A stretch of 64,000 nt of DNA, taken from NCBI GenBank assembly GCA_040954595.2, contig CM082591.2, positions 8,596,380 to 8,660,379 of the forward strand. The letters run 5' to 3'. Of the stretch, positions 1-64,000 are shown one piece after another. The notes below the pieces were generated by a model, which saw only the letters and a list, made by a program, of their open reading frames with translations, was not told the DNA's origin and searched no databases. The stretch comes from Balanoglossus misakiensis (lineage: Eukaryota > Animalia > Hemichordata). Every line of letters starts with the position of its first letter. Within the stretch, counting starts at the first letter, position 1. The translations under genes and the position numbers were made by a program.

Positions 1-22
1 ACTGGTATTTTGATATTTTCAG

Positions 23-124
23 AGTGGGTTTACTGCCCTGTATTATGCAGCAGCACAGAGCCATGTTGATGTAGCCAGGATCTTAGTAAAGAATAACACA
101 GAGCAGCTACATCATGAAAAGGCG
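23..124 (+). CDS. ANK exon 1 (type a)
   Basis: ttcag|SGFTALYYAAAQSHVDVARILVKNNTEQLHHEKA|gtaag. Confidence 0.9.
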
Positions 125-3100
125 GTAAGATCTTACTCTGATTTATCCTGTGCTATTCATTCTTACATGTACTTTGTTAAAGAGGATAACGACTAAGCTT
201 AAGCAATAGATGTAGATTGACTTCATTGGATATATGAATTGTAGCCGTTCTTGCATTGCTAGATGTTGAATGTGTATACATTGAGGAAGAATTCCCTTTG
301 TCTCAAATCTGTCTTGGTTGCAAGTCAGCGTTGACAACAATACAAACTTTTGTGGTAACATGTACTGGTATTTCAGTAGTACTAGTTTTTGAAATGCAAT
401 TGTATTTTTGACAACAAGGCAAATTGTGTAGTAAACTTGATTAGGTTCTGTCCATGTATTAATGTTTCTATTACTCAAAAAACACAGCAACAACAGATAT
501 CCATGTTACACTGGGCTGTTGAAAACTTAGAACATATTGTGGCAGAGACTCTCATCAAGGCAGGACTGGATATAAATGAACTTGCTCAGGGACTGAATAA
601 GGTACGTGTTAAGTTTGAGATATTAAAGTTGATACAAAAAAAAACGATAATAAATTTCTTATTTCCATTTGCAGGTTTTTTATTATCATTAATTTTCCTT
701 TTGCTTTGGTTATCCTTGCATTTAATGAGGATATTTTTAATGACCAATCAAATGTTGTATTTCTTTAGGAATCAGCCAGTGATTTAACAGTTCTCCATCT
801 TATGGCCCAAAAAGAGGATCCGGATTATGTGGAGCTATGCCTCAAACTTGAAGCAAAAGTTAATGTCTTAGATAAAGTAGGTTTATTTATAGGACCTATA
901 CTGCCAATGCCCCATGGCTTCATTTAGCTATAATTCAGATATGTAGATATGTACACTTTCATGGATGCAGACTATAATTAAATGAAGAATCATATAAAAA
1001 TAATATTTTAATTATAATAGGTCAAATTTCCAATTATATTTTCACAATATGAATAATTGGCACAACAAGATATTTGTTTTGAGGAAACATATGTTATAAC
1101 AAGTCTCAGTGATGCAAGATAACTTTTGATTGTACACTTATGTGAAGACCCCGGGCATGCAAAGGCAAAACACCAAATTTTCATCTCAATTCAAGAACCA
1201 TAGCTCCACTCCTAAATCACATTTGAAAGAAAGGCTTTGTCTAATTTGTCAAATGCAATGTTGCATTGAGGGTAGAAACAGAGCACTCATGTATTTGGCA
1301 GGGATTAAGACTTTTCTCATAGTCCATATTTCATGAAGGAGATTTTCCATCTGCAACCAAATACCCTCCCTTGCCATTTATAAACTTTAAACGTTTGTCT
1401 CCTTTTCTCAATAGAATGGCCGCACTCCCTTGTACTATGCTGTACTGAACAAGAATACAGAGACAGTGAAAGTTCTCCTTGCAGCAAAAGCAAACTTTAT
1501 CGCCGAAAATACGGTAGGTCTAAAAACCAACTATGATTACATTTTTTATGGAATTTGATCATGGTCCACAGGCAAAACTACTGACGTAAATTTACACTGC
1601 CAAAAGACTGTTAAATAATTGAACAAAGATGTAAATTTTTACCTGGTACCCGTTCAATGACAACATTTCAATCAAATATGGACATACTGGTACATGTAGA
1701 TGTAACCTTATACATACAAATCTGTTCAGAGTAATGCGTGTTTCTGTTGCTCAACTAGTCGTCTGATAGCTTATGACTAATATAATTTCTCAACCGAAAG
1801 GGCGTATGGGATCAGATTCTTCTATAGTTTTGTAATAATTGCCTTTACTAGGTCAAAGGTAAAGGACACACTGTTCACAAACAAATTCAAGCATGCACAA
1901 AATCAACTCACATCTTGTTTGGCATGAACTGGAGGTGCTTTAATAACCAGTAACAACAAGAAAAACTGAACAATACTGATGTAACAAAGCACCCCAGCAA
2001 AGCAGAGCTACCCAAACAAGATGTGAGAAGGGAGAGAAAGAAAGAAAACTCAGCTACTCTAAACTATTACAAAAACCACCACCCTTTCTAGACAAATGAA
2101 AGGAATGGAGGAGAAACTGGCTAGGGTTACTGGAAGAGAGAGCCCATGATTGCAGTAATGTAGAAGCGCTCAGTGGCAGGAATGGCAAGAAAGTCTTTGT
2201 AAACTATAGAGCGCCAGTCCCCTTGCAAACGAATCAACGAGTCTGAAACTCCTGCCAGGGAAGCTGTGGTGGCCCCCCTTCGCTTGAGGCTGTGAAAACT
2301 GAAGCCTAGAGGGTCAAGGCCAATGGCGGTGACTAGCGAACGAAAACGCTTGGTTAAAACAGGCTGAGTGAGTGGTTTAAATGTGCCACGGTGGTAAATT
2401 ACAAATGCTGGGGAGGAGGGTGAGGCTGGAAGCAACTCAATCATATTGCATTATGCAATACGCGAGCACTGGGCAAACAGCACTGTTAGGCAGCAAAGCC
2501 AGTGGGTTTATGTATCTGTGTCCGTTGGCAGCGAGTGTGTGATCTTGTCAATAACACTAGTGTCATCAGTGTCTGATAAATGGGTGCATGCGGAAGCAAC
2601 GGTGTCCAAAGTGTCCATGTCCTGTACAGCTGCAACTGAGGCTGAATTAGAAAACAAGTGTGAACTGAGTGACTGCAATGGAAGCGGATTTGTCTGTGAC
2701 ATTGCGAATTCCATCTGAGGGGAAAGTGACGTACGATTCGATGGCTGCAAGTGTGGCGGAATCTAGCTGAATACAGAGACGATGGTTTGGTAGGGGTCTC
2801 AACTGTGGAGCTTGCAATAGAGCGATCTGCAACTGCGGCGGAAAAGTCAGTTGGAATGTAGGTGTCCGTGAGTCAGCCTGTGGGTTGCTTTTTTGGTTTG
2901 TATGGACATTCACTTGGTGGGTGTGACAGTTGAAGGTCGCGGATACGCAAACAGAAACGACAGATGTGATGTTCCATTATCCCTTCCTGGTTGTTGTGGT
3001 CATTGTTGAACCTACATTTTCCAAGCTGGTAGTCTGCGCAGTATTAAGGGTTTATCTTGTATTTGTATTTGGTGTTGGCTCTCATAGGGGCTTTGGTCAA

Positions 3101-6100
3101 CTTGATATGTAAACATCTGGCTTTCTCCTTGGTGAAATCATATTGCCATGTGTTTTCCCCAGTCTCGATAGAACGCAGGACTGTACTACAATGGAGCTCT
3201 CTGACATCGGCCCATTGGTAAATTTCTGCTAGGTGTAATAATTCTATAATGTGATCAGTTCTGGCAAGTCTGGTGGCAAGTGGCTCTACATGGTGGATGA
3301 TGTATAGTTCTCCACGTACTAGTGCTGGCATTGATAATGTGGCATATGATTGGTCACCACTGCTAATGTCGGACTTGTGGGCATATTCGTGTGGCCATGG
3401 AACTTGGTAACGCACCTGCTCGCTGGATTTGCGAGCCACACCAGACTTGGGCTGTTTGCTGTTGTGGAGTTTACGGAAGGCTTTGTAGTGCTGCTTACCT
3501 CCCTGCTCGAGCTGTGTGGTGGAGTCTGAATCTGTTCAGGATGACGAAGATGCTGTGGAATCTGTGTCAAACATCCTGGTATGGTGCTTGAATTTATTAA
3601 CTTTGCGACCAAGAGCAGCATCATGGCGAAGAGATGTAATGGTGGGCTTGTACTGAGAATCCTCAATACCTTTTGGCGGTTTTGCCTTCAACTTTTCATT
3701 TCTCGCTAGTTCTCTCTTTAATTCTATTTCAATCTCCAGCTCTTCATTTTCCTTCTTAATCGCCTCAAGCATTTGCTTTTTAGGGCTGATAATTTCTCGA
3801 TTACCTTCGCTGGTGTCTGGCTTAGACTATGGTGTCACACTTGAAGTGCTGGCGTGGGTTTGAGGTGACGATTTGTGGTCCATCTCGAAGGAGTTGTCCT
3901 TGTTTTCTCTACAGAGGTGTCCGGAAGGTCCTTTGTGGTGTTTCAAGTCGATAAGACAGGTTCTGCAAAGTCTTTGCGGCCTAGATGACATCGGATTGCA
4001 AATTGAGATTGCTCAGAAAATGTGACTGGTAACAAAATGGCGTTCTGCAAGGCATCATTGGAGATAAAGTCAAACCGAGGGAGCTGCCACTAGAGGGCTC
4101 TCCTATCATAACAGCAATTAACCAAATTTTCAGCAAGAGACTTGCTATCAAATTTAACACTATTTGTTTCACACGATATGCAAAATATCTCTGACAAATG
4201 AAAGAAATCTTATCCCAGGTCCTTGTTCTATCAGATTATATATCTCACATGCCCAAACATCTGTATATCTATATTACAATTCATTAAATAATTGGCTGTG
4301 TATAACTCTGGTATATTGTAATTTCTGTCCATGTATCATACATGTGCTTTAGGATAACATTTTGGCACATAAATAACGTTTAAGCAATAAAACACCCCCA
4401 GCCATGGTATACCATGAGATTTTGACCAGTTCACGACATATACGCACGAGCGATAGCGAGTGCGTATATGGAGTTGAACTGGTCAAAATCGAGTGGTATA
4501 CCATGGCTGGGGGTGTTTTATTGCTATTATATTATGCCAGTATATTGAAACTTTGCATAAAACATTTTAAAAAGGCATTTTCTTTGACTATGCTATATGA
4601 CTGTGGTATATGGCCAATATATCACGGTCACGTGTCGTGTCTCGACCAATCAAATAGCGTGATTTACACCATCAATATACTGGTATAATATAATTAACGT
4701 TTCAGCACTTGCCTCATATAACACATTTTAGTATGTGAGAGTGTATGATCGATATAACATGCATATAATGTCAAAACGATATTCCTCATTACTCAGGCTT
4801 ATGACATTCGGAGGGGACAGTATGTTCACTGCTACTAGGACAGAAACTTAAATTGTACTTTGTGCAATTTGAAGTGGGACATGTTTTGTGATACGTTTAT
4901 GCTGGTGCAATAAACAGCTTAGCTGAATTTACGTGATGTAGTCAAATAATGCAAGGTTGACTCTATATTCTATATGTTGAAAATTGAAACCAATATTTTT
5001 AATGTCTTTGCAAATAAGCTTGTAAAAAAACTTATTAACAGATACCATGATGCAAGCTTTAGCTTTGTAATATGTGAAACAAAATCATGACCAATTTCAC
5101 AAGCATTGAGTCTGCCTTCATTCGATCATGACCATATACCGGTACATTCAAGATACTACCGGTAGATATGGTTAACTGTTACAGCAGTAGAATAACATCA
5201 CTTTAACCACATTATTATTATAAGCATCATCATCTAACACACCATCTTTTGGATTCCATACTAAATAGGATGAAAACTTTCCTTTTGAATCAAGACCTCT
5301 GTACATAGCAGCTGCAAAGTATGAGAGCGTGGAATTTGTCAATGTCTTAAAAGATATGGGAGATGGCATAGATGGTACAAAAGATGACGTAAGTTTTAAT
5401 TTACCAACTGCAAAAGAAATATGTTGCATGTGTATTTAAGCATGTAGCTGGCAGTGTATAAATAACAATGATATCTCACAGAAATTAACATATTCATCAG
5501 GAAAAAAAAGCTGACAGATATACCCAATGTCATAAATATTTCAAATTGACAAATAGTAATTATATTAAATTGGCAGACTGGTATGACTGTACTCCATGAA
5601 GCTGCAGCCAATAATTTTCCTAACGCAGTGGAGATCCTGATAGACGCTGGGGCAGATAAAGACAAAACAGATAAGGTATATATTTCATTATAAATATGAT
5701 GACTTTAGTATGTATCAACTATTACAAATTCTATAGCATTAGTTGATGTATGGTAATTTTCCCACATAATCATATTTCAAGGTTGGTGACACAGCTCTGC
5801 ACTATGCTGTAAAGAATAGACATCACCAGGTTGTCAAAGTGTTAATAAACAAAGATGTGGACCTGAACTTAGACAATGAGGTAAGTGTTGATCATATTTC
5901 TTTATTGCCTCCCTATGGGTTCTTCTTTTCATTCATACTGCAATTTGTAATGCATGTTTTAATGAAATACGGTTACATGTTGAATAGAAGATAAATTTAA
6001 TATAACTATTTTATTTAAAAACTGGCGACAGGTGAAATTATAGATCAAATATTTTTTTTCTTCTAGAATTGTGAGACAGCACTCTATTGTGCTCTCAAAC

Positions 6101-9100
6101 TTCGGGACATTGAGTCTGCCAAACATTTGCTTAATGCAAATGCCCGTCTGCACAAGGATGCGGTAAGCTAAACTTTAATAGCAACATTTCATTCATATCA
6201 TATTTATTATATATTTTGTCAGTAAACATTATTATCAAAGGGACATTAAGATGGGTCCCTAGGATCTTTTTGCTCGTTGCTATGGGCCTTTATAGGACAC
6301 TACACTCAATTTTGATTGAAACCGTTATGAACGTCCGACAAGGGGCTTGTAACTAGTTAAAAATACACACGATTGTGTGCACACCCCCTGTCTGAGTATG
6401 TTAACGGCAGCTACCGCCCGGCCATAGGCCGCCACGCTAATACGGCAAAGCAGCGGTCAGCGATAGCGTGCGCGTCCTGTAACCACAGTAACTGGATCGA
6501 ACGCTAAAAATCCAATGTTTTGTACACAGAGATTTTGTACCGTTCACGAAAATCCCTAAGGCTTTTTTCACAGGCGACGTAGGCCAGCCAAATTTGACCT
6601 GCTTGTTGAGAACGCACTTCCGCATAGTGTGACGGATCGTTTTTTCAGTTTTCGTCGTGCTAAGAAGCGATACCAGTGGAAGAGTGCGTCCAAAAACACC
6701 CAAAATCGATGACTTTTTCAGGTGTGGTACGGGTATGCTGAAATCGTAGGATACAACGATAATATTCGAAAACAAAATCCGTCACGATCTTCCCTGGTTT
6801 AAGCAACTAATGAATACGTATCAAGTTCGTTTTTGAGGTCACGGAATAAAAAGCCTTAGGCTTTTGAAATTTGACCTAACTAATTTACATATCAATGGCG
6901 TCAGGTGGCGCGCGCTCACAATCGTGCGTATTTTTAACTAGTTACCAGCCCCTTGTTAGACTCTGAAAACGGCTTAGTCCAAATCGGGGTGTAATGTCCT
7001 ATAAAGGCCCATAGCAACGGGCAAAAAGATCCTAGGGACCCATCTTAACTGTAACATTTGGCTTTATTTTCAGTTTGTATGTTCTGTGTACCAAAGGCAA
7101 TTTTTTGTTTTACTCCAAACAGCATGCTAATTTACCCATACATGTAGTACTCTGCTTGTCAACATAGCCATTGCAATTATTGACACATGAATTCGAGTCC
7201 TGACTTGAATGCAAATATTGCTGATACATATAATGGGTTGTTTTAAAGGTCTCATGTCATGCTTTGGAAAGTTTTCATTTTTCCACGTCAAAAGCTCACC
7301 TAGGGTACCTGTCTATGCATTGCCTATTGTGTCGGTTCCGAAAAATGTGCGCGAATGCCGGAATTTGCCCCCTTTTTTCATGCCTGTGATCAGGGAGCCA
7401 CTTCGCACTCGAGCCAGGCGAAGGTATTTGCATATGGACAAACAAGTACACTACGTCCTAGTGTACCATTCTGCTAACAGTAAAGTGTAATTAGCAGTCC
7501 ATGAGTAGTAAAGTCCACAGACAAAGACAAGCTATATAAACAGTGTTCAAAGCAAAGGAAGCCCTTGCCTCACATTACAGGCAGAGGATTTACAAAGGTG
7601 TGAAAGACTATTTGTCCACATCAAGATAAGTCTTCGGCTTAACTTCGAAAAGCCGAAAAAAATCGACTGAGTTGGGTTAGGGGTACACGCCCACCCGCCA
7701 CTTTTACTTGCTTGTTATCTAAGCACAAGGGGCAAAACGCATTGCAAGATAGTAACATACGTTAACTTCAAGACCCAAATAGTGATTTTACGCGTGGTTG
7801 TATAGGGCATGGCATGGGACCTTTAATGTTTAGGAAGTAACACAAAAATACTTCATACTGAAAAGTTTCTGCTAATTATAGTGAACCGACACCTTCCTTG
7901 TAGAGAGGTTCTAATAAAAACTTTGTGAAAAACATGAGTGATTTGTGTCGTTTTTATTCACTTTCACTTATCACGCGTAGCTGCGTAGCGTCAATCTCGA
8001 CATGTGGAAGTAACGTAAGAGACAACGCTCAAGTAGCTGTCTGCTAGTAGGTCAAAGGTCACGCAACGTCTCTAAAGCTGAGCAACCCAGTCGATCAACA
8101 GCCAGCGGATCACCAAGTGACGCGATATGGAGTTGTCAAACGAAGATATCGTCGGATTTTTTTACTAACCCGAATACAGCAGCGATGAGATAGTAGGCGA
8201 CTCAAGTGAAACTGATTCCAATAGTACAGAGGCAAGTGTAGACAGCAAAGACGATCGAGAAGAGGTGCCCATATTGTCTACTGGTGATCGGCTTCGTCTT
8301 TCATCATGCTCATGGTGTAGCTGCGCTGTGGTAAATGCGAAGTTATGTCTACTGTCAAGGAATGCCGGTGTTGCCATGAAATAGATGTCTTGACAGGGCC
8401 GTTAGATAAAGACTTGAACGACATATCACAAAGCCATGCGCTAATTTTTGACATTTAGTCACCCATGTCATAAAAGGGACCCTCGTGATTTCCCAAAAGA
8501 ATAGAAAGTAAACCTTTTGACACTCTCGCGAAAATGTCAACCACACGTGCCTACCATCCTTTTTAGCTCTGCTGTCACTTGTGTCAGCCGAGCTGTAGCA
8601 GTAGGTTGATAAGTGTCCGTCCGGCGTCCGTCCGGCGTCCATCAACTTTTGGTATTTCAATCTTCTTCTTTAAAACAACTTGGCATATTTAGCTGATATT
8701 TGGTTGGAATGTGTATTATGGTGCCCTTAACTGATTTTGTTAATTTGGATTTGATGGGGTCATGAATATGCAAATTAGATCTAAAAGAAGAAGTTTTGGT
8801 AAAAATCTTCTTCTCCATAACTACATGTACAATGGAGCTGAAATTTGGTAGGAATGTGTATTATGGTGTCCCTACCTGATTTTGTTAATTTGGATTTGAT
8901 CGGGTCATGAATATGCAAATTAGATCTAAAAATAAAATTTTGGGTAAAAAATCTTCTCCCTAACTACATGTACGATCGAGCTGATATTTGGTAGGAATGT
9001 GTGTTATGGTGCCCCTACCTGATTTTGTTAATTGGAATTTTGATGGGGTCATGAATATGCAAATTAGAACCTTGGTGCTTCCTTTTGATGTTGTTCTTTA

Positions 9101-12100
9101 GGATTCAATTCTTTCTTTCTTTAGCACAATGAATAAAGCTGAATTTGGATAAATACTTGTGATGTCTATGTTTGGTTTTGTTCAATAGAATACAATGAAT
9201 TTAAACCTAGGGTATTCATATCATTGCCCAGGTTACACTGTTAAAGTCAGCAGAGCTCTTTTGACCGATAGGTCACTTGTTTTTAAAACAAGTACATTGA
9301 TCAACAGCTGTGAAAAGATGCGGTTTCGTTGATCAAAGGGAGGCAGAAACTCTGATTGTCATGTTTCGAGTATATCTGTGGTGCTTCCGGATGGTACAGG
9401 TGGTCGTTTTTGTCTTTGGAAATGGTTTTGTGATGCATTCACAGCTTAGGTACGCAACAAAAACAGTGTTTACTAGTATTTCCGCCACACCTCTTTCTTT
9501 CGATCAGAGTTTTGATTTACAGTGCCAAAATTTGGTTTCGTCATATGGTGATCAAAGGAAATCAAGAGCCCCGACTGTTTCGACAATTTTTGCTGTGTAG
9601 TTTTTTTTTTTTTGCAATATGCTTCACGATATAGGGCCTAGTTGAACACGAACATTTCCGAAGCAAAAAACACATTCCAAACTAATTTCGGAATTTCCAG
9701 ACAATTTTCGGAATTCCTTTTAAATTTATTGGACATGTTTTTATCATTGTTTGCTTTTTAATGTCATTCTCATCCCCCCAACAGCCGCTTTAGGCTTCAT
9801 GTTCAGAAAAAATTCAGCTGAATTTTCCAGGGATCACACAAATCAGTAAAAAAATCAGCTGAATTTTCCAGGGATCACACAAATCAGTAAAAAATTCAGC
9901 TGAATTTTTTGATGAACAAAGTCTTTCAGTAAAAAGTCAGCTGAATTTTTCACTGATTTGTGTGATCCCTGGAAAGTTCAGCTAAATTTTACACTGATCA
10001 CACATTTTTGGGAAGGTCTGGCGCAAAATAAAGGATGACAAAGTCTTTCAGTAAAAAGTCAGCTGAAATTTTCACTGATTTGAGTGATCCCTGGAAAGTT
10101 CAGCTGAATTGTAAAATGATCACACATTTTTGGGAAAATTTTCACCTGATTTTTCATTCACTGACATTATCTGTGAAAAAATCAGGTGAATTTTTCACTG
10201 ATTTGTGTGATCACTGGAAAGTTCAGCTGAATTTTACACTGATCACACATTTTTGGGAAGGTCTGGCGCAAAATTAAGGATGACAAATGTAAATCTAATG
10301 TCACATTTGTAAACCTCTAAGTATTGTACACTCATTCTATTAAGTATATGCAAATAGAATGGATAATTTTTTCGGAATGTGGAATTCCGAAATTAGTTCA
10401 GAGTGTGTTAAAAGTATCATCTCAGCAATTAGCACCAAAATAATATGCCAATGTTTGACAACCATTTTTCAGCTAGATTTGCATTTTGACTGTCCACCGA
10501 AGGGTCGGGAACTTTTATATGTGTTTTTGCCAACTCTGTTTTTGCTCCCACTTGCGAGGCAGCCAGCCATGTCAACTGTCTGTGTACGTGTGCATGCGCA
10601 CGGTGGCGTCTGCTACTGGTGACTAGTCTCTTACGTCACACCGCATATTGAGATCGACGCTACGCTGCTGCACGATAAGTGAAAGTGAATAAAAACGACA
10701 CAAATCACTCATTTTTTTCACAAAGATTTTATTAGAACCTCTCTACAAGGAAGGTGTCGGTTCACTTTAAAGGTACATCAGCTGCAACTGGATAAAAAAA
10801 TTGAAGTTTTAAAAATTCTCGTATATGCTTTTAATTATGTCTATTAAATGATATTTCATGATAATATATCAAGCTCAACACTTATTTATGACAAAATGGC
10901 CAAAAATTAAAGAAAAACGATAATTCCTGCAATTTTAAAAAAAGTGCAATATTGCAATGAAAAAGGAAAAAAATAATGTCTCAGCGTTGTACATTTACTT
11001 CCATGAGCTCAAGTGGATGAGATCATGTTTTGTTTATGAAGTATAACCGGAAATGCAACATTTTGATTGTTTGTTGCATCTTCCCACGGTGGTGACCAGA
11101 TTCGCTTGCTGCAAAGCTTTATTATTTATCTGGTTAAAACTGGCATATGCACTCATATTTAGAGTTTATAATGCTTGTGTATAGTTCACTGCCTTCATCT
11201 GCATGGACTAATGGTAGTACAGTTTGGAACAAAAATTATGAAAATTATCCCAAGAGTTTCAGCTTATGTGCCTTTAGTGGAACTTCAATTGATTAAAGTA
11301 ATTCCTTGATGTTAGCATAATGTTTGAATATTTGTTGAGTTGAGTGAAATTGTTAACTATAAGCTAACTGCATAAGGTGTAAGTGAAATTTGCTGTTCTG
11401 GCAATAATTACACTTTTAGAGGTAAATCATTGTAAAATTTTAATTTCAGCATATGGCTATAGTATTCTAAGAGAAACCTGTGTCACAAAATATAATTTGT
11501 GATTATTGTGTTTATTACAATATAATTTGGGTGGTCAGTCAATGGTATACCGTACATTGATACTTTTAAAATGGTGGAAATTCTATCATGTTGTAGCATG
11601 GAACATCAAATATTGAACAGTTGTTCTGGGCGATCAAAGCATATGAGGAAGAAATGGTAGCAGATCTTTTGAAAGCTGGTGTGAAAATAGATGAACAAGC
11701 ACAGGTAAAGAGCCCTGGAATGTTTTCAGCTCATATTAAGGACCCTTTTACGTCACATTTGAAATGAGTCACATTTGAAATGGGTTACTTTGCTGAAATC
11801 TTGCAAAGCAGTACTCAGAAATCAGTCTTGATTTCATTTAAAAATGTCTTCATTTATGCAATGATTTCAGAAATTTACCAGGCATCAATTTTTGAAACAT
11901 AACCATAATTTTCCAAACAACTTTAAAATTTAATATATTCTCATAATTTCTTTGTCATGAAAATGTTTTTTTTTCCCCATTTAGGATGGTCTTTCTGCTC
12001 TACAACATTATGCAAAGGATGGTGATGTAAAGGCTGTCACTATACTTATTGGTAGACATGCAGATGTCAATAAACATTCAAAGGTAAAAATCTGATTTGT

Positions 12101-15100
12101 ATCTTTTAATGTAAAATTAAATAGATCAAGCCAGGTCATATAAAGAGGATGTACATGTCTTGGGACACATTTTCAGAATAATTACGGTCCTCAAATCTCT
12201 TTGAGTTGTTTGATTAACTAATAGTAAACGAATGTGCAAACCGCACCATTTACTAGTAAACTGTATTGTTTCTAAAAAAGAAAGTGTCAGGTTTGCTAGC
12301 AAAATGATGTTTGGGTATTTATTAAGATGGTTTTGTAATTTTAGTTCTCTATGTTTTTGTTTCAGAATGGGTTTACAGCCCTGTATTATGCAGCAGCACA
12401 GAGTCATGTTGAAGTAGCCAAGATCTTAATTGAGAGTAAAACAAAACAGCTACATTGCAAAAACACGGTGAAGTTTTACTTTGATTCTTTCACTAATTTG
12501 TATTTGTACTTTTGTACAATGTATATGATTTCTCAAAATGGATAAGTATTAGTATTAGTATGTTGACTTTATATGGATCACATTTATCTCACACCAAGTT
12601 AAAATAATATAATGTTTTCAACATAATACCAACAGACAACCATGTTACACTGGGCTGTTGAAAACTATGAATATACTGTGGCAGAGACTCTCATCAAGGC
12701 AGGACAGGATATAAATGAAGTTGTTCAAGGATTGGATAAGGTATGTGGCCATGATAATGATACTAATGATCTGTACAATTTTATAAACAGGCCTGTGTCA
12801 CTACCATCAATATCAACCATGACATAGATGAGAATGGTATATTGTAATTGTGTATTTTCTGTTTAGCAATGAGAAAATTGGCTTGTGTTTGGGATAATTG
12901 TGTTTTGTGATATTATATTTAAAACAAAACAACATTTATATTTCTGTAGGACTCACCTGATGGTGTTACTGTTCTGCATGTAATGGCTCATAATCAGGAC
13001 CCAAAGTATACAGAACTATGCCTCCAGCTTAAAGCAAAAGTCAATGTCTTGGACAAAGTAAGTTTACTGATTCAATAAAGATATCCTGTGATTCAGACAA
13101 TTTTTTTCACATCTGAAATGGTCCTACATTGACCAAGCCACGTAGATGTACAATGTATATGAATTATCGTTATATTTTTTAGTATTGTCTAGACAAGTTA
13201 CATATTGACATTGTAATGATAATTAACACTTTTTAAGCAAAAATTAATGTAAAGGTATATTCAGGGATTGCACAATATTTTCCTGACATCAACCCATAAA
13301 AAGACAATTTTCAATGAAGCACATCATTTATGTTTATCTTGCTATCTTATACTTTATAAGTAACATATGTTAAATGCAAAATAAATCTTCCAACAGGAAG
13401 TGTAATTTTAACATTCTTATTGTGGTTTGTTTTCTCAATAGAAAAACTACACTCCTTTGTACTATGCTGTGCAGAAAAAGAATACAGACACAGTTAGAAT
13501 TCTTCTAAAGGCAAATGCAAACTTTGTTGACGAAAATGGGGTAGGTTTTTTGTGTCTCAGTCTAACAATCAATGTTGTAGAGGATTTGACCTTGGACCTA
13601 TCTATCTGGTAATACATGGTTCAATAACTGAGCCAAGATAATGCAGATAATTTTTTACCATCATGTGACTCTAGTAGATCTGATACTTCCTATAGTAATA
13701 CAGGATTTAATTTAAATTGGTCTATTGTCAGTAACAAATGATGTAATATGTACACTGATGTCACGGATAGACTTCTTGCAGATATTAATATTCCTACTGA
13801 TTCATTATGCTGTAAAGACATTCACTGTAAAGACAAGAATCATGTTGATAGTATTGCTGACTTCTATGGTAATATCATTGATTGTTTACATTGTGCTGGC
13901 ACTCGAATTAGCCACGCCAATGATAGTGGAAAAAGTTGTGTAGTTGCTGGGTGGAATGACCATTTAAAAGAGATCCATGCAATTGCCCGTGACGCATTTA
14001 AATTATGGCGTGAGTCTGGTAAACCCAAGAATGGTCCATTGTATGATTTTAAACATCGTACTCATGCTCGTTTAAAGTATGCATTGTGGGCGTGTCGAAT
14101 TAATGAAGGGCATATGAAAGCTGATGCCATGGCCAAAAACCTCTGTGAAGGTAACCACAAGAAATTTTGGCATTCTGTCAATAACAAAAAGTGTTCTTCC
14201 AGGCCAAACATTGTAGGTTGTTGTACTGGTGAAGCTAATGTTGCTGATATGTGGTGTAAACATTATGAAGTAATCTATAACTCTGTGAACACGACTGATG
14301 ATAAGAAATTTGTCTTGGAAGCTGTTGAGAAATGTACCTTTGATAATAGTGTTACTGTTTTACCCGGTGACGTGTGTGATGTCATTTCTAAATTACAGAC
14401 TGGAAAAGCTGCTGGCTCAGACTTTCTTTCAGTGGAGCATTTTATGTATGCCAGTACTAAGATTTCTATCTTACTTAGTATGTGTTTTACAGCAATGTTT
14501 GTACATGGTTTTTGCCCGAGTAGACTTTCTGATACTGTCTTAGTTCCCATAGTAAAGGACAAAAACAACAATGTTAATGACAAAAGTAATTACCGTCCAA
14601 TTGCACTCTCTACAGTTGCTTCAAAGCTCATTGAGTTAATTTTACTTAGACATATTGATTGTTTTCTTGAGACGTCACATTATCAGTTTGGTTTCAAATC
14701 TGACCATTCCACTGATATGTGCGTATTTGTTCTTAAAGAAGTAATCAATTTCTATAGAAAGCATGGCAGTAATGTAATTATCACCTTCATGGATGCTTCA
14801 AAACCATTCGACAGAGTGAACCATTGGGTTTTATTCAAAAAACTAATAGATCGCAAAGTTCCAGCTTATTTTGTTAGATTTCTTTTGAGTTGGTATCGTA
14901 CTGAGCAGATTTTCATTGGCTGGGGTTCATGTACTTCTGCTGGATTCACTGTCTCTAATGGTGTCAAACAAGGTGGAATCTTGTCACCTAAGTTTTTTAA
15001 TATTTATGTTGATCAGTTGAGTATGATGTTGTCAAACTCCAAAACAGGCTGTAATATTGGAGGATATTTTATCAATCATTTAATGTATGCCGATGATAGA

Positions 15101-18100
15101 TGTCTTATTAGTCCTTCGGTCAAGGGGACTCAGAAGTTGGTTGATATCTGTAGCGACTATGGTAATACTCATGATATTTTATTTAATGACAAAAAGACTA
15201 ACTGTATGTGTATCAAATCGGATTCCTCTATGAATCGTCGCATTCCTACTGTTTATCTTAATGGAGTTAAACTAGCATTTGTAACAAAGAAAAAGCATCT
15301 GGGTTTCATCCTCAACGATCATCTCCATGATGATGATGATATTGAGCGACAGATGCGATGTTTTTATGTGTCAGCTAACATGCTTAAGAGAATTTTTTTC
15401 AGATGTACTTTTGACATTAAGAGTATTCTCTTCAAAACATATTGTTACCAAATGTATGGAAGCCCAATGTGGGTAAAATTCACTGTCAGCTCAATGAGGA
15501 AATTGAAAGTTGCATATAACAACGCTGCTCGTATCCTATTGGGATATGACAGACGAAGTAGTGTGAGCTCTATGTTTGTGACGAACAGAATTGATACATT
15601 CGATGCCCTGCATAGAAGGCAAATTTTTAGTCTCAAGCAACGACTTTTGAACTGCCAAAATGTCATTGTGCGGCAAGTGCATGATACACTGTATTTTAAT
15701 TCTGAAACTTTGAGCTTTTGGAATAAGCTTCATTTTGTCATTTAGATATATATGTAATTTAATTTTTTTTTCCCTTTCAACTAAATAGTCCTACTGTAAT
15801 ATGGACCATGAGTCCAAAATAAAGTTTATAATAATAATAATATAATAATAATAATAATTGCTATGTTGATGCAACATAAACTGTTACAGCAGTTGTATAA
15901 CATATCAATTTAACCACATTATTATTATCAGCATCATCAACTAACATACCATCTTTTGGATTCCATACTTAATAGGATGAAAACTTTACTTTTGAATCAA
16001 GACCTCTGTACATAGCAGCTGCAAAGTATGAGAGCGTGGAATTTGTCAATGTCTTAAAAGATATGGGAGATGGCATAGATGGTACAAAAGATGACGTAAG
16101 TTTTAATTTACCAACTGCATAAGAAATATGTTGCATGTGTATTTAAGCATGTAGCTGGCAGTGTATAAATAACAATGATATCTCACAGAAATTTACGTAT
16201 TCATCAGGAAAAAAAGCTGACAGATATACGTACCCAATGTCGTAAATATTTTTAATTGACAAATAGTAATTATATTAAATTTGCAGACTGGTATGACTGT
16301 ACTCCATGAAGCTGCAGCCAATAATTTTCCTAACGCAGTGGATATCCTGATAGACGCTGGGGCAGATAAAGACAAAACAGATAAGGTATATATTTCATTA
16401 TAAATATGATGACTTTAGTATGTATCAACTATTACAAATTCTATAGCATTAGTTGATGTATGGTAATTTTCCCACATAATCATATTTCAAGGTTGGTGAC
16501 ACAGCTCTGCACTATGCTGTAAAGAATAGACATCACCAGGTTGTCAAAGTGTTAATAAACAAAGATGTGGACCTGAACTTAGACAATGAGGTAAGTGTTG
16601 ATCATATTTCTTTATTACCACCCTATGGGTTCTTCTTTATATTCATACTGCAATTTGTAATGCATGTGTTAATGAAATACGGTTATATGTTGAATAGAAG
16701 ATAAATTTATTATAGCAATTTCATTTAAAAACTAGCGACAGGTGAAATTATAGATCAAATATTTCTTTACTTCTAGAATGGTGAGACACCACTCTATTGT
16801 GCTCTCAAACTTCGGGACATTGAGTCTGCCAAACATTTGCTTAATGCAAATGCCCGTCTGCACAAGGATGTGGTAAGCTAAATTTTAATAGCAACATTTC
16901 ATTCATATCATATTTATTATATATTTTGTCAGTAAACATTATTATGAAAGGGACATTAACTGTAACATTTGACTTTATTTTCAGTATTTATGTTCTGTGT
17001 ACCAAATGCAATTTCTTGTTCTAGTCCGAACAGCATGCTAATATACCCATAGTACTCTGCTTGTCAACATATCCTGTATGTGTGTAACGACCATTGTAAT
17101 TATTGACTCTTTAATTCTAGTCTGGACTTGAATGCAAATATTGCACAATAACATTGCTGATTATATGCATAGTATGGATTGTGTTGATAAGCTTAATGCC
17201 AGGCATTTCATCATGCTTCAGGGAGTTGAACGTTAAACTGCTGTATAATCACACACAACAAAAATACTTAAGACCGAAAAGTTAGAGCTAGAGCTTTAAT
17301 TGATAAAAATAATTCCTTTATGTTGGCATATTGTTTGAATATTTGTTGAGTTTAGTGAAATTGTTAACTAACTGCATAAAGTGTAGTGAAATTTGGTAAA
17401 GTTGCTGTTCTGGCATTGATAACACACTTAGAGGTAAATCATTGTAACATTTTAATTCCAGGATATGGCTATAGTATTTAAAGAGAAACCTGTACCACAA
17501 AATATAATTTCTGATTATTGTGTTTACTATAGCAATACAATATAATTTGGGTCAATTAATGACATACATTAATGCTTTTAAAATAAATATTTTATGGTGG
17601 AAATTCTATCATGTTGTAGCATGGAACATCAAATATTGAACAGTTGTTCTGGGCGATCAAAACATATGAGGAAGAAATGGTAGAAGATCTTTTGAAAGCT
17701 GGTGTGAAAATAGATGAACAAGCACAGGTAAAGAGCCCTGGAATGTTTTCAGCTCATATTAAGGACCCTTTCACGTCACATTTGAAATGAGTCACATTTG
17801 AAATGGGTTACTTTGCTGAAATCTTGCAAAGCAGTACTCAGAAATCAGTCTTGATTTCATTTAAAAATGTCTTCATTTATGCAATGATTTCAGAAATTTA
17901 CCAGGCATCCATTTTTGAAACATAACCATAATTTTCCAAACAACTTTAAAATTTAAAATATTCTCATAATTTCTTTGTCATGAAAATGTTTTTTTTTCCC
18001 CATTCAGGATGGTCTTTCAGCTCTACAACATTATGCAAAGGATGGTGATGAAAAGGCTGTCGCTATACTTATTGGTAGACATGCAGATGTCAATAAACAT

Positions 18101-21100
18101 TCAAAGGTAAACATCTGATTTGTATCTTTTAATGTAAAATTAAATAGATCAAGCAAGGTCATATGTATAGGATGTACATGTCTTGGGACAGATTTTCAGA
18201 ATAATTACGGTCCTCAAATCTCTTTGAGTTGTTTGATTAACTAATAGTAAACGAATGTGCAAACCGTACCATTTACATGTGTACTAGTAAACTGTATTGT
18301 TTCTAAAAAAGAAAGTGTCAGGTATACTAGCAAAATGATGTTTGGGTATTTATTGAGATGGTTTTGTAATTTTAGTTCTCTATGTTTTTGTTTCAGGAAG
18401 GTTTTACAGCCCTGTATTATGCAGCAGCACAGAGTCATGTTAAAGTAGCCAAGAACTTAATTGAGAGTAAAACAAAACAGCTACATTGCAAAAACACGGT
18501 GAAGTTTTACTTTGATTCTTTCACTAATATGTATTTGTACTTTTCTATATGCTTTCTCAAAATGGATAAGTATTGGTATCTTGACTTTATATGGATCACA
18601 TTTATCTCACACCAAGTTAAAATAATATAATGTTTTCAATATAATACCAACAGACAACCATGTTACACTGGGCTGTTGAAAACAATGAATATACTGTGGC
18701 AGAGACTCTCATCAAGGCAGGACAGGATATAAATGAAGTTGTTCAAGGATTGGATAAGGTATGTGGCTATGATAATGATACTAATGATCTGTACAATTTT
18801 ATAAACAGGCCTGTGTCACCACCATCAATATCAACCATGACATAGATGAGAATGGTATATTGTAATTGGTCAACCAAAGTATAAATGCTGGTATTTTCTG
18901 TTCAGCGCAATGAGAAAATTGGCTTGTGTTTGGGATATTTGTGTTTTGTGATATTATATTTAAAACAAAACAACATTTATATTTCTGTAGGACTCACCTG
19001 ATGGTGTTACTGTTCTGCATGTAATGGCTCATAATCAGGACCCAAAGTATACAGAACTATGCCTCCAGCTTAAAGCAAAAGTCAATGTCTTGGACAAAGT
19101 AAGTTTACTGATTCAATAAAGATAACCTGTGATTTAGACAATTTTTTTCACATCTGAAATGGTCCTACATTGACCAAGCAACATAGATGTATATGAATTA
19201 TCGTTATATTTTTGAGTATTGTCTAGACAAGTTACATATTGACATTGTAATGATAATTAACACTTTTTAAGCAAAAATTAATGTAAAGGTATATTCAGGG
19301 ATTGCACAATATTTTCCTGACATCAACCCTGTAACCCATAAAAAGATAATTTTCAATCAAGCACATCATTTTTCTTTATCTTGCTATCTTATACTTTATA
19401 AGTAACATATGTTAAATGCAAAATAAATCTTCCAACAGGAAGTGTAATTTTAACATTCTTGCTGTGGTTTGTTTTCTCATTAGAAAAACTACACTCCGTT
19501 GTACTATGCTGTGCAGAAAAAGAATACAGACACAGTTAGAATTCTTCTAAAGGCAAATGCAAACTTTGTTGACGAAAATGGGGTAAGTTTTTTTTGTGTC
19601 TCAGTCTAACAATCAATGTTGAAGAAGATTTGACCTTGGACCTATTCACCTGGCCAATCCATCTGGCAATACATGGTTCAATAACTGAGCCAAGATAATG
19701 CAGTTGTGAACCTGCTGCCCCACACGACCAATGTTTTGTGAAACATATACACAATACATCCATAAACTGTCAGAATGATGTTCAAATTGCTCATCTTGGC
19801 TTTTGACATCCAAAAGGGACAATATGTTTATCACTGCTACCAGCTCAGGACAGAAGCTCAAATGTTACCTTATAGAATTTAAAATGTTATCACATGAACT
19901 GGCCCGTATAGCCACCTGTGTGACGTAGAACAGGTCGAATAAAAAATCTGAATTTACCCCTGTTCTACGTCATCAACCAGAACTATTTTCACTGATTCAC
20001 CTGTCGCTATAACTTTCTTGTAAAACGGAATAACAAGTGCATAAACTTGTAGTTGTACATAATGGAAATAAGACTGAAAGTTCCATGACGGTTCCGTAAG
20101 AATATCGCTGGATAAAATCAATACGAGAAAGGTAGAATTTGAAAAGTCAAGGCTACGATCGTGAATGTGTGCTCTCAGCTAGCGAGCCTGGTCCCGAGCG
20201 AACCAGCACACTTGATTGTAGGCTTACGGAAGTTACGAGAATGGTTTTGACGACTAAAAATCTGGATTCTGTCCACCGGTCAACGAAATGTATAAGACGT
20301 GGAAAAACATCGCAGTTCTTTTGTTTGAGAATCGAAAACATTTGTCTGGGGTCCAAGGCTGAGATTCTGTACGAGGGTTGCAGTTTCTGCGGAAACACAA
20401 CGGCGCTGACTAGCCAGGCCGACGCAAACGCAACTGTGAACATCGTTCCTGGACTAATATTTTTAATATCCTGTCACAATTACGGTTTTAGGATATATGG
20501 CAATGGAACTGTGTTTATTTTTTCATAAAGTTTTACATGAAGGGCGTCATTTTTTCTGTCAAACTGCGACTTGCAGCATAATTTTGCGGGTGAACTCAAC
20601 ACGATTACTTGCTAGGACGTTGTGTTGACATGTACACAGCGTGAGACGATGATTGACAGGCATAATGTATCAAAATTCTGGCCCATGTGACTGACTCCAT
20701 GAATCTGATTGGTAGACAAGACGCAAATGTGTATAAACTTAAGGTCGATTTCACTTTATGAATGAAAGTGATTCCATAATTAGCATATCTCGTGGGGGTC
20801 ACAGATCGTTGCGCAGGGGAAAGAACGTAATCCTGCTAAATAAACTGCAAGGCCGCTCGAATATTTTAGCAAGATATTGGATTATTTTTATCCTACCTCT
20901 TCTAACGAAAATAAGAAGACTGTTCATGTGATAAATATATAATCCCATGATAATTTTCTTTGTTTCTCGTGGTTTTCGCGGAGTCGTACAACTTCTCGCC
21001 TACGGCTCGAAGTTGCACTGCTCCGCGAAAACCACTCGTATACGATGACGTCAAACAAAGAAAAATATCATGGGATTATATATAAAGAACGATGTGTTTT

Positions 21101-24100
21101 TTTATATGTTTATATTGCTATGTTAATGCAACAGCTAGTGGAAACAATGTTGTTAGTCAAGCTGTCAAAGATTGACCATTCTACTGTGTACTTCATATTA
21201 TAATGATCAGCAGCCACAATTGAGTACATCACAAATGACCTTTCATTTCTGCATATTACTACTTTCATTTGATGAATGCATACATTAGGTATTAGATGGA
21301 ACTGTTACAGCAGTGGAATGACATATCACTTTAACCACATTATTATCAGCAGCAGCAGCATCATCTAACAATTAAACCATCTTTTGGATTCCATACTTAA
21401 TAGGATGAAAACTTTCTTTCTGAATCAAGACCTCTGTACATAGCAGCTGCAAAATATGAGAGCATGGAATTTATCAATATCTTAAAAGATATGGGAGATG
21501 GCATAGATGGTACAAAAGATGACGTAAGTTTTAATTTACCAACTGCATAAGAAATATGCTGCATGTGTATTTAAGCATGTAGCTGGCAGTGTATAAATAA
21601 CAATAATATCTCACAGAAATTTACATATTCATCGGGGAAAAAAGCTGACAGATATACCCAATGTCATAAATATTTCAAATTGACAAATAGTAATTATATT
21701 AAATTTGCAGACTGGTATGACTGTACTCCATGAAGCTGCAGCCAATAATTTTCCTAACGCAGTGGAGATCCTGATAGACGCTGGGGCAGATAAAGACAAA
21801 ACAGATAAGGTATATATTTCATTGTAAATATGATGACTTTAGTATGTATCAACTATTACAAATTCTATAGCATTAGTTGATGTATGGTAATTTTCCCACA
21901 TAATCATATTTCAAGGTTGGTGACACAGCTCTGCACTATGCTGTAAAGAATAGACATCACCAGGTTGTCAAAGTGTTAATAAACAAAGATGTGGACCTGA
22001 ACTTAGACAATGAGGTAAGTGTTGATCATAATTCTTTATTGCCTCCCTATGGGTTCTTCTTTATATTCATACTGCAATTTGTAATGCATGTGTTAATGAA
22101 ATATGGTTATATGTTGAATAGAAGATAAATTTATTATATATAATAGCAATTTCATTTAAAAACTGGCGACAGGTGAAATTATAGATCAAATATTTCTTTA
22201 CTTCTAGAATGGTGAGACAGCACTCTATTGTGCTCTCAAACTTCGGGACATTGAGTCTGCCAAACATTTGCTTAATGCAAATGCCCGTCTGCACAAGGAT
22301 GCCGTAAGCTAAATTTTAATAGCAACATTTCATTCATATCATATTTATTATTATAAGAAGTGTTAGTAATTGTTGTGTTTACTAAAGCAATGCAATAAAA
22401 TCTATGTCAGTCAATAACAGACATTATTATACATCTAGTGCCGAGAACAATAGATTTTGGCGTGCAATAAAAAGCCGTACGGAACGGTACGTACGGAACG
22501 CGCGTTAAATAAGCCTTAGTTTCAAGGCGCCCTAAACTCACCGTGTACAGGTATCCGCTGTTATGCGAACGGTTTCAAGGCGCCCGCATTCCAACGCACG
22601 TGCGCACACGTAAACAAAAAAGAAAGATGGCTGCTCACTGAGTCAACTGAGCGGTTTTCGATCGATTGTATCGGCATTTTGGGCGTTTTGAAAGCCAAGT
22701 AACATGCAACACAAGAACTAACGGAGATGTAAGATGTATAATAATAAGGTTATTACGAAAATACCACAAAGTATGCACTCGGACATTAGCGCAGCGCATC
22801 GCCCTCCGCTGCACGTCGGGCGATACTTGGCGCTAATGTCCTCGTGCATACTTTGCGGTATTTTCGTAATAACCTCATATGATGCATTTTTGAAATTAAT
22901 AATTTATGGTGGAAATTATATCATGTTGTAGTGTGGAACATCAAATATTGAACAATTATTGTGCAATGAGTGATCAGAATATTTTTGTACAGATCATCTA
23001 CTAAGGCAAATGCTTGTGGGCATGAGAATGTAGTATGTTTTTTCCCCATTGTTATTAATATTGATGATATTGCAGTGCAGCAGTATTAGTGAAGTACATT
23101 CACTACAAACCTATAATAGAAATATACAGTAGAGACAAAATGTGCCACTAATGATGTTTATGTCTTATACATATGTTTCCCAGATATGAAGTAGTATTGT
23201 AATGGTATGGTTACACTGACGCAAGTATATTTTGGCTTGGCAGACACATTAATCATTCTGCTCTTTTAAATCTTATAGCGTGATTCGAATAACATATCAC
23301 AGTTGTTATGGGTTGCTGAGCATTACAAAGAAGAAATGGTTGAGGAACTTGTAAAAGCTGGTGTAAAAATAGATGAACTTCTAGAGGTAAAAATGTTTTT
23401 CATGGTTAGTTAAATAATTACCATTGTGGTTGGCAAACAATAATTATCAAATTAACACAAAACTACTCAATATCTTCTACTACACAAGACCAATACAGGA
23501 TCATTATATGTACTAACCTTTCATCAATCTTATAGCAGTAATGTAGGAAATATATTTTTAATTACAAAGATTCATTAAATCTGTGAAGCATAAAAATTAA
23601 TACAAAATATTTTCATAAGGAGTGATAATGTTGATAATGTTCAATCTTACCCTCCTCCAGGATGGACTCTCACCACTACATCACTTTTCTGAGCGTGGTG
23701 ACATGAAAGCAGTTGCAATACTCTTGCAAAAAAAAGCAAACATCAACGTTTACTCAGAGGTAAGTCTTGAAATTCATTTTTGTTGCATTTAACAGTTCAC
23801 AGTAAACCAATTCGAATATCAACCATTAACTTTGGTTAGTTATTGTTTCTTAGAACTTTGGTTAACTTTGGTTAGTTATTGTTTCTTAGACAAAGACAGT
23901 CAACCGGTATGTAGCTGTGAAGTTTACAAAATGTCAAATATCATATATTTTCATCAGGAAATGCAATGCTCAATACAACCTTGCACTCCTCCAGAATGGA
24001 CTTCCACCCCTACATCATTTTGCTAACATGTGGATAATTATGACGTGTTTGTAGTATTTATTTTCCTGTTTTTCATCATTTTGCTAAGCTTGCGAATCAT

Positions 24101-27100
24101 TTTTGATGTGTTTATAACATAAATTGTCCATGTTTTTGTAGGGTGGGCGTACTGCACTGTACTTTGCGGCAGCAGGAACACATGTTGAACTAACGAAAGA
24201 GCTGCTGAAACACGAAGAAATAAAATTGCATGATAAATGCAAGGTACTGGTATATGCAGTTGATTTCCTCATGGTAGACATTCCATCACTGCTTTGTTAT
24301 CCACAAAAAAAAAAAACAATCCCATATAATACTTTAGATCTAAAGTGGAATTTCCAATTACAAAAGTTTAATATAACAACACCTACATTGTATGAGTGTT
24401 TCCGCTTTGTATATATATATATATTATTTTGTTAATTTTTATTCTAGTTTAGGTCCCATTGGTATACCATGGGACCTTATGGGATCGGTTGCGTCTGTAT
24501 GGATGGATGGATGGATGGATGGATGGATGGATGGATGGAAGGATGTATGTATGTCTGTATGTCCGTCCACATCAAAAACTTAAAAAACCCCTGCGTGTAT
24601 CACCTTGATATTTGGTGTGCAGATGCAGGCTGGGCTGTAGATGGGAGTTTGTTCAAATGAAGGTGTCATCGCCAAAAATATGCAAATTAGCTGGAAAAAT
24701 GTGAATTTGGTCAAAACTCAGTAACTCAAGAACTACTGGTCAGATTGCTTTGCAAAGTGGTGTGTATTTACTTTATTGAGTTGTTTTAATTAGGCAGGAA
24801 GTTCCCTGGTGTGATTGATTTACACAGCAAATTCCTGAATAATTACATAACTGGCTAAGTTTTAAAGAGGCCAGCTGTTCTATTTAGTGTATGTACAGTA
24901 CAGATGCCATTGGCAGCTTATGGGTCAGTCAGTGCTTGCCCATTGATCTCTCGCTATGTGTGTGTGTGTGTCTGTCTGTCTGTCTGTATATGGCCATGTA
25001 CTCCAGTGTAGACTTTTTCTTGTGTAATAACTCAATGGGACCACCGGGTCCTTGACGCGATTTTTTCATATTATCGTCTGATTTCAGACAACAAAGCTGC
25101 ATTGGGCTATTGACAGTTATGAACATAAAGTTGCTGAAACTCTTGTGAAAGCTGGGTTGGACATCAATGAAGATGTTCAAGGATTGGATGAGGTTTGTAT
25201 TTTGAAATGAAAATTTGCCTTGGAAAATGGCTTCATATTTTGCAGACAAGAGATGGAAACCTGATGAAGTGTCAAGCATTTTTTGTTTTTGTTTTTTGTT
25301 AATTACACTGTTTGCAAAGATAAGAAAGTGAATTACAACTGTTACAACAGACTGTGGCATGTATCAACAAGATGCATTAAGTGTACTTAACAGTATCTCA
25401 ATCAACACTAAATCCCATTAAATCATCAAACATTGTACAGTGAATAACAATGCCTGATAAGGAGGACTCCAAATTTTTTCTTCAGCAGTTTCGGCCCCCT
25501 TATAAATGACAAATTATGTTATACATTTAATTTTCAGTTAATGAGTGTTTTTAACACAATGTCAGTTACTAATACCTAATACAGATACAGTGTACAGAGC
25601 TTCGTTTTATATTCTTCATGTATAAAGCACAGTATGGTCCATTTTCATCAGTGATGTTGTATAAACCAGGGTTTCGCCATATAATGGTTCGCATTTATAT
25701 TTAGGGTATGGTGGAAGGATCAAAAGCCATCCATTTAATGGCAAGAAAAGAAGAACCAAAATTTGTTCAGTTGTGTTTGAAGCTGAAAGCAGATGTTAAT
25801 CCATTGGATAATGTAAGTTACCTGGTAAATACTAATGAATAAGAGGAATGGAAAGTGGTGTATAAATTTCATTTGTATCTTAGGCTGTGACTGGATTATA
25901 AGCCTCCACTAATTTATCTAAGAATATGAGGTTATCAGTTTCAACCAAGAGGTACGTGATATCAGGCCAACTCTTGGTTTGGCCATGTTGGTGTGAGTGT
26001 GGTTGTGAGCTGCATCACATGCAGTTCACAACCAAATGTCAAAAATACACAAATCAAACAAAAGACTGCAATGTCTACCTCACAGAAAAGTCTGCATAAT
26101 CAACCCTGACAAGGGCACAGTACTAATATTACCATCCGGTCCATGCTTATTTCAATATGTTGCCAAGAGAATGACAGCCAAAGACTTATCTAAAAAAAAT
26201 GTGTAAGAAGATTTTCATGTATACAGTAACCAATTGATCGTCTGATCACTGCAAATTGCTGGAAGTGATTATGTAAGTGATGTACAAGACCTCAAACGAC
26301 TGTTAAAACTGAGCAAGATGACCGTTAAAAACTGAAATAAAAACGCAATACATAACACCATAATCTTGATGACAGGGTTTTAAGGATCATAAATGAGTTT
26401 ACAATGCATGTGACTATTGGGTCTGATGGATCATTTAATCATCATGAAATTTGATGCATTCCACAGAACTATATACAAAATTCACAATTTTGAAAATAGT
26501 GTGCCAGTGTGTTTCATATTTCTTCAAAAAGAGCTCATCATGTCACAACACCAATCTCTTTATTCAAGGGAAAGAAGACCCCACTGTATTATGCAGTAAA
26601 GTGTAAGAATAAAGAAACTGTGAAAGTGCTGTTGTCAAGAGGTGCAAACTTTGTACGGGAAATCCAGGTAGGTGTTAAAAACATAAGTTAAATATATGAG
26701 TGAAAAGATCTTAATTGACACATTTCTTGCAAAAAAAACTAATCAACCTTAACTATTGTGGTTTTATTACTCAAACAAGTTTTGAATTACTTTACAGTCT
26801 TTGAGGGAGCTGCAATTATTTATGGCCTGGGGGTCGGAGGAATCATAGGGGGTCACTCAAAAACGGAAACTGGAAGGTGGGGGTTCTCAAAAAGTCGAGA
26901 CGAAGAGGGGTCACTCATTTTTTGGAAATAAATTAAGTGAAAGTATCTCAAAAGAAGAATTAAGTCAGGTACAGTTCGATTCCAACAGTGCTCCTCAAAA
27001 GGACATAATTGTCTGTGCCGTCATGCAAGAGTACCCAAAACACAGTTAATTTAATTTCTAAAGGTCATGCTTTCAGATCGGGTTTCACATTACATAAACA

Positions 27101-30100
27101 TTTCAACTCTATGTAAAATCAACTTGGATGTAGTAACATATGAGATATGGATGTACCGGTATGGTGTAACTTTCCAAATAAGTGTTTTTTATTTTCTTTC
27201 TATGATCATTTTTTTTCTTCAAAAAACTTAATTATTGGAGCCTTTACAAGACATGCAGTGAAGTGAGCTGCTATTTTACAATATGTCACATTTTGATTGG
27301 TCAATTTATAATTAGTTTTGGGTGATGTGCATGACCCGCATTTGCTGATGTTTTAATATGTAATTGTTCCGGGTTGGAGGGAGGGGGTGTTGGTCACTGA
27401 AATTTCTGTTAGAAATGATGGGGGGTACTCTGATTCTGCATGCTTGGCAGAGGTGGGGGGGGGGAGGGTTACTGCAAATTTTGGAGTTTCAAGTTAGATT
27501 CTTCCTACCCCGCCCCAAGGCAATAAATAATGACAGCTCCCTAAGCGTTTTTTTTCTCTTTCTAACAGAATGAACCTCGCATATCGCAATCATTCACCTA
27601 TTCACACAGACCTATATTCATAGCAGCTGCCATGTATGAAAATCTAAGCTTTGTTAAAGTACTCCAAGATGTTGGTATTGATTTAAATACAGCTGATGAT
27701 GTAAGTAAATTTAAATTTTTCATGTTCTTGGAGAACATTAAACACAAAATGGTTTAGTTCTATAATGTAGCAATAATTTAATTAACATTCTATTTTTTGA
27801 AAACTCATCTCAGCCATTTGCCAGGTTCAAAATTGTGACATATGGAGAAGGCTGGCAGGAAACATTAACACTGATAGAATTGTAATGCTATAATCTTTCA
27901 TGAAAGATTCTTGTCATTACCTCCTATGAAAAACAAGTACATAATAATAAAATGATAATTAATTCTAAAAAGATTTTAATCTTCTTGACCTTCAATGTCT
28001 GTTTTGTTAAAATTTAACACAAAAAATTGCCCGATTTATGTATACTTTTGGTTGACCCTGTATTACATGTTATTAGGAACTGTAACAGTTAAACAGGCCA
28101 GGTGCTTGTGACATATTGTTACGATCTGTATAAAGGTCAAATATGATTTTAAAGTTCAATTAATCCAGAGCTCGGGAATGTCATAGTATTTGATTTTATG
28201 TATTTGAAGTAGATAGGGAAAGCTGGTGTTTAACTGACTGCTCTGTTTGTCAATCATCATCGAACTGACTTTGTTATATAACGCTTATGTAAATTGGTAC
28301 GTATATAGTTGAATTGATGCCCAATGAAATTATAACACATTGTATTTGTGATATTTTACATGATTAACCACGCCTTGAGAAAAGTAATTATAAGAGAACT
28401 TTGTTTCCAAAGTTGTAAGACAATAAATCTAACGGGAGATGGGAGTACTGGGCATATTTGATGTACTGGTCAGGAGTAATTCTCGACAATAAATGAACGT
28501 GAATCATATACGTGTCTCCGTGAATCACTGTTCTCGTCAGAGCCCGTTATCTCATCGCTATGAAGTCCCCAATGCATGAACAACAATAATATTCAAGTGG
28601 TAATAATATCATATTTAACCTTGTACATCATTTTTGTATTATTTGTGAGTTCAGCATATAATAATGAATGCATTGCATATAGCATTAAATGGATCACAAT
28701 CTTCAACTGCAGTCTCATTTATTTCTAGAATGATCTGACCGTTCTGCAAGAAGCAGCAAAGGAGGGATTTGATAAAGCTGTCACTGTTTTACTAGAAGCA
28801 GGTGTAGAAGTAAACAAAACAGATCAGGTGTGTGTCTTATCCATGACATTTCTGTTGCAGATTTATATATATGTGGTATCATTACATAATGTCATAAAGA
28901 GGGACTGGTGGTGGCGGCCATGTATGTACAGAAATGTTCAATACGTGTCACCTATGTTCTTCGTGGTTTAAGTAATTAAAAGTTAAGATTTTTGCCAAAT
29001 TTTACATTTTTAACATAAATCGGTAGGTTTAATACTGACACACATTCTGGCAAAGGCATCTTGGCAGAAATGGTACATACTAACCACAAAATAGCACTTT
29101 TCTGAATGAGTCCGCAGCTTAAGAAATAGGTGTGTCAACAATGCAAATGGCCGTTTTTCTCAGTTTGCATTTTGGCTGCTATTGACAACTTCAGAAGAAT
29201 TCAGCTTCGCTCTGCGTTGGATGAATTTGCTCAAATTTTAGCAGGGGTATGACCTATCCAACAATATGAACATTTTATTAGTCGATAAACTGGCCATAGT
29301 GGGAATAAACTTTGATTCAATACAACTCATCGTGAATTTGATCAAATTTTCTAAAAATCTAACTTGTAAACGCTGTTACTCCTCAATGGAAGCAGAGAAT
29401 GCAAAATGTTAGTTTTTTTGCATGTGCACTCTAGTTTCAAATAACATGTTAAGATGCATGATGCAAATATGGTAAACCTTTTTACCTAATTCAAATTGAA
29501 TGACATAATATCAAAAAGTGGGTTTTTAACCCCAAAATGCCACCATTTCCAGGGGTCAATAAAATATGCAACTCAAACAAAAGTTGAAAAAAACTCAACT
29601 TTTAGAATATGTATGTTTTATAGGGGTTCTAACATTGGCTTTGATGAGAAATAGGCCTCTGATAAAGTCTTGGCGGTTTCATGCAATGTTTTCTGTGGTG
29701 GGTATGCGTGGCCTTGATCTACAGACCTATTTGTATGTAAGCACACTTGTGTCAAAATCTTTTGCTATCTTTTTACTGTTTACTGTCTTTCCCTATCTTA
29801 CATAAAGTTCATGGTAATGTGGGTGTCACTAAACAAACATGGCAATACTGAGATGCAATGAGACATCAAAAAGTAATACATTTATGTCAGAGGTTCCCCA
29901 AACCTGCAAAATTGTAGTCTCAGTGACCCAGCTACTTATTCAACCCAAAGCATGACCATTAAGCTGTAACATACCCTTTAAACATGGAGATTTAATGTTG
30001 GCAATTCAAATGTCCATTTTGCATACAGAGATGCTTTGTTTGCAATCCTCAATATAATAGGTGTTTGATTATGTTTCATGAAGAAGGGAATATTAATACA

Positions 30101-33100
30101 AGCTGGTTTAATGAACGTGAATCGAAATTGATCATCTTGTGTATCCTATTTTGTAAACAGAAACAACAGACCGCTTTGCATCATGCTGTCAATGGATCCA
30201 AATCTAAAGTTATCAATGCTCTGTTGAGTTGGGATAGCACTGACAAAGATGCTACAGAAAAGGTATAATAAGGCCTTTTGGTTTTGGTTTTACCATCTGT
30301 CTACTTGATATTAGTAGTTCTTAACACAACAGATGCATGTATGTATTTATGTCTGACGTATGTGAGTAGGTATTACTATTCACCTGACAAACTGAACAAT
30401 ATTTATGAGCCTGGCTTTTATAATAAAAACTATTACCGTAAATAAACATATCATATCTAAAGTATGCATAATAGCTGTAATGTGAAAATGGTTACAAGTA
30501 AAGAACCATATGTTAAAAATTATATTGTTATTCTGATTGATTTGCGTGCAGGTACCATAGATATTTTTTTCTTCTGATTTAAGTCATAAAAGATATGGCA
30601 TCAAAATTGCTTTTACCTTTCCAAATTTCGCATTTTCAAAAGTAACTAGAACTGCATGTTTTCAATATGACTTTGTAACAGCACTATACCTTTCGTCTTC
30701 TTTTTATACTGGTGGTTCAGTGTCTCTATTCAGTTTATCTGGTTGGTTTACTTCACAGAATGCCAAAACACCCTTGTATGTAGCGACAGAGAATGATGAT
30801 GTCGACTGTGTTAAGGCTCTTCTGGAGAAAGATTGCCGTATCCATGCCAATGTAACACGGACTACCTATGGAACGGTAAGCAGATCAAACACTTATCATA
30901 TTATAAGAAATATTGCTGTTATTTATCAAACACAAAAGCAGAAGTCCAACCTAGCCAAATGAATTTGTAGTGTGAACCATTTTCAAAATAGACTAGCTCA
31001 TTTTACCAACTAAACAAATAGGTCCAGATTAAATTGACCAATGGATACAAAAATGGTCGGGCAAATTTATTGAACTTAATCTTGATTTACACTTTCTGAG
31101 TAGAGAACCATAAATTTATGTTACTATGTAAAATTACAGGATGCAAATTGCATACCATATTGCTCTAACCTCAGCATGAGATTTTCTGACAGGTGGACCG
31201 TCATTTATAAAAAATAAATTATATAGCTAGTCCATCCAAACACCAGGAATAATCTTTAATGGCATTAATTACACATAATTAATTGTGTAAAATAAAGCAG
31301 ATATCTGTGTGAAATTGATTAAACAAATTTTAGGTTAGTTTCCATCTTATGATGTGCCTCAGCTGCCTTTGTTGAATATTAATTTCAGTTTTCTTGAGGA
31401 TATGATGGGACGGTGTTGGAGATTCAAAATCCAAAACGACCAATACTGATACAAGTGTTTTGTTGAATATTAATTTCAGTTTTCTTGAGGATATGATGGG
31501 ACGGTGTTGGAGATTCAAAATCCAAAACGACCAATACTGATACAAGTGTTTTGTTGAATATTAATTTCAGTTTTCTTGAGGATATGATGGGACGGTGTTG
31601 GAGATTCAAAATCCAAAACGACCAATACTGATACAAGTGTTTTGTTTAAGCAATAAAACACCCCCAGCCATGGTATATCACGAGATTTTGACCAGTTCAC
31701 GACATATACGCACGAGCGATAGCGAGTGCGTATATGGAGTTGAACTGGTCAAAATCGAGTGGTATACCATGGCTGGGGGTGTTTTATTGCTATTATATTA
31801 TGCCAGTATATTGAAACTTTGCATAAAACATTTTAAAAAGGCATTTTCTTTAACTATGATATATGACTGTGGTATATGGCTAATATATCACGGTCACGTG
31901 TCGTGTCTCGACCAATCAAATAGTGTGATTTACACCATCAATATACTGGTATAATATAATGAATATTAATTTCAGTTTTCTTGAGGATATGATGGGACGG
32001 TGTTGGAGATTCAAAATCCAAAACGACCAATACTGATACAAGTGTTTCGTTGAATATTAATTTCAGTTTTCTTGAGGATATGATGGGACGGTGTTGGAGA
32101 TTCAAAATCCAAAACGACCAATACTGATACAAGTGTTTTGTTGAATATTAATTTCAGTTTTCTTGAGGATATGATGGGACGGTGTTGGAGATTCAAAATC
32201 CAAAACGACCAATACTGATACAAGTATTTTAAGTACTAAATGTAGCTTCCTTCTTTATTTTATTTTTATGTATTATTTAAATCAGGATTTATAAAGTAGT
32301 CATCCCATAGAACAGCTAAAAAAATGTAAACAGGAATACGGCAAGACAAACAGACACAAATAACAATTATAATAAAAACAAAATAAAAGAGCAAAGATAA
32401 AAAGTCAGTCAAAAAGCAGTAAAACAGACAATCCGCTGTACTTGCACCAAAAAGCATTATAATATATACATCGACTTTCTGTAGAGCTGTTGAAATTTTG
32501 ACAGGACAAAGACATCAGAGTTCACTAATTTGTTCAAAATGCTATTGCCACTGTTAATTCTGACATAGAATTTGTAAAGTAATTTATGCCTCAAAGAGTC
32601 AAAGGAAGGGACATTGTTAGATACACACATCTCACTAGCACTGCAATCTCATGGCAGGCACAATAGAATACGAAATGCATTGTTGTAAGCCACTCTGAGA
32701 CTGTTCATGTTTTTCGTGCTGTACTGCCACCATAAATGTGAACAGGACATATTAGTACAATAGGTGCAAAATCAACTGACCTTCACAGGATTATTACCAT
32801 TTGCAAATTTTCGAGTCAATATATTTGCCTGTGCATAGGATTTACACATCCGTCTCTTAATGTCAGCATCACCTGTCATTGTTTCTGTAAAAACATAGCC
32901 AAGATATTTATGATGTGATACAACATTCAACATTTTACCGCCCAAGAACACTGGTGGTATCTTATCTATAGTCAGATTCGATTTGCCTGGTATGAAATAC
33001 ATGCATTCTGATTTCTTGGGGTGAAATACAATATCATGTTCAAGACCATACTTTTCACATATTGAAACTAGTTTACGCAAGGCACTGATGGGCGGAGCCA

Positions 33101-36100
33101 TCAAAGCAATATCATCTGCATACATCAAATGCTTAATAATAGATCCACTGATGGTACAACCCTTTCCACATTAATTTAAACGTACACTCAAATTATCCAT
33201 ATAAACATTAAATAAGTACGGAGATAAAATGCCAGCCAGTCGGACACCATTTTTGACTGAAAATAATGATAAAAAGCATTCTCCCCACTTAATACAAAAA
33301 AGTTGTGTCCAGTACCAAACCATTATAATCCGAATTACATACCAGGGCACAGATCTATCAATAAGCTTCTTAAATAAAACCCACTGGTTTACCCGATCAA
33401 ACGCTTTGGTAGCATCCAAAAAACATGCAAAAACTGGACTGTTAAAATGACTGTAGTACGAGATTATTCCTTTCATTGCATAGATACAAAAGTCAGTTGA
33501 ATGACCACGTTTGAATCCGAACTGCATGTCTGATGTATACAGGAAATCTTTGCAACGCTCTAGAATGATCAACTCTAACATCTTTGATGTAACCGTAGCA
33601 ATAGCAATAGGCCTGTAGTTATCTTTACTAGAGACATCCCTGGTTTTGGAGTGTTGACTCTCAGTTAGAGTAATTGCATCTTTCATGTTCAGCACCTCAT
33701 GTCGAAGGGAACGCATTTCCTTCAGCATCGATGATACATCAATGTGAGAGATGTCAATCGGTGGTAACTCATTCAGGTCTTTTGCAACAAAGCATGGCAT
33801 ATTATCAGGATCTGTTTGGTGTACCAAGGCCAGGATGTCATGAATATTATTCAGCTTCTTATGTTGACCTTTTCGTTGTATGTACCGTCCATTCGCATCT
33901 GTGCATACCATATCAAATATTGTACGCTTGGCCTTTTCAATACCTTGATCATCGGAGTGTTCAGCACAAAGTTTAGCAATGACCTCGCCGGGTACGTAGC
34001 ACATCGACTTTGTTTGTAATGAAGCAGAGAATCTCGTTGATAATTACACCAGCCGATGATAACTTGTTTTCCGGGCAGTCAGCGACGTCAGGCTTACGCA
34101 AGGTAGAAGCAGGATTGGAGCCACGTTCAAATTGTTGTCTTTTACAGGGTGAGCATAGATCTAGATCACCCTGCCATAACTTTACCGCGTTAGAAGTTTG
34201 TTTACAGTCGTTGCAATTTAGCGTAATGAACAGCTATGCGTATATTACGCAGTTCTGGTACACACCTGGAGTCTGCAAATGTGACAGCGTGTTGACCTCA
34301 CCAGTCAACTTCCAGAGCGTATTTTTGTAGATTTTCCGTCTAAATATGACTTCCCCTCTCTACAAAACACCAAATACGTGTCGCCCAGGGCTTCATGCAG
34401 CGTCCACAATGACAACCACTCTTCTGGGAGAAGAATTCCAGGAAAAAATTTAGTCGATGTCGCGGACCCGTCAACACGTGCATGCGGTTTCTGAAGATGT
34501 CTCGTATTTAAATGAAAGATATGGGAAATTAAATACATTGGAGCCTCCCTATAACGAACATTATATGTAGATGTACATATCCCAATTTTAAAACCTGAAA
34601 TCAGAAAATGTATTTACCACCAAAACAATACTAAAATGCTGTTTGGCATCAGTTTAGATGTGGCAATATTGATCAAAACCGTGATTCTTTCTTCAATTGT
34701 GTAATTATCCATTTTTTCCCAACGACAATGAAATAATATGTAATGTTTCCTTTTATAAATATTAATGGTATACAGTCACCTCCAATTTACATACGCCCAT
34801 ATATGGCTGAAATGGCATATTTGAGCATTCTAAAGAACACATGGTGGCGCTCTTTTTTTGCGTGGCTAGATCTCAACTTGCCATGGTAACTACAGCTAAT
34901 GTTCCATAGTTGACCATATACTATTAAGGCATCTGTCCTTCCAGAACAATTGATTTTTACCATTAATCATATTTCTGTTTGATTAATACTATAAGGCGTA
35001 CACCAGTAATTTGACCCAGCTGAAGTGGGTTGTTGAAAATGAGAAAGACTCAATGGTGCGAACATTGCAAAGAGCTGGAGTAAACATAGATTCATATGAT
35101 GAAGTAAGTTAATCTTTATATTTACTGCTAGTACCGGTATACAGAAATTACACTGCATAGCTACTTTCAAATTAAAAAGTCTTTCAACGATTTCAAGTAT
35201 ATAATATAAGTTGAATCAATATATACTGTAAAACACTTTATTTTTGCGAGTTGAAATTTTTTGCAATATCCAGAGAGGCCACTGTTTCGTGAGTATTAAT
35301 TTTCGTGTTCTCTTATTTCATTCACTGCATCGTTATCTTCAAAAAATATTTACGCAACTTTTTATTTTCATGAAAATTTATTGCTCGTGAAAATAAAGTA
35401 TTTTACAGTAGATGTTATTTTAAGTATTTTGAATACTAATTAAAATGAGTATAAAAATATATCTTTTGTTATTCTATATCATTTAATGATTACTGGTTTA
35501 CATGGCCTATTCTGCTCATGTAAATTGCCATCCTCTTTTCTAACTTTAACATTATGAAGATAGATCTATTCCTACTGTGTTTTTGACATTAGAATTTACT
35601 TTATATTTTTAAACTTGGATTTTTGTTCGTGACATGTCAAGTATGATCACTAATGGGACATAAGAATTTCCACGTTTATGTAAGTTGATAAACAGCAATT
35701 CACATATCCATAAATAATTTATCTTCAAGGACCATTTCACACTTCTACATCACTTTGCAAGAAATGGAAATGTAGCTTGTGTAAAGATCCTGCTTGAGAA
35801 TGGTGCCACAATCGATACATATTGTAAGGTGGGCATTTTGTTTGTTTGTCTATATTTATATATAAAATATATATAAATTTATATGAAAGCTACCATCACA
35901 GTAGTGTATGGGTTTTATAAAGTACAGTGTGCATTTTGTGTGCATTTTGTGTATGTTTTTCCATGCATAAAGTGCTCAACATTATTGTTTTGCAGGATAA
36001 GTACACTCCTGTCTTTTATGCTGCCCAAAATGAACACGTTGATGTCACCAGCCTTCTGATTACATCTGGTGCAAGATATCTACATTCTGACAACAAGGTA

Positions 36101-39100
36101 CTTTACCATTTTCATTGAACATGTGAATACCATGCAAGTTGTATCAATTTGGCCTGTTATTTAATTCCTGTAAAATGATTCACACAAATTGCCAAACTTT
36201 TCTTTCTTCATTGTATCCATTTATAATGGTAGTGCGAGATGTTTATGTTCATTATGCATGCAACAAATATGATATCATTGTATATCTTACCAAAATATAG
36301 AAATTGCCCTTCACACTTCATTGAGAATTAAATTATATGACAAGCTTATAAGATTCATTTATCAACTGTACCATGTTTATCATGGTTTATTTTTTTAAAC
36401 AGACAACAGCTCTTCATTGGGCAGTATCCAAAACCATGAAAACTGTGACGAAGACTTTGCTAAGAGTTGATGGAATTGGCATAAATGATGAAGTCACTGG
36501 CTTAGCAAAGGTAAGCATGTAACTACACACACCACTCCCAGTACTAGATATGGTAACTTGTTTTTACAGTTCAAACTTTTATGCTGACAATTTTCACAAT
36601 TAAGAAAATACAATTGAAAGAATTCAAAAATATGATAAAATTTCAGTCATATTGACTGTATTGCTCATTTTACATTTAGCTGATGCTCACCTGAAGGTGA
36701 GATTAGTGTGAGTTATTCTTCCAGATGTGTCTCACACTAAAACAGTAAAAGCCATAACATTGTATAACATACACCACCCTGAATGATACAGATATATAGT
36801 TAACAAAAAAACTTACAATGGTTTTAATTTTGTGTTTAAATTCCCAGGAATATCCTAAAAAAACGACAGTACTCCATCTTGTTGCAAGAGAAAACAATAT
36901 TGTTGCTGTTAATCTGTGTCTACAGATGAATGCTGATTGCCACATGCTTGATGCAGTAAGTGACTTTATCATATGCCTATATTCACGTGCCCATGTAAAG
37001 TCTATGGGGAAAAGCGCCCTCACATCCATGCAGTTTTTTTGCTTATCACGCCCCGGCCCGGTGACCATATTTGGAAGACGCGTTCAATATCCGGATCTAG
37101 TTTTGTGTTTATTGCGCGAGATTCGAAAGTTGCCGTTGCTATGTTCTGAATTAATTTTTTCTGGTGCGGTGTCAGTGACTAGTGCACTTGCAGTGTGTGT
37201 ATGTCCTATGCCGCTACCGAATCCCATCATCTCCCGTAATCGCTGCATGTTGTAGAGCTTTATTTGGAAATATGAATAGTAAAATTGATGATTTGATCTG
37301 ATTAATGTGTGACTGTCGGCGTCGATCGTCGCGAAGAAAAACTAATGTTTTGCTCGCGCTCGGCTCTGTGAGTTCGAGCGCGTCTGTATCTCACGTGCAA
37401 TAGAATGTAAACAAATGACATCGTGCATATCAATCCGCAAGAACTGGAGGAATGCGCCTCTATGCTACGGGATAGATCATTTCAAAACGATAGATAAACA
37501 CGTAATATTTACATTCCAAAATATTACAGAATGTGTATTTTATTAGTTTCTTGTAGATTATCGTTCAATAAGGCATATGATAAAACCTTTACGGCCCTGA
37601 TACGGGTTTTGCGGCCATCGGTCGTACGACGATTCCCGCCCTCCCTGCGGTCGGGCGCTTCCGCCGTACGACCTCGGGCCGCAAAACCCGTATCAGGGCC
37701 GTAAAGATTATCGAATAGATTAGTACGAGGACTGATTTGGGGATTGCTGGCGCAATAGGGAGGAGGGTCACAACTTTCATCAAAACAATTATATTAAGAG
37801 ATCTTTCTTCTGTTAAACAAAATAGTACTGATATTATTAATAATTTTTGCCAGCATTTTTGCCTTGTGATAACATCTGGTATTGTCTTTGCATATTATGG
37901 CCTTTGACCCATATTCTTACACTGGTATGCAAGCATATGTTACAGTACATGCTTGTCATTTGTAAATTCTTCAGGACCCCTGGTGACATGAGCAGCTCAG
38001 CATTGACCGATGTGCGAGGTCAAAGGCGTGTGTGATATGCAAATTACTTCAGGGCGTTGTCTGAAAGTTGTTTAGCGGCTAATTTATCCTCTATTGTTCA
38101 ATAAGAATGTCCAGAAAAGGTGTATAATAATAAGTTTTTACACAAAATACCAGGATTTATTTATTGTATGTTGTGAATAACCTTATGATATTTACAATGG
38201 CAATATGAAACCAAAAATGTAGCTTACATTAGTCGAGTCTTGCCCAATTTGCTTAAATATGCATTGGTGAAAAATATAGCGCTTCTGTTGTCTCATTTAT
38301 AGAAAACACTTCTAAGAAGAAAAGATAATTGTGTGAAAAACATTTTCTTCCCATTTTGAAGCTTATGTACAGGTGTAACATTTAAATAAACTTTGTAAAA
38401 ATGATCCCTTGGTGAGTTTGTTGACTTGAACCTTGAAGGTTGTGTTTTAAGGATGTACATGTGAACTGTACGTGCAAATGTGTATGCATTTGTGTCTTAA
38501 TTCCATAGGACTATATTGAGATTAGCTGGAAAATTCACTTCTACTATTGATTTTCATGAAATTTTAAAAATTGTTTAGTCAAATAAATATAAATTAGTCA
38601 GTAGAATAAAAATGTTTTATCCAATAAACAAGCCCTTTGAGTGTTTGATGAATATATTTCCTGCTTTTTCAAACTAAGGACGGAAAGAGTGCATTCTACT
38701 ATGCTGTCCATCACGAACAAACGGAAAATGTGAAGAGACTTAAGAAGGCTGGTGCTGGTTTTGAAAGTTCACTGCAGGTGTGTACAGAGGAACACTGGTC
38801 TGCTCTTTGGGCATTTATTTTGCATGTCATGTTAGCAGTTTAAGCTATTTTCATCGACAAGTAATTTTTTTAAGCCTTGTGAATTGAAGAGGATATACCC
38901 TAACATTTCAATGTGGGCACTTTCACATGTCACTATTCAACCGTGCTTACCTCTTTGCTTTGCAATTTTTTCTTTGAATTAGCCTGAGATATTGGAAGAG
39001 ATGACAGTCTACTGTGCTGCAGCAATGTATACAAAAACGCAATATCTGAAAGTGCTATGCGATGCTGGTTATAGTGTGGATGCCACAAACACTGTAAGTT

Positions 39101-42100
39101 GCATTGGTATATAATACATAATGTCAAATAATTTAGTGACATTGTAAAAAAAATAGCAGAAACGTAGAATTGCCTTCTGCTTGTAGAAGGATGTGAAATT
39201 TGATTGCAATAAAAGGAAAAGGACTTTAAAAGTACAAATTATGATATAGCTTTTTTATTTCCACATTTTCTTTAAGGATGGAGAAACTGCCCTACATTTA
39301 GCATCAAAAGAAAATGAGAATGAAGCAATATCTCTTCTTCTTGATCATGGAGCATTTATTAACACTAAAGACCAAGTAAGTGGAAAATGTATTATAGTGC
39401 AAATAATAGCTCGACACTTCAGTCTGATCGCAGCCAGCCTAATTAAGCCGGAGAGATCAAAGAGATATATTTGAATGTGAACGTCACTGAGTGGCAGTTA
39501 CGGCCGGTTCGAAAAATTTTCAAACGGAGATTTTCGGTACTACAAGTGATCGTAGTGCATCCATTTTTCTAAGACGTGTATGAAACACCACAGTCAATGA
39601 TAGGATGATTTTTCGTGAAGTTTTAACGACGCGTTCCCGAGAAAGACAGTTTTGGTATGTTGGTTGAAATTGTGGTCCCTGACTCACGGAAAAGATTTCT
39701 TGTCTTGAAAAAAATGGGTAGGTTAGGAAGATATTGAACTAAGTTACCGTGAAATTATAATGTTGTGAACCGCTCCGTTGTGGAGTAATGACGGTGTAAA
39801 AATTGCCTTCGCCTTTGACGAGTACAGCCGTGTATACCATATGTATTAACACTGAACTCGGTCAAGGCATGTTGACCTATGACGTAATGGCTTCCTTTTC
39901 AATGCGAAGTTAACTCTCATTAGCATATTACATACGGAGTCAATTCACTATCCCCACGCTGACTGACTACTACATTGTACTATGGCACCGTAAATTGTGG
40001 TCCTTGACCCATGGCATGGATATATTAATGTCAAAATTATGAATAGAGGAGTTTAATAATGTTTCTAAAACCTGAGGGGGTTAATTTTTGTGTGGGTATG
40101 GCAGATATTTTTTTTTTGATTTGTTAACTTCACGGTCACTTTGAATTTCGTGATCACAATTTTGTCAGTGGAATTAAAGAAATTCTTCTTGATAAAACTT
40201 CATGAAAAATCACATGTAGTACACTCATAGTAATGTGCCTGGGGTGAAATAATTGTCAGAAATGGGTTGCAAGTTGCTAAACTTTCGTTCTGAAAAAAGT
40301 TGAAAAACTGTATGCAAATGAGGAATTCAAACGTTACTGGCCAGTTCAAGTGTTTGCATTGCATAATCCCCTGCTGTGTAATTACCCCAGTTGCGACCTG
40401 CCTGACTTGTCATGTCTATAAATCATGCATATTTGGTTTGCTAAATAAATGCAGTAGCATCATCATTACTGATATGTACTTATTGTCCTGAATATTTTGC
40501 CATACATATACACATTGCATGATTGTAAAATTTTGGTTTTAAATCAAGCTCATTGTAGAAAATTTTAAACTTCCTGTTGCTTAACTGCAAAACTGTTAAA
40601 CACATTATGCTTTGTATTTACAAAGTACCAAGGGCAACTGTAATTATGAAATTTGAGGTGTAGGATATAATTTGCATAGTGGTGCTCAGCAGGGCTAGAT
40701 GTGCATGATGTGCACTCTCACCAGTTAAATACATGTAAATGCAAGTAGAGATTAATTGCGCAGGTGTTCTGTTTACGCATTTGCTAAATAATTAGGGATG
40801 TAGGCGCAGAACATAAACCGGAAAACTGTGCGCCCTCGTCTTTTTCCCATAGGATTACATTGTTAATTGCTAGAAAATAAACTTCTACTTTTGTCATTTT
40901 TACGAAATTTTACACTGCCACCTGTAGGTTATCAATTCTAGCTCAAACATTAAATTATTCACAGGATGGACGAACAGCAGTGCACCATGCTGTACTTTGG
41001 GCTAACTTTGAAGCCACCGAAACTCTAATGAAAAGAGGGGCGAGATCAGATATACACGATGTGGTATGTATCACCAATAATTTTACAGTTGTTGATGTCA
41101 CTCTGCATGCTCAGAATGCCACATGTCATTTACTATAGATAGCGACTGTACATAAATACTTTTCGGTAACATCATTGAATCGTTGCCAGTGACATTTTGG
41201 GATGTTTTACTAAAATAAGTATTCTCATTAGCATAAAGATGATACAATATACACTGTCAACTTGAAAACTACTGAACCAAATGTCATTCCAAATTGGCAA
41301 TTATCACATCTCAATAGATCTGGTAAGATTTACCATGCAAAAGGCATTCATAATTTGTCTGAAAAGTTGTGAAATTGACCTACATTTTCATATACCAGTA
41401 AGGTATGGGGTACATATCTTAGCTACTGAAATAAACCCCTAGAATATTCCATACAACCTGGGCCTGGCTGCTTTACTCTATAATGTGTATTGAATGTGTC
41501 TGCATTCAGAAAATTAAACTTACAGGATAGATACAGTCTACATATTCCAGATGAATTATGAAGTAGGCTGGTTAATCAAACGACAGCTTCTGTGTCAGTT
41601 ACACGTCTTATTACAGAAATATGTCAATATTTATTGCAGGAAATCCAAACTCCACTATACATGGCATTGAATAGATACCAAGAGAAAGGACAAAAAGAAA
41701 TCGTCAAGATTCTTTTAGAAGCCGAAAGTCCTATTCATCCAGACACAGTAAGTATTAAGATAAATACATTTACATGTTATCACATAGTTTGAGATACGTC
41801 CTGAATATGGAAGAAGTAATATTGAACACCTATTGCCTGGCCATGAGGGCCATAGCGGCCGTTTATTGCACCCGAGGCGCTGTGAGTTACCATAATCATA
41901 TGCTATTTCCCGAGGCCGCAGGCCGAGGGAAATAGCATATGATTATGGTAACTCACAGTCACGAGGGGGTAAAAGCGGCTGCTATGGCCCGAATATAGGC
42001 CAGGCTATAGGTGTTTTATAATAAACCTCATGCTAACAGCTGGGAAAATCTTGCAATTTTCTCTTGAGGTTGGCAGACGACACCTTCCGCGGTGGCCATT

Positions 42101-45100
42101 GTGTCAGACGACACAACGCTGATTGACGTGACCGAGTCTGCGCACTCACGCTGGTCACGTGACCGGTTTATATTTTTTCTGCTATTGCCCTAGCGGTTCA
42201 TAGTCAATTCTATTTTCCTATCACGTGACGGATTCTGGCGAATCACGGCACAGTATTAGCATGAGGTATATTATAATAAAAGATATGAATGTCTTGATTT
42301 TGATAATCTTCTCGGTAATGAGTTCAGCTTTAATAAGCCATTGTCCCTGTATCAAGAAAATGACTTGGGTAAAAAATATTCATAAATATGAATGATCATT
42401 TTGCATGTTATTATATATAATCCCATGATATTTTTCTTTGTTTGACGTCATCGTATACGAGTGGTTTTCGCGGAGCTGTGCAACTTCGAGCCGTAGGCGA
42501 GAAGTTGTACGACTCTGCGAAAACCACGAGAAACAAAGAAAATTATCATGGGATTATATATTTATCACATGAACAGTCTTCTTATTTTCGTTAGAAGAGG
42601 TAGGATAAAAATATTCCAATATCTTGCTAAAATATTCGAGCGGCCTTGCAGTTTATTTAGCGGGATTACGTTCTTTCCCCTGCGCAATGATCTGTGGCCC
42701 CCAGGAGATATGCTAATTATGGAATCACTTTCATTCATAAAGTGCAATTGACTTTCAAGTTCATACACTTTTGCGTCTTGTCTACCAATCAGATTCGCGG
42801 AGTCAGTCACATGGGCCAGAATTTTGATACATTCTGCCTGTCAATCATCGTCTCGCGCTGTGTACATGTCAACACAACGTCGTAGCAAGTCATCGCGTCG
42901 AGTTATGCTGCAAGTCGCAGTTTGACAGAAAAAATGACGTGCTTCAAGTAAAACTTTATGAAAAAATAACACAGTTCAATTGCCATATATCCTAAAATCG
43001 TTATTGTGACAGGATATTATTAGTCCAGGAACGATGTTCAAGGTTGCGTTTGCGTCGGCCTGGCTAGTCAGCGCCGGTGTGTTTCCGCAGAAACTGCAAC
43101 CCTCTTACAGAATCTCATCCTCGAACCCCAGACAAATGTTTTCAATTCTCAAACAAATGAACTGCAACGTTTTTCCACGTCTTATACATTTCGTTGACCG
43201 GTGGACAGAATACAGAGTGTTAGTCGTCCCGCTCAGGTGGCTCGAAATCATTCTCGTAACTTCCGTAAGCCTAAAATCAAGTGTGCTGGCTCGCTCGGGA
43301 CCAGACTTGCTAGCTACAAGCACACATTCACGATCATAGCGTCGACATTTTTACCTTTCTCGTATTGCTTTTACCAAGCGATATTCTTTCGCAACCGTCA
43401 TGGAACCGTCATTTTTATTTCAATCGTGTACAACTACGGGTTTATGCACTTGTTATTCCGTTTTACAAGGAAGTTATAGCGACGGGTGAATCAGCGAAAA
43501 TAGTTCCGGTTGATGAAGTAGAACAGGGGAAAATTCGAATTTTTTGTTCGACCTGTTCTACGTCACACTGGTGACTATACGGGCCAGTTCATGTGATAAA
43601 CAACTATATGAGATGTTTAAGCTCTAAATTTTCTGTTCATAATATTGTGGAACAATGAACTGTAATGTGTTAGTTTTTCTTTACAGAAAAATGCATCAAA
43701 TGTGTCACAAGCATACTGGGCAGCTAGAAATGATAAAGCGACTATGGTGAAAGCCCTTTCAGACTCTGGAGTTGACATGAATAAACAAGTACAGGTTGGT
43801 TTAGAAGTTTGGTCATAACGATGCATAAAGTACATTCTCAAATTAGAGAACAAATTCTAAGTACAATTGACATTTGTTATATACTTTTGTTACTTGAAGG
43901 ATGGAAAAACTCCTCTACATCTAGCTTGTGAGGTGGGTGATGAAAGTGCAGTCGAAATCCTGCTAAGCTATGGTGCTAGTGAAAATGTGTATTGTAAGGT
44001 ATGTTACTCTAATCCCACTTAAGTAATGAAATACATAGTGGCTTTATCTTTAGTAGAATGGAAGCCAAGCTATGTTTGTTATTTACTTACATTTAACTTA
44101 AATTAAAATTTGCAACTTAAACTTTTGATATCACAATGATATCGCAATCATATTCACTCTCATAATTATGTTAATGTGCTCTCTTCAACCTTAGCTTAAT
44201 ATTATTGATCAGTTGTCTTAATGTATTTTAGTACATTTGTTTATTTTGATTTTTCCCGTAGAATGGACATTCTCCTTTGTTTTATGCAGCAAGGAATAAA
44301 TATGTCACCATTGCTCGGCGCTTATTGGGCAATACAGATAGGTTACACAAAGATAGCATGGTATGTATGATAAACTCTTCAGTATACTTATCTTATATGT
44401 GACTGTTGAACCAATTCTAAACTTACTGTAAATAATACCCATCCCTATTTGAAAAAAAATTATATTAGTGAAGGAATAATAATTAAAGGTCTACAAATGT
44501 GACATCAGTTGTATAGTTGTAACCCTATAATTTGCCACCAACCTTTTCAAATGTATTGGATATTAGTTGTTACAGATCTGAGAGTAGAATGTTACTATTG
44601 ACAAAACCTGGTAATTTTAATATTGGACATTTGAGTATATTTTACCAACCTATTGTTATAAGGACACCACACAAACTATAGAAATATTTGAGAACCTTCA
44701 AATCTACAAGCTGATTACTTTCATTAATCCCCAAACACTTACACAAACTTCTTATTTAGGTGATAGTTGTAGAAAAATATTAAAGGTACATGAGCTGCAA
44801 CTGGATAAAAAAATGCTGTTTTGAATAATCTTATATATGCTTTTAATTGTCTATTAAATGATATTTCATGATAATATATCAAGCTCAACACTTATATATG
44901 ACAAAATGGCCAAAAATTAGAGAATTACAAAATCCTGCAATTTTTAAAAAGTGCAATGAGAAAATATAATGATATAATGTCTCAGCGGTGTACATTTACT
45001 TCCATGAGCTCAAGTGGATGAGATCATGTTTTGTTTATGAAGTTTCATAACCGGAAACATTGTTTCTTGCATTTTCCCACGGTGGCGGCCATATTCGCCA

Positions 45101-48100
45101 TATTCACTCAATGGGACCACCGGGTCCTTGACGCGATTTTTTCATATTATCGTCTGATTTCAGACAACAAAGCTGCATTGGGCTATTGACAGTTATGAAC
45201 AAAAAGTTGCTGAAACTCTTGTGAAAGCTGGGTTGGACATCAATGAAGATGTTCAAGGATTGGATGAGGTTTGTATTTTGAAATGAAAATTTGCCTTGGA
45301 AAATGGCTTCATATTTTGCAGACAAGAGATGGAAACCTGATGAAGTGTCAAGCATTGCCAAAGTTTTTTGTTTTTGTTTTTTGTTAATTACACTGTTTGC
45401 AAAGATAAGAAAGTGAATTACAACTGTTACAACAGACTGTGGCATGTATCAACAAGATGCATTAAGTGTACTTAACAGTATCTCAATCAACACTAAATCC
45501 CATTAAATCATCAAACATTGTACAGTGAATAACAATGCCTGATAAGGAGGACTCCAAATTTTTTCTTCAGCAGTATCGGCCCCCTTATAAATGACAAATT
45601 ATGTTATACATTTAATTTTCAGTTAATGAGTGTTTTTAACACAATGTCAGTTACTAATACCTAATACAGATACAGTGTACAGAGCTTCGTTTTATATTCT
45701 TCATGTATAAAACACAGTATGGTCCATTTTCATCAGTGATGTTGTAAAAAACCAGGGTTTCGCCATATAATGGTTCGCATTTATATTTAGGGTATGGTGG
45801 AAGGATCAAAAGCCATCCATTTAATGGCAAGAAAAGAAGAACCAAAATTTGTTCAGTTGTGTTTGAAGCTGAAAGCAGATGTTAATCCATTGGATAATGT
45901 AAGTTACCTGGTAAATACTAATGAATAAGAGGAATGGAAAGTGGTGTATAAATTTCATTTGTATCTTAGGCTGTGACTGGATTATAAGCCTCCACTAATT
46001 TATCTAAGAATATGAGGTTATCAGTTTCAACCAAGAGGTACGTGATATCAGGCCAACTCTTGGTTTGGCCATGTTGGTGTGAGTGTGGTTGTGAGCTGCA
46101 TCACATGCAGTTCACAACCAAATGTCAAAAATACACAAATCAAACAAAAGACTGCAATGTCTACCTCACAGAAAAGTCTGCATAATCAACCCTGACAAGG
46201 GCACAGTACTAATATTACCATCCGGTCCATGCTTATTTCAATATGTTGCCAAGAGAATGACAGCCAAAGACTTATCTACAAAAAATGTGTAAGAAGATTT
46301 TCATGTATACAGTAACCAATTGATCGTCTGATCACTGCAAATTGCTGGAAGTGATTATGTAAGTGATGTACAAGACCTCAAACTACTGTTAAAACTGAGC
46401 AAGATGACCGTTAAAAACTGAAATAAAAACGCAATACATAACACCATAATCTTGATGACAGGGTTTTAAGGATCATAGATGAGTTTACAATGCATGTGAC
46501 TATTGGGTCTGATGGATCATTTAATCATCATGAAATTTGATGCATTCCACAGAACTATATACAAAATTCACAATTTTGAAAATAGTGTGCCAGTGTGTTT
46601 CATATTTCTTCAAAAAGAGCTCATCATGTCACAACACCAATCTCTTTATTCAAGGGAAAGAAGACCCCACTGTATTATGCAGTAAAGTGTAAGAATAAAG
46701 AAACTGTGAAAGTGCTGTTGTCAAGAGGTGCAAACTTTGTACGGGAAATCCAGGTAGGTGTTAAAAACATAAGTTAAATATATGAGTGAAAAGATCTTAA
46801 TTGACACATTTCTTGCAAAAAAAACTAATCAACCTTAACTATTGTGGTTTTATTACTCAAACAAGTTTTGAATTACTTTACAGTCTTTGAGGGAGCTGCA
46901 ATTATTTATGGCCTGGGGGTCGGAGGAATCATAGGGGGTCACTCAAAAACGGAAACTGGAAGGTGGGGGTTCTCAAAAAGTCGAGACGAAGAGGGGTCAC
47001 CCATTTTTTGGAAATAAATTAAGTGAAAGTATCTCAAAAGAAGAATTAAGTCAGGTACAGTTCGATTCCAACAGTGCTCCTCAAAAGGACATAATTGTCT
47101 GTACCGTCATGCAAGAGTACCCAAAACACAGTTAATTAAATTTCTAAAGGTCATGCTTTCAGATCGGGTTTCACATTACATAAACAGTTCAACTCTATGT
47201 AAAATCAACTTGGATGTAGTAACATATGAGATATGGATGTACCGGTATGGTGTAACTTTCCAAATAAGTGTTTTTTATTTTCTTTCTATGATCATTTTTT
47301 TTCTTCAAAAAACTTAATTATTGGAGCCTTTACAAGACATGCAGTGAAGTGAGCTGCTATTTTCCAATATGCCACATTTTGATTGGTCAATTTATAATTA
47401 GTTTTGGGTGATGTGCATGACCCGCATTTGCTGATGTTTTAATATGTAATTGTTCCGGGTTGGAGGGAGGGGGTGTTGGTCACTGAAATTTCTGTTAGAA
47501 ATGATGGGGGGTACTCTGATTCTGCATGCTTGGCAGAGGTGGGGGGGGGGGAGGGTTACTGCAAATTTTGGAGTTTCAAGTTAGATTCTTCCTATCCCGC
47601 CCCAAGGCAATAAATAATGACAGCTCCCTAAGCGTTTTTTTTCTCTTTCTAACAGAATGAACCTCGCATATCGCAATCATTCACCTATTCACACAGACCT
47701 ATATTCATAGCAGCTGCCATGTATGAAAATCTAAGCTTTGTTAAAGTACTCCAAGATGTTGGTATTGATTTAAATACAGCTGATGATGTAAGTAAATTTA
47801 AATTTTTCATGTTCTTGGAGAACATTAAACACAAAATGGTTTAGTTCTATAATGTAGCAATAATTTAATTAACATTCTATTTTTTGAAAACTCATCTCAG
47901 CCATTTGCCAGGTTCAAAATTGTGACATATGGAGAGGGCTGGCAGGAAACATTAACACTGATAGAACTGTAATGCTATAATCTTTCATGAAATATTCTTG
48001 TCATTACCTCCTATGAAAAACAAGTACATAATAATAAAATGATAATTAATTCTAAAAAGATTGTAATCTTCTTGACCTTCAATGTCTGTTTTGTTAAAAT

Positions 48101-51100
48101 TTAACACAAAAAATTGCCCGATTTATGTATACTTTTGGTTGACCCTGTATTACATGTTATTAGGAACTGTAACAGTTAAACAGGCCAGGTGCTTGTGACA
48201 TATTGTTACGATCTGTATAAAGGTCAAATATGATTTTAAAGTTCAATTAATCCAGAGCTCGGGAATGTCATAGTATTTGATTTTATGTATTTGAAGTAGA
48301 TAGGGAGAGCTGGTGTTTAACTGACTGCTCTGTTTGTCAATCATCATCGAACTGACTTTGTTATATAACGCTTATGTAAATTGGTACGTAGATAGTTGAA
48401 TTGATGCCCAATGAAATTATAACACATTGTATTTGTGATATTTTACATGATTAACCACGCCTTGAGAAAAGTAATTATAAGAGAACTTTGTTTCCAAAGT
48501 TGTAAGACAATAAATCTAACGGGAGATGGGAGTACTGGGCATATTTGATGTACTGGTCAGGAGTAATTCTCGACAATAAATGAACGTGAATCAGATACGT
48601 GTCTCCGTGAATCACTGTTCTCGTCAGAGCCCGTTATCTCATCGCTATGAAGTCCCCAATGCATGAACAACAATAATATTCAAGTGGTAATAATATCATA
48701 TTTAACCTTGTACATCATTTTTGTATTATTTGTGAGTTCAGCATATAATAATGAATGCATTGCATATAGCATTAAATGGATCACAATCTTCAACTGCAGT
48801 CTCATTCATTTCTAGAATGATCTGACCGTTCTGCAAGAAGCAGCAAAGGAGGGATTTGATAAAGCTGTCACTGTTTTACTAGAAGCAGGTGTAGAAGTAA
48901 ACAAAACAGATCAGGTGAGTGTCTTATCCATGACATTTCTGTTGCAGATTTATATATATGTGGTATTATTACATAATGTCATAAAGAGGGACTGGTGGTG
49001 GCGGCCATGTATGTACAGAAATGTTCAATACGTGTCACCTATGTTCTTCGTGGTTTAAGTAATTAAAAGTTAAGATTTTTGCCAAATTTTATTTTTTACA
49101 TAAATCGGTAGGTTTAATACTGACATACATTCTGACAAAGGCATCTTGGCAGAAATGGTACATACTAACCACAAAATAGCACTTTTCTGAATGAGTCCGC
49201 AGCTTAAGAAATAGGTGTGTCAACAATGCAAATGGCCGTTTTTCTCAGTTTGCATTTTGGCTGCTACTGACAACTTCAGAAGAATTCAGCTTCGCTCTGC
49301 GTTGGATGAATTTGCTCAAATTTTAACAGGGGATTGTGTATGACCTATCCAACAATATGAACATTTTTTTAGTCGATAAACTGGCCATAGTGGGAATAAA
49401 CTTTGATTCAATACAACTCATCGTGAATTTGATCAAATTTTCTAAAAATCTAACTTGCAAACGCTGTTACTCCTCAATGGAAGCAGAGAATGCAAAATTT
49501 TCGTTTTTTTTGCACGTGCACTCTAGTTTCAAATAACATGTTAAGATGCATGATGCAAATATGGTAAACCTTTTTACCTAATTCAAATTGAATGACATAA
49601 TATCAAAAAGTGGGTTTTTAACCCCAAAATGCCACCATTTCCAGGGGTCAATAAAATATGCAACTCAAACAAAAGTTGAAAAAAACTCAACTTTTAGAAT
49701 ATGTATGTTTTATAGGGGTTCTAACATTGGCTTTGATGAGAAATAGGCCTCTGATAAAGTCTTGGCGGTTTCATGCAATGTTTTCTGTGGTGGGTATGCG
49801 TGGCCTTGATCTACAGACCTATTTGTATGTAAGCACACTTGTGTCAAAATCTTTTGCTATCTTTTTACTGTTTACTGTCTTTCCCTATCTTACATAAAGT
49901 TCATGGTAATGTGGGTGTCACTAAACAAACATAGCAATACTGAGATGCAATGAGACATCAAAAAGTAATACATTTATGTCAGAGGTTCCCCAAACCTGCA
50001 AAATTGTAGTCTCAGTGACCCAGCTACTTATTCAACCCAAAGCATGACCATTAAGCTGTAACATACCCTTTAAACATGGAGATTTAATGTTGGCAATTCA
50101 AATGTCCATTTTGCATACAGAGATGCTTTGTTTGCAATCCTCAATATAATAGGTGTTTGATTATGTTTCATAAAGAAGGGAATATTAATACAAGCTGGTT
50201 TAATGAACGTGAATCGAAATTAATCATCTTGTGTATCCTATTTTGTAAACAGAAACAACAGACCGCTTTGCATCATGCTGTCAATGGATCCAAATCTAAA
50301 GTTATCAATGCTCTGTTGAGTTGGGATAGCACTGACAAAGATGCTACAGAAAAGGTAAAATAAGGCCTTTTGGTTTTACCATCTGTCTACTTGATATTAG
50401 TAGTTCTTAACACAACAGATGCATGTATGTATTTATGTCTGACGTATGTGAGTAGGTATTACTATTCACCTGACAAACTGAACAATATTTATGAGCTTGG
50501 CTTTTATAATAAAAACTATTACCGTAAATAAACATATCATATCTAAAGTATGCATAATAGCTGTAATGTGAAAATGGTTACAAGTAAAGAACCATATGTT
50601 AAAAATTATATTGTTATTCTGATTGATTTGCGTGCAGGTACCATAGATATTTTTTTCTTCTGATTTAAGTCATAAGAGATATGGCATCAAAATTACTTTT
50701 ACCTTTCCAAATTTCGCATTTTCAAAAGTAACTAGAACTGCATGTTTTCAATATGACTTTGTAACAGCACTATACCTTTCGTCTTCTTTTTATACTGGTG
50801 GTTCAGTGTCTCTATTCAGTTCATCTGGTTGGTTTACTTCACAGAATGCCAAAACACCCTTGTATGTAGCGACAGAGAATGATGATGTCGACTGTGTTAA
50901 GGCTCTTCTGGAGAAAGATTGCCGTATCCATGCCAATGTAACACGGACTACCTATGGAACGGTAAGCAGATCAAACACTTATCATATTATAAGAAATATT
51001 GCTGTTATTTATCAAACACAAAAGCAGAAGTCCAACCTAGCCAAATGAATTTGTAGTGTGAACCATTTTCAAAATAGACTAGCTCATTTTACCAACCAAA

Positions 51101-54100
51101 CAAATAGGTCCAGATTAAATTGACCAATGGATACAAAAATGGTCGGGCAAATTTATTGAACTTAATCTTGATTTACACTTTCTGAGTAGAGAACCATAAA
51201 TTTATGTTACTATGTAAAATTACAGGATGCAAATTGCATACCATATTGCTCTAACCTCAGCATGAGATTTTCTGACAGGTGGACCGTCATTTATAAAAAA
51301 TAAATTATATAGCTCGTCAATCCAAACACCAGGAATAATCTTTAATGGCATTAATTACACGTAATTAATTGTGTAAAATAAAGCAGATATCTGTGTGAAA
51401 TTGATTAAACAAATTTTAGGTTAGTTTCCATCTTATGATGTGCCTCAGCTGCCTTTGTTGAATATTAATTTCAGTTTTCTTGAGGATATGATGGGGCGGT
51501 GTTGGAGATTCAAAATCCAAAACGACCAATACTGATACAAGTGTTTTGTTGAATATTAATTTCAGTTTTCTTTGGATATGATGGGATGGTGTTGGAGATT
51601 CAAAATCCAAAACGACCAATACTGATACAAGTGTTTTGTTGAATATTAATTTCAGTTTTCTTGAGGATATGATGGGGCGGTGTTGGAGATTCAAAATCCA
51701 AAACGACCAATACTGATACAAGTGTTTTGTTGAATATTAATTTCAGTTTTCTTGAGGATATGATGGGATGGTGTTGGAGATTCAAAATCCAAAACGACCA
51801 ATACTGATACAAGTGTTTTGTTGAATATTAATTTCAGTTTTCTTGAGGATATGATGGGACGGTGTTGGAGATTCAAAATCCAAAACGACCAATACTGATA
51901 CAAGTGTTTTGTTGAATATTAATTTCAGTTTTCTTTGGATATGATGGGATGGTGTTGGAGATTCAAAATCCAAAACGACCAATACTGATACAAGTGTTTT
52001 GTTGAATATTAATTTCAGTTTTCTTGAGGATATGATGGGATGGTGTTGGAGATTCAAAATCCAAAACGACCAATACTGATACAAGTGTTTTGTTGAATAT
52101 TAATTTCAGTTTTCTTGAGGATATGATGGGACGGTGTTGGAGATTCAAAATCCAAAACGACCAATACTGATACAAGTGTTTTGTTGAATATTAATTTCAG
52201 TTTTCTTTGGATATGATGGGATGGTGTTGGAGATTCAAAATCCAAAACGACCAATACTGATACAAGTGTTTTGTTGAATATTAATTTCAGTTTTCTTGAG
52301 GATATGATGGGATGGTGTTGGAGATTCAAAATCCAAAACGACCAATACTGATACAAGTATTTTAAGTACTAAATGTAGCTTCCTTCTTTATTTTATTTTT
52401 ATGTATTATTTAAATCAGGATTTATAAAGTAGTCATCCCATAGAACAGCTAAAAAAATGTATACAGGAATACGGCAAGACAAACAGACACAAATAACAAT
52501 TATAATAAAAACAAAATAAAAGAGCAAAGATAAAAAGTCAGTCAAAAAGCAGTAAAACAGACAATCCGCTCTACTTGCACCAAAAAGCATTATAATATAT
52601 ACATCGACTTTCTGTAGAGCTGTTGAAATTTTGACTGGACAAAGACATCAGAGTTCACTAATTTGTTCAAAATGCTATTGCCACTGTTAATTCTGACATA
52701 GAATTTGTAAAGTAATTTATGCCTCAAAGAGTCAAAGGAAGGGACATTGTTAGATACACACATCTCACTAGCACTGCAATCTCATGGCAGGCACAATAGA
52801 ATACGAAATGCATTGTTGTAAGCCACTCTGAGACTGTTCATGTTTTTCGTGCTGTACTGCCACCATAAATGTGAACAGGACATATTAGTACAACAGGTGT
52901 GAAATCAACTGACCTTCACATGATTATTACCATTTGCAAATTGTCGAGTCAATATATTTGCCTGTGCATAGGATTTACACATCCGTCTCTTAATGTCAGC
53001 ATCACCTGTCATTGTTTCTGTAAAAACATAGCCAAGATATTTATGATGTGATACAACATTCAACATTTTACCGCCCAAGAACACTGGTGGTATCTTATCT
53101 ATAGTCAGATTCGATTTGCCTGGTATGAAATACATGCATTCTGATTTCTTGGGGTGAAATACAATATCATGTTCAAGACCATACTTTTCACATATTGAAA
53201 CTAGTTTACGCAAGGCACTGATGGGCGGAGCCATCAAAGCAATATCATCTGCATACATCAAATGCTTAATAATAGATCCACTGATGGTACAACCCTTTCC
53301 ACATTAATTTAAACGTACACTCAAATTATCCATATAAACATTAAATAAGTACGGAGATAAAATGCCACCCAGTCAGACACCATTTTTGACTGAAAATAAT
53401 GATAAAAAGCATTCTCCCCACTTAATACAAAAAAGTTGTGTCCAGTACCAAACCATTATAATCCTTATCACATACATAGCTTCGCATATACCATAGTATG
53501 ACGTCAGACGTAGGTAAATTTGCACCAAGCGTTATTGTAATACCCATCCGTCTGACGTCACCAAACGGAACTATTTTAAACTTGTAAACAAAGTCCTCTT
53601 AGGGCGACAAAATTCAGTGCAATTGTTGGTTTTATTTCGATATTAAAAAATAAGCAAAGATAAATAAAATGTTTCGTATGTGTAAATATGGACGATCGAC
53701 GATTAGTTTTACCTGTGTACATTTTTATCGCACCAACCGGCACCAAAACTGTCGCGAGGTCGTCAGTGCTGAGCCAAAGTCGTCGCGTTGTCGAACGAGC
53801 GACAGGTACAAAACTGAGTATTCGCAAAAATTTTGATGCGACGATTAGAGCAAAACGGTCTAGTCATAAAGCAAGAAAGGTTTCCTGCTCCAGTGAAACC
53901 TTGACGGACGATGAAATCCAGCTGACGCACGACAGACGGGTCCTCGCCAAAACCAGAATCGTCCAGGTCGTGACCTCAGTCACCAGACAGATAGACCGCA
54001 TAACAATTTTGCACAAAATAGTTCCAAATTTTATCGCAACCACAAAGAGATTTATTTGAAAATCAAAATTAGCGGATCTATGTATGTGATAAACATATAA

Positions 54101-57100
54101 TTCCCCCGTATTCCTCACTCGTGTACCTGCGTCGCGAACTCGTGATTCCCCGTATAGCTGTATCCCTCCTCGCCTGCGGCTCGGAGGGATACGGCCGCTA
54201 TACGGGGAATCACTCGTCCGCGACGCAGGCACACTCGTTCGAAATACGGGGGAATTATATATAAGAATTACATACCAGGGCACAGATCTATCAATAAGCT
54301 TCTTAAATAAAACCCACTGGTTTACCCGATCAAACGCTTTGGTAGCATCCAAAAAACATGCAAAAACTGGACTGTTAAAATGACTGTAGTACGAGATTAT
54401 TTCTTTCATTGCATAGATACAAAAGTCAGTTGAATGACCACGTTTGAATCCGAACTGCATGTCTGTTGTATACAGGAAATCTTTGCAACGCTCTAGAATG
54501 ATCAACTCTAACATCTTTGATGTAACCGTAGCAATAGCAATAGGCCTGTAGTTATCTTTACTAGAGACATCCCTGGTTTTGAATTTGGAGTGTTGACTCT
54601 CAGTTAGAGTAATTGCATCTTTCATGTTCAGCACCTCATGTCGAAGGGAACGCATTTCCTTAAGCATCGATGATATATCAATGTGAGACATGTCAATCGG
54701 TGGTAACTTATTCAGGTCTTTTGCAACAAAGCATGGTATATTATCAGGATCTGTTTGGTGTACCAAGGCCAGGATGTCATGAATATTATTCAGCATCTTA
54801 TGTTGACCTTTTCGTTGTATGTACCGTCCATTCTCATCTGTGCATACCATATCAAATATTGTACGCTTGGCCTTTTCAATACCTTGATCATCGGAGTGTT
54901 CAGCACAAAGTTTAGCAATGACCTTGCCGGGTAGCACATCGACTTTGTTTGTAATGAAGCAAAGAATCTCATTGATAATTACACCAGTCGATGATAACTT
55001 GTTTTCCGGGCAGTCAGCGACGTCAGGTTTACGCAAGGTAGAAGCAGGATTGGAGCCACGTTCAAATTGTTGTCTTTTACAGGGTGAGCATAGATCTAGA
55101 TCACCCTGCCATAACTTTACCGCGTTAGAAGTTTGTTTACAGTCGTTGCAATTTAGCATAATGAACAGCTATGCGTAAATTACGCAGTTCTGATACACAC
55201 CTGGAGTCTGCAAATGCGACAGCGTGTTGACCTCACCAGTCAACTTCCAGAGCGTATTTTTGTAGATTTTCCGTGTAAATATGACTTCCCGTCTCTAAAA
55301 AACACCAAATACGTGTCGCCCAGGGCTTCATGCAGCGTCCACAATGACAACCACTCTTCTGGGAGAAGAATTCCAGGAAAAAATTTAGTCGATGTCGCGG
55401 ACCCGTCAACACGTGCATGCGGTTTCTGAAGATGTCTCGTATTTAAATGAAAGATATGGGAAATTAAATACATTGGAGCCTCCCTATAACGAACATTATA
55501 TGTAGATGTACATATCCCAATTTTAAAACCTGAAATCAGAAAATGTATTTACCACCAAAACAATACTAAAATGCTGTTTGGCATCAGTTTAGATGTGGCA
55601 ATATTGATCAAAACCGTCAATTGTGTAATTATCAATTTTTTCCCAACGACAATGAAATAATATGTAATGTTTCCTTTTATAAATTTTAATGGTATACAGT
55701 CACCTCCAATTTACATACGCCCATATATGGCTGAAATGGCATATTTGAGCATTCTAAAGAACACATGGTGGCGCTCTTTTTTTGCGTGGCTAGATCTCAA
55801 CTTGCCATGGTAACTACAGCTAATGTTCCATAGTTGACCATATACTATTAAGGCATCTGTCCTGCCAGAACAATTGATTTTTACCATTAATCATATTTCT
55901 GTTTGATTAATACTATAAGGCGTACACCAGTAATTTGACCCAGCTGAAGTGGGTTGTTGAAAATGAGAAAGACTCAATGGTGCGAACATTGCAAAGAGCT
56001 GGAGTAAACATAGATTCATATGATGAAGTAAGTTAATCTTTATATTTACTGCTAGTACCGGTATACAGAAATTACACTGCATAGCTACTTTCAAATTAAA
56101 AAGTCTTTCAACGATTTCAAGTATATAATATAAGTTGAATCAATATATACTGTAAAACACTTTATTTTTGCGAGTTGAAATTTTTTGCAATATCCAGAGA
56201 GGCCACTGTTTCGTGAGTATTAATTTTCGTGTTCTCTTATTTCATTCACTGCATCGTTATCTTCAAAAAATATTTACGCAACTTTTTATTTTCATGAAAA
56301 TTTATTGCTCGTGAAAATAAAGTATTTTACAGTAGATGTTATTTTAAGTATTTTGAATACTAATTAAAATGAGTATAAAAATATATCTTTTGTTATTCTA
56401 TATCATTTAATGATTACTGGTTTACATGGCCTATTCTGCTCATGTAAATTGCCATCCTCTTTTCTAACTTTAACATTATGAAGATAGATCTATTCCTACT
56501 GTGTTTTTGACATTAGAATTTACTTTATATTTTTAAACTTGGATTTTTGTTCGTGACATGTCAAGTATGATCACTAATGGGACATAAGAATTTCCACGTT
56601 TATGTAAGTTGATAAACAGCAATTCACATATCCATAAATAATTTATCTTCAAGGACCATTTCACACTTCTACATCACTTTGCAAGAAATGGAAATGTAGC
56701 TTGTGTAAAGATCCTGCTTGAGAATGGTGCCACAATCGATACATATTGTAAGGTGGGCATTTTGTTTGTTTGTCTATATTTATATATAAAATATATATAA
56801 ATTTATATGAAAGCTACCATCACAGTAGTGTATGGGTTTTATAAAGTACAGTGTGCATTTTGTGTGCATTTTGTGTATGTTTTTCCATGCATAAAGTGCT
56901 CAACATTATTGTTTTGCAGGATAAGTACACTCCTGTCTTTTATGCTGCCCAAAATGAACACGTTGATGTCACCAGCCTTCTGATTACATCTGGTGCAAGA
57001 TATCTACATTCTGACAACAAGGTACTTTACCATTTTCATTGAACATGTGAATACCATGCAAGTTGTATCAATTTGGCCTGTTATTTAATTCCTGTAAAAT

Positions 57101-60100
57101 GATTCACACAAATTGCCAAACTTTTCTTTCTTCATTGTATCCATTTATAATGGTAGTGCGAGATGTTTATGTTCATTATGCATGCAACAAATATGATATC
57201 ATTGTATATCTTACCAAAATATAGAAATTGCCCTTCACACTTCATTGAGAATTAAATTATATGACAAGCTTATAAGATTCATTTATCAACTGTACCATGT
57301 TTATCATGGTTTATTTTTTTAAACAGACAACAGCTCTTCATTGGGCAGTATCCAAAACCATGAAAACTGTGACGAAGACTTTGCTAAGAGTTGATGGAAT
57401 TGGCATAAATGATGAAGTCACTGGCTTAGCAAAGGTAAGCATGTAACTACACACACCACTCCCAGTACTAGATATGGTAACTTGTTTTTACAGTTCAAAC
57501 TTTTATGCTGACAATTTTCACAATTAAGAAAATACAATTGAAAGAATTCAAAAATATGATAAAATTTCAGTCATATTGACTGTATTGCTCATTTTACATT
57601 TAGCTGATGCTCACCTGAAGGTGAGATTAGTGTGAGTTATTCTTCCAGATGTGTCTCACACTAAAACAGTAAAAGCCATAACATTGTATAATATACACCA
57701 CCCTGAATGATACAGATATATAGTTAACAAAAAAACTTACAATGGTTTTAATTTCGTGTTTAAATTCCCAGGAATATCCTAAAAAAACGACAGTACTCCA
57801 TCTTGTTGCAAGAGAAAACAATATTGTTGCTGTTAATCTGTGTCTACAGATGAATGCTGATTGCCACATGCTTGATGCAGTAAGTGACTTTGAATAGATT
57901 AGTACGAGGACTGATTTGGGGATGGCTGGCGCAATAGGGAGGAGGGTCACAACTTTCATCAAAACAATGATATTAAGAGATCTTTCTTCTGTTAAACAAA
58001 ATAGTACTGATATTATTAATAATTTTTGCCAGCATTTTTGCCTTGTGATAACATCTGGTATTGTCTTTGCATATTATGGCCTTTGACCCATATTCTTACA
58101 CTGGTATGCAAGCATATGTTACAGTACATGCTTGTCATTTGTAAATTCTTCAGGACCCTTGGTGAGTCACGAAAGGCCTTCACAAACTGTTAAAACTGCA
58201 ACACCTTACATTGGTTATTAAAAAAATAATTAATTAATATTCGGTATCAGAATACAATAATGGATTGAGGATGCAGAGTTCCATAACTTCAGGGTTATTG
58301 TACTCCAGTATCCATAGTTTTGACCTTACAGTTATTGGATGTAAATAATAGCGATATCATAAATAAATCTGTCAAAATTGATATAAAAATTATACAGTTG
58401 TGAAGAACTTAATTATTGGTAACAAAAAGTGCGAAATAAGTCAAAATCCTCAGTGGAATTTCAGCCGAAGGAATCTTTGAATGAGCAAGTGTGTTCATTT
58501 CAGACATTCCAGAACAAGCTAAGCAGCGTAGAACATCACATGCGTGACATGAGCAGCTCAGCATTGACCGATGTGCGAGGTCAAAGGCGTGTGTGATATG
58601 CAAATTACTTCAGGGCGTTGTCTGAAAGTTGTTTAGCGGCTAATTTATCCTCTATGGTTCAATAAGAATGTCCAGAAAAGGTGTATAATAATAAGTTTTT
58701 ACACAAAATACCAGGATTTATTTATTGTATGTTGTGAATAACCTTATGATATTTACAATGGCAATATGAAACCAAAAATGTAGCTTACATTAGTCGAGTC
58801 TTGCCCAATTTGCTTAAATATTCATTGCATTGGTGAAAAATATAGCGCTTCTGTTGTCTCATTTATAGAAAACACTTCTAAGAAGAAAGGATAATTGTGT
58901 GAAAAACATTTTCTTCCCATTTTGAAGCTTATGTACAGGTGTAACATTTAAATAAACTTTGTAAAGATGATCCCTGGGTGAGTTTGTTGACTTGAACCTG
59001 GAAGGTTGTGTTTTAAGGATGTACATGTGAACTGTACGTGCAAATGTGTATGCATTTGTGTCTTAATTCCATAGGACTATATTGAGATTAGCTAGAAAAT
59101 TCACTTCTACTATTGATTTTCATGAAATTTTAAAAATTGTCTAGTCAAATAAATATAAATTAGTCAGTAGAATAAAAATGTTTTATCCAATAAACAAGCC
59201 CTTTGAGTGTTTGATGAATATATTTCCTGCTTTTTCAAACTAAGGACGGAAAGAGTGCATTCTACTATGCTGTCCATCACGAACAAACGGAAAATGTGAA
59301 GAGACTTAAGAAGGCCGGTGCTGGTTTTGAAAGTTCACTGCAGGTGTGTACAGAGGAACACTGGTCTGCTCTTCGGGCATTTATTTTGCATGTCATGTTA
59401 GCAGTTTAAGCTACTTTCATCGACAAGTAATTTTTTTAAGCCTTGTGAATTGAAGAGGATATACCCTAACATTTCAATGTGGGCACTTTCACATGTCACT
59501 ATTCAACCGTGCTAACCTCTTTGGTTTGCAATTTTTTCTTTGAATTAGCCTGAGAAATTGGAAGAGATGACAGTCTACTGTGCTGCAGCAATGTATACAA
59601 AAACGCAATATCTGAAAGTGCTATGCGATGCTGGTTATAGTGTGGATGCCACAAACACTGTAAGTTGCATTGGTATATAGTACATAATGTCAAATAATTT
59701 AGTGACATTGTAAAAAAATAGCAGAAACGTAGAATTGCCTTTTGCTTGTTAACTTTTAGAAGGATGTGAAATTTGATTGCAATAAAAGGAAAAGGACTTT
59801 AAAAGTACAAATTATGATATAGCTTTTTTATTTCCACATTGTCTGTAAGGATGGAGAAACTGCCCTACATTTAGCATCAAAAGAAAATGAGAACGAAGCA
59901 ATATCTCTTCTTCTTGATCATGGGGCATTTATTAACACTAAAGACCAAGTAAGTGGATAATGTATTACAGTGCAAATAATAGCACGACACTTGTCATGTC
60001 TATAAATCATGCATCTTTGGTTTGCTAAATAAATGTAGTAGCATCGTCATTACTGATATGTACTTATTGTCCTGAATATTTTGCCATACATATACACATT

Positions 60101-62298
60101 GCATGATTGTAAAATTTTGGTTTTAAATCAAGCTCCACAATCATTTTTCATTATCATTGTAGAAAACTTTAAACTTCCTGTTGCTTACTGCAAAACTGTT
60201 AAATAGCATTATGCTTTGTATTTACAAAGTACCAAGGGCAACTGTATAATTATGAAATTTGGGGTGTAGGACATAATTTGCATAGTGGTGCTCAGCAGGG
60301 CTAGATGTGCATGATGTGCACTCTCACCAGTTAAATACATGTAAATGCAAGTAGAGATTAATTGCACAGGTGTTCTGTTTACGTATTTGCTAAATTATTA
60401 GGGATGTAGGTGCAGAACATAAACCGGAAAACTGCCCGCCCTCGTCTTTTTCCCATACGATTACATTGTTAATTGCTAGAAAATAAACTTTACACTGCCA
60501 CATGTAGGTTATCAATTCTAGCTCAATCATTAAATTATTCACAGGATGGACGAACAGCAATGCACCATGCTGTACTTTGGGCTAACTTTGAAGCCACCGA
60601 AACTCTAATGAAAAGAGGGGCGAGATCAGATATACACGATGTGGTATGTATCACCAATAATTTTACAGTTGTTGATGTCACTCTGCATGCTCAGAATGCC
60701 ACATGTCATTTACTATAGATAGCGATTGTACATACTTTTTGGTAACATCATTGAATCGTTGCCAGTGACATTTTGGGTAATACTAAAATAAGTACTCTCA
60801 TTAGCATAAAGATGATACAATATTCACTGTCAACTTGAAAACTACTGAACCAAATGTCATTCCAAATTGGCAATTATCACATCTCAATAGATCTGGTAAG
60901 ATTTGCCATGCAAAAGGCATTCATAATTTGTCTGAAAAGTTGTGAAATTTGACCTACATTTTCATATCCCAGTAAGGTATGGGGTACATATCTTAGCTAC
61001 TGAAATAAACCCCTAGAATATTCCACACAACCTGGGCCTGGCTGCTTTACTCTATAATGTGTATTGAATGTGTCTGCATTCAGAATATTAAACTTACAGG
61101 ATAGATACAGTCTACATATTCCAGATGAATTATGAAGTAGGCTGGTTAATCAAACGACAGCTTCTGTGTCAGTTACACGTCTTATTACAGAAATATGTCA
61201 ATATTTATTGCAGGAAATCCAAACTCCACTATACATGGCATTGAATAGATACCAAGAGAAAGGACAAAAAGAAATCGTCAAGATTCTTTTAGAAGCCAAA
61301 AGTCCTATTCATCCAGACACAGTAAGTATTAAGATAAATACATTTACATGTTATCACATAGTTTGAGATACGTCCTGAATTTGGAAGAAGTAATATCAAA
61401 AGATATGAATGATTTTTGTCTTGATTTTGATAATCTTCTCGGTAATGAGTTCAGCTTTAATAAGCCATTGTCCTTGTATCAAGAAAATGACTTGGGTAAA
61501 AAATATTCATAAATATGAATGATCATTTTGCATGTTAACAACTATATGAGATGTTTAAGCTCTAAATTTTCTGTACATAATATTGTGGAACGATGAACTG
61601 TAATGTGTAAGTTTTTCTTTACAGAAAAATGCATCAAATGTGTCACAAGCATACTGGGCAGCTAGAAATGATAAAGCGACTATGGTGAAAGCCCTTTCAG
61701 ACTCTGGAGTTGACATGAATAAACAAGTACAGGTTGGTTTAGAAGTTTGGTCATAACGATGCATTAAGTACATTCTCAAGTTAATGAACAAATTCTAAGT
61801 ACAATTGAAATTTGTTATATACTTTTTTTACTTGAAGGATGGAAAGACTCCTCTACATCTAGCTTGTGAGGTGGGTGATGAAAGTGCAGTCGAAATCCTG
61901 CTAAGCTATGGTGCTAGTGAAAATGTGTATTGTAAGGTATGTTACTCTAATCCCACTTAAGTAATGAAATACATAGTGGCTTTATCTTTAGTAGAATGGA
62001 AGCCAAGCTATGTTTGTTATTTACTTACATTTAACTTAAATTAAAATTTGCAACTTAAACTTTTGATATCACAATGATATCGCAATCATATTCACTCTCA
62101 TAATTATGTTAATGTGCTCTCTTCAACCTTAGCTTAATATTATTGATCAGTTGTCTTAATGTATTTTAGTACATTTGTTTATTTTGATTTTTCCCGTAGA
62201 ATGGACATTCTCCTTTGTTTTATGCAGCAAGGAATAAATATGTCACCATTGCTCGGCGCTTATTGGGCAATACAGATAGGTTACACAAAGATAGCATG
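23..62298 (+). CDS. Giant multi-exon ankyrin-repeat protein gene (partial; 71 exons in window, ~2,475 aa, 10-ANK higher-order repeat)
   Basis: 71 AG..GT-bounded exons, all multiples of 3 and phase 0, each translating to one ANK-like repeat (G-x-T-P/A-L-H/Y-x-A-A ... L-L-x-x-G-A-D-V-N) without stops; exons listed individually below. No start or stop seen in the window. Confidence 0.9.
497..601 (+). CDS. ANK exon 2 (type b)
   Basis: aacag|ISMLHWAVENLEHIVAETLIKAGLDINELAQGLNK|gtacg. Confidence 0.88.
769..876 (+). CDS. ANK exon 3 (type c)
   Basis: tttag|ESASDLTVLHLMAQKEDPDYVELCLKLEAKVNVLDK|gtagg. Confidence 0.9.
1415..1513 (+). CDS. ANK exon 4 (type d)
   Basis: aatag|NGRTPLYYAVLNKNTETVKVLLAAKANFIAENT|gtagg. 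Confidence 0.9.
2127..2510 (-). pseudogene. Tyrosine recombinase C-terminal fragment (DIRS/Ngaro type)
   Basis: CPVLAY..., then FSFHSLKRRGATTASLAGVSDSLIRLQGDWRSIVY, matching the H-S-L-R-x-G-x-A-T ... G-x-W-x-S-x-x-Y catalytic motifs (degenerate). Confidence 0.85.
2880..3991 (-). pseudogene. Gag-like ORF of YR retroelement, disrupted
   Basis: Starts MSSRPQRLCRTCLIDLKHHKGPSGHLC (3991); coiled-coil EIEIELKRELARNEKLK; PWPHEY...WADVRELH core; C-terminal HICRFCLRIRDLQLSHPPSECPYK Cys/His motif; broken by a stop and frameshifts. Confidence 0.65.
4380..4693 (-). mobile_element. Hairpin element family A, copy 1 (314 bp, non-autonomous, Crypton-like)
   Basis: TTAAGCAATAAAACAC...TATAATATAA; ~70-bp-arm hairpin 4383-4525; 4527-4548 is complementary to the opposite end; near-identical copy at 31646-31959. 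Confidence 0.85.
5269..5388 (+). CDS. ANK exon 5 (type e)
   Basis: aatag|DENFPFESRPLYIAAAKYESVEFVNVLKDMGDGIDGTKDD|gtaag. Confidence 0.88.
5577..5675 (+). CDS. ANK exon 6 (type f)
   Basis: ggcag|TGMTVLHEAAANNFPNAVEILIDAGADKDKTDK|gtata. Confidence 0.9.
5782..5880 (+). CDS. ANK exon 7 (type g)
   Basis: tcaag|VGDTALHYAVKNRHHQVVKVLINKDVDLNLDNE|gtaag. Confidence 0.88.
6067..6162 (+). CDS. ANK exon 8 (type h)
   Basis: tctag|NCETALYCALKLRDIESAKHLLNANARLHKDA|gtaag. Confidence 0.9.
6250..7044. mobile_element. Non-autonomous Kolobok-type DNA transposon (TTAA TSD)
   Basis: TIR GATGGGTCCCTAGGATCTTTTTGC..., imperfectly extending >100 bp; TTAA on both sides; empty site ggacaTTAActgt in the paralogous intron at ~16951. 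RR..YY ends plus TTAA fit Kolobok. Confidence 0.85.
7247..7822. mobile_element. Kolobok-type MITE (TTAA TSD)
   Basis: ttaa|AGGTCTCATGTCATGC ... GCATGGCATGGGACCT|ttaa. Confidence 0.75.
8127..8390 (+). pseudogene. Cys-rich P2X7-C-terminal-like (KolX-like) fragment
   Basis: MELSNEDIVGFFY*PEYSSDE...acidic linker...SWCSC / (5-nt duplication frameshift) CGKCEVMSTVKECRCCHEI; resembles the WCxCGxCxxMxxxxExxCC motif of Kolobok accessory proteins. Confidence 0.6.
8560..9281 (+). mobile_element. Helentron-associated non-autonomous element (HINE/DINE-1-like)
   Basis: T-run start; subTIR AGCTCTGCTG / CAGCAGAGCT; GTCC microsatellite near the 5' end; ~145-bp internal tandem repeat (8691, 8836, 8979); 3' hairpin TGACCgataGGTCA then CTTGTT. 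Confidence 0.75.
9671..10407. mobile_element. Foldback-like TIR element with internal short repeats
   Basis: CACAttccAAACTAATTTCGGAATT is inverted at 10383-10407; interior holds repeated CAGCTGAATTTT / GATCACACAAATCAGT units that switch orientation near 9910. Confidence 0.5.
10771..11273. mobile_element. Kolobok-type MITE (same family as 44784 and 62722)
   Basis: ttaa|AGGTACATCAGCTG ... CAGCTTATGTGCCT|ttag; shares its left TTAA with the preceding element. Confidence 0.8.
11597..11704 (+). CDS. ANK exon 9 (type i)
   Basis: tgtag|HGTSNIEQLFWAIKAYEEEMVADLLKAGVKIDEQAQ|gtaaa. Confidence 0.88.
11985..12083 (+). CDS. ANK exon 10 (type j)
   Basis: tttag|DGLSALQHYAKDGDVKAVTILIGRHADVNKHSK|gtaaa. Confidence 0.9.
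12366..12467 (+). CDS. ANK exon 11 (type a)
   Basis: ttcag|NGFTALYYAAAQSHVEVAKILIESKTKQLHCKNT|gtgaa. Confidence 0.9.
12636..12740 (+). CDS. ANK exon 12 (type b)
   Basis: aacag|TTMLHWAVENYEYTVAETLIKAGQDINEVVQGLDK|gtatg. Confidence 0.9.
12950..13057 (+). CDS. ANK exon 13 (type c)
   Basis: tgtag|DSPDGVTVLHVMAHNQDPKYTELCLQLKAKVNVLDK|gtaag. Confidence 0.9.
13442..13540 (+). CDS. ANK exon 14 (type d)
   Basis: aatag|KNYTPLYYAVQKKNTDTVRILLKANANFVDENG|gtagg. Confidence 0.9.
13647..15857 (+). mobile_element. 5'-truncated non-LTR retrotransposon (RTEX-like LINE)
   Basis: RT ORF, 3' stem-loop GGAC-catga-GTCC, AATAAA at 15818 and an (AAT)n tail; absent from the paralogous intron after 19703. Confidence 0.9.
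13748..15745 (+). CDS. LINE ORF2 reverse transcriptase (endonuclease domain missing)
   Basis: YRPIAL, QFGFK, DASKPFDRVNH, GVKQGGILSP, YADD, HLGF motifs in a 665-aa open frame; KPFD instead of KAFD suggests a dead copy. Confidence 0.9.
   Translation: MYTDVTDRLLADINIPTDSLCCKDIHCKDKNHVDSIADFYGNIIDCLHCAGTRISHANDSGKSCVVAGWNDHLKEIHAIARDAFKLWRESGKPKNGPLYDFKHRTHARLKYALWACRINEGHMKADAMAKNLCEGNHKKFWHSVNNKKCSSRPNIVGCCTGEANVADMWCKHYEVIYNSVNTTDDKKFVLEAVEKCTFDNSVTVLPGDVCDVISKLQTGKAAGSDFLSVEHFMYASTKISILLSMCFTAMFVHGFCPSRLSDTVLVPIVKDKNNNVNDKSNYRPIALSTVASKLIELILLRHIDCFLETSHYQFGFKSDHSTDMCVFVLKEVINFYRKHGSNVIITFMDASKPFDRVNHWVLFKKLIDRKVPAYFVRFLLSWYRTEQIFIGWGSCTSAGFTVSNGVKQGGILSPKFFNIYVDQLSMMLSNSKTGCNIGGYFINHLMYADDRCLISPSVKGTQKLVDICSDYGNTHDILFNDKKTNCMCIKSDSSMNRRIPTVYLNGVKLAFVTKKKHLGFILNDHLHDDDDIERQMRCFYVSANMLKRIFFRCTFDIKSILFKTYCYQMYGSPMWVKFTVSSMRKLKVAYNNAARILLGYDRRSSVSSMFVTNRIDTFDALHRRQIFSLKQRLLNCQNVIVRQVHDTLYFNSETLSFWNKLHFVI
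15976..16095 (+). CDS. ANK exon 15 (type e)
   Basis: aatag|DENFTFESRPLYIAAAKYE...GTKDD|gtaag. Confidence 0.88.
16287..16385 (+). CDS. ANK exon 16 (type f)
   Basis: tgcag|TGMTVLHEAAANNFPNAVDILIDAGADKDKTDK|gtata. Confidence 0.9.
16492..16590 (+). CDS. ANK exon 17 (type g)
   Basis: tcaag|VGDTALHYAVKN...LDNE|gtaag. Confidence 0.88.
16777..16872 (+). CDS. ANK exon 18 (type h)
   Basis: tctag|NGETPLYCALKLRDIESAKHLLNANARLHKDV|gtaag. Confidence 0.9.
17620..17727 (+). CDS. ANK exon 19 (type i)
   Basis: tgtag|HGTSNIEQLFWAIKTYEEEMVEDLLKAGVKIDEQAQ|gtaaa. Confidence 0.88.
18008..18106 (+). CDS. ANK exon 20 (type j)
   Basis: ttcag|DGLSALQHYAKDGDEKAVAILIGRHADVNKHSK|gtaaa. Confidence 0.9.
18397..18498 (+). 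CDS. ANK exon 21 (type a)
   Basis: ttcag|EGFTALYYAAAQSHVKVAKNLIESKTKQLHCKNT|gtgaa. Confidence 0.9.
18654..18758 (+). CDS. ANK exon 22 (type b)
   Basis: aacag|TTMLHWAVENNEYTVAETLIKAGQDINEVVQGLDK|gtatg. Confidence 0.9.
18991..19098 (+). CDS. ANK exon 23 (type c)
   Basis: tgtag|DSPDGVTVLHVMAH...VNVLDK|gtaag. Confidence 0.9.
19484..19582 (+). CDS. ANK exon 24 (type d)
   Basis: attag|KNYTPLYYAVQKK...FVDENG|gtaag. Confidence 0.9.
19887..21085 (+). mobile_element. Hairpin element family B, copy 1 (~1.2 kb)
   Basis: 5' TTATCACATGAAC; its complement GTTCATGTGATAA at 20922-20934 directly precedes the terminal hairpin 20935-21085 ending ATTATATATAA; diverged inverted copy at 42411-43599. Confidence 0.85.
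21404..21523 (+). CDS. ANK exon 25 (type e)
   Basis: aatag|DENFLSESRPLYIAAAKYESMEFINILKDMGDGIDGTKDD|gtaag. Confidence 0.88.
21711..21809 (+). CDS. ANK exon 26 (type f)
   Basis: tgcag|TGMTVLHEAAANN...KTDK|gtata. Confidence 0.9.
21916..22014 (+). CDS. ANK exon 27 (type g)
   Basis: tcaag|VGDTALHYAVKN...LDNE|gtaag. Confidence 0.88.
22208..22303 (+). CDS. ANK exon 28 (type h)
   Basis: tctag|NGETALYCALKL...LHKDA|gtaag. Confidence 0.9.
22424..22879 (+). mobile_element. Hairpin element family C (~455 bp)
   Basis: 5' TTATTATACATCT; complement AGATGTATAATAA at ~22732-22744 directly before the hairpin 22747-22875; absent from homologous intron positions (~11555, ~17568). Confidence 0.75.
22932..22973 (+). 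pseudogene. Truncated type-i pseudo-exon
   Basis: Acceptor context tatcatgttgtag| matches exons 9 and 19; reads CGTSNIEQLLCNE* and homology ends after ~10 codons. Confidence 0.7.
23279..23386 (+). CDS. ANK exon 29 (type i)
   Basis: tatag|RDSNNISQLLWVAEHYKEEMVEELVKAGVKIDELLE|gtaaa. Confidence 0.88.
23661..23759 (+). CDS. ANK exon 30 (type j)
   Basis: tccag|DGLSPLHHFSERGDMKAVAILLQKKANINVYSE|gtaag. Confidence 0.9.
24142..24243 (+). CDS. ANK exon 31 (type a)
   Basis: tgtag|GGRTALYFAAAGTHVELTKELLKHEEIKLHDKCK|gtact. Confidence 0.88.
24448..25062 (+). mobile_element. Helentron-associated non-autonomous element (HINE-like)
   Basis: ttt-AGGTCCCATTG with a nearby inverted copy, (GGAT)n microsatellite at ~24500-24540, 3' subTIR CAATGGGACC at ~25033, T-run end. 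Confidence 0.6.
25088..25192 (+). CDS. ANK exon 32 (type b)
   Basis: ttcag|TTKLHWAIDSYEHKVAETLVKAGLDINEDVQGLDE|gtttg. Confidence 0.88.
25705..25812 (+). CDS. ANK exon 33 (type c)
   Basis: tttag|GMVEGSKAIHLMARKEEPKFVQLCLKLKADVNPLDN|gtaag. Confidence 0.9.
26569..26667 (+). CDS. ANK exon 34 (type d)
   Basis: tcaag|GKKTPLYYAVKCKNKETVKVLLSRGANFVREIQ|gtagg. Confidence 0.88.
26805..27541. mobile_element. PIF/Harbinger-like MITE
   Basis: tga|GGGAGCTGcaATTATTTAT ... ATAAATAATgaCAGCTCCC|taa; GGG ends with a TNA-type flank. Confidence 0.6.
27569..27700 (+). CDS. ANK exon 35 (type e)
   Basis: aacag|NEPRISQSFTYSHRPIFIAAAMYENLSFVKVLQDVGIDLNTADD|gtaag. Confidence 0.85.
28729..28827 (+). CDS. ANK exon 36 (type f)
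   Basis: tctag|NDLTVLQEAAKEGFDKAVTVLLEAGVEVNKTDQ|gtgtg. Confidence 0.9.
30161..30262 (+). CDS. ANK exon 37 (type g)
   Basis: aacag|KQQTALHHAVNGSKSKVINALLSWDSTDKDATEK|gtata. Confidence 0.88.
30759..30875 (+). CDS. ANK exon 38 (type h)
   Basis: cacag|NAKTPLYVATENDDVDCVKALLEKDCRIHANVTRTTYGT|gtaag. Confidence 0.85.
31368..32226. repeat. 91-bp minisatellite, 6 units, 4th unit interrupted by hairpin element A
   Basis: Unit TTTGTTGAATATTAATTTCAGTTTTCTTGAGGATATGATGGGACGG...ACTGATACAAGTGT repeated head to tail. Confidence 0.95.
31646..31959 (-). mobile_element. Hairpin element family A, copy 2
   Basis: Inserted at ttttgT|Tgaata of a minisatellite unit with no duplicated or lost bases; absent from the duplicate at 51454-52359. 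Confidence 0.9.
32250..34500 (-). mobile_element. Internally deleted RTEX-like LINE (ORF1 fused to RT), copy 1, degenerate
   Basis: Minus strand: ORF1-like ...RKGQHKKLNNIHDI...PCFVAKDLNELPP runs directly into NYRPIAI, QFGFK, DATKAFDRV, GILSP, a stop, then YADD, YLG; 4-nt frameshift near 33995; AATAAA at the 3' end. Ends approximate. Confidence 0.85.
34996..35103 (+). CDS. ANK exon 39 (type i)
   Basis: ataag|AYTSNLTQLKWVVENEKDSMVRTLQRAGVNIDSYDE|gtaag. Confidence 0.82.
35226..35408. mobile_element. Tc1/mariner-like MITE (TA TSD)
   Basis: ta|CTGTAAAAcACTTTATTTT ... AAAATAAAGTaTTTTACAG|ta. Confidence 0.7.
35730..35828 (+). CDS. ANK exon 40 (type j)
   Basis: tcaag|DHFTLLHHFARNGNVACVKILLENGATIDTYCK|gtggg. 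Confidence 0.88.
35996..36097 (+). CDS. ANK exon 41 (type a)
   Basis: tgcag|DKYTPVFYAAQNEHVDVTSLLITSGARYLHSDNK|gtact. Confidence 0.9.
36403..36510 (+). CDS. ANK exon 42 (type b)
   Basis: aacag|TTALHWAVSKTMKTVTKTLLRVDGIGINDEVTGLAK|gtaag. Confidence 0.88.
36848..36955 (+). CDS. ANK exon 43 (type c)
   Basis: cccag|EYPKKTTVLHLVARENNIVAVNLCLQMNADCHMLDA|gtaag. Confidence 0.9.
36966..37715 (+). mobile_element. Hairpin element family D (~750 bp)
   Basis: 5' TTATCATATGCC; complement GGCATATGATAA at ~37572-37583 before the hairpin ~37587-37709; empty site gtgactttgaatag at ~57884-57897. Confidence 0.85.
38679..38777 (+). CDS. ANK exon 44 (type d)
   Basis: ctaag|DGKSAFYYAVHHEQTENVKRLKKAGAGFESSLQ|gtgtg. 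Confidence 0.86.
38983..39093 (+). CDS. ANK exon 45 (type e)
   Basis: attag|PEILEEMTVYCAAAMYTKTQYLKVLCDAGYSVDATNT|gtaag. Confidence 0.85.
39277..39375 (+). CDS. ANK exon 46 (type f)
   Basis: ttaag|DGETALHLASKENENEAISLLLDHGAFINTKDQ|gtaag. Confidence 0.92.
39420..40404. mobile_element. Non-autonomous TIR DNA transposon with 4-bp TSD (ACTT), superfamily uncertain
   Basis: actt|CAGtCtGaTCGCAgC ... GTTGCGACCTGCCTG|actt; empty site gacACTTgtcatg at ~59987-59998. Confidence 0.8.
40965..41063 (+). CDS. ANK exon 47 (type g)
   Basis: cacag|DGRTAVHHAVLWANFEATETLMKRGARSDIHDV|gtatg. Confidence 0.9.
41640..41747 (+). CDS. ANK exon 48 (type h)
   Basis: tgcag|EIQTPLYMALNRYQEKGQKEIVKILLEAESPIHPDT|gtaag. 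Confidence 0.9.
41822..42276 (-). mobile_element. Hairpin element family E (~455 bp)
   Basis: Hairpin ~41826-42016 followed by TTATAATAAACCTCATGCTAA, complementary to the far end TTAGCATGAGGTATATTATAA; absent at ~61395 in the duplicate. Confidence 0.85.
42411..43599 (-). mobile_element. Hairpin element family B, copy 2 (inverted)
   Basis: TTATATATAATCCCATG...GTTCATGTGATAA; empty site gcatgtta|acaact at ~61537 shows no TSD. Confidence 0.9.
43687..43794 (+). CDS. ANK exon 49 (type i)
   Basis: tacag|KNASNVSQAYWAARNDKATMVKALSDSGVDMNKQVQ|gttgg. Confidence 0.86.
43900..43998 (+). CDS. ANK exon 50 (type j)
   Basis: tgaag|DGKTPLHLACEVGDESAVEILLSYGASENVYCK|gtatg. Confidence 0.92.
44262..44360 (+). 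CDS. ANK exon 51 (type a)
   Basis: cgtag|NGHSPLFYAARNKYVTIARRLLGNTDRLHKDSM|gtatg. Confidence 0.9.
44784..45098. mobile_element. Kolobok-type MITE truncated at the duplication junction
   Basis: Matches the first ~315 bp of the complete copy at 62722-63204. Confidence 0.85.
45164..45268 (+). CDS. ANK exon 52 (type b; duplicate of exon 32)
   Basis: ttcag|TTKLHWAIDSYEQKVAE...GLDE|gtttg. Confidence 0.88.
45791..45898 (+). CDS. ANK exon 53 (type c; duplicate of exon 33)
   Basis: tttag|GMVEGSKAIHLMA...PLDN|gtaag. Confidence 0.88.
46655..46753 (+). CDS. ANK exon 54 (type d; duplicate of exon 34)
   Basis: tcaag|GKKTPLYYAV...REIQ|gtagg. Confidence 0.88.
46891..47628. mobile_element. PIF/Harbinger-like MITE (duplicate of 26805-27541)
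   Basis: Same GGGAGCTG...CAGCTCCC ends. Confidence 0.6.
47656..47787 (+). CDS. ANK exon 55 (type e; duplicate of exon 35)
   Basis: aacag|NEPRISQ...TADD|gtaag. Confidence 0.85.
48816..48914 (+). CDS. ANK exon 56 (type f; duplicate of exon 36)
   Basis: tctag|NDLTVLQEAA...KTDQ|gtgag. Confidence 0.9.
50253..50354 (+). CDS. ANK exon 57 (type g; duplicate of exon 37)
   Basis: aacag|KQQTALHHAV...ATEK|gtaaa. Confidence 0.88.
50845..50961 (+). CDS. ANK exon 58 (type h; duplicate of exon 38)
   Basis: cacag|NAKTPLYVAT...TYGT|gtaag. Confidence 0.85.
51454..52359. repeat. 90/91-bp minisatellite, 10 units
   Basis: Same unit as 31368-32226; 90-bp variants (ttctttggat) at units 2, 6 and 9. Confidence 0.95.
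52383..55435 (-). mobile_element. Internally deleted RTEX-like LINE, copy 2, interrupted by hairpin element F
   Basis: ORF from 55159: CxxC...CxxC, VIINEILCFITNK ORF1-like region fused in frame to RT motifs; YADD segment at 52905-53261. Confidence 0.85.
53465..54264 (+). mobile_element. Hairpin element family F (800 bp)
   Basis: 5' TTATCACATACATAG; complement at ~54078-54092 before the hairpin 54095-54261; ends ATTATATATAA; empty site ataatcc|gaattac at ~33331 shows no TSD. Confidence 0.9.
55920..56027 (+). CDS. ANK exon 59 (type i; duplicate of exon 39)
   Basis: ataag|AYTSNLTQLKWVV...SYDE|gtaag. Confidence 0.82.
56150..56332. mobile_element. Tc1/mariner-like MITE (duplicate of 35226-35408)
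   Basis: ta|CTGTAAAA...TTTTACAG|ta. Confidence 0.7.
56654..56752 (+). CDS. ANK exon 60 (type j; duplicate of exon 40)
   Basis: tcaag|DHFTLLHHFA...TYCK|gtggg. Confidence 0.88.
56920..57021 (+). CDS. ANK exon 61 (type a; duplicate of exon 41)
   Basis: tgcag|DKYTPVFYAA...SDNK|gtact. Confidence 0.9.
57327..57434 (+). CDS. ANK exon 62 (type b; duplicate of exon 42)
   Basis: aacag|TTALHWAVSK...GLAK|gtaag. Confidence 0.88.
57772..57879 (+). CDS. ANK exon 63 (type c; duplicate of exon 43)
   Basis: cccag|EYPKKTTVLHLVA...MLDA|gtaag. Confidence 0.9.
59245..59343 (+). CDS. ANK exon 64 (type d; duplicate of exon 44)
   Basis: ctaag|DGKSAFYYAV...SSLQ|gtgtg. Confidence 0.86.
59549..59659 (+). CDS. ANK exon 65 (type e; duplicate of exon 45)
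   Basis: attag|PEKLEEMTVYCAAAMY...ATNT|gtaag. Confidence 0.85.
59850..59948 (+). CDS. ANK exon 66 (type f; duplicate of exon 46)
   Basis: gtaag|DGETALHLAS...TKDQ|gtaag. Confidence 0.9.
60545..60643 (+). CDS. ANK exon 67 (type g; duplicate of exon 47)
   Basis: cacag|DGRTAMHHAVLW...IHDV|gtatg. Confidence 0.9.
61214..61321 (+). CDS. ANK exon 68 (type h; duplicate of exon 48)
   Basis: tgcag|EIQTPLYMAL...EAKSPIHPDT|gtaag. Confidence 0.9.
61625..61732 (+). CDS. ANK exon 69 (type i; duplicate of exon 49)
   Basis: tacag|KNASNVSQAYWAA...KQVQ|gttgg. Confidence 0.86.
61838..61936 (+). CDS. ANK exon 70 (type j; duplicate of exon 50)
   Basis: tgaag|DGKTPLHLAC...VYCK|gtatg. Confidence 0.92.
62200..62298 (+). 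CDS. ANK exon 71 (type a; duplicate of exon 51)
   Basis: cgtag|NGHSPLFYAA...KDSM|gtatg. Confidence 0.9.
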
Positions 62299-62721
62299 GT
62301 ATGTATGATAAACTCTTCAGTATACTTATCTTATATGTGACTGTTGAACCAATTCTAAACTTACTGTAAATAATACCCATCCCTATTTGAAAAAAAATTA
62401 TATTAGTGAAGGAATAATAATTAAAGGTCTACAAATGTGACATCAGTTGTATAGTTGTAACCCTATAATTTGCCACCAACCTTTTCAAATGTATTGGATA
62501 TTAGTTGTTACAGATCTGAGAGTAGAATGTTACTATTGACAAAACCTGGTAATTTTAATATTGGACATTTGAGTATATTTTACCAACCTATTGTTATAAG
62601 GACACCACACAAACTATAGAAATATTTGAGAACCTTCAAATCTACAAGCTGATTACTTTCATTAATCCCCAAACACTTACACAAACTTCTTATCTAGGTG
62701 ATAGTTGTAGAAAAATATTAA

Positions 62722-63204
62722 AGGTACATGAGCTGCAACTGGATAAAAAAATGCAGTTTTGAATAATCTTATATATGCTTTTAATTGTCTATTAAATGAT
62801 ATTTCATGATAATATATCAAGCTCAACACTTATATATGACAAAATGGCCAAAAATTAGAGAATTACAAAATCCTGCAATTTTTAAAAAGTGCAATGAAAA
62901 AATATAATGATATAATGTCTCAGCGGTGTACATTTACTTCCATGAGCTCAAGTGGATGAGATCATGTTTTGTTTATGAAGTTTCATAACCGGAAACATTG
63001 TTTCTTGCATTTTCCCACGGTGGCGGCCATATTCGCTTGCGGCAAAGCTTTATTATTTATCTGGTTAAAACTTGCATATGCACTCATATTTAGGGTTTAT
63101 AATGCTTGTGTATAATTCACTGCCTTTATCTGCATGGACTAATGGTAGTACAGTTAGGAACTAAAATTATGATAACTATCCCAAAAGTTGCAGCTTATGT
63201 GCCT
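62722..63204. mobile_element. Kolobok-type MITE, complete (TTAA TSD)
   Basis: ttaa|AGGTACATGAGCTGCAAC ... GTTGCAGCTTATGTGCCT|ttaa. Confidence 0.85.
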
Positions 63205-63619
63205 TTAATGTAAATCGTCATTTCAAATTCTTGCTTTCAAAATTTGCACAGGTCTAATATGTAAACATTTATGCAATTTGCTGTAGCAGTTGCCTTTGGA
63301 GCTCTGGTGTTAATACAGGTTTTAATCCACTCTCAGCATGAAAATTGAAAAATCAATCTACCAAAGTTAAGTCCGTAATGCCAAATGATTTGCAAGTTCA
63401 ATTAACCTATATTAATGGAGTGATATATCCTGGAAAGTATATACTAGTAACAAAAAATGGAGTGATATATCTTGGAAAGTATATAACAAAATTGGATTTA
63501 AACGCAAGAGCCATTGATCTCATAAATCTCTGAGTGAACTACAGTACATATAGTGGTGTCTTGTTTAAAATGTCTGCTACAATTCATAGCACACTGCCAA
63601 CATTACTACTGTACGTTAA

Positions 63620-63844
63620 AGTGAAGGGGTTGTCGCGCTGCGTTTGTTTATAAACATTACAATTCATCCACAACAAATTAGATCATTCTTAGAATGAACG
63701 AGGCAGCCAACTGTAGTGTAGACTGGGCATGGCAGCAACTGAAGATCCTAGTAGGTCGTGGCGACTGCAGTGGGGTTTGCGCTGGTATGGGAGGGCATAT
63801 TCTCGTCAAGGGGGACCCCCTCGCGGCGCGACGACCCCTTCCCT
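63620..63844. mobile_element. Short Kolobok-type MITE (225 bp, TTAA TSD)
   Basis: ttaa|AGtGAAGGGGTtGTCGCGCtGCG ... CGCGGCGCGACGACCCCTTCCCT|ttaa. Confidence 0.8.
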
Positions 63845-64000
63845 TTAAGTGTTACTGCATCAAATGTAATGAAACTTACCAGAGATATGTCATATAGGAA
63901 TTTGATAAAATTTGTATTGGAATGTTTCTGAGGTTTCTAAAAAAAGTGCAAACATATGCCACGTATATGTATATAACAAATATGAGAATTGCTATAGAAT

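Follow-up and report, generated by a model that had tools for sequence, protein, structure and literature searches.

The window, a 64,000-nt stretch of DNA from Balanoglossus misakiensis, contains eight short gene-less elements in six families (A-F). All eight elements have the same end plan, in which the 5' end (X) is followed by a body, the reverse complement of X, rc(X), and a terminal hairpin of 128-194 nt, and all eight start with TTAT. An earlier note on this DNA had described the insertions with this plan and this start, and its coordinates held for every element except at the 3' end of D, which we moved from 37715 to 37710-37711, where other D copies stop.

On the minus strand, A1 (314 bp) occupies 4380-4693; its X covers 4671-4693, its rc(X) 4527-4548 and its terminal hairpin 4380-4526. 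A2 (31646-31959, minus strand, rc(X) 31793-31814, hairpin 31646-31792) is 97.8% identical to it. B1 (1199 bp) lies on the plus strand at 19887-21085, with X at 19887-19899, rc(X) ending at 20934, the hairpin at 20935-21085 and a small 5' subterminal hairpin at about 19921-19972, and B2, on the minus strand at 42411-43599 (hairpin 42411-42561, rc(X) 42562-42574), is 90% identical to B1. Elements C (456 bp, 22424-22879), D (746 bp, 36966-37711) and F (800 bp, 53465-54264) are on the plus strand; their rc(X) tracts end at 22744, 37583 and 54092, and their hairpins span 22745-22879, 37584-37711 and 54093-54264, respectively. Element E (455 bp) is on the minus strand at 41822-42276, with rc(X) at 42016-42036 and a hairpin at 41822-42015 whose end is placed to within 1-4 nt.

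When the 14 nt directly 5' of the hairpin were reverse-complemented and compared with the first 14 nt of the element, 13-14 of 14 positions matched in the six family representatives, versus 6-11 of 14 when X and rc(X) came from different families. Matches as good as X/rc(X) occurred just 2-4 times per 128,000 window positions, which is about as many as the ends and internal copies that the elements themselves contribute. When reverse-complemented, the internal tract reproduces the 3'-5' (head-to-tail) junction without its last 2 nt (3 nt in E if that element ends at 41822), and the proposal that the tract approximates the complement of a circle junction stands with that correction. A, B and F finish with AA, whereas C finishes with TA, D with AT and E with CA(A), so that ends of the TT..AA type, assigned earlier to all families, do not hold for every one. 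Inversion at the termini is limited to the terminal TT/AA and is not found in every family, and a comparison of ends gave no inverted terminal repeats in the window elements. The description of the families as unrelated in sequence was too strong, as B and F have two common blocks of 21-23 nt (E 0.003-0.014) and a hairpin tip motif is common to all six families.

Empty sites for A2, B2 and F were exact and showed no target-site duplication (TSD), as had been claimed. The host site of A2 is a 91-bp tandem repeat; the empty site of B2 lies at 61537|61538, and that of F, whose host is a LINE fragment, at 33331|33332. Absence of a TSD extends to the three other families to within 1-2 nt: for C, the empty paralog, which is diverged, lies at about 17571-17576, and the junctions of D and E are each off by 1-2 nt from their empty paralogs, that of D being near 57889. 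The base 3' of the three exact insertions was A, T and G, and none of A2, B2 and F carried 4-6 bp direct repeats at its termini. Tyrosine recombinases usually depend on a degree of homology at the crossover, and the targets of the window elements have no common sequence, which counts against the CryptonA reading favored below. No end-to-start joint was present among nine D joints or among the 15 listed of 39 E/B joints, all in contigs, which drop rare forms. High copy number of these elements was supported; summed contig depth is to be read as a rough sign of abundance and no more.

The terminal hairpins, with 50-78 paired among 61-92 aligned columns, are strand-biased; Rfam gave 0 matches. 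Across the six families, 16 tandem G·A pairs fall on the strand opposite X and none on the other (binomial p 3e-5), counts that are not independent if the tips have common ancestry. G·T wobble pairs lean the same way (15 versus 3, p 0.008, six families), although the bias was not significant once five outside hairpins were added (21 versus 11, p 0.11). The G·A strand was the better folder in all eight hairpins, by 2.5-6.4 kcal/mol, and on it the loop has G first and A last in 6/6 families. The shared tip, exemplified on the strand opposite X at 41911-41927 (plus strand), consists of CGA, a short stem, a G-N-A loop, a stem and GAG; its equivalents lie at 4447-4460 and 31713-31726 (both plus strand) and at 54169-54183 (minus strand). 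Element E contains one compensatory pair (41893/41945), which is T-A in this copy and G-C in almost every other one. In circular folding of three elements, both ends paired on the internal tract in each. By NMR, sheared G·A pairs arise from CGAG/CGAG blocks within hairpins of DNA (PMC10085684). This strand-biased G·A design is a new observation and is the main mechanistic clue. The earlier note had missed it.

Frames within the elements (45 in all) gave no Pfam match over the cut-off, and no Crypton protein remnant was found in the window. The best Crypton hint, in F, scored 2.7 bits. Of 300 null sets, 6 did as well under one profile and 43-208 under the remaining three of the four; as the hint was not significant against these sets and no homologs of the frame were found, it was rejected. 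ATG-started peptides in C and E that resemble the Crypton N-terminal RF motif had no profile support and were likewise set aside. The window also has a DIRS/Ngaro-like remnant (about 2030-4100), which was dismissed as a partner because it is without such a hairpin.

The same plan encloses recombinase genes in another animal. An unrelated assembly with contaminating animal DNA (G001) yielded 11 Crypton-bearing contigs, and in two of them (L173 and L175) the full plan surrounds DUF3504 tyrosine-recombinase (YR) genes of the CryptonA type; of the other nine, one has a hairpin and a degenerate X, two end at a contig edge and six are without the hairpin. L173 comprises X, a DUF3504/YR frame (R90, K123, H221, R224, H247, Y256), an rc(X) matching at 25 of 26 nt (96%) and a hairpin bearing four tandem G·A pairs. 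L175 is similar, with an X match of 25/31 and a hairpin that folds equally on both strands. The YR frame is the only one in these coding elements, and their proteins (PF12012 plus PF00589) are related to cnidarian records named 'KIAA1958-like' and 'ZMYM2-like'. Judging from their ends, the small same-plan elements of this assembly are Crypton deletion derivatives: two (L201 and L202) have both ends in common with L173, and a 310-bp full-plan element (in L176) agrees over its initial 150 nt and in its start codons with another Crypton (in L174), which keeps a GT-AG intron.

Similarity between families A-F and these Cryptons amounts to 10-13 nt at the ends plus the shared tips, and no more. The start of L202 matches F at 13/14, and the opening 10 nt of B have a single occurrence in 278 kb, which lies 587 nt upstream of a match to the Crypton N terminus. 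An automated survey found X for 12 of 35 tip hairpins, and L175 did not pass it. The hairpin was present in none of five other animal YR contigs, four of which we take to be of DIRS/Ngaro type from their motifs, the fifth being unassigned. Among 88 genomes of the phylum of G001, PF12012 was found in G001 only. A metagenome scan returned at least 120 loci, and among those listed nine had at least 35 nested pairs around the tip; the animal-like loci tested contained no recombinase by motif or Pfam. Viral contigs gave 0, 2 and 15 pattern matches and no relatives of the Crypton protein, and the two matches, when inspected, were without the long hairpin.

Because the same design surrounds Crypton recombinase genes in another animal, the window elements are likely Crypton derivatives, and we regard membership of families A-F in the Crypton group as probable. 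Granted that membership, a single-strand mechanism appears reasonably likely. Together, these points lead us to favor, with modest confidence, the reading that A-F are gene-less CryptonA elements, which a DUF3504 YR acting on one folded strand would mobilise in trans. The earlier proposal of non-autonomous, TSD-less elements mobilised in trans by a tyrosine recombinase is thus supported, and its likening of the families to non-autonomous Cryptons fits the DUF3504/YR genes of the same-plan elements. In B. misakiensis itself no autonomous partner was found in the sequence covered, and the link to a recombinase is indirect.

In the favored mechanism, the G·A strand, which is antisense to the recombinase gene, would become single, for example during replication. 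The long hairpin and the X stem would then fold, bringing the two ends next to each other on the internal tract and leaving about 2 nt unpaired. Cutting and joining of this one strand by the recombinase would give a closed single-stranded dumbbell, comprising the internal junction copy and the G·A-studded hairpin, and retention of the other strand would make the move replicative. On integration, the junction strand would be exchanged with one target strand, a one-strand exchange, and replication would resolve the product, as at integron attC sites. Insertions made in this way should lack a duplication and show junction noise of no more than 1-2 nt. More tentatively, and by analogy, animal CryptonA may be a eukaryotic integron-like system whose recombinase reads a structure-defined single-stranded dumbbell, accepts nearly any target and serves many diverged families.

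An unlikely alternative is that non-autonomous CryptonA elements move as ordinary double-stranded circles, with X and the hairpin base serving as recombinase binding sites and the hairpin having another role such as cruciform extrusion, termination or circle replication. Circle excision is the standing proposal for Cryptons (PMC3212892), and the Crypton genes in the second animal support this account as much as they do the one-strand reading. It leaves unexplained why the mismatches lie symmetrically across the arms and why they stabilise one strand only (16 versus 0), and it offers no reason for an internal tract that copies the junction minus 2 nt.

Two further accounts seem improbable. DIRS-like retro-mobilisation would have an RNA copy reverse-transcribed by a borrowed reverse transcriptase (RT), with first-strand cDNA, equivalent to the G·A strand, rebuilding and joining the ends via the internal tract before a YR integrates the circle. 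The tract is indeed laid out like the DIRS ICR (PMC8969392, PMC5633606), the antisense strand is the folded one, and the window holds the DIRS/Ngaro-like remnant. Yet that remnant has no such hairpin, the elements are without RT and long inverted repeats, the plan is absent from the other YR contigs (0/5), and it accompanies RT-less Crypton genes, one of them intron-bearing. Slightly less probable still is a Helitron2/Helentron or other HUH rolling-circle family, with X/rc(X) as asymmetric inverted repeats and the hairpin as terminator. Helitron2 has a 5' T, an asymmetric repeat of 8-15 bp just before the 3' hairpin and single-strand chemistry (PMC3627910), but its repeat lies 20-30 bp from the end versus 128-194 nt here, the base after the exact insertions is not always T, and same-plan elements encode a YR. 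RepHel (PF14214) gave 0 matches in G001, but 0 in the controls too.

The design supplies a rule for calling boundaries of animal Cryptons, whose published descriptions give no recognisable ends, and it offers a means of assigning many high-copy repeats of invertebrates that are unclassified. The predicted fold would be a defined DNA substrate for direct biochemical testing. If the single-strand model is true, it would represent a structure-guided, TSD-free integrase in eukaryotes and would show what was recognised by the protein from which the domesticated DUF3504 genes (KCTD1, KIAA1958, ZMYM, QRICH1) descend.

We found no paper showing how animal Cryptons move and, in the papers searched, no description of this end design. 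CryptonA of animals (PMC3212892; Glomhopper, PMC13465315) has no TSD or terminal inverted repeats and has abundant short non-autonomous families, as here. No terminal repeats were found for animal Cryptons, with 'n.d.' entered in supplement 1 of PMC3212892 for each of the 12 animal families, and the internal junction copy and G·A hairpin are not met in the available part of that account. Fungal and oomycete Cryptons carry terminal direct repeats of 4-6 bp, and these are absent here; since animal Cryptons are also reported without them, their lack is compatible with CryptonA. Helitron2/Helentron (PMC3627910) resembles the elements in its 5' T and in a short asymmetric inverted repeat immediately before the 3' hairpin, and differs in that the hairpin here is much longer and reaches the terminus, there is no T target rule, and same-plan elements contain a recombinase rather than RepHel. 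The analogy drawn earlier with DIRS holds for the internal tract, whose complementarity covers both termini in the order seen in DIRS-1, and DIRS-1 likewise has no TSD, a tyrosine recombinase and a proposed circle. It fails in that the elements here lack RT, gag and long inverted repeats, their tract adjoins a terminal hairpin that is long and has a loop of 3-4 nt, and their partner seems to be a DNA transposon that has an intron and no RT. The integron attC site, used by IntI (PMC2727003), offers a functional analogy, being a one-strand folded site with unpaired bases and weak sequence conservation on which a tyrosine recombinase acts and replication resolves. The system proposed here would differ from it in being eukaryotic, in showing no attI platform or R/L boxes and in having a site made of two stems joined on an internal splint, and folding of one strand with asymmetric unpaired features, as in attC, is predicted computationally for these elements.

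The end plan that the earlier note had described (a 5' end X, a body, the reverse complement of X and a terminal hairpin) is a real one and was present in all eight insertions of the six gene-less families, A to F. Every insertion starts with TTAT in element orientation, as had been claimed. In each, the internal reverse complement, rc(X), lies directly 5' of a hairpin of 128-194 nt, and the element ends 2-3 nt past that hairpin. Co-variation of X with rc(X), on which the proposal had been made to depend, was observed: in 6/6 families X and the family's rc(X) agreed at 13-14 of 14 positions, against 6-11 of 14 between families, so that the pairing tracks family. The tract composed of rc(X) and the first hairpin arm does hold a head-to-tail junction in reverse complement, but its likeness to the complement of a circle junction is short by the last 2 nt (3 in E, with the end as first assigned). 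When the window was scanned generically for the plan, 7/8 elements were recovered plus offset duplicates; E was missed at the stringency used, and no further family with this plan was found. The scan also passed over a repeat of ~1.05 kb with three copies of 95-96% identity (5174-6249, 15879-16959 and 21300-22351). B (19921-19972) and F (~53499-53560) each have an additional small hairpin close to the 5' end, bounded by a common TGACGT motif.

The window is AT-rich eukaryotic DNA with dense repeats, LINE fragments and ankyrin exons. The exons lie in a tandem duplication (25030-45098 against 45106-63036, 94-99% identical) that is the source of empty sites for the elements. A2, B2, D, E and F are each carried by one copy only and were therefore inserted after the duplication. 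Insertion without target duplication proved exact at the empty sites of A2, B2 and F, whose targets are unrelated. For D and E, to which an ambiguity of 1-5 nt had been assigned, the junctions differed by 1-2 nt in paralogs that are elsewhere 94-99% identical, and a diverged empty paralog of C is compatible with the lack of a target site duplication (TSD). Other repeats in the window include an intact LINE reverse transcriptase frame of 667 aa (13742-15745, + strand) and an array of ~122-bp, internally inverted-symmetric units (9800-10290), with ends common to repeats at 44478-44551 and 62416-62489. A retroelement with an internal deletion (~2030-4100, - strand), probably DIRS/Ngaro-like by its motifs, retains a gag-like frame (3044-3535), which had no Pfam match, and, again by motif, the C-terminal part of a tyrosine recombinase (YR), without a reverse transcriptase.

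The design of the hairpins favours one strand. In 6/6 families the tip, a short stem with a G..A loop between CGA and GAG, is on the strand opposite X; four of the loops are triloops, that of A is GATA and that of C is decayed. Tandem G·A oppositions numbered 16 on this strand and 0 on the other, and single G·T oppositions 15 and 3; with five outside hairpins added, the counts were 27 versus 0 and 21 versus 11 (the latter not significant), all of them non-independent if the hairpins share ancestry. According to PMC10085684, opposed CGAG blocks in DNA hairpins form sheared G·A pairs, and triloops of the GNA type are stable in DNA. At positions 41893/41945 of E, the window copy has a T-A pair where >99% of contig depth has G-C.

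The stretch is present in three runs of one sample. Summed contig depth, which does not equal copy number and is taken as a sign of high abundance only, rose steeply at the element borders. In run X1 it was 44,826-148,876 in E bins against 112-282 in most flank bins, 632-15,686 in D against 71-183, and 2,077-18,086 in the body of B with 57,335 at its hairpin end. The depth of that end (42411-42561), several times that of the body, suggests that it is common to other families. Loose ends at 42410, 42276-42277, 36966 and 37710-37711, where agreement was low (0.5-0.62), are fixed ends with differing flanks, and the last shifts the 3' end of D to 37710-37711. No end-to-start, circle-type joint was seen in nine joints for D or among 15 of 39 joints for E/B, which is weak evidence because rare forms are dropped from contigs. 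E and B2 (41822-43599) are separated by 134 bp, a run X2 contig has a B 5' end joined to the hairpin end of an E copy across six letters, and a small element begins directly at the 3' end of a Crypton at locus L175; these cases suggest that elements stack on one another's ends.

Scanning metagenomes for the B/F junction and tip returned at least 120 loci, mostly bacterial. In at least 9 matches the tip was surrounded by 35 or more nested pairs, and 8 of these had a GC content of 36-41%, as did the tested animal loci with introns. Of 13 loci obtained in a genome scan, 11 came from G001, a bacterial assembly (12 Mb, species representative) in which many contigs (L139-L149, L173-L199) are intron-bearing animal DNA with animal transposons. 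This DNA is contamination, and the protein relatives suggest that its source is coral-like. Across 358 kb of such loci we counted 35 tip hairpins, of which 12 had an X no more than 3 kb away that agreed at 15 or more of 20 positions; among the tips were exact A-type and F-type forms and a near-exact E-type one. Judged by these sequence matches, the class reaches beyond the window's genome. The fold motif of the tip also occurs in prokaryotic palindromic repeats, as long hairpins in tandem with the same tip on two bacterial contigs (L014, ~2017-2280, and L067). They adjoin what is, by its motif, presumably a tRNA gene.

The PF12012 (DUF3504) profile hit G001 at seven places, and 14 control genomes gave no hit. 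At locus L173, an element of 2.26 kb opens with X, continues with CCAAT boxes of promoter-like character and the recombinase frame, and closes with rc(X) and a G·A hairpin. The frame is broken by a ~225 bp insertion; its catalytic-type residues are intact, and its relatives carry PF12012 and PF00589. L175 repeats this layout with a weaker X (25/31) and was not passed by the automated survey. L201 and L202, with both ends in common with L173, are deletion derivatives, and L201 retains the beginning of the frame. The 5' 150 nt of a 310-bp element at L176 are also found in the Crypton of L174, which carries an intron. Evidence on the other side came from 11 Crypton-bearing contigs examined: 6 were without such a hairpin and are read as putative old fragments, 2 were truncated by the contig end and in 1 the X was degenerate. 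The hairpin was found in 0/5 other animal YR contigs. A-F themselves contained no significant Crypton protein remnant, and what ties them to Cryptons is similarity of ends and tip only.

Published accounts state that terminal repeats were not found in animal Cryptons (Kojima and Jurka, PMC3212892) or detectable in Glomhopper (PMC13465315). The DIRS internal complementary region and its model are described in PMC8969392 and PMC5633606, and Helitron2 in PMC3627910. A literature search, mostly by title and abstract opening and outside subscription journals, Repbase and Dfam, found neither this end design nor a single-strand Crypton model described. Repbase or Dfam may well list the families already.

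Relative to the recombinase gene of same-plan elements, the G·A strand is the antisense one. When this strand was folded computationally for three elements, both ends landed on the internal tract with ~2 nt unpaired, a predicted geometry that resembles the junction remaining once a closed single-stranded dumbbell and a duplex target have undergone one strand exchange. A Crypton YR would act on one folded strand, chosen by unpaired bases, and perform a single exchange that replication would resolve. Such a model would account for the absence of TSDs, loose target choice, small junction differences and diverged families under one design. Integron integrases, as described in PMC2727003, use one folded strand with strand-choosing unpaired bases and one exchange resolved by replication; by analogy, Cryptons may work with the same single-strand logic, although we infer every enzymatic step.

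Follow-up and report, generated by a model that had tools for sequence, protein, structure and literature searches.

The window analysed here, 64,000 nt of Balanoglossus misakiensis DNA, carries copies of six families of gene-less DNA transposons, which are multi-copy, have precise ends and make no target duplication. The hairpin under study (54095-54261) is the 3' end of one of them, the family F element, a multi-copy, non-coding insertion in a LINE relic. Its extent corresponded to an 800-bp gap against a paralogous empty site near 33321, and loose ends together with a depth step were found at 53465 and 54264 in other sequencing runs; run X4 gave only partial coverage of F. A six-frame Pfam search of the element returned 0 matches. 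Its features are as follows.

53465..54264, plus strand: family F element, 800 bp, TTAT start, inserted without target duplication
53465..53481, plus strand: 5' terminal repeat (a)
54076..54092, minus strand: inner inverted copy of the 5' repeat (a'), adjoining the hairpin
54093..54262, minus strand: terminal hairpin, whose minus strand shows a c-GCA-g triloop at the apex (54170-54182, minus) and four tandem GA/GA loops
54263..54264, plus strand: two terminal bases, unpaired when a' and the hairpin arm pair with both ends

The other five families were located in the window at the following positions.

4380..4693, minus strand: family A copy 1, 314 bp, hairpin 4382-4526, GATA loop (apex 4448-4459, plus)
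31646..31959, minus strand: family A copy 2, hairpin 31648-31792 (apex 31714-31725, plus), within a 91-bp satellite unit, recognised as a filled unit against uninterrupted ones
19887..21085, plus strand: family B copy 1, 1199 bp, hairpin 20935-21083, GTA loop (apex 20996-21008, minus)
42411..43599, minus strand: family B copy 2, 1189 bp, hairpin 42413-42561 (apex 42488-42500, plus), empty site near 61537
22424..22879, plus strand: family C element, 456 bp, hairpin 22745-22877 (apex 22805-22817, minus), bounded by the 2-nt rule described below and then by loose ends at 22423 and 22879/22880
36966..37710, plus strand: family D element, 745 bp, hairpin 37584-37709 (apex 37642-37652, minus), 3' end placed to within one base, empty site (one substitution) near 57891
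41823..42276, minus strand: family E element, 454 bp, hairpin 41825-42015, GCA loop (apex 41912-41926, plus), empty site near 61396

All six families shared a common build, in which a TTAT start was followed, after the body, by an inner inverted copy of that start and then by a terminal hairpin of 125-190 nt; in symbols, the layout reads a - body - a' - h - loop - h' - 2 nt. The TTAT start was present in 8/8 window copies, and the 3' termini varied, ending in A. The two termini had no repeat in common, and the inverted copy, 13-22 nt long, lay 127-193 bp inside in all eight copies. Target duplication was absent at the five sites for which an empty counterpart was available (F, B2, E, A2 and D). 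Micro-homology between target and element junction was found at none of the eight targets, which is atypical for tyrosine recombinases. The TTAT starts, the varied 3' ends and the missing duplication match CryptonA, which has an unconserved 3' terminus and is listed in Repbase with TTA termini and no duplication. The elements have probably been catalogued already; searches of open-access papers found no description of these ends.

The inner repeat and the hairpin arm next to it (a'h) together form the complement of the joined element ends. Two extra bases were present at this junction in families A, B, C, E and F and one in D, giving an offset of 2 nt in five of the six families. For family C, the 2-nt rule had predicted the position of the end before the loose ends in the run data showed the same one. 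The ends are predicted to fold on one strand into a single junction that holds them together, and likely movement of the element in the form of folded single-stranded DNA (ssDNA) is suggested by this. The whole F element folded in this manner, at -165.2 versus -159.7 kcal/mol.

All six hairpin apices listed in the earlier note were found, letter for letter, on the strand that faces the TTAT start. Mismatches were counted by arm-to-arm alignment of one copy per family, the near-duplicates A2 and B2 being excluded. Among the 61 mismatched pairs, read on the strand opposite TTAT, A·G outnumbered C·T by 35 to 2 (binomial p 1e-8) and G·T outnumbered A·C by 14 to 2. Tandem GA/GA was found 15 times on that strand and TC/TC 0 times across the six families, and 9 versus 0 times when the apical tandems were set aside (p 0.004); the chance of GA/GA for a random adjacent mismatch doublet was 0.007. 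The claimed strand bias was thereby borne out, the G·A excess favouring the same strand, as set by the TTAT start, in 6/6 families, and the Py-GA-Pu context, described as prevailing, was found for 11 of the 15 tandems on both strands. The accompanying counts of further GA/GA loops (two in F, A and E, one in B, C and D) stood in part: F has three on the minus strand rather than two, the further loop of B adjoins a side hairpin and was left uncounted, and that of D lies within a 3x3 loop. The C apex as it occurs in the window is a private mutation (22811 G>A, 22813 A>G), and the C copies in other runs mostly read c-GA-CGC-GTA-GCG-GA-g. Conservation of the fold over a variable stem sequence also held up, since 74 of 84 positions paired within 12 families, compared with 1.9 of 7 on average for arms exchanged between families. 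The loops took the form C(GNA)G or C(GNNA)G, which is specific to DNA, and GNRA or UUCG occurred in 0/6 apices, suggesting a DNA rather than an RNA fold. Folding both strands, as the earlier note had proposed, hardly separated them: with ViennaRNA, DNA energies and G·T pairs switched off, bottom minus top ranged from -2.0 to +0.6 kcal/mol. RNA parameters favoured the G·A strand by 7-22 kcal/mol.

Outside the window, six unrelated families from metagenome contigs, selected by the apex alone, showed a weaker bias, with A·G exceeding C·T by 18 to 5. GA/GA outside the apex was found 4 versus 0 times in these families, two of the six lacking any other GA/GA tandem. The window's excess of G·T did not recur there (9 versus 8). 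An unselected element in L073 had the same layout, with GA/GA loops and two c-GTA-g caps. The apex motif also occurred in non-coding repeats of phages and bacteria beside several enzyme types, and the family E apex was found with GAA, GCA or GTA loops in multi-copy bacterial palindromes; the motif is therefore a general fold motif that names no enzyme or mechanism. A genome scan with the apex pattern returned bacterial repeats. Viral scans with the apex patterns gave no long hairpin of the animal type, and the B/F junction pattern had no match in viral or metagenome contigs.

An autonomous partner was sought at several levels. Pfam detected no DUF3504 domain in 76 of the 105 window ORFs of at least 75 aa, the rest being duplicates or overlapping the LINE ORF. 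Neither DUF3504 nor a Rep-helicase relic was found in 36 frames, six for each of the element interiors of B1, B2, C, D, E and F. The 130-aa frame of B had no match among longer proteins, and the 131-aa frame of F had none among 1.84 billion representatives and a best score of 0.79, with no partner, in the Atlas. DUF3504 was likewise not detected in 408 prokaryote and virus records (3 from viruses, the others from two sets of 4 and 401 genomes), in searches whose positive control was silent too, and a recombinase motif was absent from the window and 11 loci. The window's one trace of a recombinase, at 2127-2450 (E 0.023), lay outside the elements, inside a deleted DIRS/Ngaro-like relic. This fragment was rejected as a partner, as it follows a gag-like frame and carries neither a TTAT repeat nor a hairpin.

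With modest confidence, we favour the reading that these elements move as folded ssDNA in an integron-like manner, by a tyrosine recombinase of the CryptonA type supplied from elsewhere in the genome. The identity of this enzyme as a CryptonA recombinase is what we infer; none was found in this analysis. In the proposed course of events, the strand opposite the TTAT start would become exposed, for example at a replication fork, and its sheared G·A tandems and GNA cap would give it quicker and more stable folding than the complementary strand has. The a'h stretch would then splint the 3' end (ATAA) beside the 5' end across the 2-nt offset, whereupon the recombinase would cut one strand at both ends and join them into a single-stranded circle. 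A single strand transfer would bring the folded junction into an AT-rich target, and replication would complete the exchange, as in integron attC x attI recombination. That an animal CryptonA moves as one folded strand, splinted with a 2-nt offset and pasted into targets without a sequence match, is a tentative proposal, to which we give somewhat less than an even chance. Crypton movement has no experimental demonstration according to the text of PMC13565253, where the standing model is a double-stranded circle.

The main rival is that these are non-autonomous elements of the Helitron2/Helentron type, in which an HUH Rep-helicase would use the fold as an ssDNA start or stop signal for rolling-circle copying. 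The order of parts agrees with the Helitron2 described in the text of PMC3627910 (a terminal 5' repeat, an inner inverted copy before the 3' hairpin and a 5' T), and Helitron2 likewise makes no target duplication. However, the inner repeat lies 127-193 bp from the 3' end here, compared with 20-30 bp in Helitron2 and 38-60 bp in HINE, and the palindromes given for these elements are 5-10 bp with TT targets between T runs (texts of PMC3627910 and PMC4067079), whereas T|T was found at only 2/8 insertions here. As the interiors also lack a Rep-helicase relic in the six-frame search, we regard this origin as unlikely. Crypton-type recombination through a double-stranded circle, with an enzyme blind to the fold and mismatches merely tolerated in a palindrome, appears distinctly unlikely. 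It draws on the standing Crypton model (PMC13565253) and on the recurrence of the motif in unrelated phage and bacterial palindromes, and host enzymes remove long perfect palindromes (text of PMC3733652); the G·A tandems and GNA caps might then lower cruciform damage or escape repair. Tolerance in double-stranded DNA would nevertheless predict neither a fixed strand relative to TTAT, as seen in 6/6 families and the L073 element, nor the retention of a 2-nt junction offset.

An identity as non-autonomous DIRS-like retroelements, in which the top strand would be transcribed and a cDNA of the G·A strand would use a'h as an internal complementary region (ICR) to rebuild and join the ends, is improbable. 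The DIRS/Ngaro-like relic in the window and the DIRS-1 ICR of 33 + 55 nt with its single-stranded antisense cDNA (text of PMC7192593) speak for this identity, but long inverted terminal repeats and a trinucleotide shared by both flanks are absent here. In addition, A>G made up 3/16 and 4/22 of the changes listed for genomic copies of family C, no excess, which argues weakly against it in that a long-hairpin RNA stage might leave one. We consider it very improbable that the hairpin acts as an RNA for which the G·A strand is the source. RNA, like DNA, can form tandem G·A pairs, and RNA parameters prefer this strand as given above; yet the apices contain no GNRA or UUCG, Rfam 15 gave 0 matches at gathering score in the 64 kb, and the hairpin is fixed to the last bases of the element in register with its first bases. 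Self-priming in the style of the parvovirus rolling hairpin, which the earlier note had raised, is hardly credible. A long imperfect terminal hairpin at one end would fit it, but the idea is unsupported because the G·A strand bears its hairpin at the 5' end and flop copies number 0/8 in the window; it is the TC/TC strand that carries its hairpin 3', and that strand ends in two unpaired bases.

If the folded-strand CryptonA reading is true, an animal recombinase would integrate folded ssDNA without a fixed target, a behaviour so far known from bacterial integrons, and might offer a starting point for single-strand integration tools. Many unassigned hairpin-ended repeats might then be classified by structure, and the DIRS ICR and the Crypton ends would represent one ancestral end-joining design. 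The ends offer a concrete substrate for asking which strand, which bond and which unpaired bases are involved.

Of the known systems compared, animal Cryptons are likewise DNA transposons with short, abundant non-autonomous derivatives, and no terminal repeats were reported for them by Kojima and Jurka (2011, PMC3212892); the present elements have an asymmetric inverted repeat, of which that paper makes no mention, the words 'hairpin' and 'palindrom' being absent from its main text. Eulor5/6 are among the CryptonA non-autonomous elements named in the text of PMC5753468. Helitron2, Helentron, HINE and DINE-1 share the 5' repeat, the inner inverted copy, the 3' hairpin, the lack of target duplication and a single-strand mechanism, but the hairpin arms here are ~60-95 bp and reach the last bases (texts of PMC3627910 and PMC4067079). 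The bacterial repeats bearing the apex resemble the CGTC-tagged REP-like repeats in the text of PMC3733652, a match made by resemblance; those repeats, which have no known dedicated transposase, are short and have neither a long stem nor a split inverted repeat. The tyrosine-recombinase element DIRS-1 depends on a copy of its joined ends that lies internally, and its ICR of 33 + 55 nt is complementary to the two ends of a single-stranded, antisense cDNA (text of PMC7192593). Like a'h, this internal stretch can splint ssDNA, whereas the present elements have neither long inverted terminal repeats nor a reverse transcriptase, and they turn their 3' end back on itself around a loop of 3-4 nt. As described in the text of PMC5027507, integron attC sites resemble them in having one strand that folds better, purine-rich unpaired parts, a GNA-type tip and structure prevailing over sequence, the attC bottom strands being enriched in purines and G·T and tipped by GAA; insertion of attC proceeds by one strand exchange and replication (PMC3458562). 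Literal membership among attC sites did not hold, the RYYYAAC/GTTRRRY core being absent from the ends of 8/8 copies: attC sites carry an R'/R'' core and each folds alone, whereas here the two element ends fold together.

The hairpin at window 54095-54261 lay in the final 170 nt of an 800-bp family F insertion (window 53465-54264), which an empty-site comparison showed to be missing from the paralogous site and to lack any flanking duplication. In contigs from three sequencing runs of one sample, a sharp depth step with loose ends occurred at 53465 and 54264, identifying family F as a multi-copy element with fixed ends. Five further families shared its build, with two copies each of A and B and one each of C, D and E. 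Every family started with TTAT; an inverted copy of this start, 13-22 nt long, lay 127-193 bp short of the element's end, and the stretch after this inner copy was one hairpin. No motif was common to the eight element targets. Pfam (76 window ORFs; six frames of interiors B1, B2, C, D, E and F) and protein searches with frames of B and F revealed no known protein encoded by any of the six families. The elements are real, and their kind is probably already catalogued. The F hairpin end (window 54004-54269) also appeared in contigs of run X1 (records 4 and 8) that continued for 0.8-1.2 kb unlike the F interior; these are taken as sister subfamilies that may be longer or autonomous.

The window was AT-rich and contained ankyrin-repeat exons, LINE relics and a segmental duplication of roughly 18-20 kb, whose paralogous half was the source of empty sites; this content points to an animal source. 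Other elements in it were:

2120-4080, minus strand: deleted retroelement without a reverse transcriptase, with gag-like frames and a tyrosine recombinase reduced to its C-terminal part; we take it to be DIRS/Ngaro-like from motif and gene order
6246-7048: element with 142-nt terminal inverted repeats and a TTAA start
9809-10249: array of inverted 60-bp units
13742-15745, plus strand: 667-aa LINE open frame coding for a reverse transcriptase domain (E 2.6e-28)
31368-32375 and 51454-52508: 91-bp satellite
35211-35423 and 56135-56347: small inverted-repeat element
39416-40404: insertion with an apparent 4-bp target duplication
58162-58543: insertion with an apparent 3-bp target duplication

All six apices (hairpin tips with tandem GA/GA a few pairs below a GNA-type loop) described in the earlier note were present. 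Mismatched pairs, counted in one copy per family, numbered 61 on the strand opposite the TTAT start (hereafter G·A strand): 35 A·G, 2 C·T, 14 G·T, 2 A·C and 8 others. The claimed strand bias across families was borne out by this A·G excess and by the tandem doublets, with 15 GA/GA versus 0 TC/TC (9 versus 0 with the apex left out); 11 of the 15 were in Py-GA-Pu context on both strands, and the chance of GA/GA in a random mismatch doublet was 0.7%. The C apex occurred in the window as written in that note, but its odd form was a private mutation, as c-GA-CGC-GTA-GCG-GA-g was the reading in most copies from other runs, giving C(GNA)G in five families and C(GATA)G in one. The same comparison showed two or more G·T pairs in the window to be private changes. 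Among the changes listed for window 22370-22930, A>G made up 16/38 in X3 versus 3/16 and 4/22 in X1 and X2; many of the X3 changes lay within the C hairpin arms and were nearly missing from the other two runs of the same sample. Should X3 be an RNA run, this excess would agree with A-to-I editing of a transcript of the top strand.

A scan of part of a metagenome collection with the apex pattern returned 114 loci, of which 12 were in AT-rich contigs with long hairpins and represented six families. Counted at one locus per family with the selecting apex left out, these families showed 18 A·G versus 5 C·T pairs (p 0.011) and tandem GA/GA at 4 versus 0. A further GA/GA tandem was missing in two of the six, and the G·T bias was not seen there (G·T versus A·C, 9 versus 8). 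A complete element of the window-family build at L073:645-1040, not picked by the apex pattern, carried GA/GA loops and, in a branched apex, two c-GTA-g caps, all on the strand that bears them in the window families; the selected element adjoining it had 94-bp tandem repeats ahead of its hairpin. Below the apex, 74/84 positions paired within 12 families, versus 1.9 of 7 when arms were swapped between families, in agreement with the proposal that structure is kept and stem sequence is not. Base-by-base homology of the stems is improbable, and the pairing data therefore indicate a shared design rather than column-wise covariation.

When both strands were folded as suggested, DNA energies, in models without G·T pairs, separated them by just -2.0 to +0.6 kcal/mol, and RNA parameters preferred the G·A strand by 7-22 kcal/mol. 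About 710 viral stretches contained the B/F apex with one of three GNA loops, compared with ~330 for a control pattern whose loop was on the opposite strand, both estimated from partial scans. Among the viral loci read, AT-rich flanks were found at 30/121 versus 3/120 controls, and no open frame crossed the locus at 68/121 versus 12/120. The family E apex was found within multi-copy bacterial palindromes (L482-L601; loops GAA, GCA or GTA) similar to CGTC-tagged repeats. This presence in phage, bacterial and animal loci indicates a one-strand coupling of G·A tandems with GNA caps in mobile DNA of widely differing kinds, which supports a selected fold. C(GNA)G loops have a stability specific to DNA; together with the coupling, this favors a DNA fold. 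That the elements have a functional single-strand fold is likely.

The L482-L601 palindromes were paired with a second hairpin of GCGAAGC type on the other strand. A bacterial-looking hairpin family carried the B apex (L049, L075, L077, L091 and L114, L116), with DUF6431 genes adjoining it in L049 and L077. The GAA form of the apex was present in many related phage contigs (L166, L172, L176, L190 and relatives), where it lay within an AT-rich stretch directly ahead of an apparent start codon. ORFs next to bacterial-looking copies (n=101) included three GIY-YIG, three phage-integrase type and several DDE transposases; the motif names no enzyme.

The inner repeat and first hairpin arm, read through, formed a splint complementary to the 3' end joined to the 5' start. 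Terminal bases left over at this junction numbered two in every family except D, which had one; the D end position is uncertain by one base. The junction rule predicted the C end at 22879, and loose ends were later seen at 22879/22880 in other runs. Behind this end (window 22880), the sequence (low-agreement consensus, 0.46) was similar to the way these elements begin, which hints weakly at head-to-tail stacking. The entire F element folded via the splint on both strands (G·A strand, -165.2; other, -159.7 kcal/mol). With the hairpin on the 5' side of the G·A strand and ATAA at its 3' end, both ends come together as they would at a nick and the hairpin is unable to prime; the self-priming considered earlier is not supported.

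The ends, layout, bias and splint complementarity were observed; from them we infer the folding in cells, the type of enzyme and the reaction steps as follows. The strand opposite the TTAT start would fold once exposed, and the internal splint would bring both ends into line. A CryptonA-type recombinase could then cut the folded strand at both ends and join them, and a single strand transfer would exchange the folded junction into another site, with replication completing the process. The mechanism as a whole is slightly favored; the near-equal DNA energies of the strands, the RNA parameters, the absent attC core, the eight targets without a common motif and the lack of a partner enzyme count against it. 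A 2026 review (PMC13565253) describes the Crypton mechanism as undemonstrated. The text of the open-access literature gave neither an account of such ends nor a Crypton model based on single strands; the end design is probably undescribed and the mechanism is testable. No partner enzyme was found among window ORFs and element frames, and the window recombinase fragment was rejected as belonging to the DIRS/Ngaro-like relic.

CryptonA elements have a TTA start and no target duplication, features that the window elements fit, and membership in CryptonA is likely. Abundant non-autonomous CryptonA derivatives were reported in PMC3212892, which found no terminal repeats and whose main text lacks the word 'hairpin'. 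The parts of Helitron2 (PMC3627910) follow the order seen in the window elements, but these do not share its spacing, its hairpin size or its TT target. The splint geometry matches the internal complementary region of DIRS-1 (33 + 55 nt), required for its movement (PMC7192593). Terminal repeats give no support for the window elements being DIRS. No attC core was present in the elements, and literal identity with integron attC sites is not supported. The proposed one-strand transfer and replication follow attC x attI, in which single-strand exchange is completed by replication (PMC3458562, PMC5027507).
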